Of a DNA stretch of 64,000 nucleotides, positions 1 to 64,000 are shown piece after piece. The position numbers and the translations under genes were made by a program. The notes under the pieces were generated by a model. That model had not been told where the DNA came from and did not search any database. It worked only from the letters and a program-made list of their open reading frames with translations. Origin of the DNA: Protoeuglena noctilucae (taxonomy: Eukaryota); the NCBI GenBank assembly GCA_958009085.1, contig OY253673.1, forward strand, positions 1,426,001 through 1,490,000. Reading direction: 5' to 3'. Each line of letters opens with the position of its first letter. The first letter of the stretch is position 1.

Positions 1-573
1 CGGCTCTCAAGCAGGGCAGCTCAGTACCAGCCGCAGCAGTACCGCAGCAATAGCAACTCTGGGTGACTTGCACCAAGACTGTGGGCCCCCAAACGCTCGT
101 GGAGCACGCACCTGCTCGGGCGTGGTATCCTGCGCGTAGTTGGTCGCCTTCGAGACTCGGACGATTTCATCAATCGCCGCGCTGAGGTCCATCTGCGTGA
201 CACGACCCAGTTTCCGCTTCGGTACAACGTGGACAGGCTGTCCTGCGCGCCTGGCAGCTTGCTGGTCCTCGCCTTCTGGCAGGCCCCGGCGGCCTGTGGC
301 TTGCCCGTTAACGCGGCCGCTACCACCGCCCTCGGTGTCCGGGGCATCCCCGATCGCGTCCCATGCCGGCAGCTGGGGCCCACGCACGCGCGGGCCGGCG
401 TTGCCATTAGGGTCCAGAGGATGCGGAGATCGCCGATGCGGTAGGGGCGTGCTCGTCTGCGAGTGGGGGCCAGATATTTCGCCGTGCATCCCACCCCTCT
501 TTGAGGGCGCCCGCAGCAGCCCCAGCCACGGACGCAGCCCGCCTCGCGACATCAGCGTTGCATTGATGGACAT
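1..573 (-). CDS. Partial hypothetical intron-containing gene running off the left end of the window
   Basis: Minus-strand exon-like segment MDLSAAIDEIVRVSKATNYAQDTTPEQ bounded by acceptor cacgcag| and donor CAG|GTGCGT near 110. No family recognised and the start is uncertain. Confidence 0.35.
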
Positions 574-1131
574 GGGCAGCGAAACGCACCGCGGAACGCG
601 TCCGGAGGCTGTGCCTGCTGTCAAGCCAGTCTAGACGGACAAGGACAGCTCGATGGGCGGCAGGACGCTCTATAGTTTGCTTGCAGTTCATGGTTTGTCC
701 AAGCGAGGTGGGCATTTACAGACCGACACGGTGTCATTTGACCTGAAACACCAGAGGAGCCTCAGGGGAGCTCCGGCGCCTTCATCACGATTGACCAGGA
801 GACTTGCTTGTTCACTCGCCCCCCTCCCCTCGCAAATCCCGCGCCAGGACCTGCAGAGGGACGTGTTCGCAGCGAAAGCCCCGTCACCGCTTATCCGCCG
901 GGCTCTCCAACCGCATCCAAAGCAGGTGGGGCATGGCACATACTGCACGGGCGCAGGGGACGGAGCCCCGGCGACGTGCCCTGCAAGGGCCCGGGAAGTG
1001 TCAAACTTCAGCGTGCGTTCGTACTCCCAGGGGCGGAGCGTGACGCCGACGGTGCGTGTGGCTCCGGGAGCCCCTGAACAGCCGGTTGCCTGGCTGGCGA
1101 GCCGCACGGAGCCTGGCGGGGGGACGGGGCA

Positions 1132-2611
1132 ATGCAGACGCGTTCGCGGAGGACGGGCGCCGATGGGCGCGCGGGAGCCCCGGCCGTGGCCGGCGCGGCG
1201 GATACGGGGGACGGAAACCTCAAAGACGTGACTGCGCTCGACGCCGCTCTGAATGAGATCGACGTGTTCGGTGAGGCTGGTCGCGAGTGTGTTGTCAGCA
1301 TCGAGGCGCACCGTCCCGCGCTCGCCGAGAACCTCCCCGCCGCGTGGCGCAGTGGAGAGTGCGTGCCGGGAGATTGACAGAAAGGCAGATGCGGCGGCGG
1401 CGAAAATGCGGACGCTCATGAGCATGGCCATGATTCGCATCCCCCTCAACCAGCGCGAGATGAAGATGGAGGAGTGGATGGCCATGGGCAACGGCGACAT
1501 CTTTGAGGTGCGGGAAGCGTCATGCGACTCACGCGAGGGCCTTCGCGGGCCCGAGGGCGACATGGGCCCGCGGCTGTGTCGTCGCAGGTCATCAAGCGTA
1601 TGAACGAGGAGCGTGTGGACCTAATGGAGGCGGATGCTCCGGGCACCGTGGCTGGCATGGCAGCGACAGGGATGCGCACGACCCGTCGCCGGGGCAGGAA
1701 TGCTGAGGACGCTCCCGACGCCACCGTCGTGCGGCCCCGGACACGCATGCGGGCGGACGCGCAGGCCTTCGCCACGCCCGCGCCGAGTCGCGCCGGCCCC
1801 TCCGCCGCGCCGGCCGCAGCTGCCATCGTCCCCGGCACCGCATCCCGCCTCCCCCAGATGGGCGAGGTGGTCTACTCTGCCCAAGGTGCAGGGTTCGACT
1901 TACCAAGCCGCGTGCCCATCGCCGCCGCCCTCTGGTGCTGGACTCCACTGCCATCGCCGCCCTCGCCGCAGGGTCCCCGCTCGGCATCCACCAGGGCGGC
2001 GCCATCGTCACGCCTGCACCGGGAACGGTCCTCCCATCGGCCGTCACCCGGCGCGCCAGGCCGACGGTCAACATCAAGCTCACCTCCGCTTCGCAGGCGA
2101 GCGCGCGTGACAGCAAAAGCCGCCGCCGCTCGGGCCGCCGCCACACGCGCCGAGCCGCAGACGAAGAGGGGCTGGTGCGTGATGTACATACACAGGAGTC
2201 GCGGACACGGTCGCGCACCAAGCGGGCCAGGGTGGCGAAGGGGGGGAACCGAGTGCCGGAGACGGTGGAGGAGGGCGAGGAAGGGGAGGAGGAGGAGGTG
2301 AGAGGGGCGCCATCTGTGTTGCATTATTACACGGCAACATGGCTCGCGGCGGCCCCATTTTATGGTGGTCTCGCTGCCTGCGACGCTGCTCGCGTCCCCG
2401 CCCACTCCTGCCCGTGATTCTTGTCGCCACCGCTGCCGCACTCGCGCAGGCCATCGCCGTGGAAATCGACGGGGCCAAATTCCACGTTGACAAGTCGGGC
2501 ATCCGGCCGGAGGGGGGATCTGACGCCATCAAACTGGCTCCCAGCCTTTTTGAGACTCTTAAGAACATAGTGGGGACAGCCGTGGGGTCCCTCGCCGGCC
2601 TAGGGCGCTGA
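1132..2611 (+). CDS. Borealin-like chromosomal passenger complex subunit
   Basis: Spliced model (introns about 1271-1352, 1509-1587, 1886-1970, 2297-2449). N-terminal helix LDAALNEIDVFVESACREIDRKADAAAAKMRTLMSMAMIRIPLNQREMKMEEW resembles Nbl1/Borealin-N. RLPQMGEVVYSAQGSPL matches the borealin-type P..GE..+S.NGSPL motif. Stop at 2611. Confidence 0.65.
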
Positions 2612-2736
2612 CAGTGCAGCTGACAGTCAGAACGATGGCTGCAGCCTCCATCCGCCGCCTCGGCTGAAACACCCTCGCCAGCTCCGTAACATCGCGCCCT
2701 AGTACGTGGACCAGGCGTGCTTCCTGCACAATATCA

Positions 2737-5700
2737 TGGGTTTCTTGAACTGGAAGAGGCAATTGAGGCCCCCAGACCTGGAGGTGGCGCAAAGAGGTAG
2801 GAAACTCTTTGCCGCGCTGAAATATTTGTCGAATCGAGCGGTTGGGGTGGGAAAGGGCGATCCTTTTTGCAGCTTACGTGACCCCGCGGGGGAACCTCGA
2901 CCCCAAGCTTCGCCCCGTCACTCACCGCAGCGTCCGCAGAGGCAGGAGAGACTGCGGGGGAGGGTCCGAGGGGCGCGCACGACAAGGATAGGGAAGATGC
3001 CGCGTCCGAGTCCACCGTCTCGCTGCGGAGCTCCGGGGTGCCCGCATGGAAGCGACGCGTCGACGCCACCGACTACTTGGAGTGGCGCGAGCAGGTTGAC
3101 CCGTTTCGAGAGCGGCCCGGTGTGTTCTTCAAGGCCCTATCGCTGGTGGTGCGCGAGTGGTGGGTCCCGCGGACCGAGCTCGTGACGGAGGTCTTGGCGG
3201 GCATCGCGGGAGGCCTGTCCGGTGAGTCGCTTGTGGCCATTTCATCGGACGGGCCCTCCCCCGGCTGTCGGGAGGTTGTCCAGGGCCCGCGCCGGCCTGT
3301 GCTGCCGCCCTAATTGCGTCCGATGTTGATGGGGCCGGCATGCGGCGTCGCCTGTTTTGCCGCGCGCGCCACAGCGCCTAGCGCCTCTTTCCCTCCTCTC
3401 TAGCCCCGTGTCTCGTCGCCGTGTCATGGCAGCGTGCCCTGCTGCTTTGCAGTGATTCCCGAGGTCGTCGCCTTCGCGCTGGTGGCGGGCGTGGCCCCGC
3501 AGAGGAGCATCCAGACGTCCATGATCATCTGCGGCATCGTCACCGTCTTCGGCGGCCGCCCGGGGATGGTCTCCGCCGCTGCAGGCACGTGCGCCGCAAC
3601 ACTCGCGGCCGCAAACACCGCCCTTGCTTCGCGTGCCCTCGACCCCCTCCCTCTCGCACCTCGCAGGCGTCGTCGCCATCATCGCCAAGGGTCTCGTGTC
3701 CTTCTACGGCATCGGCCACCTCTTCTACGCCGTCATTCTCATGGGCATATTCCAGCTCGCCATCTTCGTGCTCCGCGGGGGGCAGTTCGTGCACCTCATT
3801 CCCCACACGGTCATGCAGGGGGCCTTCAACGGCCTCTCCCTCGTCATCGCCTTCGCCCAGGTGAGAACTGGCGTGGACCAGAGAGGCTTTGTGCAGCGCC
3901 CGACAACTTCAGGTCTCTTCACCTTGTGATGCGCTTGCAGCCAGACACAAGCACCCACGCTCTGCCCCTCACGTTGCGCCTTTGCAGGTGAAGGCCTTCA
4001 AGGCGGGACAGGAGGTGCACGAGCTCACCTGCCCCTCCCCGTCGTCCACCCCCGCCCCTGGCCGCCATTTGTCCAACATCCAAGTCTTTGAGCACGGGGG
4101 GTGGCTCACGGGGTCCCAGCCGCTCTGGATGCTCCTCGAGGTCGCAGTGACCATCGGGGTGAGGCGGCGTTGGGGGGGCCTTGCTTTGTCCAGGCACTAT
4201 GTTGTGTCTGAGCTTGCTGAGCACGGGGGGGTCTGGGTGCGTGTGCTGATCACCACACCACTCCCTGCGCCCAGGTCATCGTCGGGATGGGTTTCGTGAA
4301 AAACCAATACGTGCAGGCCATCCCCCGCTCCCTCATGGGCATCGTGGCGTGCATCGTGGTCGAGTTTGGGATCGTGCGCAACGCCGGCGGGCGCACCAAG
4401 TCCATCCAAGACATCGCGCAGGTGGGTGGAGTTGATAGGTCAAATGGGACACATCTCTCTCTCCTGCCGCAAGCGCGCGCCCGTCCTTGCTGCTGCCACC
4501 TTCACATACGCACCCCACTCCCCGTCACCTTCACATGCACGCGCCACTCCCGTCACCTGCTTATGCGCGCCCCCCACTCCCCCTCGCCCCCCCAGGCCAC
4601 GGGCAAGCTGCCCCAGTGGACGTGGTCCCTCTGCGGCCTCCCCGCCTTCGACACCACCCTCCTCTCCCGCATCTGGCTGCCGGCACTGTCCATGGCGGTA
4701 TCGGGTCTCCTGGAGACGGTGCTTACCCAGGCGAGTCGCGATGCAACGGGGCCATGCACGCCCCATGCTTGTCGTCCACCACCACTGCATCCAACCCCTG
4801 ACCCCGCACTCGTGTCAGCCACACCACTGCATCCGACCCCGCGCTCGCCCCATCCCCTTGCAGGCGATGGTGGACGGCGTGACGCAGTGGCACACCAGCC
4901 CCAGCCGCGAGATCTTCGCCCAGGGCCTGGCCAACGTGGTGGCCGGGTGCCTGGGCGGCACGGGCGGCGCGGCCATGATCGGCGAAACCATGGTCGTGCT
5001 GCAGTCCGGGGGATACAGGCGCTTGGCCACGCTGGCCATCTTCGGCCTTTTGCTCATCATCAACACGGCCGCGTACCCCGCCATCAACGTGATTCCCATC
5101 AGCGCCCTGGTCGGCGTCATGTGGGTCGTGTGCGCGCGCACCATCGACCTGCGCGCCCTGCGCGTGGCCTTCACGTCCTTCCTCCCCGCCCGCCTCCGCC
5201 GCGCGTGGGGCTTCGCGTCCGACCACAAGGTGCGGCGCATGGACGCCCTCGTGCTCCTGGCCGTCACCGTGCTCACCGTCGTCCTCGACAACCTGTTCAT
5301 CGCCGTCGCCGTGGGGCTCGTCGCCACCGCCCTCGCCTTTGCCTGGGACGCCTCGTCCACCCTCCACCTGGCGGCTGTTACGGACACGGTCGACGATCGG
5401 GGGAGGCCCCGGCGGGTCTACGAGATCCAGGGGCCACTCTTCTTCGGGAGCGCCAGGAGATTCTTGGATTTCTTCGACCCGGTGAGGGCGCGGGAGTGCG
5501 GGAGAGTGCTAGAGAGCATGCACGGATGCCTGTGATTCGGTATTAAGATGCAGCGTGCATAGATGTTTGTGCTTTTGTCTGCGCTGCCGCCCCTGCCCAC
5601 GTCTCCACTCACACCCACGCTCATGCCTCTGTTCATGTCTCTACTGGCATCCCCGCTTACACCCCGGCTCATGCCCACCACCCCACCACCCTCCCCTCCT

Positions 5701-6077
5701 CCCAGCGCGGGGGCCCGGGGGACGCCGAGGTGCACTGCCAGGAGATGAGCATCATGGACTACAGCGGCCTGGAGGCCATCGCGAATCTGGGCGCGCAGTA
5801 CCTCGAGGCCGGCAAGCGCGTGCACGTGCGATACCTGCGGCCCAAGTGCCTGCACATGGCGCGAAAGGCCAAGGGGGTCGCGCAGGCGGTGGTGGTGGAG
5901 CAATTCGACGATGCCTTTGTGGAGGAGGTAGAGAGGGGCATTGGGGGAGAGGGAACTGCGGGGGGTGCGAGCGGGGGTGGCCAGGAGTCCTGGCGCGTGC
6001 AGGTTGAGCCCAGCCGGCATTCCATCGACATCGCCGCGCACCGACCCGAGGCCGAATGGGAGGGCTTCCACGCCTGA
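2737..6077 (+). CDS. SulP/SLC26 family anion (sulfate/bicarbonate/dicarboxylate) transporter with C-terminal STAS domain
   Basis: Spliced motifs EVLAGIAGGLSVIPEVVAFALVAGVAP, FGGRPGMVSAAAG, GAFNGLSLVIAFAQ, LLETVLTQAMVDGVT...PSREIFAQGLANVVAGCLGGTGGAAMIGET, and STAS YEIQGPLFFGSA...IMDYSGLEAI. The first exon is less certain. Confidence 0.9.
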
Positions 6078-8821
6078 CGTGGCTGCGATGTTTTTGACAT
6101 GTACTGTCGTTGCACTAGGGGCCTGTAGTACGCGCGCCCCCTGCTCTCGTGACACCAGCTTCACACGCTTCCCGCCCCCGTGTTGGGTGCCAAGCACACT
6201 GCTGGGCGCTTATCATACTGCTCGCCCTCTCGGCCATTGCACCCCACGTAACCCCTCTTTCGCACACACACACACGCCCCACTGCCTACCCTATACCACC
6301 ACCACGGCAGGGTAGCACGCTGCGTGGGAATTTGGAGGCCTCTTCGTTAACCGGCCGTTTTTGTTGTCAAGAGAGCAGACGCATTTGGTCTCTTGCGCTC
6401 CTTAGCCTTGAATTCAAGTTCCCCGGGAAACTGCGCGGCATCTAACTATCTGGCTAGCTCAGGTCCGATCCCGTCACTGCATTGCATCTAACGCACCGTG
6501 CTGTGCTGACTACTATGCGAAAGGTCCGAAAGGTCTATCAACAAACCTGCGTGTTCCTAGGCATCGGTGTCCTGACCCTGACTGTGAACCCAATTCCGAA
6601 AAGACAGCCACCCTCTACGCCCACCAAGGCTGCCATCCATGGAGGGCGTGCCACCCAGGGGGGCAGCCGCATGGGCGAATGGCGCTGAGAGATGTCCGCA
6701 TGCATTCTACGCAACAGGTTGGCTGAGTGGGTGGGCACCAGCCTAGGGAGCCAGTGGCAGCTTAGATACCGAGATGGCCTGTGGGGTGCGTGCCGTGGGT
6801 GGCAGGCGGGGAGGCCTCCCCGCGAATGGCGCGGGCGTGCGTCAGCCACGCCACAACGCCGTCCCCTTCCCCCGCAGAGGGAGCGGCGGGGCCATAGCAT
6901 GCGTGACCATAGCCAGGCTCACTTCCCCGCGCGTCTTCCCGGGACACCGTCGATGAGAGGCGCAGCTGGGATGGCCGGAATGCCACGTGCGTGCGTGGGT
7001 CGGGGCCCGACTGGGGCGAGTCATCGGGGAAGTGCCTGGGTGGGGTGGCTTGCAGGGGACGCATGCGGTGGGGATCCCAGGGGAGCTGCAGGGCAGCGGG
7101 GGATGCCGCGAACAGAGGCGAGGCGAGGGCGGCTGGGAACAGAGGCGAGGAGTCGGCTCCGGTGGGAGGGAACAGATGCTGCGACGCGGAGCGCTCGGGG
7201 AGCGTGCTCTGGCTGGGGCCCTGGTCGGGCAAAGCCACCGTCAGGGCGGGGAGGGCTGGGGGCCTGGCGCCGACTGCCAGTGGCCTGGAGAGGGGCAGGG
7301 CGTGCGCGAAGGGGGCGTGCGCGGTGCGAGAGTGGGATTCGCTTGTACTGCGGGAATGGCAGAGGTTGGGAGCGGGTTTATCTCACCACCGCGCGTAGCA
7401 CCCCCACCGCGCATGGCAGGCTGGCTGCCACCCGCCTGTCCAGGTGAGCCCCATCCGCGGCACGCTGGGCATCAGCGGGAGTCGACAGCGACCCATGAGA
7501 CGAAGATTTGGCCGGCATGCGTCCCGGAGACCCCGCTGCCGGGTCGCAAACAACGCTCCGTCGCTGACTGGCCCCACGCCACCCTGCTGTGGCCTCGACC
7601 GCGCTGTCACCCAGCACCGTCGCCCGAGATGCCGTGAGGGCGGGGGAGTCCGTCACGTCCGCCAGGGACTTGGTATTTCGCCAGTGAACGGGGCGGGTCA
7701 TCGTGGGCCCTGCCACCCCACGGGCGTGGATCTGCGGGGGAAGAGAGACAGAGACAGCGTTCTGCTCCTGGTCCTCGGCTACTGATAGTGCAGGGTGGCA
7801 TCACTCGCGTCGACATTCACGGGGAGCCTCGCGCTGGGGCACGTGCCTTGCTCGAGATGCGCCGCAGCGTCCTCGCGAACCGCGCAAACACCCCACCGCG
7901 CGGGCTGACATGTGAACCTGGGGGCGAGGCGCTTGCAAGGCCTTACAGCTATGGAAGGCCCTGCCTCCTCGCATCGAATGCCCCGTTCGCTCCCCGCGTG
8001 CCCCAGCCATGGACCCCACCTGCCCTTGGTGATGCGGCCTCTGCCACCGCGTCCCCCGTGTCATCGCCGGCCTCGACGCAGCGCCCCGTCGGCACCGCGA
8101 GCAGCGCCAGGACGGCCACGGCGTCGTCCTGGAGAGCGCTCGGCTGCACTGGCCTGTCGTGGGGGCCCAGGGTGGTACTGGACGGGACCCCGGCACCTTG
8201 CTCGTCTCTGCCTGTCCCGGTGAGCGTCATGACGGCGGGGTGCACCCAGTGCCCACCCCGGGTTTCCTCAGCTGTCAAACCTTGGCCACGCGCAGCAGGC
8301 TCGAGACCCTGCCCGCCTCGTGGCTGCATCGGTAGACTGCCTGAAGGCGATCCGTACTGCGTCACTACCTATAAAAGCCAATGCGTCGGCCGGGGAGGGT
8401 TGCTGTCAACAGGCGCGGAGCATGGCGTCACTGCAGCGTGTGGGCGAGGGGCATGCATCCAGCAGCGAACTTCGGCTCGGTTGAGAAGCTTCAGCTGATC
8501 ATCACTCATCTACTCAACGCGTTCGCGGGCCAATGAGAGGGACAGGTGCGCGTCTCGCACCAGGAGAGCCCTGGTCAAGACTGTGCGTATCTTGACGGCC
8601 CGAGGGACGAACGATTGCGCTTGCGACTCGCAGGGCCACAAAAGTGACGGTTGCGTCAGGAGAGTTGCTGCTCGGCGTGCAGAGCGTGGGACGCAGCGTT
8701 GACCCTGACTTCTGCCGCAGCCGAGGCACGATATTGCACCAAAACGTCAATTCTGACTCGTGTGAAACAAAATTACGATGCACGATGGCCTGAAGAGCCC
8801 GAAGAGGGCTTTCCACGCGCT

Positions 8822-8940
8822 CACCATCGGGAAAACCGCGAGTCTGGCGTCAGTCGGATCATCCCCGTGATACCCAGGAATCGTGGGGATCATCCCGCTG
8901 ATCCCGGGGTATCAGAGGGATCATCCCAGTGATCCCACTG
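8822..8940 (+). repeat. Left TIR plus GGGATC/GATCCC subterminal repeat array
   Basis: TCATCCCAGTGATCCC (8921-8936) is the exact reverse complement of 14320-14335. GGATCATCCCCGTGAT (8856-8871) is the exact reverse complement of 14292-14307. Confidence 0.85.
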
Positions 8941-10201
8941 ACGACACAGACTGTAATGTAAACCCTCATTGAGCCCAGTGATTCCAGCCGCGCGCCCGAT
9001 CTCCCTGGGGAGGCCGTTTTACGCGGCGCGGTTACGGCCACGGCGCACCCGGGATGCGAGAGGCCGCTGGGAGCAGTTTCGCGGCATTTCGTCGTGGTCG
9101 GGGATCGCGGGGAGCGGGGCCCACTCGGGAGCGCAGCGGCGCCGGAAGCGTTAGCCGAGGCTATCCCGCCGCCTATCTTCCTTCTCGGCCGCGATCAGAC
9201 CTATCTTGATCGCGATCGGACGCATCTTTTGGGCACCCGCGCTCCGGGGCCCGCGCGGCCCGGGGGGCTCCGTTCGGCCCGTAATCGCTCCCTAGCGTAG
9301 CTATTGGTATTTCAATCCCTACGCCGAGGTTACATGACCATCCGTGACGCTCTAGGCAACGCACTCATGCACGCACATGCAGCCGGACTCGGGCGGCCGC
9401 AGGCGCGACGGGAGCGCGCAGCGACCACCGCCAGAGGCACCGACCGCTTGTTCCGGACGCTGCCGCTCCATCGGGGAGCGGCGCTCCGGCACTCGGGCCA
9501 GGCACTCGGGAGATGGTGGCGTGCGCGACTCCGCCGTGCCGACGGCCGCCCCAGGAGTCGATGACCACCGCTGCGGGGCGCCGCGGACGCCAGACGACAG
9601 ACAAGGGGCATGGGTCGGCGGACGAGCCATGGCGGGCCCGGCCAGCACCCGACCAGCGCCGGAACTTGGGACGAGGTGGCACGTGCGCCTGCGTGCTTGT
9701 TAGGCGAAGTTAGAGTCAGTCTCGGGGTGAGAGAGTGCAGGCACGGTGCCAGGTACAGTAAGCAAGTACAGAGATACCACGCTGGCGGACCAGCCCTTCG
9801 TCCCTCCCAGCCAACCAACCCCCCCTTGCACACCTGACCGTGTCGCAGACCCCACCGGTAGCGCAGCAGACCAACCGCGCACCTCGGGGACAGCGACAAT
9901 GTCCGACCTGATCTAGTCATGCGTATGCTGCATCTCACCTCACGGGAGCTGGCCCCTCCCCTCCCCAGCCACGTCAGCACACCTCGCAGATGGCTCAGCA
10001 GCAGGCTGCACTCTCACCCTAGAGAGGGACGATGATCCAGCGCTGTTCGCACCAGCAGCGCCGAGCCTCGCCTGTGCGCGGTGCTGTCGCTGCAGCCCTG
10101 CAATCCACCCCCGCTTGCCTGGAGGACTGACGACCCCTGAGCCTGCCTGACCCACAGAGCGCGCGCTGGACTTTCCTCACCTCCGCTTCCACGCCCTCAC
10201 C

Positions 10202-13200
10202 ATGCCCGCCTTGAACCCTGCATCGCAACCTGCGCTGCAGCTCACCATGCTCGAATGCGACGCGTGTGGAACGCAATTCGATACCCCGGCCAAGCTCGCC
10301 CGGCATCAGCAAAGATGCCCTGCGCTGTGGGGCTGGAGATATGGCGAGGAGAGCCGCCAGGAAGCACCCCGCCCCGCCGCCCCACACGAACACTATGTCT
10401 CTCCGTCTCTGCGAGGCTCGGACGGGCTGGCACGCGACAGCGCCAGCGCGGGACCAGACCAAGAACTGCGGGAGGAAGACGGGACGGCGGACGTTGCTGC
10501 GGGCAGTGATGGCGAGAGCGAAGATGTAGGACTCGCGTGGCTCCACTACGCCGACACGGACGTGGACATGGACGTGGACATTGACTCGGAGAGGGGTGAA
10601 CCGCCCGAGAGCGCCGGAGCGCATGATGCGCCCCAAGAGGACGCTCCTGGAGTCTCCTACCTTCCTGCGCCCGGGGAGTACGAACCGCTGAAGCTGCCGG
10701 AGGACCTGGAGGCATGGCGGGCCAGGAGCAGGGACAGTGACGATGAGTACCTGAGCCAACTTGAAGCAGGGGCGCAGTTCATGGCATCGCTGACGGCAGC
10801 GCATTTCGATTGCTTCGTGAAGCTGCGCCCCGACATCCGCGACGACCTTCTCGACCTCGGGCGCTCCCACCGCACGTTCCACACCTCACTCAACAGCATC
10901 CATGGCCAGTACGAGGTGCGTCACGCCGCGGTGCCGCTTGTGTCGAGGGCCTCGGACGCGGCCGAGGGGGCTGACGCCAACCAGTGCACGCACGGCCTGC
11001 AGGTTTTGCAAGAGGAGGGCAGCACAACCATCATCTACCAAACGATAACGGTGCTGAGGGACATGCTGGTGCACGCGGAGCAGATCAAGCCCAAGACGCT
11101 CGTTAAGTTGATGCGAGACTTCAGCGAGGCACGGGAACGGTCACGCCAGGCGCGGGCGAGACCACATGAGACGCATCCCAGCATCCACGAGAAGCTCACC
11201 TTCTCCCGGGCGAAGGGGTATAGCGACATAGCCGAGGCTGTCGCTGGCAAAGTCCGCCCCGAGCTGCACGCCCGGCTGCTCCTCGTGCCCGTCGCGTACA
11301 GCATCGACGGGGTGGAGATGACCAAGGGCGCATCGACGACGCCCATCCACATGCACCTCCTGTCGCCTTGCAAGGCCGTGAGGACAGGGACGCCGCGAAC
11401 CGTGGCCACCGTCGAGTCCATGAAGGCGAGAGGAGGATTGCCGGCGTTGCAGCCCACACGTCCACCACCACGCCGCGTGTATGAGTTGTCGCTCGAGGCC
11501 CCCGCAGGTGTCCGGGATCACTCCGGGGTCACAGGCAGACCTGAACAACAGAGAGGCCATCCAGCGGCGGCTGGCTGCCGTGGACCGGCAGCTGATTGGC
11601 GTGGCGAGGTCCGGTGGGGTGTGGATGACCCTCCCCGACGTCGGGAGAGTCATCGTCTTTCCCGTCTTGGCGGCGCAGCTGAACGACATGGTGGCCAACT
11701 CGTCCACGCTGGCCGTCAGGTCGTGCCCGCTGTGCCTCCAGGATGACTGCCGCACGCCTCGCACCGTCGCGCTGCATCGCCTCCAGGTGCAGCACATCCT
11801 GCGCTTGAGGAGGGACGTGGGGACGGCCAGGGCCAACGAACAAGCCAGGGAGAGCAAAATTCATCCTGTGGTTCCTGCCCTGTCGTACTGGGACGAGTTC
11901 GGGTCGGACTTGTATCAGGGCCAAGCACCTGACCCCATGCACACCGTGGAACTGGGAATGTTGGGCAAGACTGTTCCCTTCTGCATACTGACCGTCCTCT
12001 ACAACAACGCGGCAGCGGGAGAGTCTGCGACAAAGGCAAACGCCCTCTTGGCTGCGTTCGCATCGATCATTGCGGATGCCAAGGTGAGCTGCAGGTCAGG
12101 CAATGGCGTGCGTTGCCTGCAGTGGCGCCGCAGCTGCTCGGTATTCACCTGGCATGTCCATCGTCGTGTGGGTGGAGCGCAGGCCCCGGCATGGATCCAC
12201 GCCCGTCCGTGGGGCGAGACCTTCCAGATCGTGCTGAGCCTCGTGGACCCGTTTGGGAAGATAAAGGCGTACGAGGCGAGGTTCTTGATCCAAGCTCTGC
12301 CTTTCGCCCTCGTCGAGCTCTTCTCTCGAGGCGAGGCCGACAGTCAGCGCTGCGAGGGCATCGGGAGGAGCTGCGGGTATCGCGATGCGGGCCGGGGAAC
12401 CCCGGGAGTGTTTCCCCACCACCACATCCCTTGCAGAGCCTACGGGCAGCAAAGACGTGCACGACGAGAGGGTTGGGCTCGTGGCCGTAGCCCTGGCATG
12501 CCTTCAGCTCTATGCCGAATGGTCCCTGGAGAGCGCCACCATCGCAGGGGCGCAGGCGGCGGACGCGCAGCTGAATAAGGTCCTCCACGTGAGGCCTTCT
12601 CCAACACCAGCCCCATCGTTCGCTGCCCCTTACTCACTCTGGAAGCCTTGTCGCTGCCGTGTCGCCGCAGGTCGTGCTCAAGACGCTGCTGCGTGGCCAC
12701 GAAATCGTCCGCACGGAGAAGCCCCTCTTCAGCAAGATCGAGAACAGCCAGAAGTGCCACGCGCTTTCGCATTTCCCTGCAGTGGTGGCGAGGAACGGCT
12801 CCATCATGTTGGGCAGCATGAACGACGCCGAGCGCATGCACAAGCCCATTGCCAACGCGCGCACGAACGGCAAGGGCGACGTGCAGGTACAGGCAAGAAG
12901 CGCCGCCCAGCGTAGGCGACGCGGGGAAGCCCACGCAGGACGCGTTTCTTGCGACTCACACGTCTCGATGCGGTCGCACGGCGCTCGACCCGCGTGCCAT
13001 GCTGAGCCGCGCTGGACTGACCCCCGAGCCCTGTCGCAGGCGAGCACCAGCGTCATCTCTCAGAGGGCGGCCTCCGTCATCAAGAGCCGGGCGAGGGCGG
13101 AGCAGCCGGTCCCGTCCCAGCCCGAGGACCAAGTGAAGGGCGTGAAGACCGTCCTGAAGAAGAACGACCTGTGCAGCGAGGGACGCGCGGAAGACTTCGT

Positions 13201-13705
13201 TTCTAAGGCGGACCTCCTGAACGCCCTCAAGGGCGCGGGGCTTCCCTGCCACGTCTTGGGCGAGGTCGCGCTGACCTCCACGGTCGAGATCGGGACGGCC
13301 AGCGGGGACCGGGCCAGGATCGTCGCCACCGACGAGACCCTGTCCTTCGTCGAGTACCTCCCGGACAGGGGCACGCTGCAGACGGGCAGGGTCGTGTGCG
13401 GGGTTGAGGCGAAGACCAGCTCCGGTGCCGGGACCTTCCTCTGCGCCCTGGTGGCCCCGGTGCACAGGGCCCCATGCGACCTGAGGTACCTGTCCAACCA
13501 GTGCTTGTCGTTCTACACCAACCTGGGAGCGCTGCAGCCTCCCCAGCTGTCGCTCCTGGAGCCTGCGGAGGGCGAGGCTCTGAAGTGCGTGCCCCTCCGC
13601 AACCTTCGGCGGCAGCTTCACGCCGTGAAAGTTGCTGGGAAGCTTCTTCACTGCGGCCACGTGCAGCAGGTCTGGGAGCACCACGCCAGCGGCGGCGAGG
13701 AGTAG
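10202..13705 (+). CDS. Plavaka-type DDE transposase with N-terminal C2HC zinc finger
   Basis: Zn finger CDACGTQFDTPAKLARHQQRC. Motifs PVAYSIDGVEMT (D1), PVLAAQLNDMV...SCPLC (D2 plus CxxC), PDPMHTVELG, and KCHALSHF...G...NDAERMHK (E). Six inferred introns: 10916-11002, 11426-11507, 12084-12182, 12331-12436, 12589-12670, 12893-13039. Confidence 0.8.
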
Positions 13706-14247
13706 GTGACCCCAGGAGCTCCCCGATGCTCGCGGTGCCAGATCCCCGACGCCGGCGATGTCATCTGTATCGAGATAATTCTCCGAAGCCAGCCCCGCGC
13801 CCCCATCCGCAGCGCCATGACGGCGGGGACGGCTCACCTCCCATGCAGCAGCCACCTCCGTGCGGCGTAGCCGGCAAAGGCGCCGCAGCTAGCGAGATTT
13901 AGGTCACCTCAATCCATAGGCCAAGCGCTGCGTGCCCGATCGCGGCCGCGGCGGCGGTAGGCCTGGTCGAGCACGGGGACCTCCCCGGCGCCCCCGGGGG
14001 CCCGGCGAGCCCGCGAGCTCCCGCTCATCGCATAGATATGGACATCTCACGTTGAACAGCGGCGGCGCAGGGGAAGCGGACCCCGGATGCGTCGACGGCC
14101 CCCGTCTGCATGCTGGAGCAAGCTTTAGGACGCGAGAGGGGCCTCCGAGGCAGTCATTAGCACCAACTAGCAAATGTGCGGTCTCTCCGCCTCCTCTCGA
14201 GCCCCCTGAGCAAACGCGGGGGCGCGCACGCGCGTCAGGGCCGCGGC

Positions 14248-14402
14248 CCGGGATCGCTGGGATCACTGCGGCAGTGGCGGGGATCGCCGGGATCACGGGG
14301 ATGATCCCGGCGATTCCCGGGGATCACTGGGATGAATCCAGTGATTCCCGCGATCCTTCTGATCCGAGTGACGTCAAATCGCCGGGTTTTCCCGATGACG
14401 TG
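14248..14402 (-). repeat. Right subterminal GGGATC repeat array plus TIR
   Basis: Dense GGGATC(G/A)C / GATCCC / GATTCC units in inverted orientation to 8822-8940. Confidence 0.85.
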
Positions 14403-14602
14403 GCCAATGCATGAAACTAAGGGCAAATTCTGACTCTCAGGGGCCAGGGACGAGCTCCGAGCATCTGTGAAGGAGACACGGGCACCTGCGCACCGGGCTG
14501 CGCGTCTGGGCCGTCCCATCCGCTGGTGCAGCACGCGCGAGCGTAGTGGGGGCTGTTGAATGACGTCGCCTTCGGTGCCTGGCTACTACCGCGAGACCGA
14601 CA

Positions 14603-17600
14603 ATGTCGTCCGACGCGCTGCTTCTCCGCCCAGGTGAGCTGCCCCCGCGGTGTCCCGGCGCACAATGCACCATCGGTACGCAGCACGCAAACCACAGCAA
14701 TGCGTCGCGCACAGGGGCGATGCGGGACAGGAGGGGATGGCGAGGAGGAGCAGCAGGTCCAAAAGAGCCAGGTGTGTGTCGGGGTGTCCCGATGGTCGCG
14801 CTGGCTTCTTGCCCGTTCGCGCTGTGCGCGCTGAACACCGATTCGCGCCTGCGCAGGACCCCGGCTCCGGAATCCCGGCCCAAGAGGAGGAGGGACGTGG
14901 TAGAAGACGATTTGCTAGCCGTGGAGGCAGGGGAGACGCAGGGCGACGCCCCCGGGGCCTGTCGCATCCGCACCCGCCTTCGCAAAAGTGCGGAAGCGTG
15001 CGCCGGGGGGATGGCGCGCGCCGCTCTGGATGAAGCTGGAGACAAGCGGTTTGCGGACGTCCTGGCGTGGCTGAAGCGCACGTCCTCGCGCGCAGTCCCC
15101 TCAGAGGGCCGTGACCTGCATGCGGCAGAGTGGGCCTGCCCCCCGCCCCGCGCCCCGGTAGTCTGCGCGGGCCTCCTCTTCACCGGCCCAGGTAGGCGGC
15201 TGCTTCGCCGCTTACAGCATTTCTGGCTGCGCTCCTTGGCAGTTGCACCGACCCTCGCCTCCGTGCCTTGCTCGCAGTGCCTCTCTCACAGCACATGGAC
15301 ACCCTCCGAGCCCTGCAGTCCTACTTATCTTCCCAAGGGTTCTGCGCAGTCATCGTCAGGCGAGTTGTTTGCAAACACTTGCGCTCAGTGTGACCACACA
15401 CGTGGCATGGCGACTCTCCGTCCGCTCACTGGCACTGGCGCGTGGCCGCAGGAAGGAGGAGGTCTCCAGTCGCCCCGCCGTGGAAGTCCTCGACGACGTC
15501 TGGGCGCGGCTGGCAGAAGAAGAGGGCGCCGCAGGAGGGTCCAGGTGTGCAGGCTCGCAGGCCCCATCGCGGTCGACCATGCGCGGTGCCTGCCATGCTG
15601 GTGACTCCCTGACACCCCGCTTGCACCGGCTCGTTTGCAGAGGCACGCGTCCGGTGGTGATGGTGGACGACGCTGAGGGCTGCGACCCCGCGGCGCTGTC
15701 GGACCTGGGCAGGACGTGGGTGGAGGCACCGGGCGCCACGCGGCCGACGCTGCTGCTGGGGGCACGCACGTCCTCGCGCGCCCTCGCGCACGCCCTCGAC
15801 GACGACGTCAGGTGATTAGGACAGGGGCGGGTCCCGAGTGTGGGCGCGCTACGGACAAGTGCGCTAAGGCGCACGCCGGTTGCATGCCCAGTGTTATGCG
15901 TGCACCCGAGTCCTGCCTTCCAGGTCGGCGCTCTCGTTCACCGAGTTCGCCCTCGCGGCACCCGCACCCTCCCTGGCCGCCGTACTGCGCGGGGCGCTGC
16001 TCTCGGCCCACCCCCTCTTGCCCCTCCTCGACGGCCGCTGCCTCAGCGCAGCGCTCGAGGTCTGCCGGCAGCACGCCCTCGCGCCTGGCACTCTGGCGCG
16101 CGCCTGCCTGGAGGCTGCGGGGAAGCACGCCGTTGGGGGCCCCCTGGCGCCGCTGATGGCCGTGGGGTTGGACGGTGGGTGGGCGGAGGGGCTCATTGCC
16201 GTGGAATGCGAAAGAGATGGGGGGAAGGATGGAGCGGAGGGCCGAGAGGGTGGCAGTGGCGAGCCAGAGGGGGGCAGCAAGCCAGGCAAGGCCGTATCGC
16301 AGGCGGGGCTGTGTAGTGGCATCGGGATGAGCAGCCGGATATTCACTAGCAAGCAGCGCCCATCCCCGCAGGCCCTGGGAGCGGCGAGGCAGGGGCGGTC
16401 GGTCCGCGTCCGCTGCAGGCGGCGATGGCAGGCGTGGCCCAGAGCGCCCTGCTGCCCGCGCTGGGCCGGCGCGAGGAGCCGCGAGAGCTCGAGTCCGCCA
16501 CGGAGGCGATGCTGTCGCGGGGGCGGCGGGCGGTCGCGGGGTGGTGCCTGGCCCTGCGGTGGGCGCACGCGGCGGCGGAGGCGTTGTCGCCCGGGGAGGT
16601 GCGCAGGGAGCTGATGGGAGCAAAACGTAGCGTGGTGTTGTGCAACAATGACGTCATATTCTTGTTCCCGAGTGCCTCCAGGGCCCAGCGACACCCGTGG
16701 GATTCCTGGCAATGGTGGAAGGCGCGGCCCAGCCCGGCAACTGGGACGGCGTCCTCGCTGGGGTGCACGGCCTCAAGGGAGCGCTGGAGGCGGCGGAAGA
16801 TGCGGCGGCGCAGCGTGTGGCGGAGGCGTGGGTGCGAGAGGCGGGAAGGGTGCACGGCGCGACAGAGCTGTGGTGAGGGCCGGAATGCGAAGCCCCGCAC
16901 GCGAAGCCCAAGCCGCTTGCTCCTCTCGCTTCCGTCGTCCTCTTCTCCTCGCTCGCAGCCGGGACGTGGTGGCGCGCGCCGAGGCACTGGCCAGGGGCGA
17001 CCGAGCGGGGGCGGCTGCCGAGGCAGGGCCCTGCGACCCCTCACCCAAGCGCGGGGCCAAGGCGCCCCGCCGCCCGGCCAAGGGAACCGACAGGGACCGC
17101 GGTGCGCAGATGGTCATGCAGGCGAGTGACTGGACACTAGCAGCCTGACCCCCTGGCATGGCATTTGTGTACCTGGCACCGGGGGTCTCACGACGTGACC
17201 CCTCACGGACCGCCCCTCCCAGGTCGCTCCGAGTGCCCAGACCACGGCACCCCGTGCCCCCCCGCACCCCTCCACCCTGGGCGGCCTGGCCGCGTCGCTG
17301 CTCCTCGACACCGCCGTGGCCTTTCTCCAGACGCCCCCCCAGGCGCGGCCCGAATGGTGCGTCAGAGCTTGGGCGTGGTGTGGGCCAGCGATGCACGCTC
17401 GCTGCCCCGGCTGTCGATCCCCAAACTGCGCTGCGGCGGCATGCGAGTTGCCTCCGCCCTGACCCTGCCGCAGTGCCTTTGCGACGTTTGCGGACGCCGA
17501 CTGGTTCCTGCGCCGCCTGCTGTTCAGCGGCCTGGAGCCGGTGCTGGACGAACTGGAGAGGGCGGTGGGGGCGGGCCGCAGCCCAGGGGACGTGGGGCAG

Positions 17601-18126
17601 CTGGTGGGTGCAGGGGAGGGGCTGGTGGAGTGGGTGCAGGTTACTTGCGGTGTTGACAAAGGCGGATGAGAGAGCACTGGACGTGTCTACACCATCCCCT
17701 CGCATCGTCCGCAGTGGCGCGAGCTGGCAGGCGAACCCGCTGCGCTGTCCGTGGGGGCCAACCTCGCGGAGCTCTGGGTGCGGTTTGCGCGGGCGGGGGG
17801 GGCGACCGTCCGCGTGAGGGCGAATGAGGCGGCGGGGAGGGGCGCGAGGGGCAGGGGCAGGGGGCGAGGCGAGTGGCGACTGGCAGCAGCGCGAGCGCAT
17901 GGGCCACTCTGTTGCACCGAGCAACACCTCATGACTACTACCCAGCGCAGTTGCAGGCCATCCGTCCCGTTCTGCGGCGGCAGAGCCATGGGACGCCCGG
18001 ACGCGCGCGCTGGTGGCGCGGTTCCTGAAGGTGGTGGACTGGCTGGTGACCGCGGGGATCGCGCGGTTCAAGACCCGGCGGGGGGGCGAGTGCCTGGTGG
18101 CGGGGATGCGGCGGTGGGCTGAGTGA
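14603..18126 (+). CDS. ORC3: Origin recognition complex subunit 3
   Basis: ORC3 N-domain-like RPVVMVDDAEGCDPAALSDL...TLLLGARTSSRALAHAL...LLDGRCLSAALEVCRQH...LEAAGKH. C-terminal winged-helix-like GANLAELWVRF...ALVARFLKVVDWLVTAGIARFKTRR. Multi-exon, stop TGA at 18124-18126. Confidence 0.75.
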
Positions 18127-18265
18127 GCGGAGCGCTGCTGGGGCGCGTTGTCGTGAAAGGACCAGGCGATAGACGTTGAACAAAGTGCTAGATGCTGTTT
18201 GCGCTAACGAACAAGCGACACCGCAGCCCCACACTCGACTGCCACCCCGTGCATGCCTGCGCGCC

Positions 18266-20013
18266 TCAAATGGAGAGGGCGGATGCGGACGCGTCCCCTT
18301 CCCTCGGAAGCACCTTGCGTGCCCGCAGCAGCCCAATGGCCTCCTGCACCACGCGCAGTGGCTCGGCCTCGGAGGTGCTGCGGGGGCGGGAAGAGGCACG
18401 GCGGAGTCAGAAGCGGCGAGATGGAAGAGGTTAGGGCAGAGAGCAAGCAGCTTACGCGCGTGGCAGAGAGGCCGCGCCCTCACTTCTCGAAGACGGCGAG
18501 GGCGTCGTCGAGCTCCGTCGTCGCGTCGTCCCACCGCTGCAGGTACACGCAGCACAGCCCCAGCACGAAGTGCAGGTCCCCCGCGCGCGGGTGGTCCTCC
18601 CCCAGGAGCGTGCGGTGCGTGGCCTTGATGTCCTTGAGCATGTCCATGACCTCTAACAGCTGCAGGTCGTTGAGGGGCAGGGACTTGGGCGCGGCGGCCT
18701 TGGGCGCCAGGACGCTGTCGTGGCCGAGGACGACCGTGCGGAGGGTGTCGACCCAGATGGTCACGGCCTGGTCGTTGCAGGCCAGGCACCGCTCGCTCTC
18801 CCCCAGGGACTGGAAAACCTTGCCCAGGTTGTAGTAGCCCAGACTGGTGCGCACGTCGTTGGGGCCGAACTGCAGCGAGCAGTAGTACACGTCCTCGGCA
18901 AACGCCTCCAGGGCCTCCTCCAGCCGCGCCTCCAGCACGTACAGCTGCCCGTACAGGCGGCTCAGGTGCGAGTTCATCACGTGCGTCATGGACTGCGGGG
19001 GGAGGCGGGCACGCCACGCGCGTCGCGGGCGCCCCAGGCACCCAACCCAGAGCAGGGGAGCTGCCGGGTCTGTCGGGGGCATGTGGCATGCGCGACCCGT
19101 TCAGTGCGCCTACGCCTCTCGTGTCCTCGCCTGTGGCTCCTGGACGGCGAGGTGGGATGCGAGGGAGAGGAAGTCCTCGCACTGCCGGGCGCGCCGGAGC
19201 CCCAGGTTGGCCTGCGCCGCCAGGAGGTAGAGCGGGAACATCTCCACGGCCGGCTGCTGCACGAACAGCGCCTGGCCCTGCCGCACGGCGTCCAGCGCCA
19301 CGGGGAGCGCGGCCTCGTACTCCGCCAGGGCCATCAGCTTGGCCGCCTCCTGCGAGCCAAGGGGAAGGCAAGGCCACCATGGGTGCGTCGGGGGTGGGGT
19401 GGTCGCTTGCTCGCCCCGCCTGCCCCGCCTGCCCCGCCCGCCCCGCCGTGCCTGGGAAGTGAGCTTGAGCAGGGCTTGCTTGAAGGGCTCCACCAGCTCG
19501 ATCTTGCGGCGGTCCTGCAGAAGCTGCTGCACTGTGTCCGGGGGCAGCAGCGTCACGCCCGACAGGGTCCCCGCGCCCTCTGCGGGGAGTGCGAGTCCGT
19601 GCGAGTCCGTCGCCGGCACCGCGATGGCGAGGCCCGACCGCCCGGGTACGGCCAGCTGCGCCCCTCGCCTGCCACCAGCCCCAGCTCGGCGACGGTGCGA
19701 AGGACGGCGCGCTCCGTGCACAGGACCTTGTTGTAGCGCCCGCTGCGCAGCTCTTGCAGAAACACCATCGGGCTCGTGTCGAAAATGTTCTCCGACACCT
19801 GCGGGACCGATCGTGGCGCGAGGTCGGGGGCACGCATGTTATCAGCGATGCTGCTGCTCGGCGACCGAGCCCCTGCGCCCCGCGCAGCGCGGGTACCTCT
19901 GACATCGCAAACATCTTCCCCTCCTTCGTCTGCAGCTGGTGCAGGACGCGCGTGCCTAGGGCGAACGAGACGTACGGCGCGGACGCAGCCGTGCGCTGCA
20001 TGGTCCCCGCCAT
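18266..20013 (-). CDS. ZMYND12: ZMYND12/p38-like TPR protein (inner dynein arm-associated)
   Basis: EYEAALPVALDAVR...VEMFPLYLLAAQANLGLRRARQCEDFLSLA and SHLSRLYGQLY...EEALEAFAEDVYYCSLQFGPNDVRTSLGYYNLGKVF match ZMYND12-family TPR segments. The last exon is inferred. Confidence 0.75.
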
Positions 20014-20667
20014 GGCCGCGTCGCCCGCCCCGGCCCTCGCGCTAGAGGCTCCACCCTTCCACCAGCCGTCAAATTCTGGCAGTCACTTGTGCGTGGCACC
20101 GACCGGGCGTACCGCGCGCGATGGTCCCCTGCGCCTACCTGCAGGCGCTGGGACAGGCGCGAGGATGGTCAGGATACGCAAGCGACCCACGCCATGTTCT
20201 CCTCGCCGTACACTCGTGCACGCGTCGTCCACGCACGCCACCAAGCGTCGCCAGAGCCGTCAGGGGCTCTGTCCGGCATGTCTGGAGACTGTGCATCCCA
20301 CACACTTGGGAAGAGAGCACAAGCAATGCATGAGCAGACATGCCCTCAATCCACCGTCGTCAAGGTAGGCCCTGCAATGCCTGGTATGCGGGGCACAAAA
20401 GAAAAAAAAATTTGCTTGCACACCCACCTATCCTGTCCTGGAAGCACAGCGTCCCTTTGTCACACACGGCTTAGCAATAAATGCCCAGTCACGCATTCAA
20501 ACGGCCGTACAGCACTGAAGAACACAGCCATCTGGCGACTCCTGGCACGACGGCAAGGCCCTTGAAGCTCTTTGTTGGGCCCTGCATCTTGAGCGCCTCA
20601 AACCGAGGCGCATGAGCATGCCCAGAGCAATCCAGCCTTCCTCGTCGTGACGCGCGTAGCCCTCATC

Positions 20668-22017
20668 ATGGCGTGGGTTTTGCCGCCTTTCGCGCGGCCC
20701 CCAGGCCCACCGACTGCGACAGCGGAGGCATCCACAAGTTCGTCGATGCTAGCGGAGAGGAGGCGCGTGCGGAGGGACGCCCCGAATCCCCTGCGGGCCG
20801 CCACATTCGCAACCCTGGTATGATATCATGCAGCTTGCGCCGCCTCCCTCGCTTCCTGCCGTCGCGAACCCGACCCTCCGCAGTCGTCTCGTTCAGATGC
20901 CCAAGCCGCGTGCCAAGCTCTCTGAGCAGCGGGAGCTCCCTGCGGGATGGGAGCGTATCGCCGAGTCCGACGCACTTCGCGATGCCATGGCGTACAGGGA
21001 GTACCAGCGACTGCATGAAGACTACGTCGACAAGGTGAAAACGGATGCCGTCGAGTGGACGTGCTCGGCGCCACTGCAATCCGCTCTTCTGTCCACCGAC
21101 GACCGTCGGCGTTTGCGCAGGATGACGCGCCTGCGGACCGCCTGGTGTCGGCCATGCTGGTCCCTGAGGCGCTGCCGCCAACCATTGCACGCCCCAAGGA
21201 CTACGTGCACGGGGTGTCCAGCGCCCAGTCGGATATGGATGAGCGGGAGCAGGGGGAAGGGACCGGCAAGACTTCCGACGAGCGACAGGTGGAGAGGAGG
21301 CGGGCCATCGAGAGCGCCTTCCCCGGTGAGCGCTGTCCAGGCTCGGGATGGAACAGAGCAGAAGAGATGGGCCAGCGAGTGCAGCCACGTTCCCAGCTTC
21401 TTGGCTTGGGCGATACGGGCAACGTGCTTCTGGTGTTGCATCCCAGGGGCCACGTGGAAGGACTCGCTGCTCCGGTGGCTCTTACTGCGGTGGGGCAGCC
21501 TGGCAGACGCCGCCTCGGCTATGCGGATGCCCGTCCCGAGCGCCACGGTCATCCGCAAGCTGCCCTACCTGGCGCACAAGCAGAGGCGAGGCTTGCCGCT
21601 GTGATGCCCGCCGCGGTGCCCGCAGCCTGAAGCACGGAACGTTTCCGACGGCTGCGCTTGCCACTTGCCACCGCAGGCGCAAGATGATACAGGAGAGCAT
21701 TGAGATCGAGCGCTTGCGGATCGCCGAGGGGATGTACGCCAAAGGGGAGATGAAGAACGTGACACTGCACGCGCGCCCGTCGGGGAGGGAGCAGCGCCGG
21801 AAGTTCGCCATTCGACACACGCCCGGCTGCAGGTGCGCCTGGGACCATCGCACCACCTCTAACGGCCAGACGCCCGTCTGCACCTGAGCGGCCCCTGGTT
21901 TCCCCTGCAGGGACCTCGTCTTCATCAACGGTGCGTTGCTCGTCTTCCTTACCACTTTCCGCGTCTTCATCGAGACCTCCATCGCCCCCAGCGCCAGGGC
22001 GTCGATGTCGTTCTGAC
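20668..22017 (+). CDS. Hypothetical intron-containing protein
   Basis: Exon-like frames RELPAGWERIAESDALRDAMAYREYQRLHEDYVDK, RQVERRRAIESAFP and RRKMIQESIEIERLRIAEGMYAKGEMK, flanked by GT/AG sites. Family not recognised. Confidence 0.5.
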
Positions 22018-22299
22018 AGTCACCGTTGCCGTTTCATTTGCCCGCTGCCGCTCCGTCCTCTGTCACTCCCATTCCATTCGCATCTTCTGGTCCTCGCAGC
22101 CGCTTATAGATAGGTGTTCATCCAGCGCACGATAGGGGATAACTGGGGCTATTTCCGCGTCGGCGGTGCCTCCTGCGCTCCGTGCCTGCGCTTTGTGCCC
22201 CGCACGTCGGCCTTGCAACGCTGGCTCCCCGTTGAAGGCGCGGAGGCTTGGCGCGGGGGCGGGGTGGGCCCCCTGAGGGCGTCCGCTGGCTTGCACGTC

Positions 22300-25200
22300 A
22301 TGACCCACGCCCCGTTCGGGCGCGCGTCCGCCAACGCAAATGTAGTGGACGATGAGAAAGAATTCTCGCCCCTCTCGAACAAGCAGCCCACGGCGGAGGA
22401 GTTACAGCAGACGCAGGCGCTCAAGTGGGTACTGCGGGTTGGCGCGTGCAGCGGCGTGGAGGGCCAGCGGGATGGGACCCTCGCGCACCCGCCCTCGCAC
22501 TTGAGATGCCCATCTGCCTTGCCTGCCTGTCTCCCGCGATGCCGCGGGGGTCGGAGAGGCTGAGAAGCGCCGCAGGCACTTTGATCTCCGAACGATGGAC
22601 GCCCTCCCGACGTTGATTGTGGATGTGCAGGGTATATCTGGAAAGTTGTCGCCTGTACGAGGATCAGGCAATGCTGCAGCGGAGGGAGGAGGCGCTGGGG
22701 CGGCTCTTGGCTCTCGCGAATGAGGTGCGTACGCGATGACGCGGCGCGCGCCCTCTGTCGGCTCGACTGCGGTTCGGGGTTGGGCTCTTTGACAGCATTT
22801 GCTCACACGTGTCGCATGCAGTGGGTGAAGAGCGTCTCCCGCTCGCTGCTCTTTGACGACGCGATGGTGGAGGACCAGCGTGCCCTCATCTTCACCTTCG
22901 GATCCTATCGGCTCGGCGTGCACAATCCAGGAGGCGACATCGGTGAGCCAGGATCCATCGGGGTCGCGAGCGGCGCCATCCAGCACACAGCCGCGCGGAT
23001 CCACCGCCCTTGCCCGCCGTGCAGACGTGCTGTGCGTGGGGCCCAAGCACTGCTCCCGGGATGGCCACTTTTTCGGTGAAGGGGACGTCATATTCGAGAC
23101 GATGCTCCGCGCCCACCCGGACGTGTCGGAGGTCCACCCTGTGCCGGGGGCCTTCGTGCCCGTCATGAAGATCCGCCTCCATGGCATCGACATGGACATC
23201 CTCTATGCGTCTCTTCCCATGGTGGGTTCGCCCGCGCGGTGCCGCAAGTCTCGAGGTCCCCATCGCCGCCCCAGCCACGGTCCCACGCTGCCCCGGCCAC
23301 GTCGCTCGCCTCGTGCCATGCACCCACGCAGCCCGGCCTTGCCGAGCACTCATTCCATGCCGTCTCCGCCTTTCGAGCAGGGCCAGCTCCCCCCCGACCT
23401 GGACCTCCGCCAGGACTCGGTGCTGCGGGGCCTGGACGAGCGCACCGCCAACACCATCAACGGCTCGCGCGTCACCGACACGGTCCTCAGCCTGGTGCCC
23501 AACCCAGAGGCCTTCCACGTGGCGCTTAAGTTCGTCAAAAAGTGGGCTGAGAACCGAGGTGAGGCGGGCGGGGAGGCTCGCTGCCACCCACATATCAGCG
23601 CATGGAGCGGCGTCACATGGCGCCCCCCTTGGCCTTGGCCCCAGGCATCTACGCCAACAAGCTCGGTCTGCTGGGCGGCATCAACTTTGCTATCCTCGTG
23701 GCCAAGACGTGCCAGTGGTTTCCCACCGCCAGCGCGGCCAAGGTCGTGCGTATGTTCTTCCACATCCTGTCCGAGTGGAAGTGGCCCCGGCCCGTGCTGC
23801 TCACCCGGATCGACTACGCGAATTCCATGGGGCACAAGGTGACGGCCAGTCCACGCAGCTGCCCATGCATGCCTTGGCCCGGCCCCTGGCCCATCGATCG
23901 CGTCGCGTGTCCCTGCCGCGCAGGTCTGGGCGCCCACCAACCCCAATCCTTTCATGGACGTCATGCCCATCATCACGCCCGTCTACCCCGCCTTCAACTC
24001 CACCCACAACGTCTCCCTCGCCACCAAAGAGGTCCTCGTGCAAGAGTTCAAGCGGTGAGCCCCGCGGTCGAGCCGCCGCTGCAGCCGCCCGCTGCGGCCC
24101 GCCGACGCACGCAGCGCCGCCCCGCGCCCGTGCGCAGGGGCAGGGAGATCTGCGACCGCATCTTCGCCTCGCCGGAGCCGGATTTTGCGTCGCTCGCGGA
24201 GCTGTTCGACTTCTTCGCTGCGCACAAGAAGTTCCTGGCCATCGAGGTGCGTGGCCGCTGCGGGGTGCTCGCGATTCGCGAACTTGCAGACACCCTTGCT
24301 TCAGGCTAGACCAGCACGTGTCCACAGATCGCTGGGCGGGAGCTGGAGCACTTCAAGGCATGGCAGGGCTGGGTCATGGCCCGTCTGCGGCGTCTGGTGT
24401 CGGACATCCAGACTTACGTGTGCGTGCGGCCCTACCAGTCCTCCGTGTCGCCACCCAAGGTGCGGCGCCACCCGGGGTGGATGGCTCCCAGCACCCGCGT
24501 GTCGTGGGGGCAGCTAGCTGACTCAGCATAACCGATTCAGAAGCTATGGTCAGTGACGTCGGGAACCCCCTCGCCCCTCCCCAGGCCCACCAGGACCCCT
24601 CCATGCACCGCTGCTACCTCTTCCTCGGGCTGTCCAAGCGCAAGGGGCCCCTGCTCGAGAGCATGCAGCCGCCACCGAAGCAGATCAACCTCACGTTCCC
24701 GGCAGAGCAGTGGGCCGCCAAGGCGAGGCCTGCCGCACAGCCTGACCTGACCCTGTGCGCGCGGGGCCCCCACGCCATGGGATTGGCACGTCTGTGCCTG
24801 GGCATCCCCATGATGGAAATGCCTCATGAGCCCGCAGATTTACGAGGATTCGCGGGATTACCAGGCCAACCGCATCCGCGACGTGACCGTCACCGTGTCC
24901 CTGTGGGGCCAGGGCGACCTGCCCGCGTGGATTGGCCAGGGCAGCGACGAGCACGGGGCCAGGTGGGCGGGGTCGCCACGTAGCGCAACCCTTCCTACAC
25001 TTCACTGCGTCCGCTGGATGCCGAGCTCTGGCCGCGGCCCTGCCCGCAGCGGGGAGGATGGTGCCGAGACGCGCGTCCCCGCCCTGAGCGAGTCGCGGCT
25101 GCCGGAGGAGGAGGCGGGCGAGGGACAAGAGGCGCGGGAAGCATCCAAGGAGGGTGCCGGGGATGGCCCACGCGAGGCGGGCGGGGCGAAGAAGCGGGTG

Positions 25201-25341
25201 CGGGACGCGGAGGAGGACCCGGAGCCATCCGCCAAGCGTGGGGCACCGGCGGGAGCCGAGAAGGCGGATAATGGGGCAACGGGGCCGACGCCACAAGCTG
25301 CTCCAGCGTCTGGAGCGCTAGAGCCCAGCAAAGACAGCTGA
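22300..25341 (+). CDS. PAP: Canonical nuclear poly(A) polymerase, paralog 1
   Basis: [99 protein letters not shown]. Confidence 0.93.
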
Positions 25342-26276
25342 GGTCCTGCTGATGTCCTTTCGTGCCTCCGCGTTGCTGAGGCGTCGTGAAATCGGCACGC
25401 CTGGCCGACAATTTGAATTTGTGGCCTCTTGGCTCAGCCAGGCCGGCAGACCGGCGCAGACTAGGAGGGCTGGCACTGGTTTCAGGCGTCGACGCCAGAG
25501 CAACCACCATTTGCCCGGCTTGCCCGTCGAAAAGCAGCTTTGTGTATGTGACTGTGCCGGCAATTGGGCTAGAAGGATCGGACTGAGTGTCTTGTCGCGC
25601 CCTGTGACTCCAGCGGCTGGAGACAACGTCGAGACGGAGCGAAGGCAATCTGAGTTGCTCCCGTTGCTTGCGAGGTGCCTGGTGAGCTTGCACTGAGAGG
25701 CTGGAGGCTGGGGCTGCGCGGGCTCAGAGCGTGCCTGCGATCCAGCATCCCCCCTCCGGACCCGGCGCCGCGGCCGGCGCGACGCCTCCCCTCTCGATTT
25801 CGATCCCTTCGTTGTCCTGCGGGAAAACCGGGGAATGTGCGGCCCTGCTCCCGCAGGCCAGTGACCGCAGCTTGGCGCACGGGCGCTCAGCTCGCGCGGG
25901 GGTTGAGGGGCGCTCTGGGCATCTCCGGCCGTGCGTTGGCAGATTCTCTTTCCGGCTCCAGGGCTGCGCGCGCCTCTCCCTCGGTGCTGGAGGGCGGACG
26001 GCCTCGCTCTGGTGCGTGAGGATCCCAGGGCCCACAGAGTGCGGGCCGCGTCTGCGCGCGCACCGGCGCGGTCGCCCTCGCATGACGTGCAGCCTTCTCC
26101 CCCTGCGTTCCACGCAGCCATCGCGCCACGCTCGAGTTCGCGCTCGAGTTCGCGGGGAGAGCCGTGTGCTGGCCCGCTGTGCCCTGCTGCCTCCGCGCCG
26201 ACCCCGCCGCGGCCGCGGGGGGGCCGCGTCAGAAGATCTTAACACGTAGCACTTCCGGGGCGTCTGCCCCCCGACG

Positions 26277-29200
26277 ATGGCCCAGGGCTTCGGCCGCGGG
26301 GACATGTCGCTGCTGGCGGATGACAAGGAGTTCCTCCCCGTGTCGGTGAAGGAGCCGACGGAGGAGGACATGATGCAGACGGAAGCACTGAGGTGATACG
26401 CAGATGATGCCGGGGTGGCCCGGGCGGGGAGGGGCGGATCGCCGACGGAGCTAAGCTGACCGCGCGCGTCGTGTCGTGCAGGCAATTCCTGGAGGAGTGC
26501 GATTTGTACGAGCCCGCGGAGGTGATGCAGAGGAGAGAGGAGGTCTTGGAGAAGCTGCGAGTGCTGCTGAACCAGGTGAGGGCGGGCTTGCTCTGAGCAG
26601 CAGAGGCGGGCACGCCCAGGGTAGCATCCCGCCATCTGCCCGCGCCTGTCTCGCTCCGCAGTGGGTGCAGCTGGTGTCCCGCGCGGTAGGCATGGACGAG
26701 GAGGAGACGCAGGACCAGCGCGGACTCATCTTCACCTTTGGGTCGTACCGCCTGGGCGCGCACAAGCCAGGCGGGGACATCGGTGCGGCCGCCCTCTCGC
26801 CGCACGTGCCCTGCGCCCGCTTCCAGCACCCTCGCACGCGCCAACCGATCCCGCGCCCCGCTCCCCGCAGACGTGCTGTGCGTGGGCCCCCAGCACTGCA
26901 CGCGCGAGGGCCATTTCTTCGGGACCGGCCCTTTGTGCTTTGAGCAGATTGTGCGCCTCCACCCCGAGGTGTCAGACGTGCAGCCCGTCCCCGGGGCCTT
27001 CATCCCCGTCATCAAGGTCGCCCTGGCCGGCATCGACCTCGACCTCATCTTCGCGCCGCTACCCATGGTGACGCCCACGGCCACCGCGCGTCGATAGTGC
27101 AACGCACCGTCTCACCCTGTCCCAGCCTGGCCCGTCGCATGAGCGCCGGGACGCTCGACCCCGCGCGTGTGCCCACCACGCCTCCTGCCCCTGCCAACCC
27201 CAGGCCCGCATCCCCCCTGAGTTGGACATTCGACAGGATGCGACCCTGCGCGGCGTCGACGAGCGCACCGCCAACACGCTCAACGGCTCGCGAGTCACCG
27301 ACGCCGTCCTCAAGCTGGTGCCCAACCGCGACGCATTCCACGCAGCACTCAAGTTCGTCAAGCTGTGGGCCGAGAGCAGAGGTGAGGCGGGGCAGGGTGG
27401 GTGGGCAACGGAGCGGCGGGACGAGAGCGGTGCGGAGGGGTGGCGCACCACATGTCTGCCTTGCGCGACGCGTCACATGCCATTGCCCGCCGCCCCGCTC
27501 CCCAGGCATCTACGCCAACAAGATGGGCCTGCTGGGCGGCATCAACTGCGCCATCCTCGTGGCCAAGACGTGCCAGTGGTTCCCCACCGCCAGCGCGGCC
27601 AAGGTCGTGCGCATGTTCTTCCGCATCTTCTCCGAGTGGCAGTGGCCCCGCCAGGTGCAGCTGACGCACGTGGACTACAACAACTCCCTGGGCCACAAGG
27701 TGTGGTGCCACCAGGGATACCACAACCCCTACTGGGACGTCATGCCCATCATCACCCCCGTCTACCCCGCCTTCAACTCCACTCACAACGTCTCCCTCGC
27801 CACGCGGGAAGTCATGGTTGAGGAATTCAAACGGTGAGGCGCGGGGTGTGCGCGTGTTGTGGTGTATGGCGCCAGGTCCCCAGCGCCCCACTTGCCTCAC
27901 CACACGCCCCACTCGCCCCACCGTATGCCTCACTGCATGCCTAACCGTATACCTCACTGCATGCCTCACCCCACGCACCCCCCCCCACCTCCCCCCCAGC
28001 GGCCACGCCATCTGCGAGGAGCTCTTCCAGTCCACGCACCCCGACTTCTCCCGCCTGGTCGAGCCACTCGACTTCTTCGTGTCGTTCCGACGGTACATAT
28101 GCGTCGAGGTGAAGAGGGCTTAGGACCAAGGGAGTCTCTTCATAACACAGCAGGAGTGGCGGGTATTAAGGGAGTAGCAGAGTAGGAGTGGCAGCTACCC
28201 GACCCCTCTTGCCCCGCCTGCCGGCTCTGACAATCGGGCCCCTGCCACTGCGACCATTACCATGCGTCCATTTGACCATGGTACCTGCCCACGACGTCCC
28301 ACGGCGTCTGCCCTCTCTTTGCAGATCTCTGCCACGGACCCCGACCACTTCAAGCGGTGGCAGGGGTGGGTCATGGCACGCACGCGGCTGCTCGTGCAGA
28401 GCATCCAGGAGCTCATGTGCGTGCGGCCGTGGCCCGAGGAGATCACGCCACCCGAGGTGAGGGAGAGCTGTGGATGCAGATGCAGATGCGGGGATGAGGG
28501 GCGTGTTGAGCAACGTTGCTAGACAGTATATGCTCTCCTAACCCTGGCGGTCTAGATGGGGTGACGAGTGTTGCGGCCGATGACGATGACTCTCTGAGAC
28601 ACGGCAGAACTCTGCGGAAGTGACGAGTTCAGTCTTACGGATCCATCCGAGGCCCACTGCTGCTGTCTCATCTTGCGCTGCCCATGATTGTCGAGTAACC
28701 GCCCTCTTGCATTGCACTGCCCATCATTGTTGAGTTACCGTCCTGTCGCTCTGCCCTGCTTTTGCCACCCCTGTTGTTGCTGTTGCCACCCCCGCTGTTG
28801 CCACCCCCTTCTGTTGCCGCGGCCCATGACGACCACACACCCCGGAACGCCACGCGATGACGGATCATTTGTATTCTCCGAGGCCTTTGCCACGCGTCTG
28901 CCATCCACCCGATCTCCCCTAGTATCTACCCTGCACTTGCATTGACAGTGCAACCCACACCCCCGTCGTTTGCGCTCTCACCTTTGTCGCGCCCCCACAC
29001 GCACGCACCAGTCACTCGCGCTCTCACCCGCACCTGTCCCTTCCCCCACCCTAGCACTTCTACTCACCTCTCCTCATCTCCCCCAGAGTGACCGTGAGCC
29101 CGGCGCCTTCCGCTCCTTCCTCTACCTGGGCGTGGCCAGGCGCAAGGACCGGCTGTTCGAGTGGTCACCCGAGCCACCCAAGACCATCACTTTGAATGGA

Positions 29201-30211
29201 CCAGTCGAGAGCTGGCTGCACAAGGCGAGGCGCGCGTGGCAATGGCACCGGTCCCATGGCTCGAGCGCTCAGCCCCAGCCCCCACTGCAGCTGCACCGTG
29301 CAGGCCCCATGCCACCCAGCGGCCCCTGCCACCTCTGTTGTAGCCCGCAGCTGTACGCTCACCCGGCACCCCTGTTGTGAAGTACCCGCAGCTGTACGCT
29401 CACCCGCACCCCTCTTGCACCCACCCGCAGCTGTACGAGTTCAGTGACTACGTGGAGGGCCGCATCCAGGACGTCTCCGTCAAGGTCGACATCGTGGACC
29501 AGGACCACCTGCCTCCGTGGATATGGAGCAGGGACAGGGACAGGGGCGACGCCGTCAGCAGGCGAGCAGACACTCTAGGGGTGCAGAGGGCTGGGACTGG
29601 CGTGTGTACATCGTCAACCGTGGTCGCCAACCGTGGTCGCCGCGCGTTCTCGTCATGTGTCGATTGTGATCGCTCTCACCACCCCCCATGGCTCCTCTCT
29701 CGCAGTGACGACCGTACCCGCAACGGCACGGCGTCGGCAGCTGAGCCGGCCCCTTCCGACACGTCAGACCGGCGCAAGCGGCCGCGGGGGCACGAGGAGC
29801 GGGGGACCAAGGGCGCGGGGCAGCCGGCGAATGGGGAGTGCGCGGGGGAGTGGGACAGGGACGGGGCGGGTGATGCGGGGGATGGGGAGGGGGTGCATGG
29901 GGCACATGGGCGCGAGCGGGGGGTCAGCGGTGGGAGCGACGGGGTGCCTGGGTCGGCGACGCAGGGCAAGCGGCAGCGTGGCCCGACGGAGGGGGACGAG
30001 GGCGGGGTGGGGGTGGCGGGGGAGGGGGATGACGGGGGGGGGGGGGGACGGGGGTGGGGGGCGGGGCGCGCCGCACGGTGCGGCCAACGCGAGCCTGCAT
30101 TCGAATCTTACGGGGGACCTGCAGGCGCTGGAGGTGGACGGCGACGTGGAGGGTCCCAGGCGGGGGCCACGAGAAGGGGGTGTGGCGGTGGGGAGGGGGG
30201 AGGCGCAGTGA
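26277..30211 (+). CDS. PAP: Canonical nuclear poly(A) polymerase, paralog 2 (tandem duplicate; 3' end may extend to 30351)
   Basis: [79 protein letters not shown]. The C-terminal frame is ambiguous across a poly-G run at about 30034-30047. Confidence 0.92.
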
Positions 30212-30443
30212 CGGGCGCGGTGACATGCGCGGTGTCGCGGTCTCTTGGATCGGATTTAAAGCGACAGCGTCGTGCAGCGGGTCTCGCGCCACGCCGGATT
30301 CCCCAGCAGCGGGGCGGGAGAGCAGCCCCGCCCTGCCAGCGCCATCTGTAGACGCCCCCTAGGGTCTACCCCTGGCCTAGCCCGCCCCCCTTGCGTAGCC
30401 CCTGCCTTGAACGCCGAGAGCCCGGCTGCGTTGCGGCGTCTCC

Positions 30444-31199
30444 TTAGTGCGCCCTCGCGTGGGCCAGGTAGTAGCTGCGCCCCACAAACATCCACAGGAA
30501 CGACACGCTGCTGATGACCAGGGGCGCCAGGGCACCGCGGGCGGTGGTGCGGTAAACGGTGTACTCGAGGAAGAAGTGGACGAACGCGATCAGGAAGGAC
30601 GCCATGGTCGCGTAGTAGATGCCAGGCTGCGTGCGGGACGAGGGGCGGGTGGGCGGGCAATCGCTACGGCACTCGCATAGCCGAGTCTTCGTCGGGTCGA
30701 AAAACATGAGGTACCTGGGAGGGGTCATGGGCGCAGATGAGGCACAGGATGCACGAGGTGATGGTCCACGTGGCGAAGGTGCGGGCCTGAAGCGGGTTGG
30801 CTGCAGGGAAGGGCGGTCTGGGCGGTCACGGCCTATAAGGTGCTGGCTCCGCACGAGAGGACGCGCGATCGACGTATAGCCATTTCGAGCGCCGCTTTAA
30901 GACTCCATTGCCCGCCGATCGCCGGGCCGCGAGCGGGGCCGTGCGCTGAAGGAAGCATCCGATCCCCGGCGCACACCTGTCTCCGCCGAAACCCGCTCGT
31001 AGACATTCTTGTGGATGGTCGAAGGAGAGAAGTACCCCAGGACGACTGCGAGCGAAAATGGCCGTCGTGAGCGCCGGGGAACCACTGCCGTTCGACATGC
31101 ATCGGCGGGCCTCCCCATCTCACCCGAGAAGAGCCTCATCAGAGCCGCAAACTGCAGCCACCTAGAGAGGAACAGCGAAGACGTCTCTTCCGCCGGCAT
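30444..31199 (-). CDS. ERG28: Ergosterol biosynthesis protein 28 (ER sterol C4-demethylation scaffold)
   Basis: Spliced LSRWLQFAALMRLFS-VVLGYF...QARTFATWTITSCILCLICAHDP-SQPGIYYATMASFLIAFVHFFLEYTVY matches the ERG28 pattern. Confidence 0.85.
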
Positions 31200-31551
31200 G
31201 ATGCCCTCTCCTCCGCGGATGTGGTGCCCAGAGGCGTGTTTGCGACCGGGAGGGACCAGGAGTCCACCCCGGCGACTGGCTCAGAGGCGAGGGCGCAGGA
31301 ACGGTTTTAAGAAGTCCTCGCGAGAGTGGGCAAGAGCGGTCTGGCAACCGAGATGGGGGCTTTCGCATCATGCGTCCCCGGCACCGGCGCAGCTGACAAA
31401 GTCGGCTCATCATTTGCTGCCTGGTGCGCCTACTCTCGTTGCTGTAACGCGCGTCATCCCCGCCCTTTGAGCTGGTTGGATTTCCAGCGATACGGGTCCC
31501 ATTGGCTCCCACATCTGGCCCCGCCACGGCGTGCTGTCATTTCCACCCACT

Positions 31552-33244
31552 ATGTTGGCATCAAAAAAGGTGATAGTCATTCATCTGTTTCCACGGGTGC
31601 ACGCAGCTCGAGTCCTCCTCGCACCGGGGTGCTGCTGCCAACTGTCATTGCTGGCATCGCCGCAGGTCGTCGCGGTCGTCAATGCCAACGCTCCGCAGGG
31701 CGCGGCCGTCGCGCGGACACTCCTAGACGATGTGCGTATGCCCGCGCCCGCTCTGGCGAGGACCGGAACTGCCCACGCTCTGCTGTCAGATTTCTAGTCT
31801 ACCGTTTCCCGCATCTCGCTGCCTTCTATCGCAGGGGACCTTCTTGGTCCGCTGTCTGGTGCGCGACCCCGACCACGAGAACGCGCGCGCCTTCTTCTCC
31901 CGCGGCGCTGCGATCGAGCGCGTGTTGGACCCAACGGACCCCGAGGCCCTCGAGGGCGCCCTCGCCCGCTGCCACGGCGTCTTCCTGGCGGGCCAGTACT
32001 GGGGCAGTTTCAGCGCCGACCACGTAAAGAGGGAGGCGGACGCGGTGGGCAGGGCCGCGCGTGCGGCTGGCGTGCACCACCTCGTCTACGCCACGCTCCC
32101 CGACTCCCGCGGCCTCGGCGCCGTCGCTGCGCCCCCGGCCTCAGAGGAGGGCCGCCCCGTGCCACTCTCCGACAGCAAGGCGAGCGAGCAAGCGCATCGT
32201 GGCAGATGGCTGCGTTGCGTGCTTTACTTCGTGCCTAAGCGGCTCCCCCTGCTTTCTATGCCAGGCCGAGTCCGAGACGTGCTTTGAGGCATCCCCTGCG
32301 TCTCCTTCGTCGTCCCCGGGGTTTTCTACGACGACATCCCCGCCCTTGGCCTCCTCCGCCGCCACCCTGTCACGCACGAACTGGCACTCGGGTCCAACGT
32401 GGGCATGGAGGGGCGGCTCCCCTGGACTTTTCTGGAGGATTTGGGGAAGGTGGTGCTCGGGTGAGGCATCATGATAGATGAGCATGAGGAGGGTGGGGCT
32501 AGGGTGGGTGAGGGGTCCATGGAGAGACGTGCACATGGGGAGGAGAATGGCGGGGGTGTGCTGCGTGCATGCGAGGGGTACGTGGCAAGAAGCAGAGCCC
32601 TTGCCTTGGCGCTTCTCGTCTCTCCCAGGCACTTCCAGCGTGGCGATGAGGCTAGGGGAGAGCGCACGTTCGTGGTTAGCGAGTGGGCTACCGGGGCCGA
32701 CCTCTGCCGCCAACTGCACGAGGCGAGGGGCGGGGGCAGCATGCGACGGGTGGCAGAGAGGCTGGGTTGCTTCCACAGATACCGACGCACTGCGCTTTTG
32801 GCCCCATCCCACGCCCACGCTATGACACATGACCACAGGTGACAGAGGAAATCGTGCACCCCGCATTCGAATCCACAGCTGACTTCGCCAAGAGCCATGT
32901 GCGGGGAGCAGAGGACCTCGCTGCGTTGATCGACATGCTCAAGTGAGGGCGGATGCGGCATGTGGTGATGGTCAACATGTTCGATCTGACGCACGGAATA
33001 CTTCCGAGGTATAGGATGCGTGTTCGTGTGCAGTATCCACCTGGTCACGTGGCGAAGCAACTCGCTGCCTTTGCTCTTGCTCCCCAGGTCCCCCAGCTTC
33101 CAGGAGCTGGCCGAGAGCGAGGGGGCCGTGGCGGGCCTGCGTCGGTACCTCCACCATCCCCAGCCATTCAAGGTGTGGGGAGAGGCCCACCGGGAGTGGC
33201 TGCGGAACCCAAGGGGGGTGGAAGGCGAGGTGCCCACGTGTTGA
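31552..33244 (+). CDS. NmrA-like atypical SDR / Rossmann-fold protein (apparent 1-nt frameshift near 32288)
   Basis: VVAVVNANAPQGAAVARTLL, FLVRCLVRDP, DPTDPEALEGALARCHGVF, AARAAGVHHLVYATL, VPLSDSK-AESE...GIPCVSFVVPGVFYDD, LPWTFLEDLGKVV. Confidence 0.75.
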
Positions 33245-33508
33245 GGGTTCTACCCTCGGGGGGAAAAAAGTATCACCACGCAGGCGGTCTTTGACACCCA
33301 AGGAGACTGACGGAGATGCCAAGGTGTTTGAGAGAGAGATGCATATAGGCATTTTCTCTTTTTCACGGATCACTGCGCGAGCGCTTTCCTGTTCGTCACA
33401 TATGCACTACGCGCACTGACACTCGAGCCTGCTACCGCCTGCACCCTCCCATCGGCTAGTCTATCAAAGCAGCGCCCTAGACCCTCCCTAGCAACGCTGT
33501 CTAGACCG

Positions 33509-36500
33509 TCACTGCGCCAGCGCCGCCAGCGCCCCCGCCAGCAGCACCGCCCCCGCCATCCGCGCCACCGCGGCCGCCGCTGGGGTGGGCGAGGGGGTCG
33601 GGGAGGGGTGGGGCGCGACGGGGAAGGTGGCGATGGGCACTGGGGTGGCCGGCACACTGACGGCCGCCACGGTGACCGCGGGGACCTCGGCCGCATAGAG
33701 CGGGGAGGTGGGGTCCTGCGCCGCCTGCTGCAGGGCGGCCGACAGTGCCTGGCGCAGGGAGGCACCGGACCCTAAGGACGCAGCCACGGAGTCTGCGGCG
33801 GTCATGGTGGGGACCTGGACCAATGCGACCAGCTGGAGGGTGAACTGGGGGTGCGGGAAGGGATGGGTAGAGATGAGGGTGGGAGTGGGGTTGGAGCGTG
33901 AACTGGGGGAACGGGAAGGGATGGGGCGGCGGTGAGGGCGTGCAAGTGGAGCAGGATTTGTGGGTCTGTCACAGAAGCGCAGTCATGGGGTAGCAGTGAC
34001 GGTACAAGGGAAGCAGTTGTGGGAGATACGAGAGAGACAGCATCGGCGCTTTGCATGGCCACCCCCGCGTGCGTCGCTCACCACTCGCAGGCTCCGCCTG
34101 GCCCCCCCGGTGGTCTGCTCCACCGACACGGCCGAGGGCGCGATGCCCTGGGCGGAGAGCTGGGCGGCCGTCTGCGCGGCCACGAGCGCGCGCACCCCGT
34201 CGATGACCACCGCGCTCGGCTGCCCCTGGAACACGAGCGTCACGGGCACCCGCACCGCCAATGACCCGGGGGTGCCACTCGGGGGAGGCGCGTAGATGCC
34301 CTGCACCAGAACCGTGGCTGTGAAGACGTCCGAGCGGAGGTACCCGGTGGAGGCGTCGTCAGCGACGGGGGAGCAGGTGACGGGGATGGAGAGGGGCGCC
34401 CCGCTCGTCACGGGCAGGGCTGACAGGTACAGCCCCACCCCCGAGGGCGTCACGGCGATCTGCGTGCCCGCTGCCGAGGGGGACGCCAGGACGGTGATGC
34501 CGGACGCGGCTGTGCACGACACCGTCACGGCCGCACTCAGGGCCTGCGGGGGAGGGGCGCGGGAGGCACTGGTGGAGCGATCGATATGATGGCGCGAGCC
34601 ATCACCATCACTAAACAACAACCACTACCTCGCAACACAGCTCTGTGACCCATCCGCAGCGCCCGTCACCTTGGCTCCCAGCAGCTCCCCCGTCCCGTAC
34701 TGCACCCCCTCGAATCCCTCGACCCCCGTCACCACCGTGCCGACCGCGAGGGCCTTGCCGCCCGTGTCGAGGGCCCTGGCGCCCGAGGTAAAGACCACCG
34801 CCTGATTGCGCACCCAGACATCAAAGGACGCGGTTGCCGAGGTGGGGTAGCCCCCCGCGGCAGCCACGGGGGCGCAGGTGAAGCTGACGAGCGTGTCGGC
34901 GTTGACGGTGGCGGGGGGCGGGAGGGTCACGTCGACGGGGGTGCCGCCGACCAGGGAGGAGTTGGTGGGCAGCGTGAGGCCGGGCACGCTGGGGATGATC
35001 TTGGGGAGGGTTGAGGTGCACGTCACGGAGAGGGTCGAGGTGGGGGCGACCGTGGTGAACAGCCGCACCAGCTGGCCGGCCGTGGTGGAGGAACCCTCAA
35101 AGACGGCGGGGGTGGACGCGGCTACCCCCGCCTGCAGCACGGTGCCCGCCGTCACGGCCGGGCCCGCGCGCGAGGCCGTCACTGATGCTCCTGCGACCGC
35201 GGAGAGCGCCCGCGGCAGCACGCGCACGGTGAACTGAGCCGCCTCGTTGCCCTGGTACGCCACGCCCGGGCACTCGACGGTGCAGGTGAAGGTGACCGTG
35301 GCGGCGGCGGTGAGGTCGCTGGCGCCGGGGATGGTGGCGGCCTGGGGCGTGAAGGTGAGGCTGTGTGCATTGAAGCTGGCGATGAGGGATGGGGTGTCTG
35401 ACACGCAGTTGAGGTTCACGGGGTTGACTTCGGTCTTGGCCCGCACTTGCACCAGCGTGGACGTGGCGCTCTCCCCCGCCACCACCAGCACGAACGGGGG
35501 CTTGCCCGCCGTGAACCCCACGCTGCGCCCAGCGGGGATCCCCTGCAGCGTGGCGTAGTCCACGGCTGTGGTGCCCGCCAGCACCAGCACGCCGTGGTTG
35601 AACACCAGCACCTGCGGATAGGTCCAACCAGGATGATGTACATTAGTCTATTACTTGCCCTTGAATTGCATGGCTCATACCGCACATTGCACATTGCTCA
35701 CAGGCATGTCTACACAACACACGCATGCCACCCGCGCCCCTCTCACCTGGAACGTGACAAAGTCGGACGTGGTGAGCCCCCCCGCGGCCTTGCTGGGGGA
35801 GCAGGTGTAGGTGATGACCTGGTCGCCCGAGATGGGACCGGCGGGGGGCGGGAGGGGCACAGCCGCCGCCTGCGCCGAGCTGGCGGTGACGCCGGACACG
35901 TCGGCCATGACAGCAGAAGCCGATGAGACGCAAGCGAGGGAGACGGGCGACGAGGGCGCCTGGTTGACGCCCAACAGCACCACGGTGCCCGTGTCAGTGT
36001 GCTGCCCCAAAGAGACCACCGGCGTGGCCCCGCCCGCTCCCCCGGAGATGTCCGTGGCGGCCCCGAAGGTCAAAAGCGAGTCGGAGCGCACGGCGGTGGG
36101 GGCGGCGTAGGCGATGAGATAGAGTCGGCGAACGCGCACATCGAAGGTCACCGTGGCGGCAACCGCGGCCGCGGAGGACGGAGTGGGGGCGGGGGTGGTG
36201 CCCGAGGCCGGGGTGGCCGCGGGGGCGCTGGGGGCGGGGGCTGCCGTGGTGGCGGCCGGGGTGGCCTTGCTGGGGGCGCACGTGTAGGTGACGGTGGTGT
36301 CGACCGCGACGTTGGCCGTGATGGCCGGGAGGGGCACGGCGACAGGCGAGGTGCCTGAGATGGCGATGCCCGGCACGCTGGCCATGAGGTTGGGCACCGA
36401 GGACGTGCAGTCGTAGGTGACGGGGGCGGCGGGGGTGGCCGAGGCGCGGAGGGCGACGGCGGTGGAGGTGGCGGGGGACCCCTCAGGGAGGGAGATGGTG

Positions 36501-39500
36501 CGGGAGGCGATGCCGGTGCCAGAGAGGACCGCGCCTGCAACCAGGGCGGCGCCGGCAGCCGAGGTGCCCGCCGAGGCGCCCGCGACAGCGTCGATGGCTA
36601 AGGGAGACGCGAGGACGTCAAAAGCGACGGTGGCTGCGAGGGAGAAGCCCCCAGCCGCGGCGGTGGGCGCGCAGGTGTAGGTGAGGAGCGTCGAGGATGC
36701 GACGGCCTGGGCGGGGGGCAGCGGCACGGAGGCGGCCGCGGCTGTGGAGACGGTGACGGTGGGGATCGACGCCATGACGGATGGGTTGGAGGAGGTGCAG
36801 GCGTAGGTGACGGGCGCCGTGGGGGCCGAGTTGGGCTGCAGGGACACCAGCGACGTGGCGTTGGGCTCCCCCGCCCACACCTGCACCGTCTTGCTCAGCG
36901 CGCCGCCCCCCGATAGCACGGCCCCGGCCGCCAGCGCCGTGGTGCCGTCTGCCGCCGTCTGCGCGGCGCCTGCCACGGCGTCCACCGCGCGCGGCAGCAC
37001 GGCGACGTCGAAGCTCCCGAAATCACTTGTGGTGAGTCCGCCCGCATTGGCTGTGGGCTTGCACGTGTAGGTGACGACAGTCAGTGAAGTGACGGACGCC
37101 GGCGCGGGCACTTGCACGGACACCACGGACGCGTCTGATACGGTCACGGCTGCTGTGTTGTCCAGGGCGGTCGTGTTGGACGACAGGCAAGAGATGGAGA
37201 CGGCGGCGGACGGCGCCGACGTCAGTTGCAGCTGCGGGGGAGGGATCGAGGAACAACGTTATGCTGCTGCGAGATAGTGGGGCCACGGGGTGGATCAAGG
37301 GACATCAATGTCATAACCCTGTTGAAAGGGAGTGATATGACCGGCACCGCTCGCTCCCCGCAGCTCCTCGCCTTAACGACCTGGCCGGCGGCCGTGGTGG
37401 TCCCCGCGATGACCCGCGGGGTGAGCGCCGCGATCCCCGACCGCAGCGTAGCCAGGCTGGAGATGCCGGCACCCGACTGGGCCGTCTGGGCGCTCCCGGA
37501 CAGAGCGACGATCTTGATCGACGCGACCACCACGTCGAACGTCGTCACTTGTGTCGTCTTGAGGCCCCCCGCGTCCGCAGTCGGCTTGCACGAGTACGTG
37601 ACGGTCGTGTCGGCGTCCACGGCACCGGTGGCGGGGAGCGGGAAGGGCACCGGCCCGGCGGAGGCGGGGACGGTGAGCGTGGGGACGCTGGCGAGGACGG
37701 CGGGGGCAGAGGAGGTGCACGAGTAGGTGACGGGCGCGGAGGGGGCCGCGGACGGCACCAGCTGCGCGAGCGTCGACGTGGCGGGCGACCCCTCCACGAT
37801 GGAGGGGGTGCGCGAGGGGCTGCCCGACACTAGCTGCGTGCCGGCCGCCAGCGCCGTCCCCGCCGCGGACGTCTGCGCCGAGGCCGCCTGCGCCTGCACC
37901 GTCAGCTGCCGCACCAGCACCGCAAACGTCGCCTTGGCCCCCGCCGTCACGCCCCCCGCCGCGGCTGCCGGGGCGCAGGTGTAGGTCACAAGGGTGTCGG
38001 CTGCAACCGCGGCGGGCGTCGGCAGCGCCACGCTTCCCGGGGACGCGCTGTTGAGGGACACCGTCGCCGCGTTGGCCATCACGTCCGGGGTGTCCGAGGC
38101 GCAGGCGACCGTGACGGCGGCGGACGGCGACGCGTTGAGCCTCAGCGCCACGGTGGTGCTGTTCACCGGCTGCAGCTCGTTCGCCACCACCGTCTTGCCG
38201 GCGCCCCCGCCCGTCAGCACCGCCCCCGCCGCCAGCACCGCTCCGTCCGACGTCGTCAGCCCCGAGGCAGCCACAGCATCCAGGCGCAGGGCCACGACGC
38301 GCACGTAGGAGTAGGAGAGATCGGTGGTGCGGAAGGGGCCGAAGTCGGCGTCGGGCGCGCACGTGTAGGTGATGTCCACGTCGGCAGAGACCACCGCGGG
38401 TGCCGGCAGGGTGAGGGCCGTGGCGCCCCCCGTCGCCGACACCGCCACGCTTAGCAACGACTGGAGCGTGTCCGTGGCGCTGGAGACACACGACACCTTG
38501 CCGGCCACTCCGGGTGCCACCGACGGCACCAGCTGCACCCGGGAGGAGTTGGCCGCGTCGCTGGCGTAGACGGCCACCTCGGTCGATGCCACGGCCGAGG
38601 CGCCGGAGATGTCGGTGCCCGCGGGGATGGCCGCGCCGGCCACGTTGAAGGCCGTCGCCGCCGCCTGGGGCACGATGCGTGCTGGGACAACGTACACCGC
38701 GAACTGCACCGTGTGGTTGGCGGCCCCGGCGCGGTAGCCGCCCGCGTCGGCCTTGGGCGTGCAGCTGTAGACGACCTGCGCCGCCTTGTCAACGTTCGTG
38801 AACGACGGCAGGGGCACGGGGGTGGCCGAAGCGTCCGTCACGGTCACGTCCACGCTGGCTGCCACGGCGGTGTTGTTGGGCTTGCAGGTGAAGGTGACGG
38901 GGGCGGTGGGCGCCGCGATCACCTTGATGGCCACGAGGGTGGAGAGGGTCCCGGCGCCCTCGCTCACCACGAGGGTGCGCGACGCGGGGGGCGAGGACCC
39001 CGTGAAGCTCACGGAGGCCCCCGCGGCCAGGGCCGTGCCGTCCAGCTGCCGCGTGGCGCCCCCCGACCCCACCACGGCGTCCACGCTGAGGGGCAGCACC
39101 ACCACGTCGAAGCTCACGGACAGCCCCGCCGTGACGCCCGTGGGGGCGGGGGACGCGGCGGCCGCGCAGGTGAAGGTGACGGTCTTAGATCCCGACGCGA
39201 GCGCGGCGGGGGCGGGGATCTGGAGGCCGACCGAGGTGGCGGCCGTCACAGTCACTGTCCCCACGCTGGCCACGGCTGTCGTGTCGCCGGACGTGCACTG
39301 GATGATGGCGGTGGCGGCCGCGTCGAAGGCCAGGCTCACGAGCTGCCCCGCCGCCGTCTGGATGCCCTCGTAGGCCGCCACGGAGAGGCACCGCTGCCCC
39401 ACCTGGAGGCGCGTGCCGCTCGGCAGTGTGTCCATGGTCGGGGTGGCGGCGGGGGCGGCCGAGCCGGCCACGGCCTGCAGCTGGTAGTGCAGGGGGGGCG

Positions 39501-42500
39501 CCCCCACCGTGACGGCGTGGGGGGTGGTGCCGGTGGTGGTCGTGAAGGTGGCCGTGTAGCTGGCGGTGAAGTAGGGGTTGGGGACCACGGTGGTGTCCTG
39601 GGAGGTGCACTTGACGGTGACGCTGGCCCCCGGGTTGCCGTTCAGCACCGCTTTCACCACCTGGCCGGGCAGGGAGCTGGCCCCCGCCCCCACGCGCATC
39701 ACGTCCACACCCGCGGTGGTCGCCGACCGCGCCACCAGCAGCGCCGTGCCCTCGGTGGCAGTCACAGAGAAGGCCGAGGCGCCCAGGTAGGCGCTGGAGG
39801 ACCCGGCCTGCAAGTTGATGCGCAGGGGCTGGGCCGTGACGGTGAACGTCACGCTGTCCGTGCGGGCGAGCCCGCCCCCGTCGGCCGTGGGCGCGCACGT
39901 GACCACCACGTCCGTGTCCGCCGTCACGACACCCGTCGCCGTCGACACGGTGCCCAACGTCAGGCCCTTAACGGCAACTGCCCCGGTCGTGGACGCAAAT
40001 GACGCCGAGGCTCCGGTGCTATCGGGAAGCACCGTCGTGCTCCCTGAAGTGCACGTGACCGTCACGGCAGCGCTGAGGGCGCCGTTGAGAGTCAAGCTCA
40101 CCGACTGCCCCGCGGTGTCCGGCTGCCCCTCCAGCCGTGCCACCTTGGCGGACCCCAGCGTGGCCCCGGGCGTCAAAACCGTGCCGTCCGGCTGCACGGC
40201 GGCCGAGCCAGCCACGACCACGATGGCCAGCGGCTGCATCGACACCGTGAACGTCGTCGTGTCTGAGGTGGAGAGGCCCCCCGCCGTGGACGTCGCCGCG
40301 CACGTCACCGTGGCGGTGGCGGCGGTGGAGATGGACCCCACGGTGCCCAGGGCAATGCCCACGGCAGCAGTGCCCGTGGTGCTCTTGAAGGTGACCTGGT
40401 AGTCCGTGGCCGTGGACGAGTTGGGCAGCGTGCCGGACGACGACGTGCACGCCACCTGCACGTCTGCGGTCGGGTTGCCGTTCAGCGCCACCTGCACCGT
40501 CGCGCCCTTCGCGTCCGCCTGACCCTCCACGCGCGCCACGCCATTGCCAAGCGCCGCTCCCTGGGCGTAGGCTTTCCCCGTCGGGTCCACCGCGGCTGTA
40601 CCCGCCGTCACCACGATCGCCAGCTTGCGCAGGGTCAGGGACGCCAGCGCCGGCTCGTCTGTCCCGATGCCGCCCAGGCCGTCCGCCGTGCACGACAGCG
40701 TCACGGCCGCGTCGGCCGACAGGTCCCCCACGGTCGCCAGCGTGAGCGCCTGCGCCGTCTGGCCGTTGGCCGTCCCGAACGTGACCTGCGCCGCGGGGCT
40801 GGCCATCGCCGACGTGTTGCTCGACACGCACGACACCACCGTCGTCGCCGTGGGGTTCCCCGACAGCTTCACGCTCAGCGTGCCCCCGGCAGCATCGGCC
40901 GCGTTCTCCACCCGTGCAAGCGTGTCGCTCGCGGACAGCGACGACCCTGCGGTGATCGACCCCCCCGCCGCGGCGGAGGCGGCCGTCCCCGCCACCAGCA
41001 CGATCCGCAGCCGCCGCAGCCGCACCCCCACGGCCGCCGTCTCCCCCACCGCAATGCCCCCCGCCCCGTCCGCCTTGCACACCACGCTGGCGTCCTGGTC
41101 CCGGCGCAGGTTGGCCACCGTGCCCAGCTCGAGCCCCACCGCCGTGAGCCCGTTGCTCGTCGTGAACGACACCGTGAAGTCGCTGGCCGTGCCGCTGTCC
41201 GGGAGGAAGGCCAGCAGCGACGACCGGCACGTCACCACGGTTGTGGCCGTCGGGTTGCCGTTTAATACCAGCGACAGCGTCGCGCCGGACGCATCAGCGG
41301 CGTTCTCCCCCCGCAGCACGGCGTCCGTCAACCCCAGCTGCGCCCCGGCAGACCACGCGTCCCCGGTGGGTTTCACGGCAGCGGTACCCGCCAGGACCCG
41401 GATGGCCAGGGGTTGTGCCGTGACGGTGAACGTGGTCGTGTCCGTCGTGGCCAGCCCCCCCGCGGCGGTCGTCGCCTTGCACACCACCTGCACCGTCACG
41501 TTGGGGGGCGCCATGGCAGCCACGGTGCCCAGCCGCAGGGGCGCGGGCGTGAGGCCGGTCGTGGCGGTGAAGGTGACGGTGTAGTCGGACGATGCGCCGT
41601 CCGGGAGCGTGGAGGTCGACTGGGACTGGCACGCCACTGTGACTGGGGCCGACGGCTGGGCGTTCAAGACCACCTGCATAGGGCGGGCAGGTGGGACACA
41701 ATTCGGAGCGTCTCCCAGGACATGCCATCCGCGTCTGCGGGAGTCATGACAACCACCAGAGCGCCACTTATAGTGACCGCTTGCGTCACGCGGAGCTCAC
41801 CTTGACCGTGTTGCCCGACCCGTCCTGCTGCGACTCGACGCGCGCCACCCCCTGGGCCGTGACGTCGGCCCCGGGCGCATACGCGGTGCCCGAGGGGCTG
41901 ACGGCCGAGGCGCCCGCGACCACCAGGATCTTGAGCTTGACCGCGGCCACCACGAACGTGGCCTGGTCCGCGGACGTGAGCCCGCCTGCGTTGGATGGGA
42001 CGCACGAGATGGACACGCTCTGGTCGGATGAGATGTCCCCCACCGTGCCGAGCTTGATCGGCTGCGGCTGCGTGCCGTTGGCGCTGGTGAAGGTGAGGGT
42101 GAAGTCGGAGGCGGTGGTGGAGTTGGGGAGGGCAGAGGCGTTGCTCGTGGAGCACGTCACCATGACGGTCGCGGAGGGGTTGCCGTTCAGCACCACCTGG
42201 GTTGTAGAAAGGGGGTCGTGGGCGATGAGAGCAGCTGGGGCTGCAACACACCGCCCTCCCTCGCCACCGTCTGGAAGAGCAAAGCGTTTCGTATCGTTTA
42301 ACCAGCCGCGCCTGTCACCTGGACGCTCGCGCCGGCCGTGTCGGCCACCCCCTCCGTGCGCGATATCTTCAGCCCCGTGCCACCCCCGGCGATGGAGGTG
42401 CCCTTGGCTAAAGCAACCCCGCTTTCGTTCACCGCCGCGGACCCCGCCTGCACCAGCACGGCCAGGGGCGTGGCCCGGACCTGCGTGGTGGCGGACTGGG

Positions 42501-45500
42501 GCAGGAGGCCGCTCTTGCCCACCGCCGCGCACGTGAGGGTCACCGAGCTGGCCGTGGAGATGGCCTGCACGGCCGGGATCGTCAGCGACTGCGCCGTGGT
42601 GCTGCTCTGCGCCGTGAAGCTGAGCTGGTAGTCCGCCGCCGTGGTCGAGTTGGCCAGCACCGCGCTCGCGGACGCGTCCACCGTGCACGTGACCGTCACG
42701 TCCTCGGGGGCCAGCTGGGACAGCCGCACGCGGAAGAGACCCCCGGGGCCGTACGCCGTCGCCTCCCCGTACGCCGTCGCCTCCACCGCCGTCGTCGTGT
42801 CGGTCGGCAGCAGCTCCACCCCCTGCGTCCGCGCCGCCCCCGTCGCCGCGTCCGCGTTGGCCGTCCCCGCCTCAATCACCACGCGGATGTACTCCACCCC
42901 CACCAACAGCACCGCGCGGTCGGTCGTCGTCGTGGCCACCGGCTCCAGCCCCGCGTTGGCCGAGGCGGTCGCCAGCTCGCACTGCAGCTGCGCAGAGGGC
43001 GTCCCAGCCACGAACGTCACGTACGCGTCGCGGGGGGCCTTGTCGAACACCACGCCGTCCCCCACGCACTGCACGTGCACCCCCGCCGCGTTGCTGGTCA
43101 CCAGGGACGAGAAGCGGGCCGACCCGGGCAGCACGGCCCCCGCCGCCTCCTTGACCCCCCCACTGCTGTACGCAACGGGGGTGGCCAGCGCCGTCAGCAC
43201 GGCCGTGCCGGACACCACCTCGGCGCACGTCACCCGCCCGGCGCCGTCCGGGACGTCCCCCCCGGCCGCCACCCGCACCACCAGCTCGCTGGCGGCGCGC
43301 ACGGAGGTGGGGGCGGCGGCCGACGACGACAGGGCCTGCCCGGCGGCGTTGACGAGGGAGTAGGCCACAGCCGTGTTGGCCAAATTCACGTAGAGCGTGA
43401 CGGATGCGGTGGACACGTCGCCGGCCGTGCCCTGGCACACTACCTTGACCCCGGAGGCGTTGGCGGAGAGCACGCCCACGGTGAAGGTGGCCGAGTCGGC
43501 GAGGAGGAAGCCAACGGGCTCGGCGATGGTCGAGGTGCCGGCGATGCTGGCGTCCGTGGCGGTGAGGTAGGAGGACCCCGACTCGGCGCAGGTGATGGCG
43601 AAGGGGGCGGCGTTGTCGATGTCGCCCGACACGCGGGTGTAGACGGAGAAGGCCGCGCCCTCGTTGACGGTGGCCGCCCCGGCCGCCGTGGTGGGGAAGG
43701 GCGAGGTGCCGGCCGCGTCGGCGTAGAGCGTGAAGGCGGGGGCGGGCTTGATCAGGACGGGGAAGGAGGTGGACTGCCCCACGGCGGCGCCCGTGGCTCC
43801 CCCGGACACGGTGGTCACGCACGTGACCCAGGCGACCGTGGGGAGGTAGACGGTGCCCAGGGGGGAGCCGGCCGCCGGGAGGTCCACGCGCGTGGTGGCG
43901 TCGTTGGCCGCCATGGTCACGGTCGAGGAGCTGACGGGGAAGGCCACGGGGTCGGACGAACCACAGCGCAGCTGCGAGGGACGGGGTCGCGATTGTGGCA
44001 TCGTAAAGGTGGCACCGACAGATGGGCGGAGAGTCATAGATACCAAGCATCGACAGCGACACTCGTCTGCAGTGCCACGGCAGCTTCGCGCCTCACCTGC
44101 CCCGTGGTGCCGCCCGGCGCCGCCTTGTTCCTCAGTGTGAGGAGGACGGTGCTGCTGTTGGCCGCACCCGACAGGAAGCGCGGCACCAGCGTGGCGTCCC
44201 CCCCGAACAAGGACAGGTCCGTGGCCGCAGCCAGGCTCGTGCCCGCCGCGCTGCTCCCCGTGGCCTTGAGCGCCGGGACGTAGTCGAAGGACGCCGTGCC
44301 CGCCGAGGTGGTCAGCGTGAAGGTGTAGGTGGACGTGTCGGACACCGCGTCCCCCGCGCTGTCGTAGGCCACGCTCGGGTTCGGCCCCAGGCACGTGACC
44401 GTGACGGCCCCGGGGGTGGTCTGGGTGCCCGGCAGCACGTGGCACGGCACCGTGTCGTTCTGCTGCGTCCCCGCGGGCACCGCGCACGTGAAGGCCGCCA
44501 CCTGCGCCCCGCTGGCCGTGGAGCACGTCACCCCATACCCCGTGGTGACGGCCGCGCCCAAGTGCTTGACCTGCACGAGGGTGCCGCCGTAGTAGCGCGA
44601 CCCCACTACCGCGCCGGCGCTCTGCAGGAACTGCCCCTGCGCCACGGCCACCGTCAGGTTGGACGTGGGCGTCCCCAGCCCCGCCACCATCTGAAACACG
44701 GCGTTGCCCCCGTCAAAGACGACCACGTTGAACGACACGACGTCGCCGGCCTTGAAGGACCCCCCGCCGCGGCGATGTAGCAGGACACCACCACGGTCGT
44801 GTCGGCCGTCACAGTGCCCACGCTCCCCGTGAGGGTGGAGGCGGCGTAGTCGGACCCCGCGCTCGTCATGGCGGCGGGGGAGCTGGTGATGGGGAACGTG
44901 GTGGGGTCCCCCGACACGCACTTGACCGTGGCCGAGGGGCTGGCCGTCACGGCCGACTGCACCGTCAGCACCGGCACGCTCGCCTGGGGCGCGCTCTCCT
45001 TGGTCCCCAGGGACGTGGCCGCGGTGGTGCCGAGGCTCGTGCCCAGGTTCAGCACCGACACGCCGCCCCCCTGCACGGCCGCCGTCTTGTTGCGCACGGA
45101 GAAGGTCTCGGTGCCGGCCGCCTGCACCGTCAGCCCCAGCGTGTGCAGGTTGGTGGCGCCCGCGTCCTGGCACGTCAGCGTCTGCGTCGCGCCCGCCGTC
45201 ACGCTCGACAGGTCCGCCACCTGCAGCGTCAGGTTCAGCACCGTCCCCACGGCCGTGCCGCTCGGCACGGTCGCCGTGGTCGCCGTCACCACCGCCGCCG
45301 CCTGGAGGAGCGGGGAAGGCGGGGATCGTCAAGGAACCCCCTGCCGTGCCATGCCTTGCCGTGTTATGCCAGGTGTCCCGCTGCATGCTCTCACCGCGCT
45401 GTTGCTGGGGTCGGAGCTGGTGCACGTGACGGCGTAGGTCGAGGACGGCTGCTGCTTGACGCGCACGCCCACGTACCCCGCGAGGGGCTTGACGCCGGTG

Positions 45501-45712
45501 TTCTTGTTGATGGAGATGCCGGTGTTGGCCGAACCATTCACGTCGCTGAGCAGGGTGTTGGCGGCGATGTAGTTGCCGCTCTGGTCGACCGTCACGCCGT
45601 TCATGGAGACGATCTCGTACAGCGAATTGGTCGAGGCGCCGAGGCAGGGGGCGGCGAGCGCGGCGAGCACGGCCGCCAGGGCCACGGCCGCCCCGCCACG
45701 GGACCACCGCAT
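33509..45712 (-). CDS. Giant (~3,700 aa) secreted Ala/Thr/Val/Ser-rich repeat protein with putative GPI-anchor signal (surface coat/adhesin-like)
   Basis: Signal peptide MRWSRGGAAVALAAVLAALAAPCLGA. More than 20 repeats of ~120-130 aa, each with two Cys (LNGNP..TVTVTCTS...VTC...AGGL...F.V). Pro/Thr linker and hydrophobic tail VARMAGAVLLAGALAALAQ*. About 9 exons, with a 1-nt frameshift near 44762. Confidence 0.85.
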
Positions 45713-47764
45713 GCTGCTGCGAGGTCCACGGGCGCGTGCTACCCCTGGCGAGTCCTTCGCGGCCTGTCAGGCCGCCATGTCCAGCAGGCCGGCGGGACCC
45801 GTATTCTAAGCGTTTCTAGCCCTGCGATGCGGAGAGAAGCGCGGCCGGTCGCATGAAAGCGCATTGAAAGACACCCTGACATGCTGGGGCCCGCTTTGAT
45901 GACCCGCCGCGGTCGAACAAGGCATGCGAGTCGCGCAGAGCAGGCATTCCTACGAACTAAGTGGACGGCCCGCAGCAGCGGCGGCCCAGACCACTCACCG
46001 CGACAGCGCAGCGGTCAGCTTGTTGACGAAGAGCGTCCCTTCCCCGCGCCGAGTCTATATGCCCTCCTAAGATGTCGCCTCGATCAGTTGTGTTCCCTAG
46101 AGCCGTTGTAATCTAGTAGCTAGGGCCGGGACAACCAGTTCGGGGCGCACAGGTTGGCCAGATGCCAGACCCGCGTCCTGCAACGCTTCCACCTGAGGCG
46201 ATCAGGGCGGCGCGAATTGAACAACAAACATATGGTAGACGGTTAAGCAGACGTGTGCGCGGCTGGCCAGCTCGACACCCATGTCCGACACCATTTTCTA
46301 GCTGAAGCGACGCATTGTCATCGTCCCCATCCGTGCATCTCTGCGTGGCTTCCGACCATTATCAGGGTCAGGCCGTGGATTCCGACCGCGCCTGCGCCTA
46401 ACCCAACTGCGTTTTGTCCCCGATCGTCGATTCTTGCCCAGACAGCGATTGCTATCGTCCTTAAAAAGAGATTTTTGTCAAAACATCCTGTCAAGGCCAA
46501 CGACCAACGCAGGGGCTACAAGGTGGGGACAGGAGCGTCACTCGAGCCTTGCCGCCCTCCCCGGCTCACAGGGAGCGCCCCGACGCGGGCTCAGGGTTAG
46601 GGTTCCGACCTGCGCCTGCCTGCGCCGCCCGCGCCGCCTGCGTGGGGCAGGTTCACCGACGCCGACTTCCCGGAGCTCAAGCGAAAGGTGTGCTGCTGAG
46701 GAGATTTGAACAGATGGACGGGTATCGAGTCAGCCTGGGCAGGGGCTGGGAAGGGCTGTTGGGGCGGAGACGGAGGGCGAGAGGAGAGGCATGAGAGAGG
46801 TGGTATAAAAAAATATTATTGGGTATTGGGTATTGGGTATCGCATTGCGCGCGCAGCATTCCAAGCATGCCAGCGCTTCCATTCACCTGAATCACACTTT
46901 TTTTGAACCCACACGCCGCTGCAGCCCTCTGTTGGTTGCACCGTCAGCGTGGGCCACGGCGCCCTGGGGCACCCTGGTGTGTTAACCACGTCGCCCTGCG
47001 CGAACGCCCGGACGTGGTCCTTTGCTGATCAACGAAAGCATCGAGTGCGGATGCAGACGTGCGCGCGGCGAGCTCAACACCCATGTCTGACACCATTCGC
47101 CAGCGCTGGCGAACGGAGCAGTGCACCCTTGACTCGCTGCTACCACCCTTAGTGACGAACATTCTCCCGAGAAACCGCGGTTGGGAAGGCGGGACTGCGA
47201 CACGCTCGGTTCTCGTCGGCCAGGATTCAAAATCCACGTTATAGTTGCGGCCTCGCCTGCGCTTCCGGAGCTGCGGGAACCGTGCACGCATTGACCTTCT
47301 ATAGAGTGCAAGTCTAGGATCGTGGGGCTGGTCTGGAAAGGACCTGGGGCGCCCTCGGCGGGTCGTTGTGCCCCTCGACCGGTCCGTACCCCGCCGCGCG
47401 AACACCGCAGCGCAGGGCGCCGCAGGTTCCGGAGCTGATGTTGAGGCTGTATCTGTGCCTTACACCCGCAGGGCGGGAGAGGCGCCCTTTCCTCGCCGCA
47501 GGCCCCATGGGCCCGACCACGGTGCCCGGCTCCTTTGCTCGTTCCGCCCCCGTCTGCCCGGCATCGCTTGTGCCCACGCAGCATATCAGCATATCACCTT
47601 GTTGCGCTTCATCCGCAGTCCTGAGGTGGACGCGTCGACCCCGGTTCGCTGCGTTCTGGGGGCATGCGGTGAGCGGGTGGGGGCGTGTGGTGGCGATGGG
47701 AGTCGCTGGGTGTGAGAGCGGCCCTAACCCACCAGGCAACTCGAGGGCACTCGCGCACTCGCAG

Positions 47765-50700
47765 GTCCCAAGCGCCCTCCGCCCTTCAGGCTGCCCTGGC
47801 TGCCGTCCCCAGCAATGCGACCCAAGGCAGCTCTCCCATGCAAGGGGCCCCCCTGCAAGCACCCCCCATGATGCAAGGGGCCTTCTGGCCAGGGCCCCAG
47901 GCGCAGTCGCAGGCGGGGCAGCCCTTCGCCCCCCCCGGGTCCCAGCCCCTGCCCTTCTCCATGGCCCCACCCGCATACTCGCCCCCTCCCCTCCCCATGC
48001 AAGCAAGCGGACCCCTACCACCGGGCCTCCCTCCACTCCCACCCATGGCCACCTCTTCCGCTCCCTTCCCCGCGTCTGGCGCCCCCGGTGCCTCATCTGC
48101 GGCGTTTGCAGCGTCTGCCACCCTCACCGCCCCAGCCCCGCCCGCCAGCATGCCTTTGGGGGGATTCGCGCCTCCCAGTGAGGGGTTCCCCGGCTTCCCT
48201 CAGACGAGCATGCAGCTAGGGATGTACCCCGGACAGCCAGGGGGATACCCTGGCATGTACCCCGGCCAGTACCCTGGTCAGCCGGGCATGTTCCCGGGGC
48301 AGCCGGGGGGCTACCCCGGACAGCCGGGCGGATACCCGGGTATGTACCCTAACCAGCCGGGTATGTACCCTAATCAGCCTGGGATGTACCCCGGTCAGCC
48401 GGGCGCGCCGGGGGCGGGGCGTCTCCCCGGGCTGGCGGGTGAGGGTGCCGTGGCGACCATGATAACCATGCGTGGCTCTGTGGCAGCAGCGATTCTATGC
48501 ACGCCGCCTCATCTCGCCGCATCACACGCGCTCTGCTTTGCCTTTCCGCAGCCCAGCTCCTGGGCCGTGGCCGCTACCCCGGCCCCTCCGGCCTGGTCCC
48601 CTCGACTCCGCCCGTGCCGCCCCCGCCGGGGGAGACGGGGGAGCATCCCGTGGCCACCACGCAAGGTGAGCGCATGAGTGCGACATGAGTGGGACATAAA
48701 TGGGCATGGGGTGATATGAGTGGGCATGAGTAGAGACGGGGGAGCATCCCGTGGCCACCATGCAAGGTGCGCATGAGTGGGCATGGGTTGCGTGTGGCCG
48801 TCTGCTCGTGTGCGTCTGTGCTACCCCATCTGTGGACTGAGCCCTTTCGTGTCAATCATTGTGGACTAAGCACCCTCTCACCCATCGCACCCATTGCAGT
48901 GCCCCTCGCGGACGAGGCTGAGCGCGAGGAGGCGGAGGCCCAGGCCCAGGCGGAGTTCGAGGATGCGGTGCGGAGGGCCAGGGCAGACGCGGCCAGGGAG
49001 GGACGCAAGGAACAGGCGAGGGGGGAAGAGGGGCAAAATGGTGGCATGTCTTGTGATGCATGGGCGCGTGCAACTGGATGGGGTATATCGTGTCTGATGA
49101 TGCATGAGCGTGCGACTGGATGGGGTGTAACCCTTCAACCTCTCTCCCCTCCCCAGGCGGTCCGCGTGGCCCCCCCCGCGGCGGTTCCCCCCCTGGGCCG
49201 CTCCGCCCCACTCGACGCCCTCACCGACGCCAAGGTGCTGGTGCGGATGCCCGCGGGCCCCACCGAGCAGCGCAGGGCCGCCAGGCGCACGGGTCGCTAC
49301 CGCATGGAGGACTTCGGGCTGTACGTGGGGAGGAAGCCCGCGCATAGGTGGGGGGGGGGTGGGGATGTTATGGCAGGGGATGCCAGTTGGAAGAGGGAGG
49401 GCGTGAGTGTGAGAGATGGGGACATGGCATGCAAATGAACATGGCAGATGACAGAGGGAGAGCGAGAGTGCAGCCGGCATGCCGTCATGCGAAGACGTGC
49501 ACCACTCGCGCCCCCCCTGCATGACGTGACGGGTGTGAGCCAGGCATTGATACCGAGAGAGGGCCTGCCATGCATTATTATCACTCGCATCTCCCGTCTC
49601 CCCAGGTGGGCGTGGGAGGACCGCATGGAGCGCCGCCTGCAGCACGCGGTGTTGGTACACATGAGCGGGCACGTGAAGCCGCCCGGCGACCGCGCCTTGG
49701 GTCTGGACGCGGAGTTGGGGGAGGACGCGGGGGAGAGAGAGCTGCTCATGAGGGGGGGCGCGGTGGTGGGGGAGGGAGGGGACGCGGTGAGGGGGCCAGT
49801 CATGCAAGGGGGGGAAAATCACATCGGTCTGTGTCGTGAGTGAAGTGGCGAAACGCCACCTCGCTTCTGTGCAGCTGCCTCACCCCCCACCTCCCCTGCC
49901 ACCCGTGTAACCCCACACTGCCCCTACCATGCATGGCACCCCCACCCCCCCTGCCACCCCCCCGCAGCCCCCCGTGCTGGGCACCCCCCCCGCCACGGAG
50001 CTCCTCTCCCGCCGCGTGGAGTCCGCGGACCCCTTCCCCTCCGAGCCCTTCGACGCCAACGGTGTGATGGAGCAGGAGGCGGACCCCATCAAGCGCGTGA
50101 ACGGGGCCGTCATGGTGGCGCAGATCAAGAGGGGAGATCCCTTGGCGCCCCACCGGCAGCTGGAGATCGCCGGGCCGTCGTTCATGAGCGCGGGTGCGGC
50201 GGAGTTCCCCCAGTATGCCCTGGAGGTGGAGGTGGGCCGCGTGGAGATGGCAGCACACCCGGCCATGGCCAGGGAGGACTGGCTGGCGGCGCGGCTGAGG
50301 GCCATGCACCGGGACACGCGGCTGCGGGCGGCGGTGGGGCTGGAGAGACACTACTGGGAGGTGAGGGGGGGTGTGGAGAGGCATGGATTGGGTAGGGGAT
50401 CGCCTGGTTAGCGAGAGACACTACTGGGAGGTGAGGGGGGATGGGGTTGCAGAAAGCAGCATGATTGGGAGGTGATCATCGCAGCTGCATAGCACGGTCC
50501 CAGCCCCTCCCTCTTGTCAGCCCAGCTACCCCCCTTGCAGCCAGCACGCACCCCCTCAGCCCATGCCATACCCCTTCCACCCCCCCCAGCGCCTGCTAGC
50601 CTTGGAAGAGGACCTCCTCTCCTCGCGCGAGGCGGTGTTCGCCCTGTCCGTGCGCACCCCCGGGGTGTCGGCCCCGCTGTCATCCACCGTCGAGCGTGCG

Positions 50701-53700
50701 TGCGCGCGCCTGCGTCAATTAGAGGACGACGTGGCAGAGACGCGGCGGGTGATGGAATCCGAGGCACTGCGGCTGCACCGGGCGTGCGCGGCCATGCAGG
50801 CGGTCTATGCGGAGATGGAGGAGGAGCGCAGGCGGCAGGGGCACTGGCTGACGCCCCTGGTACTGCGGGTGGGGGAGGCCGCCCCTGTGGCCAGAGACGA
50901 AAGCGAGGCGTCGCGGAGGCGAGACCTGGACGTGCGCATGGCCACCGCGGAGATCGACGACGTGGTGGGGCTGGACCGGGCGCCGTCGCGGTTCACGCTG
51001 CCGCCGGGTGTCACGGGGGGCGCGCGTGCCAAGCTGAGGCGCACCGAGTCGACAATGGCGGCGTTCGCGCACCGCAAGAAGGAGGCGAGGGATGGCATGT
51101 GTGTGTGACATGGGGTCATGATAGCAGTGGAGTGACGTTGCAATGACAGTGGACTGATTGCTGACGAGAGTTGTGACTCACAGTGGGCGTCAGTGGCTGT
51201 CAGCCTTGACCGCATGCACCCTCGCTCCCACGGTGCCTTGATCGCCCACAGCGTCCCTCTCCAGCCATGACCACATGCACCCCCGCATTCACCCTCACTC
51301 AGCCCCCATCGTTGATCGCCCATCGCCACGTCTCTGTCCCTCCCCCCAGTTGGAGTCTGAGGTGGCGCGCGTGCAGCGTCTGGTGGACAGCGCCCCGGTG
51401 CCCGACCCACGCGACCGAGAGGAGCTGGCGCGGCTGAGGACGGAGCTGGCGGAGATGGGGGACGCGCCGCGGTGAGGGGGGGTTGGGGTGGGGTGGGGTG
51501 GGGAGGGGTGGGGTGGGGGGATGCTGTGACTCTGGGCCTGCCTGGGATCGACTCTATGCTCACGCCCCGCTGCACTGAGACCCTCGCTTGCCACACCCCA
51601 CACTTGTCACACCCCGCTTGTCACCCCCGCACCCGACCTTGTTCGTCACCCCCACACGTGTAGACTGCTTACCTGCCTTGCACTGAACCCTCAAGCTCGT
51701 CACACCACACGACCCCCGCTCTCTACCCACACTGCCACCCCCACCGCCACCCCCACTGCCACCCCCACTGCCACCCCCACTGCTACCCCCACTGCTACCC
51801 CCACTGCCACCTGCTCCCCCCCCCCAGTCGCCTCCCCCGCTCCCCCGAGGCCCAGCACCGTGCGGAGTCCAAGGCGGCGGCCAAGGTGGCGCGCGACGGC
51901 CCCTTCCGCGTCCTGAGGCTGCCGCGCCTGGCACCCGCGCTCTTCTGCAAGGACGACGTGGGGCCGTCCGCCGCCAATCGCGCCGCGTCACTCGCCCGCA
52001 TACGCGTGCAAGGCGAGGAGCATTCACACGCATTGCATCCACGCCTGTTACCGCGAGTTTGCGTATCTAAACCCATTTCCATCTCACTCCCCCACTCTCG
52101 AGGCACTCACGAGCGTCGCATCCACGCCTGTCACCGCGAGTTCCCCTATCTCCCCCTATCTCCGATTCCTCACCCTCACCTGATTACCTGAGCTCTTCCC
52201 CCCCACTCACCCTCACCTAGTCTCCCCCTCCAGTGCGCCTGCTGATCAACGGCCACCCCGTGGCCACCACGGACCCCCACCCCCTGGGCCCCGACTTCAG
52301 CGTCGACATCCGCGACCGGCTGCGCCTGGTGGTGCACCGGTGGCCCGAGGACGCGCGCGCGCAGGTGCTGCTGCGGGGGCGCGTGGTGGGGGAGGCGCGC
52401 ATCTACATCCCGGGTGCAGGGGCCACTCCNNNNNNNNNNNNNNNNNNNNNNNNNNNNNNNNNNNNNNNNNNNNNNNNNNNNNNNNNNNNNNNNNNNNNNN
52501 NNNNNNNNNNNNNNNNNNNNNNNNNNNNNNNNNNNNNNNNNNNNNNNNNNNNNNNNNNNNNNNNNNNNNNNNNNNNNNNNNNNNNNNNNNNNNNNNNNNN
52601 NNNNNNNNNNNNNNNNNNNNNNNNNNNNNGCACCCCCGCTCGATGTCTGTTCTGCTTATATCTACATCATATCTATATCTATATCTACATCTATACAGCT
52701 CACCGCCTCTCTCCCTCTCCTCCCCCCCCCCACCCCCCAGCCTGGTCCAGGCGCACGCCATGCGCGACCACCCCGCATGCAAGGCGCCCCTGATGCCCCC
52801 CGCCCCTCCCCCCGCGGTGGGGGGAGAGCCGCACTGCGTATTTCGCCCTCCTGCGGGTCATGCGGTGGCTGGCCAGCTCCGGGCTGGACCCCCAACGACC
52901 CAAGGAACGCGGACCTGCTGGAGCTGAAGAAGTACAGGCGAGGGATGAGATAGATGGAGGGGTAGTACAGGCGAGGGATGGGAAGGGGGTGGTAGTGGTT
53001 ACGAGGAGTTGAGAAGGAGAGGGATTTCAATGCGGCGTTGTCCGTGGGTGCAAGACAGCCGCTCTCCCTCCCCTCCCCCCCCAGGGAGCTAGAGGTGCAG
53101 CGTGGGGGTGGCGACGGCGTGGACGCCGCTCTGCCCGACGCCGGGTCGCTGCGCCTGCAGCCGGCGAGGGAGGCGGCGGTGGGGAGGGGGGGCGTGTTTG
53201 CGGCCAGGCGCGCCAAGATGCTGCGGCTGCGGTGGGAGGGGGAGACGAGGAGCAGCAAGAGCATGGGGTTCTGCATGCCGGTGAGGGAGTGAGGGGTTGC
53301 AGATCACAACACACAAGGTCGCCCTCCATCCACAGCTCTCTCCCTATCTTTGCTTGCACACCCACCACCACCCCCCTCCCCCATCACAGATCTCGGACGG
53401 CCAGGTGCAGGACCTGGACATCCACCGCCTGCTGAAACGCAGCGGCATCCCCGAGCGCGACCTCCGGCAGCGCGTGGCGGAGGAGCTGGACCTGGCGGCG
53501 CAGGAGCGGCTGGTGCGGAGGGCCATGGACGCGCCCTCGCTCACCGCCCTGCAGGACCGCAGCCGGGCGATTGCAGAGTTCGCATACGACATTCGGCAGG
53601 CGGCGGTGGCCGGCCGCGCCAGCGAGGGCGCCCCCTCCCTGCGCGCCACCGACGACGTCGTGCGGCAGCCGCGCGTCGACCTGCTGCGGCTGGACGTGGG

Positions 53701-56700
53701 GGGGGTGGTCCGGGACGCCCTGCGCCCGCGCGCCAAGCTGCGCCCGGCCCGGCAGCGCGCCGTCGTGGCATCCACGGTCCCGCGCGACCTGGCGCTGGTG
53801 GTGGTGGTGCAGTCGGCCGAGCACCTGCCCATGCGCGCCGAGGCTGCCGAGGCGGTGCGCGATGCGGGGGGATACCTGGGCCCATCCGCGGACGAGCAGG
53901 CGCTGCTTGCGTGTTTCGCGGAGGTGCTGTTCGGGGACTACGCCGTGCGCACGCAGACGCAGATCGGCACCTCCGCCTCCTTCAACGAGGTGGGGGGGGG
54001 CTGCTTATATGTGTGCCGCTTAGATGTGTGCCTTGGAAAGATGTGTGCCTTAGAAATGAGATGTGTTCATTGCGGATGGAAAGGCAGTCCGCCTTCTTCC
54101 ACGAGGTGGGGGTGACACTGGCTGGATGTGCGTGTGGTGGGTTTGCAGTGCCGGGGTCGCATGCGGCGAGTGGCTGTGTCTGATTGCTGTAGTTGCGAGG
54201 CTCAGCAGCAGTGGCGTCTCCCCACTCTGCCACTCTCGCCCCCCTCCATGCCCGTCGCTCATCCATAACCGTAACCCCTCCATCCCCCACCCCAGGTCCT
54301 CACGCTCCCCGTGGAGGCCCCCGACGGCCAGGAGCTGACCCCTCGCTTTTTATGGCTGTACGACGAGCCCATCGTGATCAACTTCTTTGACGAGGTGGCC
54401 GTGCAGACGGGAGGGGGGCTGCGGCCCAGGGAGGGCGCGGACCTGTCCAAGTACAAGCCCGCCATCGGGCAGGGGCAGGCGAGGGCAGTTTGCTGTACAG
54501 CGCGTTCCCTGCTCTGACTAAAGCACATTCCCTACCCCTTCCTCGCACGCACCCCCACCCTGCACCCACGCCCGTCGCACCCTCACCTGTCCCCCGCCCC
54601 CTTCGCAGACGGTGGTGACATTGGAGCGTCGCTTTTTGGGTTCTCTCCGCGTCCCCTTCTCGTCCGTCTTCAAGGCCGGCTCACTGCAGGGGTCCATGCG
54701 CATCGACGTCCCTGCTGCCAGCCTGGGGTACACCCACAACCCGGCGGGGAGCCCGTCCGCCACCGTGTTCATCACCATGGCGAGTGGCATGGATGACCCA
54801 TGGTGGCAGTCTGCGCGTAGAGCAGGGTAACAAAGATGCAGGGATGCCCTCTGCACTGCGAGCGTGTCCGGCGACCGTGACATGCACGCCCACTGATGCG
54901 TTGCGCGTAGAGTGATAGAGACACACAGACGCTCTCTGCATGGCGTGCATGTATCAGGCAGCTGTGACATCATACATACACCCCCACCCTCCCCCCCGCA
55001 GAGTCCCCAGGTGCCCCACCCCGACCCCGTCATTGACGAGCAGAGGGCGGGGGAGAGCCCAGAGCTGCAGGCCAGAGTGGCAGAGGCGAGAGATGCGCAT
55101 GAATTCACACCCACTGCAATGGCATGCGACGCTGTTCACCCCTGCTATCTACTCTGCAGTCGCAGCAGCACACACCCCTCGCGTTCACTCCACAGTGGCA
55201 GCAACACGTGACCACCCACCCCCCTCCCCTTCCCCCCCGCAGTGGCAGCAGGACGTCTTCCGCCGCACCCGCGGCCGCAACCGCGCCTCGTTGGTGGCCG
55301 TGGACAAGGCAGGCACGGCCGTGCTCATGCTGCGGTACGTCGCCCCGATCCCCTCCCCCCCCTCGCTAGCCGTGCGCCCCGAATCCGGCGCCGCTGCCCC
55401 GCGTCGCCTGGCATGGTTCGTCTCCCATGTGCCGTTCGTGGAGGACGACAACCTGGAGGCCGACCGCGAGGACATCTGGATGACGGCGGCCGACTTTGTG
55501 CGGCTGGGGGCGGGGGACCAGGAGGAGCACGCCTGCCTGCTCGCGGGGTACTTCCTCAACATGGGGCAGGCGAGATGTGAATGGGGGGTAGATGCGGACG
55601 GCCAGGAGTGTGGCCCTGTCGACACGTCGCGTCTCTACCCTTCCTTCACTCCCCTTCCATCTCAACCCCTTTGCTCGCATCGCATCTCTCTCTTTCACCC
55701 TTGTCTCTCCCCTCCCTCTCATCGGATCTCTTTCACCCACTCATGCCCCATATCTCTCATCGACCCGCCCCCCCCCCCCCCCCCTATCGTCATATTAACA
55801 TCATCCACTTATATCCCTCCCCCTCCATCTCCCACCCCAGGAGGCCTTTGTGGTGTCCGGCACCTCCACTGCCTCCAGCAGCGACTACTTCGTCCTCACC
55901 ACGGGCAGGGCACACGACGAGGGGCGGTGGGCGCTGCAGCCGGGGCAGAAGACCACCCCCACGGACATCGCAGGCAGCGGCATCACGGGCGAGTGATGCG
56001 ACACGGCCACGGTCGCTGCGTGCCCATGCACTGCCCTATCCCACCGCATGCGTCGTCACTCATACGCCCACTATGGCACTATGGCCACCACTGTTCCCTC
56101 CCCTAACCACCGCATGCGGTGCCACTCATCCCCTCTCCCGTCTTCACGGCATGCTGTATCTCACTCCTCCCCCTTCCTTCCCCCCCCCAGTCGCGTCTCT
56201 CACCCTCTGGAATGCCACCAAGGGCACATCCGTCCCCGCCACGGACCCACAGAACGAACTCCGCGCCGTGTCGGTGGTGTTCAACGGGGGTGAGTTGCCG
56301 GGCAGATGGGGTGCATTAATGAGATGAGACCACGCGCTTTGACGTTGCTGCATAGTACTAGCTGCTCTTATACGCTGCCGCACAGCAGCAGGAACACCGC
56401 CGTACAGCTCCCCCCCCCTCCCTCTCCCCCCAGCCAACGCCTGGGCCAACGTGCAGCCGTCCGCGCACCCCTGGGAGATCGACTGGGACCTCGACAACCC
56501 CCGCCTGTGGATGCCCCTCTTCAGCCCCGCGTTCCCACCGCGCAGCCTCGCGTCCGTGCAGGGGGAGGTGAGACGGGCGGGGAGGCAGTTTGTCATGAGT
56601 GGAACAACGATGCCCATTCATGCTGCCATGCACCCACCGCATGCGAGTGTTGTGTCACCCACTCCCCCTCTCACGCACCGCATTGCACTCATCCTCTCTC

Positions 56701-57690
56701 CCCAGGTGTCGTATGAGGAGCACCGCCACGAGTTCTTCGAGGACCTGGCGCGGAAGCTGGCCGAGGAGGTGCGGGAGGTCATCCGCGACGCACGCCTGGA
56801 TCTGCTCTCCACCACCGCCCACTTCGACGCCACCCTGGACACCAAGCTCAAGGCGAGGATGGGGGGGAGGTGGCGTGGATGACATGCGTGCATGCATTGC
56901 TCTACTGCTTATCACTGCTCGCCTCTGCCTCTGATCCCGCCCATGCTGACCCAAGCACACAGCCCCTCACTTCCCCATCACCATACGCCCTCACCTGCCC
57001 CCACCCTCCATCACCTCCCCTCACCCGCCCTCACCTCCCCGCCCCCCCAGCGCCTCCTCCGCGACGCCCACGCCGACATGGAGAGAGGCTTCGCGTCCCT
57101 CCCCGCGTCGGACCCCCCCCCCGGCGTCGGCACCCTGGGTTCTTCGACCGTGGGGCGGTACCCCCGTGCAGCGGTCGAGAAGATCCAGGGCGACCACCGA
57201 GCGGTGCTGCTGCGGGAGTTCCCATCCTACGACGTGCAGGGGGTACTGCTGCACATGCCATTCGGGGACATCGAGGATAAGCTGGCCGAGGTCATCCTCA
57301 ACACCGGTGAGCGTGTTGGAGAGGGGGAGGGTGTGTATGTGGGTGTGGGGGTGGGTGAGGGTGGGGATGAACGGGGAGAGAGAGATGCGCGTGGGTGCTT
57401 GTGATGAACATGCGAGAGAGGGAGTCGAGAGTGGGGAGTCGCACCGGCTGTCTTCGTGAGGGATGCGTCGTCACTCACCCGCACCGCCCCGCTTCCCCCG
57501 TGCAGACCTGCACATGGCCCTGGGCGAGGGGGTCAAGTTCGGCGTGGACGTCCACTGCCAGCCCATGGGGTGCAGGTTCGCATTCCCCGTCTACATCTAC
57601 CTCGTCCACCTCCGACGCAAGCCCGCACACCTGCCCAGGGAACGGGGCCCTGCGCTGCCGCAGCCGCAGCCGCAGCCGCAACTCCGATAG
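47765..57690 (+). CDS. CC2D2A: Coiled-coil and C2 domain-containing protein 2A (MKS6, ciliary transition zone); true start probably upstream (about 47080-47510)
   Basis: [37 protein letters not shown]2 [13 protein letters not shown]...[19 protein letters not shown]2 [11 protein letters not shown]...FNEVLTLP...INFFDEV...[15 protein letters not shown]-like FVSHVPF...DIWMT...[16 protein letters not shown], and WANVQP. Spans an assembly gap. Confidence 0.9.
48222..48402 (+). repeat. Coding tandem repeat (G/M)YP(G/N)QPG, about 9 units
   Basis: Translates as [61 protein letters not shown]. Confidence 0.9.
51730..51812 (+). repeat. Intronic 12-bp minisatellite (CACTGC(C/T)ACCCC)n
   Basis: About 6-7 tandem copies are directly visible. 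Confidence 0.85.
52430..52629. other. Assembly gap (200 N) inside CC2D2A
   Basis: Run of N characters. Confidence 1.
52657..52697 (+). repeat. (ATATCT/ACATCT)n microsatellite
   Basis: tatatctacatcatatctatatctatatctacatctata is directly visible. Confidence 0.85.
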
Positions 57691-58335
57691 CACGGCCGAG
57701 GCGCCGGCGCTGACTTTGGACTTTTCTCAGCTTGCCAGTGACAGATTGTGACACTCGCGACCCACGCACTTGAAACGGCACTGCATCTGGCGCCAGACAC
57801 GGCCGCCATTCGCTTATCCGCCAAAGTGCGAATAAGTGGGGTCTAATGCGACTGTGGGCAATCCGCGCGGCACCGTTAAGGGCGTATCTAGCATACACTG
57901 CACCCGCGTGCGCAAAAATCGACACGAGGGCAAGAGGCATCGGGTTGTGCTTCGCGACGCACACAAGAGGCCCCCGCCGGTCGTTATAGATAGGGTCCAT
58001 CCGATCGGCTTTGCAGCGGAGCACACGGCGCCAAACCTGCCCGTTGCAGGGCATGCAGAGTCCCGCGTTTGAAATTCTCGCTCTGGGTGGACGTCGCTGA
58101 ATAAGCGTATCCTCACGGAGGTCGTGGAGAGGGAGGGAGAGCGAGGTGACGCGTGGCGGGTGGCTGCGGAGCGGCCTTTCCGCGTTTTGCTTGTCATCTT
58201 TGTTTCTTCCCCCCTCCCCCGTCGCTGGTCGATGTCGCCGCACCCGGCCAATGGCGCTGCTTGCTGTCGAAGTATGTGCGAGGCCAGTGCGACGACGAGC
58301 GGCCCTAGACGACCACTCCGCAGGTGCTCCCGGGG

Positions 58336-59863
58336 ATGGCCATGGTGCAGGTGTACGCCGAGCCCTTCGCGCGGCGGCAATACGCGCCGTGGGTGTCGCA
58401 TGCCGTCGTCTACCGCATCCTTTCGTGGGCCCTCACACGTGAGTCGCTGACATGAAGCCACGCGCCGCTCGCTCCCGCGGGTGGGATGCGACCCGTGCCC
58501 CTCCCGCCCCCAGTGCTCGCGTCGGCGGTGATTGCGTTCGCGGCGGGCGGCCTGTGGGAGAAGTACAGCGTGGCGGTGTCCCAGCCGACCGTGGACTTCA
58601 CGTATGACATGGTGGTGGTGCTGGAGGGGGACGCGTCGGCCGGGGGAGGGGAGCGGGTGTGGACGACGTCGGCGGCGATGAACGCGGCGCTGGGCCCGCG
58701 TCTGCTGGCGGCGAGCGTGCAGGTGGCGGCGGACGACGAGAACAACGACGGGAAGAAGGACGTGTTTGACATTGTGTGGAGGGGGTACGGGGCCAGGGCC
58801 GTCACGGGGGTCAAAGTCCTCACGCAGGTGAGGGGGCAGGGGCAGTGGTTGGTAGGGGCAGTGGTTGGTAGCACAGACTCACGCAGGCGAGGGGCAGTGG
58901 TAGGGACAGGGCAGGGGCAGGGGCAGGGTAGCACCGTCGTCCTACAGACGAGGGGCAAAGCCAGTGGTAGGGGCAGGAACGGGACTTATCTGCCAATGCG
59001 AGGGTGGTCTTTCACCCGCGTGCCTGACCACATCTCACTTACCGTCGTCGCTCGCAGTACAAGTACACGTTCAACGACACGGTCAGCCTGCAGATGTACT
59101 CGCTGGCCTATGCGGAACACGCGGGTGCCGCGCCCGGCCGTGGCGCCTACATCGACGGGCAGCTGCGCCTGGTGCAGGACGTGGTGCCGGCAGCCAAGGC
59201 AGTGCGGTGAGGGGGCGCAAGGTGGGGGTTAGCATGCAGCAGCACTTATGCAGCGGCACCGCTCACACTGCCGGTCCCCTCTCCTCCCCGCAGCACCCAG
59301 TACCTCTCCAAGCCCCTCCAGGACCCCGGCAGCGGCACCGACACGCTTCAGCCCACCGTGGAGTCCAACCTCGTGCGCATCCTGGCATCCTACCACGACC
59401 GCGACGAGGCGAGCGGGGGGAGAGAGGGACGCGGTTGTGAGTGAATGAGTTGAGTTGAGAGCACACGCACAGCTGCACTTATGTGTTTGGCTGCCCCGCA
59501 GGTGACGGTGCTGGACAGCCCCACCCGCGTGTGGCAGGTGGGGGACTCTTCGGAGTTCGTGCTGCAGATGCGCGTGAGGGTCCCCAAGGCACAGGAGTAC
59601 CGGTACAAGAGGCGAGAGCTGCATTGGGATAGCACCACCACCCACGGCCACTGCTCTGCCGCCGCGTCGACCCATGCGACCACCCCTTCCCTGCTCCCCC
59701 CAGGGACCGCCTGCAAGTGCTCCTCCTGGCCTGGGTCCAGATCCTCGCCATCTTCTACGTCCTCTGGTGGCTCGTCGGCCGCCTGTCCTCGGTGCTCTTC
59801 CACTTCCGCGTCTTTCGCACCCGCGTGGCATCGGACCTCGACAAGAAGCTACACCACTTCTAG
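58336..59863 (+). CDS. TMEM231: Transmembrane protein 231 (MKS module, transition zone)
   Basis: MVQVYAEPFARRQYAP, GGLWEKYSVAVSQPTVDFTYDMVVVL, DENNDGKKD, AYIDGQLRLVQ, FVLQMRVRVP..EYRY, LQVLLLAWVQILAIFYVLWWLV...LF. Stop TAG at 59861-59863. Confidence 0.88.
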
Positions 59864-59976
59864 TATAGGGGACGCTAGGATGATAGGCACGGGGGATGCG
59901 GGGTTTGCATGCGCGCACGTTCAAGCGATCGAGTGTCACTACGTCACTAGGTCACAGCAAGGGCGATGGCCGCATG

Positions 59977-62900
59977 TCACAGCTCCGCCGCCCACGTCAC
60001 GGGCCGCCACGGCAGCAGCTGGCCATTGGGGGCGATCATCGACAGGCGAGCGCGGAGAAGGCGGCGACGGGCACCTGCGGGGAGGGGCAAAGGGCAACGG
60101 TCGACCTGCGCAATGCGGATGACTGCTGTGTCAGGATGGCAGTGCCACTATTGCCGAACGCGCATTGCATTCCCTTCCCGCTCACATGTCCGGTGAGTCC
60201 CAGCCTCCCCATCCTTCCCCGCCCCCTTCCCCGTTGCTGCCGGCGCGTTCTCCTTGTCGCCCCCCCCTCCCCGCGGGGACGCAGGCGCCGAGGCTGACGA
60301 CGGGCGAGGGGGGGCGGGACGCGCATCCGAGGGGCGAGGCGGGGCGCGGGGCGCGGGGGCGACCCCGGGTGCGGCCGCGGCGGTCTGGGTCTGCCCTGCG
60401 CTGCCCGCCCCCTCGTCCCTGCCCCTCGCGGCGCCTGGCCCACCCCTGCCGGCCGCCGACCCCAGCCGCCCTGCGCCCCTCCCCGCACTCGTCGACCGCG
60501 CCGCCCCCCCAGCACCCCCGCCCCTCCCCGACCCATCCGTGCTGCGCGACCGCAGCCCCGTGGCCTTTGAGACGTCCCGCGACGCACCCAGCGCGTGCGA
60601 GCGCAGGGCACGCCCACGCCCCACGCCCGCCTCTGCCGCGTCGACCTCCCCGGAGTCCGAGGCGTCCACGCTGTGCGACCGCAGCGATCGCGCGGAGGCA
60701 GCCCTGCCGCGCGATGGCCCCGCGGGCCATGCGGACCCCCGCAGGGACTGGGCAGGTCCCCGCCCGTCACCTGCCTCGCGTTCACCCTTGTCCCCCACCG
60801 CATCGCCAGCCCTGGCCGCCGTGAAGACAGTCACGCGCGGGGCCGCACCCCCCATCCGGCTCTCCGCCTGGTCCCCCGCCTCTGCGGAGCCAGTGCTGGT
60901 GGCCTGCGACGACTGCGCCAGGCTGGGCAGCGTGAAGACCGACCGGCGGGGGTGGGCCGAGGGATGAGGCTCGTCCTCAGCGGCTGGGGGCGCCTCCGCC
61001 CCACTGCCCCCGCTCCTGCCCCCGCTGACCATGGACGGCACGCTCTCCGCCTCATCATGACCTGCGCCGACCGCCGGCACTTCCTGCGCGACGGGACCCG
61101 CAGAGTCCCGGGCGCCATGGGCGGTGCTGAGGACCGCTGGAGTGGCCGCGCCGCCCATGCCCGCCCCCAGGCCCGGCGTGGGAAGCGCCGTCTGCGACGC
61201 GGCTGCCGCAGCGCGTTGGGCCGGGGTGTAAGGCAGGCCCGGGCTGAGCAAACTCGCGTCCTCCTGCACGCGGGGCGAGTGGGGACGTCGTTGGCGGTGG
61301 TTGGGGGCGCATTGGTTGTTGGCCGTGGCACGGCAAGCAAAGGTGCATCGATCGCCGCCCAGCTTCACCTGACGCGCTGCCTTTGCCGCGTGCTCTCCCG
61401 CGCCCCCTGGCATCCGGCGCCCCTCCGGTCCTGGCGATGGCGACGCGAGCTCTCCACCGCCGTGCCGCACGGTGCCCCAGTGCTTGACGGCGTTGGACAC
61501 TCCCCGCCAGTCGACGCCGGGGGCCGCCTGGGCAGCGCCGGCGGGGGCCTGCGCCAGGGCGGACCGCGCCAGCACGCGCGGCATCTGACGGGTGGCTGCA
61601 ACGCCGCCCCCCGGCGCCTCCACGGCCTCCAGGGAGTCAAACACGCCGGGGGTGGAAGGGGGCGAGGGGCGGGGGCTGGACGAGGCGGCGGGGGCGGCCT
61701 GGGGGGAGGACACCGGAGTCGCGGGCGAGGCAGGGGCCCTCTCGGGGCTCGCTGGCGCGGACGCAGGGGCGACCAAACCGTGGGCAGCTTCGGATGCCCC
61801 AAGGCCGGGGCTTGTGGCGGCATCGAGGGCGGTGCGCCTGGCCTTGGTCCGGCGCTCGAGTGCCTGCGGGGGAAAGCAAGCCAATTGCTGTGAGATGCAG
61901 CTGACAGCAAGACCGCGCCTCTGGTGCAACCTGACCACCCGCCAAACGTTCACAGGTAAACAGCAAAACAAAGCTCGGGTCGCCCCTCACCCGCACCCGG
62001 GCCTGCATGCCCGCGTACGTCCTCTCCAGCACCGCGTTCCGCGCCCTCAGCGCCTCCGCCTCGGCCCGCGCCTCCTCCGGCGATGCGCAGCGGTCAACGC
62101 TCGCCGACCGCCCCCGCTCCCTCTCACGCTCCCTCTCCCTCTCCCGCCGCGTCGCTGCCACCGCTGCCGACTTGAGCCGTGCGACCTCCGCCTCCCGCAG
62201 CGTTAGCCGCTGACGCAGCGCCTGGACGTCCGCCGCCTCCGCCCGCGCCGCATCCACCGCCGCGGACGCCGAGGCCAGCTCCCGCCGCAGGCGCGAGATC
62301 TGCGGACGAGCCAGGGTTGTTGGCGTCACCTGACGCGTTCTCGTTCTCGCGATCGCCGCCCCCCATACACCGCCCTCACGCACCTCCTTCTCCCGCGCCT
62401 GGCACTGCGCCGCCAGCACCGCCACGTCGGGGGAGTGGCTTCGCCTCCCCGCCGCCTTCTGGGCCCGCGTCAGCGCGTCACGCAGCCTCCCCGCCTCCTG
62501 CCGCGCCACGTCGAGCTGCTCCTCCAGCTCCGCCACGCGGCGCTCGGACGCGTGCCGCTGCGCGTGGGCCCCCTGCAGCCACGGCGACGGGGGACACGCA
62601 TGGGCTGCGTGCTTACATCAGTTAACGCATCGTCATCCATGCCCCTGCCCCTCCCTCACCCGCGCCTCCTCCTCCGCCCTCTCCAGTGCTGCGCGGATCT
62701 CCGGCAGGTCACGCTCCCGCTGCTCCACCAGCGCCGCGTGCGCCTGGCGCAGGGCAGCGGCCAGCTCCTCCGCTCGCGCGTGCTGCCGCCGCGCCCGGGC
62801 CCTCCACTCCTCGGCGGAACGGACCCTCTCCCCTCCCGCGTCCGGCCCCCCGCTCTCAGGGGTGTCATGCACCCCGCCCTTGTCTACAGCCAGCGCCGCT

Positions 62901-64000
62901 TCCAGCTCCGCCACCCGCGCCTCCCGCAAGTGCACCGCCGCCTCCAGGGCGCGGCGCCTCGCCCTCAGCTCCCGCACCTCCCCCAACGCCTGCCTGGCCT
63001 GGGCCTCCCCCTCGCGCACCTGCTCCCGGAGGCCCTGTGCCTCGGACGCCGCCGCCCGCTGCCTCGCCTCCGCCGCCTGCAGCTGTGACCGCAGCTCCTC
63101 CGCGCCGGCCACCGCCGAGGCCAGGCGCCCCTCTCCTTCTGCCACTTGCGACCGCAGCGCCTCCACGCACGCCTCCGCCTCCTCGGCACGCGCGCGGCAG
63201 GCGTCCTCCCCCGCCCGCGCCTCCCTCGCCCGCTGCTCCTCCTCTGCCACGCGCGCCTCCAGCAGCGACGCCCGCGACTCGCGCTCCTCTACACCCCCCC
63301 GCAGCGCCTCCACCTCGGCCGCCAAATCAACCGCACGCGCGCTCGCGTCCCTGGCCTCGACCCGCAACGCCTCTGCCTCGGCGCGAGCGGACTTGGCCGA
63401 AGCCTCCGCTGCGTCTGCCGCCTCCGTCAGCGCCTCCGCCGCCGCCGTGGTCCTTGCGATCGATGCCCGTGCCTCCGACAGCTCCGCGGCGAGCCTGTCA
63501 TGCCCTGCCCTCGCCTCCTCCAGCTCAACGGCAAGACGCTGGCGATCCGCTCGCGCGTGCTCGAGGTCGGCAGCCAGCTTGTCGTGCCCTGCTCTGGCAT
63601 CCTCCAGCGCTGCCATCGTCTCTCCCAGCTGAGCTGCCGACCGGTCGCGGTCTGCCCTCGCCTCGTCGAGCTCGGCAGCCACCCGGTCCCGACCCTCCTG
63701 CAGGACCAGCAGCTCACAGCGCAGGGCCTCCACCTCTGCCGATTGCGCGTCCCGGGCCGAGACCGCCGCATCCCGGTTCGCCATCAGAGCGGCATGCTCT
63801 GCGCTCAGAGCACGCAGCCTGGCCGTCGTCGCATCCCTCTCCTCGGCGAGCTGCCTGGCGCGCTCGTTTGCCTCGCTCGCCATCTCCCGCATCCGCTGGT
63901 CCCTCGCCAGCACCTCCTCCCGCATGCGCGCCTCCAGGCCAGCCGCAGCGTCCATCGCCGCCTGCCACTCGCCCCGCTCCTGCGCCCACCGGCTCTCCAG
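59977..64000 (-). CDS. Large coiled-coil protein with low-complexity Ser/Pro/Ala C-terminal half (partial; 5' end outside window)
   Basis: Heptad-rich E/A/R ORF 62633-63955 followed by exons toward 60148, with a DKEN (KEN-box-like) motif near the C-terminus. The final exon is inferred. Confidence 0.7.

Follow-up and report, generated by a model that had tools for sequence, protein, structure and literature searches.

GC-AG introns are genuinely spliced out and form a large minority of the introns in a 64,000-nt stretch of the Protoeuglena noctilucae assembly (GCA_958009085.1, OY253673.1:1426001-1490000), referred to below as the window. A trait of this kind is already in print for Emiliania huxleyi and is therefore not a new one. 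GC-AG introns account for 10 of the 35 introns supported by RNA or by homology (29%, 95% CI 15-46%, for the window only and with RNA joints as listed) and for 26 of the 72 confident ab initio introns of the window (36%). The unusually high share claimed in a first-pass annotation is borne out by these counts; its estimate of about one intron in five falls within the confidence interval and lies under both point estimates. All listed introns are on the + strand, and the GC content across the window is 0.63-0.75 per 4 kb.

Donor sites and evidence

The nineteen GC donors proposed by the first-pass annotation all read G/GC on the + strand (the slash marks the start of the intron). Seventeen continue as GCGAG, the exceptions being 3585 (GCACG) and 12893 (GCAAG), and AG stands directly before 18 of the 19. 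The motif AGGCGAG occurs 49 times in the window vs 15.0 +/- 3.6 in shuffles, and AGGTGAG 33 times vs 8.7 +/- 3.1. As introns, five of the nineteen are confirmed by RNA, four are supported by homology and three by Pfam continuity (approximate for 59409); six are ab initio predictions only, and 32180 is without support.

The RNA evidence consists of assembled contigs from runs X1 and X2, two marine metatranscriptome samples of one study; joint counts refer to the joints listed here, beyond which lie 22 more joints and 304 pieces. Pfam profiles were run on the stop-to-stop ORFs of the window. In the ab initio parse the prior on position +2 was neutral and the site models were trained on 25 GT introns only; with these GT-only-trained models, 18 of the 19 claimed donors are kept, as is a further one at 55989. 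Forbidding GC donors costs the parse 454 bits over the strand, and the substitute donors mostly score below 5 bits. Our own small gene finder over-predicts on the antisense, where the parses give many weak introns, so that the ab initio share counts strand-assigned genes only. Both the spliced aligner and the ab initio parser presuppose AG acceptors, and the canonical AG can thus be judged from the RNA joints only.

The CC2D2A-like gene

Twelve RNA joints are listed in a CC2D2A-like gene (contigs X1 and X2), six of them GC-AG and six GT-AG:

50361-50589, + strand, GT-AG intron, RNA joint
53281-53389, + strand, GT-AG intron, RNA joint
53990-54295, + strand, GT-AG intron, RNA joint
54479..54608, + strand, GC-AG intron, claimed donor 54479, skipped by RNA contigs of both X1 and X2
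54780..55001, + strand, GC-AG intron, claimed donor 54780, RNA joint
55086..55242, + strand, GC-AG intron, claimed donor 55086, RNA joint
55570..55840, + strand, GC-AG intron, claimed donor 55570, RNA joint
55989..56190, + strand, GC-AG intron absent from the first-pass annotation, donor cgg/GCGAGTG, RNA joint
56290-56433, + strand, GT-AG intron, RNA joint
56568-56705, + strand, GT-AG intron, RNA joint
56853..57050, + strand, GC-AG intron, claimed donor 56853, RNA joint
57307-57505, + strand, GT-AG intron, RNA joint

Six of these joints are legal only as GC..AG, and no shift within the alignment ambiguity yields GT..AG. The two kinds of intron are intermixed within one transcript, whose five GT-AG introns span 53281..57505 on the + strand, and the ten spliced exons of this transcript form a single open frame of 716 codons. 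Given this mixing with GT-AG introns, it is probably the major spliceosome that excises the GC-AG ones. None of the donors among the 12 listed joints is GA, GG or AT, position +2 being a pyrimidine in all 12, and the acceptor is AG in every case. The first-pass suggestion of a simply relaxed recognition of +2 does not hold, since none of the 12 introns begins with GA or GG.

Four further claimed introns of the gene have no RNA joint among those listed:

49016..49156, + strand, predicted GC-AG intron, ab initio only (donor 10.9 bits, acceptor 13.9 bits)
51085..51349, + strand, predicted GC-AG intron, ab initio
52013..52233, + strand, probable GC-AG intron, ab initio, with the Pfam CC2D2A N-terminal C2 domain starting at most 1 codon from the predicted acceptor
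52938..53084, + strand, predicted GC-AG intron adjoining an assembly gap, ab initio only

The parse retains the donor at 49016 even when its site models have learned from GT introns only. Upstream of 49616, the RNA contigs carry 30 letters that do not occur in the window. Close to 51085, the match of RNA contig X1 record 2 ends at 51082, with 292 letters unplaced among the matches listed, and an unspliced X3 contig carries identical letters across the donor. Around 52938 the reading frames are unsafe, because the preceding exon differs from the RNA contigs by five single-base gaps. A metagenome locus retrieved with a CC2D2A exon as query (L001) gave a weak match, 45% identity over 25 residues, and was set aside.

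SulP and poly(A) polymerase genes

Homology supports a GC-AG intron twice in a SulP gene and once in each of two poly(A) polymerase paralogs:

3585..3666, + strand, GC-AG intron, SulP gene, donor cag/GCACGTG, homologue P0001 and spliced aligner
4731..4863, + strand, GC-AG intron, SulP gene, tblastn match ending at 4730 and spliced alignment
24723..24837, + strand, GC-AG intron, poly(A) polymerase paralog 1, tblastn match to P0023 ending at 24722, spliced aligner in agreement
29225..29430, + strand, GC-AG intron, poly(A) polymerase paralog 2, donor 29225 or 29234, paralog position, ab initio parse and aligner

When all dinucleotides were compared against the homologue P0001, the 3585 junction scored highest (333, the best GT junction reaching 268), and the same was found at 4731 (319, vs 296 for GT). 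Over the whole SulP gene the alignment score is 1354 when only GT is admitted vs 1530 when GC is allowed, and the best junctions, chosen blind to the dinucleotide, comprise two GC and four GT introns with consensus signals throughout. As a separate observation on this gene, Haptophyta is the most frequent phylum in the Atlas cluster nearest to a SulP exon, where 7 of 110 members have a known phylum, a weak indication of haptophyte affinity; an Atlas search with a poly(A) polymerase exon pointed to no taxon.

The poly(A) polymerase paralogs contain 8 and 7 GT introns, respectively, and one GC intron each at a matching site, 24723 and 29225 being the homologous position in these two old paralogs. 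For paralog 2, the matching position in the other paralog and the ab initio parse place the donor at 29225 and the spliced aligner places it 9 bases downstream, at 29234; both are GC. GT-only alignments are poorer for both paralogs (1127 vs 1157 and 1088 vs 1106). None of the homologue searches with SulP, poly(A) polymerase and TMEM231 retrieved a near-identical annotated protein.

TMEM231 and other genes

The remaining claimed sites are distributed over a TMEM231 gene, an NmrA-like gene and a gene that had been labelled a transposase:

59409..59501, + strand, probable GC-AG intron, TMEM231 gene, TM231 profile (approximate) and ab initio
59612..59703, + strand, GC-AG intron, TMEM231 gene, exact TM231 profile continuity and ab initio
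11426..11507, + strand, predicted GC-AG intron, "transposase" gene, ab initio only
12331..12436, + strand, predicted GC-AG intron, "transposase" gene, ab initio only
12893..13039, + strand, predicted GC-AG intron with GCAAG donor, same gene as 11426, ab initio only, acceptor weak (2.5 bits)
32180..32184, + strand, candidate GC donor after an NmrA-like exon, donor 8.9 bits, absent from the ab initio parse

The TM231 profile match breaks off at base 59609 (profile position 259) and takes up again at 59711 (position 263), a gap of exactly the three codons left by the spliced form. At the preceding intron the profile match begins at 59502, the first base past the predicted acceptor at 59501, with a residue count that differs from the profile by about 6. 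For TMEM231, the sole hit of the homologue search was the read-through ORF of the window itself, and the RNA joints listed include none at 59409 or 59612. The donor at 32180 has no acceptor that would open an exon with either a coding signal or homology to NmrA. A single short intron can start from it, 85 bases long with an acceptor of 2.6 bits, and this leads into a coding score of -17 bits; three ORFs downstream have no NmrA-like match in PDB. The "transposase" ORF has no homologue among longer proteins and no family in Pfam or PDB, and the genes at 14-22 kb likewise gave no family in Pfam or PDB; the labels "transposase" and "ORC3" of the first-pass annotation find no support in these databases.

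Composition of the splice signals

Apart from position +2, GC and GT introns share the same signal, with a G/GYGAG start, a C-rich tract and a CAG end. G occupies +3 in 36 of 37 introns, and over the final 20 intron bases C makes up 56% and T 16%, so that the 3' tract is C-rich and not T-rich; GC pressure, which had been put forward as the driver, fits these data, in which splice signals outside +2 have likewise shifted towards GC. The GC donors follow the U1-type consensus, with G at -1 in 12/12, G at +3 in 11/12, A at +4 in 11/12 and G at +5 in 12/12. Thanaraj and Clark reportedly described, in 2001, a stricter consensus at GC donors. Here, AG precedes the donor in 10/12 GC vs 13/25 GT introns (p=0.08; GC 6/8 vs GT 5/10 in the subset chosen blind to the consensus), and GAG occupies +3 to +5 in 11/12 GC vs 14/25 GT donors (p=0.058; 7/8 vs 8/10 in the unbiased subset). 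The consensus of GC donors is not significantly stricter than that of GT donors, and the exon-side AG compensation proposed earlier is retained as a trend that does not reach significance.

Origin of the GC donors

These introns are probably of the ordinary U2 type and come from a marine protist with a GC-rich genome that may be a haptophyte; a large minority of its donors carry C for T at +2. The standard spliceosome would read both GC and GT donors, given that all other donor positions match the usual U1/U6 pairing pattern, and genome-wide GC-biased mutation or gene conversion may have moved the T at +2 to C, a change that would have arisen in the same way as the G at +3 and the C of the pyrimidine tract. 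The condition matches the published state of Emiliania huxleyi, which its authors, too, explain by genome GC. It is very improbable that the junctions are mis-set, the true introns using nearby GT donors or the stretches not being introns: GGC-GAG (Gly-Glu) is common in GC-rich coding sequence, AGGCGAG occurs inside exons too (e.g., at 50919 and 52971), and the unsupported 32180 and the six purely ab initio sites would agree with such an error, but for the six introns whose RNA joints admit no GT..AG shift it is refuted, and GT-only scoring is lower for SulP, for both paralogs and for the strand parse. Membership in another intron class, either U12-type or dinoflagellate-type with GC/GA donors, has only the non-GT start in its favour and is hardly credible. 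U12-type donors carry ATCC after the first two bases, whereas the donors here read GCGAG in 11/12 and GCACG in the other; dinoflagellate-type introns start with GA as well as with GC or GT and have a G following the acceptor AG, whereas none of the 12 listed RNA joints has a GA donor and the exon base next to AG varies, G not being favoured. GC and GT introns moreover alternate within one transcript.

An unlikely reading, which is that of the first-pass annotation, is that the lineage has re-tuned its 5' splice-site recognition by a change in the U1 5' end, U6/U5 or U1C/Prp8 that lets +2 be read equally well as C or as U. One example would be a purine facing +2 and able to pair with either base, and the GC donors would then result from the altered machinery, not from mere tolerance by the standard one. 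Other GC-rich algae have GTGAG donors with a standard U1, which counts against such a change, and GC pressure accounts for the parallel shifts at +3 and in the pyrimidine tract with the machinery unchanged. On the other side stand a share far above the approximately 1% of human introns, a +2 that is only ever a pyrimidine in the 12 listed RNA joints, and GC donors that are not clearly stricter elsewhere in the site, so that compensation alone is not demonstrated; the two old paralogs have also retained a GC donor at their shared site, and in tunicates a mass loss of GT/AG is linked to U1/U6 and U2AF changes (PMC13326754). That the spliceosome co-evolved with the GC-rich genome, the U1 base facing +2, or a U6/U5/Prp8/U1C contact, having changed to read C and U, is quite unlikely; such co-evolution would explain the pyrimidine-only +2, the GC donors without a clearly stricter consensus and the GC donor kept in both paralogs. 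Rfam gave no match at all within the window, snRNA genes included, and our literature search found no paper examining the snRNAs of any GC-donor-rich alga.

Comparison with known systems

The closest published parallel is the coccolithophore Emiliania (Gephyrocapsa) huxleyi. In Feldmesser et al. 2014 (PMC4028052), GC donors make up 56% of 241 curated junctions and, in Cufflinks models, 61%; Sanger sequencing confirmed 9 GC junctions, and the authors credit the 65% genome GC. PhycoCosm 2020 (PMC7779022) gives approximately 55%. Both organisms are GC-rich marine forms (approximately 65% GC in E. huxleyi) with GC and GT donors mixed within genes, acceptors that are nearly all AG and many unspliced forms in RNA, with genome GC offered as the cause. 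They differ in the share, published as 55-61% there vs 29-36% here, in one 64-kb window; 10/35 against a published 0.58 gives a binomial p=0.0005, which is optimistic because introns cluster by gene. With this lower share and no near-identical annotated proteins, the source may be other than E. huxleyi; should it be a different haptophyte, the trait would extend further within that phylum than has been published. The first annotation of E. huxleyi had 15% GC donors in its models vs approximately 60% in RNA (PMC4028052), and gene finders that insist on GT would likewise get about one intron in three wrong in the present genome.

Raised shares have also been described in the pelagophytes Aureococcus anophagefferens and Pelagomonas calceolata, with 14-17% predicted GC-AG introns (bioRxiv 10.1101/2024.10.30.620910). 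These are GC-rich marine algae as well, and genome GC is credited by the authors; in contrast to the present case they have 0.19-0.92 introns per gene, one gene in the window having more than 20, and the share here is about twice as high. Haptophyte genomes are given as 58.7% to 73.3% GC in PMC11347835, and the P. globosa genome paper mentions neither GC-AG introns nor splicing. GC-AG introns are approximately 1% of human introns (PMC3167603). Ordinary GC-AG introns of the U2 type, as known from animals and plants, resemble those described here in their GC start, AG end and U1-type donor consensus elsewhere; they differ in frequency, which is about 30x higher here, and in their reportedly stricter consensus, which is not significant here. 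The window adds a locus-level, RNA-backed case in which donor +2 can drift to C at large scale with the other signal retained. A lineage-wide departure from the GT donor is shared with the copepod Eurytemora affinis, which has approximately 12% GA/GG donors (PMC5714493), and with tunicates, in which 95% of introns are non-GT/AG and U1/U6/U2AF are changed (PMC13326754), both as given in the abstracts; unlike in those lineages, the change observed in the window is confined to T to C at +2, with no GA/GG donors and with canonical acceptors in the 12 listed RNA joints.

Spliced RNA contigs

GC-AG and GT-AG introns alternate within one transcript of the CC2D2A gene, have all other signals in common and are removed. 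Contigs of the marine metatranscriptome RNA runs X1, X2 (two samples of one study) and X3, and of X5, whose kind is not on record and which is colinear with the window, were aligned to 44001-64000, every shift within the alignment ambiguity being tried at the splice joints. Of the words sampled from 52630-60500, a fraction of 0.21-0.40 is present in four marine metatranscriptome runs belonging to one study, and 0.97-0.98 in four runs labelled 'organism A'. Two contigs from different samples (X1, 2476 letters; X2, 2411 letters) lack eleven stretches of the 53.2-57.5 kb region, and another X1 contig skips 50361-50589. Among the 12 joints listed, which derive from assembled contigs of one study, GC..AG is the sole possibility at six and GT..AG at the other six, the acceptor is AG at all 12, and GA, GG or AT donors number zero.

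GC-AG introns at RNA joints of the X1/X2 contigs
54479-54608, + strand, GC-AG intron
54780-55001, + strand, GC-AG intron
55086-55242, + strand, GC-AG intron
55570-55840, + strand, GC-AG intron
55989-56190, + strand, GC-AG intron, absent from the first-pass annotation
56853-57050, + strand, GC-AG intron

The first-pass annotation had proposed 19 GC donors from the sequence, and the joints confirm five of these (54479, 54780, 55086, 55570 and 56853). Once joined, the ten exons between the joints stay open in one frame for 716 codons, against 7 and 4 stops in the other frames.

The X5 contig spanning 44001-51724 retains the intron 50361-50589. X3 contigs at 50596-51111, 52997-53508 and 61889-62294 read through introns that are spliced in X1/X2, and the share of X3's aligned letters running on unlike the window is 0.01; this read-through reflects intron retention, which has been published for Emiliania huxleyi, or else DNA carry-over into the library. 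The window's single run of 200 N (52430-52629) interrupts the CC2D2A C2-domain exon, and just past it the X1/X2 contigs lack single bases of the window at 52774, 52784, 52787, 52819 and 52889, a pattern suggestive of errors in the local assembly or of a strain difference, so that the frames at 52430-52889 are unsafe. Upstream, the same contigs agree with the window from 49616 (the acceptor of the ab initio parse being 49605), and up to 255 preceding letters are found nowhere in the aligned 44001-64000, the last 30 of them having no match in the window even with 2 mismatches allowed; they may represent a variant or an alternative upstream exon. Two strong GT donors, 57307 and 57355, lie 48 bases apart in one frame; the RNA contigs take 57307, the parser favours 57355 (tgg|GTGAGGG), and the pair may constitute an alternative 5' splice site.

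Homology and profile evidence

By Pfam, the + strand carries a SulP gene, two tandem poly(A) polymerases, an NmrA-like exon, CC2D2A (an N-terminal C2 domain and a CEP76-type peptidase-like domain), TMEM231 and a Borealin-N-like exon, and the - strand a TPR gene and Erg28. Junctions were examined with our own junction scorer and protein-to-genome aligner, in which GT and GC were penalised equally. Against the SulP homologue P0001 (609 aa, 60% identical), GC is the top junction, whatever dinucleotide is considered, at 3585, where it scores 333 and the best GT 268, and at 4731 (319 versus 296), and GT is the best choice at four other junctions; restricting the alignment to GT lowers its score from 1530 to 1354. 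For the poly(A) polymerases, three homologues agree on GT introns, eight in paralog 1 and seven in paralog 2, and alignment of the homologue P0023 adds one GC intron to each, 24723-24837 and 29234-29430; in the second case, the donor is 29225 both by alignment of the paralogs and in the ab initio parse, as opposed to the aligner's 29234. GT-only scores are 1127 versus 1157 and 1088 versus 1106, respectively. The paralogs (22425-24837 and 26393-29430) have eight intron positions in common, with the same phase and donor class (seven GT, one GC). An extra GT intron, 23839-23923, is present in paralog 1, the corresponding paralog 2 exon (27506-27833) being undivided. Left out of the count were the two terminal SulP introns of the aligner, whose ends are weak (3191-3452 and 5987-6128), an intron of paralog 1 that ends at 24584 (donor GC in the aligner, GT in the ab initio parse), the paralog 2 GT intron from 28457 (acceptor unclear) and the regions of disagreement among the homologues, past 24943 and 29523. 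None of SulP, poly(A) polymerase and TMEM231 had a near-identical annotated protein in the homologue searches, which speaks against the E. huxleyi strain that has been annotated, although the completeness of that annotation is low (51.8% by BUSCO). In one Atlas cluster close to the SulP exon, Haptophyta is the most frequent phylum, on the basis of 7 labelled members out of 110.

Domain profiles bear on other donors. The TM231 profile has its position 259 at base 59609 and its position 263 at base 59711, so that an intron 59612-59703 leaves exactly three codons; the preceding TM231 match begins at 59502, the first base past the predicted acceptor of 59409-59501. Likewise, the CC2D2A C2-domain match starts at most one codon from the acceptor of 52013-52233.

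Ab initio parsing

A small Viterbi gene finder of our own took its codon log-odds from confirmed exons totalling about 7 kb and its splice-site matrices from a set of 33 confirmed introns; at +2, T and C were given the same probability. It picks 18 of the 19 claimed donors, and site models from 25 GT introns alone (8 GC removed) keep the same 18 and add 55989. Disallowing GC donors costs 454 bits, the replacement donors mostly scoring below 5 bits and several negatively. Since the finder misplaced 2/33 training introns and over-predicted antisense strands, introns were counted in strand-assigned genes only, where GC donors make up 36/105, or 26/72 with a minimum of 6 bits at both sites. For the following six claimed donors, the support is the prediction of this parse.

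GC donors predicted by the ab initio parse
11426, + strand
12331, + strand
12893, + strand
49016, + strand
51085, + strand
52938, + strand

Near 51085, an X1 contig match ends at 51082, with 292 letters unplaced among the matches listed. For the claimed but unconfirmed donor 32180, NMRAL1 homology stops about 16 codons upstream, the ORFs downstream give no NmrA match in Pfam or PDB, and the sole short intron possible enters sequence with a negative coding score. The + strand labels 'transposase' (10151-13702) and 'ORC3' (14600-22000) were not supported, neither region having a Pfam family at E<=0.01; the one Pfam signal is a sub-threshold C2H2 zinc-finger match at 10151-11743, the PDB search was empty for both regions, and a search of longer proteins with the 'transposase' ORF gave no homologue. 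On the - strand, strong GC donors are predicted at 19668 and 19130 in the TPR gene (18314-20100), and a very long gene (33800-45400), with eight predicted introns of which one is GC (donor 37371), holds an unbroken ORF of 1524 codons (37225-41796) that has no Pfam match.

Share of GC-AG introns

Combining the RNA joints listed (6/12) with homology (4/23), GC-AG introns amount to 10/35 (29%, 95% CI 15-46%). This is far over 1% (p=1e-12), indistinguishable from one in five (p=0.21) and under 58% (p=0.0005) on the assumption, not true here, that introns are independent; per gene, the share ranges from 1/8 in the long - strand gene to 10/21 in CC2D2A. The high GC-AG share claimed from the sequence is thus confirmed, its estimate of one in five being at the low end and the share found here somewhat higher.

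GC-donor-rich introns as a phenomenon are already in print. In Feldmesser et al. (2014, PMC4028052), E. huxleyi is described as having 135 GC donors in 241 curated junctions, with 100% AG acceptors, and 61% GC donors in Cufflinks models, GC and GT donors standing at about 3:1 in ESTs; nine GC junctions were confirmed by Sanger sequencing, intron retention was frequent, and the authors ascribed the GC donors to the 65% GC genome. Extracts of other sources give about 55% GC donors for the same species (PhycoCosm, citing the 2013 genome paper; PMC7779022), place it among genomes rich in non-canonical introns (Olthof et al. 2024, PMC11347168) and report 14-17% GC-AG in pelagophytes (bioRxiv 10.1101/2024.10.30.620910). 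The accessible parts of the Phaeocystis globosa genome paper (PMC11347835) tabulate haptophyte genome GC of 58.7-73.3%, give 51.8% BUSCO completeness for the E. huxleyi annotation and mention neither GC-AG nor splicing. Our literature search on GC-AG in haptophytes returned no haptophyte besides E. huxleyi, and no study of snRNAs in a GC-donor-rich alga was found.

Splice signals

All 19 claimed coordinates carry G|GC on the + strand, which bears out the donor letters; AG directly precedes 18 of them and GCGAG is found at 17, the exceptions being 3585 (GCACG) and 12893 (GCAAG). On both strands, AGGCGAG occurs in 49 copies versus 15.0 +/- 3.6 in dinucleotide-preserving shuffles and AGGTGAG in 33 versus 8.7 +/- 3.1; the two donor-like words are therefore about equally enriched. 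The signals were surveyed in 37 introns, including two hand-picked GC cases, with G in 36/37 at both -1 and +3. It had been suggested that an exon-side AG compensates for the C at +2. AG does precede GC donors more often (10/12 versus 13/25 GT donors, p=0.08; 6/8 versus 5/10 in the consensus-blind subset of RNA and SulP introns), a non-significant trend in the proposed direction and not an established result; GAG at +3 to +5 behaves similarly (11/12 versus 14/25, p=0.058; 7/8 versus 8/10 in the blind subset). Only pyrimidines occur at +2 of the RNA joints listed, which argues that recognition is not simply lax; the major spliceosome would read GC and GT donors alike. The reading that GC pressure is the driver is supported by splice signals that are GC-shifted, in a window whose GC fraction is 0.63 to 0.75 per 4 kb, and the T-to-C change at +2 would be one part of this general shift. 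In the 37-intron set, C makes up 56% and T 16% of the final 20 intron bases, and G accounts for 43% of positions +7 to +26. A branch-like CTSAY word (CTCAC-like) is found in 15/35 3' windows versus 3/35 control windows.

What the first reader, a model, noticed from the sequence alone, without database searches (positions are those of the whole stretch)
8822..14402. Apparently complete Plavaka-like DNA transposon with definable ends in an alga
Seen: an uninterrupted spliced transposase with a C2HC finger, SIDG / LNDM...CPLC / PDPMH...LG / KCHALSH...AERMHK motifs and a beta-rich C-terminal domain, between ~40-bp imperfect TIRs starting CAC. Established knowledge: Plavaka transposases were described mainly from basidiomycete fungi, belong to the CMC/EnSpm-related DDE group, and are often linked to TET/JBP genes. 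Inference: a potentially autonomous algal member whose termini link Plavaka to CACTA-type architecture. Its GC-AG introns suggest long residence in this host.
Basis: partly seen in the sequence, partly recalled or inferred. Interest (0 to 1): 0.75.

Follow-up and report, generated by a model that had tools for sequence, protein, structure and literature searches.

The report
Active Plavaka-type jumping gene, marine eukaryote
This is a real, intact-looking and recently multiplied cut-and-paste DNA transposon of the Plavaka type in a GC-rich marine eukaryote; its ends are ordinary Plavaka ends rather than CACTA-like ones, and such elements have already been reported from algae.

Summary
The element is real, but its ends are 8825-14397 (5573 bp), not 8822-14402. 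In public runs, contigs of other copies stop matching at exactly these places. In one single-organism run the element has about 30 times the k-mer depth of its flanks, with most laid contigs at least 99% identical.

The termini are CATCGGGAAAACC / GGTTTTCCCGATG, flanked by a 2-bp duplication (AC). This is the published PlavakaB pattern (CATCA..TGATG, 2-3 bp duplication).

Inside lies one six-exon gene of 988 or 993 codons. It carries the full D, D, E + C(2)C + H + H(3)H signature of the EnSpm/Mirage/Chapaev/Transib/Plavaka (CMCT) group. Its only Pfam hit is Plavaka, below threshold (E 0.0099).

The protein has no other detectable sequence relative in the three large protein searches, so a phylogeny was not possible.

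Splicing is unproven. Both proposed GC-AG introns have frame-keeping GT-AG alternatives.

Plavaka elements were already reported from chlorophytes, red algae and streptophyte algae in 2025-2026.

Verdict: a divergent new member of a known kind, probably autonomous and recently active. The CACTA link and the "long residence" inference are not supported.

The parts
8823..8824 (.). left copy of the 2-bp target-site duplication (AC)
   Evidence: AC directly abuts both ends. The end positions were fixed by other copies. This rests on one copy only, so the chance of a 2-bp match is 1 in 16.
8825..14397 (+). whole transposon, 5573 bp
   Evidence: The X9 contig matches exactly 8825-14397. X3 loose ends lie at 8818-8825 and at 14398. 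X3 element contigs have depth 1179-1234 against 41 and 33 for the flank contigs.
8825..8861 (+). left terminal inverted repeat, begins CATCGGGAAAACC
   Evidence: 13 nt are identical to the right end, and the ends match at 33 of 39 aligned columns.
8850..8937 (+). left subterminal array, three units at 31-bp spacing, core GG(G)ATCATCCC..GTGATCCC; likely transposase binding sites
   Evidence: family D2: 8850, 8881, 8912; 8856-8937, period 31, 2.7 copies. The binding role is inferred.
10202..11425 (+). exon 1: start codon, C-x2-C-x12-H-x3-C finger (10256-10318), acidic stretch, first catalytic D in SIDG (11300-11311). The exon may instead end at 11377 (GT donor).
   Evidence: zf-C2H2 hits are only E 0.037-0.061.
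11508..12083 (+). exon 2: second catalytic D in LNDM (11679-11690), CPLC (11724-11735), DPMH (11931-11942)
   Evidence: Pfam PF18759 Plavaka, E 0.0099, 15.6 bits, profile positions 198-317 of 325. GC3 is 0.83-0.90 over the first ~270 nt of the exon and 0.70-0.77 in the later bins, highest of the three frames throughout.
12183..12330 (+). exon 3 (may extend to 12376 if the GT donor at 12377 is used)
   Evidence: Intron 2 (12084-12182) is GTGAGC..CAG.
12437..12588 (+). exon 4 (starts at 12450 in the all-GT model)
12671..12886 (+). exon 5: H(3)H in HALSH (12758-12772) and catalytic E in AERMH (12827-12841), 20 residues apart
   Evidence: GC3 is 0.83-0.97.
13040..13705 (+). exon 6: C-terminal 221 residues of unknown fold, then stop codon
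   Evidence: GC3 0.77-0.97. No Pfam hit. The AF2 model has mean pLDDT 46.2.
14248..14350 (-). right subterminal array of the same motif in inverted orientation
   Evidence: D2, D3, I1-I3; 14289-14350, period 31, 2.0 copies
14360..14397 (-). right terminal inverted repeat, ends GGTTTTCCCGATG
14398..14399 (.). right copy of the 2-bp target-site duplication (AC)

Best explanation
This is a 5573-bp autonomous-looking cut-and-paste DNA transposon of the Plavaka (PlavakaB-like) lineage of the CMCT group (EnSpm/CACTA, Mirage, Chapaev, Transib, Plavaka). It has multiplied recently in its host.

SHOWN
- Exact ends at 8825 and 14397.
- Termini CATCG..CGATG and a 2-bp AC duplication.
- 31-bp-period subterminal repeats at both ends.
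- A six-exon open reading of 988-993 codons with all CMCT catalytic and zinc-ligand residues in order.
- About 30-fold depth over the flanks in one organism's run, with near-identical copies.
- Internally deleted derivatives.

INFERRED MECHANISM
- The transposase is made from a spliced mRNA.
- It binds the subterminal GG(G)ATCATCCC-type repeats, perhaps through its N-terminal zinc finger, and pairs the two ends.
- Its RNase-H-like DDE site, braced by a C2-H2 zinc site as in RAG1 and Transib, cuts at the CATCG termini.
- It reinserts across a 2-bp staggered cut, which gives the 2-bp duplication.
- Interrupted gap repair after excision produces the internally deleted copies.
For: ENDS AND COPY NUMBER
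- The X9 contig matches 8825-14397 exactly, followed by 72 unrelated letters.
- X3 contigs leave the window at 8818, 8820, 8821 and 8825 (two contigs) on the left, and at 14398 on the right.
- X3 flank contigs have depth 41 and 33. Element contigs have depth 1179-1234.
- Of 73 X3 contigs laid, 61 are at least 99% alike and 12 are 95-99% alike.
- The window copy differs from the majority at only 4 places (8855, 9237, 11691, 13742).

TERMINI
- The 13-nt ends are identical.
- The Kojima 2025 main text gives PlavakaB as CATCA..TGATG with 2- or 3-bp duplications (passages).
- In that paper's supplement, 29 of 29 PlavakaB-type 5' ends that I saw begin CATC: 27 CATCA, 1 CATCT, 1 CATCG.
- One of them, PlavakaB-1_RuGr (CATCAGGAAAACCG), matches this element's first 14 nt at 13 positions.

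PROTEIN
- The only Pfam family found for any exon at E up to 10, apart from sub-threshold zinc-finger/DUF7128 hits (E 0.037-0.17) and one NETI hit (E 0.18), is PF18759 Plavaka. It scores E 0.0099 on exon 2 and E 0.0083 on a database copy.
- D, D, E plus two Cys and three His occur in the order Kojima's Figure 4 legend and text describe for CMCT.
- Spacings are D2 to C 13 residues and H to E 20 residues.

DELETION DERIVATIVES
- An X3 joint links 10018 to 13278 at single-copy depth 35.
- Database proteins from other copies lack roughly 12029-12151 and roughly 12350-12639.

CODING SIGNAL
- Third-position GC follows the exon frames.
Against: - The Plavaka hit is below Pfam's cut-off (15.6 against 26.3 bits). 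It covers only profile positions 198-317 of 325, and the exon holding the first D gave no hit.
- No other relative was found. phmmer against 1.84 billion representatives returned only the element's own cluster and one spurious repeat protein. Three word-indexed searches returned nothing.
- I could not submit the spliced protein to the profile, fold or tree tools, so no phylogeny places it inside Plavaka.
- The 2-bp duplication rests on this one copy.
- Splicing is not shown. The contigs from two RNA libraries are unspliced and may be DNA carry-over.
- The window copy has V where the majority of copies have M, directly after the LNDM motif that holds the second catalytic D.
- No empty site or insertion polymorphism was seen at this locus. 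X3 holds the occupied site.
Confidence: 0.75

Rival explanations
1. It is a CMCT-group transposon but not Plavaka. It would be a separate, so far unnamed lineage (or a Mirage-like one, which also makes 2-bp duplications by my recall) whose termini resemble Plavaka's because the whole group shares CA..TG-type ends.
For: - The Pfam Plavaka score is sub-threshold and partial.
- No sequence relative was found among 1.84 billion representatives or in three further searches.
- Kojima notes that CMCT lineages share CA..TG ends and 2-5 bp duplications (passage).
Against: - Similarity to the fungal PlavakaB ends goes well beyond CA..TG: 13 of 14 nt match one family, and the shared pattern is CATC + purine-rich + AAAAC.
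- Plavaka is the only transposase family Pfam reports, and Transposase_21 is not reported.
Confidence: 0.17
2. The element would be a CACTA-like element spanning 8822-14402 with ends beginning CAC, bridging Plavaka and EnSpm/CACTA architecture.
For: CAC precedes the shared 13-mer on both ends if a 2-nt indel is allowed.
Against: - Other copies end at 8825 and 14397 or 14398, not at 8822 and 14402.
- With ends at 8822 and 14402 the flanking triplets are GCT and GCC, so there is no duplication.
- With ends at 8825 and 14397 there is a clean AC duplication and a PlavakaB-type terminus.
Confidence: 0.03
3. The family is real, but this gene model is not a working transposase. The introns would not be removed as proposed, or the copy would be disabled, so the near-identical copies would be moved by another source or arise from segmental duplication.
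For: - There is no spliced RNA evidence. The RNA-library contigs are collinear with the DNA.
- The two structure models are unusable (pLDDT 46.2 and 34.7).
- The window copy has a private V-for-M change next to the second catalytic D.
Against: - Two independent splice models give a stop-free reading of about 990 codons across six frame-switching segments, with all eight signature residues. That is unlikely in decayed sequence.
- The GC3 periodicity tracks each exon.
- Other copies have different flanks on both sides, which rules out simple segmental duplication.
Confidence: 0.12

Closest known systems
PlavakaB DNA transposons of Agaricomycotina fungi (Kojima 2025, Biology 14:1741, PMC12730594; passages and supplement read)
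   Same: - Termini: CATC + purine-rich + AAAAC, with 13 of 14 nt identical to PlavakaB-1_RuGr.
- A 2-bp target duplication.
[quoted passage not shown]
- The only Pfam hit is Plavaka.
   Different: - The fifth base is G rather than A. This was also seen once among the fungal ends, in PlavakaB-1_AuCo.
- The host is a GC-rich marine eukaryote, not a fungus.
- At 5.6 kb it is shorter than the fungal consensus sequences seen, which run about 6.5-24 kb by the 'cut' lengths.
- It carries no TET/JBP gene.
- The protein is so divergent that the Pfam score is below threshold.
Plavaka / 'EnSpm-Plavaka' elements reported in algae: Auxenochlorella (bioRxiv 10.1101/2025.02.07.637104), Bostrychia and other red algae (bioRxiv 10.1101/2025.02.11.637652), Spirogyra survey of Archaeplastida (Plant Cell 2026, PMC13519894); passages only
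   Same: - Cut-and-paste elements classed as Plavaka on transposase homology, termini and duplication length.
- Reported as potentially active in a green alga.
   Different: - I could not compare sequences, because none of those proteins was reachable with the tools.
- The red-algal elements are giant (17-19 kb) and carry three accessory genes, while this one has a single gene.
EnSpm/CACTA (CMC superfamily; Pfam Transposase_21)
   Same: - DDE with C(2)C and H(3-4)H.
- CA..TG-type ends.
- Subterminal repeat arrays.
   Different: - The ends are not CACTA..TAGTG.
- The duplication is 2 bp, not 3 bp.
- No Transposase_21 hit.
Transib transposase / RAG1
   Same: - The same order of catalytic and zinc-ligand residues.
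- The H-to-E spacing of 20 residues equals that between RAG1 H942 and E962 (RAG1 numbering recalled, not checked here).
   Different: - Transib makes 5-bp duplications (recalled).
- No detectable sequence match to any solved chain.

Membership tests
[quoted passage not shown] | [quoted passage not shown] | tested here: met
   SIDG, LNDM, CPLC, DPMH, HALSH and AERMH are collinear in both splice models. The definition comes from Kojima 2025 passages and the Figure 4 legend. This is motif matching by eye, not a scored alignment.
[quoted passage not shown] | 5'-CA..TG-3' termini and 2-5 bp target duplications | tested here: met
   CATCG..CGATG termini and a 2-bp AC duplication
Plavaka, sublineage PlavakaB | Termini 5'-CATCA..TGATG-3' | tested here: met
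   The ends are CATCG..CGATG, with one mismatch at base 5. Of 29 PlavakaB-type 5' ends seen in the supplement, 29 start CATC and one starts CATCG. The best match is 13 of 14 nt.
Plavaka, sublineage PlavakaB | 2- or 3-bp target-site duplication | tested here: met
   A 2-bp AC duplication at this copy. Only one copy has both flanks visible.
Plavaka, sublineage PlavakaB | Transposase matches the Plavaka profile (Pfam PF18759) at the curated cut-off | tested here: inconclusive
   It scores 15.6-15.8 bits (E 0.0099 / 0.0083) against a cut-off of 26.3, on exon 2 alone. The spliced protein could not be submitted, so the full-length score is unknown.
Plavaka, sublineage PlavakaB | Transposase groups with Plavaka in a CMCT phylogeny | not testable with these tools
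   No Plavaka reference proteins could be obtained. The searches returned none.
EnSpm/CACTA | CACTA..TAGTG termini and 3-bp duplication | tested here: not met
   The ends are CATCG..CGATG. The 3-bp flanks CAC and ACG differ.
EnSpm/CACTA | Transposase_21 (PF02992) domain | tested here: not met
   No hit at E up to 10 on any exon
TET/JBP-carrying Plavaka | A TET/JBP dioxygenase gene inside the element | tested here: not met
   10 further ORFs of the element have no Pfam family at E up to 0.1

The most novel reading that the evidence does not exclude
The element represents a deep, lineage-restricted branch at the base of or beside Plavaka. By sequence it is invisible to searches of billions of proteins. 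It is transposing now in a marine picoeukaryote and has recently crossed between two differently labelled organisms: run X9, labelled organism B, holds a copy identical to organism A's majority sequence at all four variable sites but none of this locus's flanks.
Probability: 0.15. Interest if true: 0.55.

Novelty: new member of a known kind. Interest (0 to 1): 0.3.

Why it matters
Taken at face value it adds one well-delimited, probably live Plavaka-type element to a lineage where such elements have only just begun to be catalogued. It also shows that the PlavakaB terminal sequence is conserved between fungi and a GC-rich marine eukaryote, even though the transposases have diverged almost beyond recognition.

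Practical value:
- A compact single-gene element with exact ends could serve as an insertional-mutagenesis or transgenesis tool for its host.
- Its roughly 30 near-identical copies are a source of assembly breaks and strain polymorphism.

It does not change the picture of how Plavaka relates to CACTA elements.

Tried and rejected
- WHOLE-GENOME COPY SEARCH. No genome is held for this window.
- OTHER COPIES OR MITES IN THE 64-KB WINDOW. None found. The best blastn matches are 19-34 nt at E 0.086 or worse, and tblastn of the six exons gives E 0.56 or worse.
- SEQUENCE RELATIVES.
  - phmmer of 11508-12329 against 1.84 billion representatives gave 2 hits: the element's own cluster, and a tandem-repeat protein that is spurious on inspection.
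  - Word-indexed searches of 'longer' proteins with exon 2, exon 1 and exons 5-6 gave none. The tool itself warns this is weak evidence.
- METAGENOME AND VIRAL COLLECTIONS. The terminal pattern gave 0 matches. The exon-2 protein gave 106 and 5 pattern matches, none confirmed.
- ESM ATLAS. Recognition was 2063, below the level at which hits mean much. The nearest clusters were phage hypothetical and capsid proteins, which I treat as noise.
- PDB SEQUENCE SEARCH. Exon 2 gave 4 hits at E 0.18 or worse, all irrelevant. Exon 5 gave none.
- AF2 SINGLE-SEQUENCE MODELS. Exon 6 had mean pLDDT 46.2 and exon 2 had 34.7. Both are too poor for a fold search, so none was run.
- RNA RUNS X10 AND X11. Each gave a collinear, unspliced contig (8875-14397 and 8978-14397) with no flanks laid. 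This cannot show transcription or splicing.
- EMPTY SITE. No joint across 8824/14398 in the four runs laid.
- EARLIER FINDINGS OF THIS SCAN. Nothing on this genome or this sequence. A word search returned only unrelated elements in other genomes.
- SPIROGYRA PAPER SUPPLEMENT, which should list which chlorophytes carry Plavaka. It could not be read.
- REJECTED READINGS. CACTA-type ends, a TET/JBP association, and a second gene in the 1.4-kb 5' region or the 0.7-kb 3' region.

Full report
WHAT IS THERE

The flagged region lies in GC-rich (0.62-0.70) eukaryotic DNA. Its two ends are inverted copies of one another.
- The first 13 nt, CATCGGGAAAACC, occur exactly at 8825-8837 on the + strand and at 14385-14397 on the - strand. 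With up to 2 mismatches there are 4 matches in the window against 0.80 expected, and 0 of 100 shuffles reached 4.
- A global alignment of the ends gives 33 matches in 39 columns.
- Just inside each end lies an array with a 31-bp period: 8856-8937 with 2.7 copies, and 14289-14350 with 2.0 copies (families D1-D3 and I1-I3).
- The core of the array, GG(G)ATCATCCC, appears in opposite orientation at the two ends.
- Of the window's 38 GGGATC or GATCCC hexamers, 10 lie in the two terminal 160-bp stretches.

WHERE THE ELEMENT REALLY ENDS

No genome is held for this window, so I used public sequencing runs. Of the 24 rows listed, 19 hold the stretch or part of it, from 9 studies, mostly marine metagenomes plus coded single organisms. 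I laid four runs on 7800-15400.
- In X9 (organism B) one contig matches exactly 8825-14397 and then continues for 72 letters unlike the window.
- In X3 (organism A) contigs run off into unrelated sequence before 8818, 8820, 8821 and 8825 (two contigs), and after 14398.
- The X3 contigs that carry the window's own flanks have depth 41 and 33. The contigs covering the element have depth 1179-1234, a ratio of roughly 29-37.
- The tool warns that summed depth is not a copy number. Here, though, the figures are for single contigs of a run labelled with one organism, so I read them as roughly thirty copies.
- Of 73 X3 contigs laid, 61 are at least 99% alike and 12 are 95-99% alike.
- The window copy differs from the majority sequence at only four places: 8855, 9237, 11691 and 13742.

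The element is therefore 8825-14397 (5573 bp), not 8822-14402. Directly outside both ends stands AC (8823-8824 and 14398-14399), which is a 2-bp target-site duplication.

The 2-bp duplication rests on this one copy, so a chance match has odds of 1 in 16. A second copy may have AG on both sides, but the left and right flanks cannot be paired.

THE GENE

Stop-to-stop ORFs, third-position GC per frame and an enumeration of frame-keeping splice sites give one six-exon gene on the + strand, from ATG 10202 to the stop codon at 13703-13705.
- Third-position GC is 0.77-0.97 in the proposed frame from about 10800 in exon 1 onward and in exons 2 (0.83-0.90 over its first ~270 nt, 0.70-0.77 in the later bins), 5 and 6. 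It is 0.73-0.77 in exon 3 and 0.67-0.80 in exon 4. In the acidic first ~600 nt of exon 1 the bins are lower and noisier (0.57-0.83).
- Host ORFs elsewhere in the window show 0.80-0.94.
- Three introns are plain GT-AG: 12084-12182, 12589-12670 and 12887-13039.
- The other two are ambiguous. Intron 1 is either 11426-11507 (GCGAGA donor) or 11378-11507 (GTGAGG donor). Intron 3 is either 12331-12436 (GCGAGG donor) or 12377-12449 (GTATCG donor).
- Both full models are open, at 993 and 988 codons.
- RNA could not decide between them. The two metatranscriptome runs gave collinear, unspliced contigs that stop at the element's end, as DNA carry-over of a 30-copy repeat would.

WHAT THE PROTEIN IS

- A C-x2-C-x12-H-x3-C finger at residues 19-39. 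The zf-C2H2 hits are only E 0.037-0.061, below cut-off.
- SIDG, LNDM and CPLC, with CPLC 13 residues after the second D.
- DPMH, HALSH and AERMH, with the E 20 residues after the second H.

According to passages and a figure legend of Kojima 2025 (PMC12730594), D, D, E with C(2)C, H(3-4)H and one further H is the signature shared by EnSpm, Mirage, Chapaev, Transib/RAG1, Plavaka, ESTA and Lanisha, the 'CMCT' clade.

Pfam, scanned exon by exon, reports one transposase family only: PF18759 Plavaka. It scores E 0.0099 and 15.6 bits against a cut-off of 26.3, covering profile positions 198-317 of 325 on exon 2. On a database copy it scores E 0.0083. Transposase_21 is not reported.

Beyond that the protein is an orphan.
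- phmmer of 11508-12329 against 1.84 billion representatives found only its own cluster (98% identity) and a spurious tandem-repeat protein.
- Three word-indexed searches found nothing.
- Metagenome and viral scans found nothing.
- The ESM Atlas gave noise.
- Two single-sequence AlphaFold models were unusable, with pLDDT 46.2 and 34.7.
- I could not hand the spliced protein to the profile, fold or tree tools, so its full-length Pfam score and its place in a phylogeny are unknown.

THE TERMINI SETTLE THE FAMILY BETTER THAN THE PROTEIN DOES

Kojima 2025 states that PlavakaA families end TGT..ACA with 2-bp duplications, and that PlavakaB families end CATCA..TGATG with 2- or 3-bp duplications (passage). 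In that paper's supplement I saw the 5' ends of 29 PlavakaB-type consensus sequences (6, 23).
- All 29 begin CATC: 27 CATCA, 1 CATCT and 1 CATCG.
- Many continue with a purine-rich pair and AAAAC.
- PlavakaB-1_RuGr begins CATCAGGAAAACCG, which matches this element's CATCGGGAAAACCG at 13 of 14 positions.
- The PlavakaA ends shown (TGTCGGAAAAATCC) share the inner TCGG-AAAA-CC pattern.

The termini and the 2-bp duplication are thus ordinary PlavakaB features. They do not link Plavaka to CACTA architecture. EnSpm/CACTA proper fails here on termini, on duplication length and on the Pfam domain.

SIGNS OF ACTIVITY

- Copy number is high and the copies are near-identical.
- X3 holds a joint from 10018 to 13278 at single-copy depth 35, which is an internally deleted derivative.
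- Database proteins called on other copies lack roughly 12029-12151 (P0001, P0003) and roughly 12350-12639 (P0004).
- Such internal deletions are the usual by-product of interrupted gap repair after excision of cut-and-paste elements. This is established knowledge, and the link here is inferred.
- No other copy or miniature derivative lies in the window.
- No empty site was seen at this locus.
- The element carries no second recognisable gene. 10 further ORFs have no Pfam family, so there is no TET/JBP gene.

HOW IT MOST LIKELY WORKS

The anatomy above is shown. The mechanism below is inferred from what is known of DDE transposases of this group.
- The spliced mRNA gives a protein of about 990 residues.
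- Its N-terminal finger and the following helical region recognise the 31-bp-spaced subterminal repeats and bring the ends together.
- The RNase-H-like DDE centre, held by the C2-H2 zinc site as in RAG1/Transib, cleaves at CATCG/CGATG.
- The excised element integrates across a 2-bp stagger.
- The window copy has V instead of the majority M directly after the LNDM motif (11691). Whether this matters is unknown.

HOST AND CONTEXT

The neighbours are split eukaryotic genes: sulfate permease, TPR, NmrA-like, poly(A) polymerase, borealin, and the cilium proteins TMEM231 and CEP76. With the marine runs, this fits a flagellate marine picoeukaryote. That it is an alga was not testable here.

The element sits about 200 bp upstream of the next long ORF (14564 onward). 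The reconstructed empty site would read ...GCTCACGTGGCC...

NOVELTY

A full-text search for 'Plavaka' found 20 papers. Passages read in three of them already report such elements in algae.
- 'EnSpm-Plavaka' families, potentially active, in the green alga Auxenochlorella.
- Giant Plavaka elements dominating the red alga Bostrychia.
- A statement that Plavaka occurs in red algae, chlorophytes and streptophytes and was probably present in the Archaeplastida ancestor, in the Spirogyra genome paper. The supplement that should list the species could not be read.

An algal Plavaka is therefore not new. What remains notable is the conservation of the terminal sequence across kingdoms next to an almost unrecognisable transposase, and the apparent current activity.

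VERDICT

This is a divergent new member of a known kind.
- Confidence 0.75 that it is a PlavakaB-type element.
- About 0.9 that it is a CMCT-group cut-and-paste transposon.
- Interest 0.3.

Noticed in passing
window 8825-14397, run X9: A run labelled with a different organism (B) holds a full copy that agrees with organism A's majority sequence at all four variable sites. It holds none of this locus's flanks, and its right flank (30 letters shown) is only about 43% GC. Possible explanations are low-coverage presence of the same organism, a low-GC genome compartment, or transfer between organisms.
   Followed up: no
window 8818-8824, loose ends: Three other copies in X3 keep matching the window for 4, 5 and 7 bases beyond the element's left end (…TCAC, …CTCAC, …CGCTCAC). 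That is more than chance would give for about 30 copies and hints at a target-site preference. The empty site of this copy would contain CACGTG.
   Followed up: no
window 8875-14397, runs X10 and X11: Metatranscriptome libraries contain the whole element as an unspliced contig ending exactly at the element's right end. The source could be DNA carry-over or unspliced read-through RNA, and the two cannot be told apart from contigs.
   Followed up: partly
window 11691: The window copy has G (Val) where all four laid runs and the database proteins P0001, P0003 and P0004 have A (Met). This is the residue directly after the LNDM motif that holds the second catalytic Asp.
   Followed up: partly
window 52431-52629: A run of N (an assembly gap) causes the apparent GC dip at 52-53 kb in the composition profile.
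   Followed up: yes
window 52930-52985: GTACAGGCGAGGGATG occurs twice, 32 nt apart, just after a coding-looking stretch. CAG|GCGAGG resembles the two candidate GC donors inside the transposon, so GC donors may be common in this host.
   Followed up: no
window 56343-56879 and 59633-59860: ORFs with CEP76-peptidase-like (E 2.6e-05, 24.8 bits, just under the family's 27.8-bit cut-off) and TMEM231 (E 1.6e-06) matches. These are cilium and transition-zone genes, so the host builds a flagellum.
   Followed up: no
window 29344-29437, 48336-48403, 51725-51811: Short tandem arrays with periods 41, 21 and 12 (the last with 7.2 copies of ACCCCCACTGCC). Their meaning is unknown.
   Followed up: no
window 62207-64000: Long overlapping ORFs on both strands with strong GC and AT skew and only weak coiled-coil-type Pfam hits. 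This is probably one low-complexity gene read in several frames.
   Followed up: no
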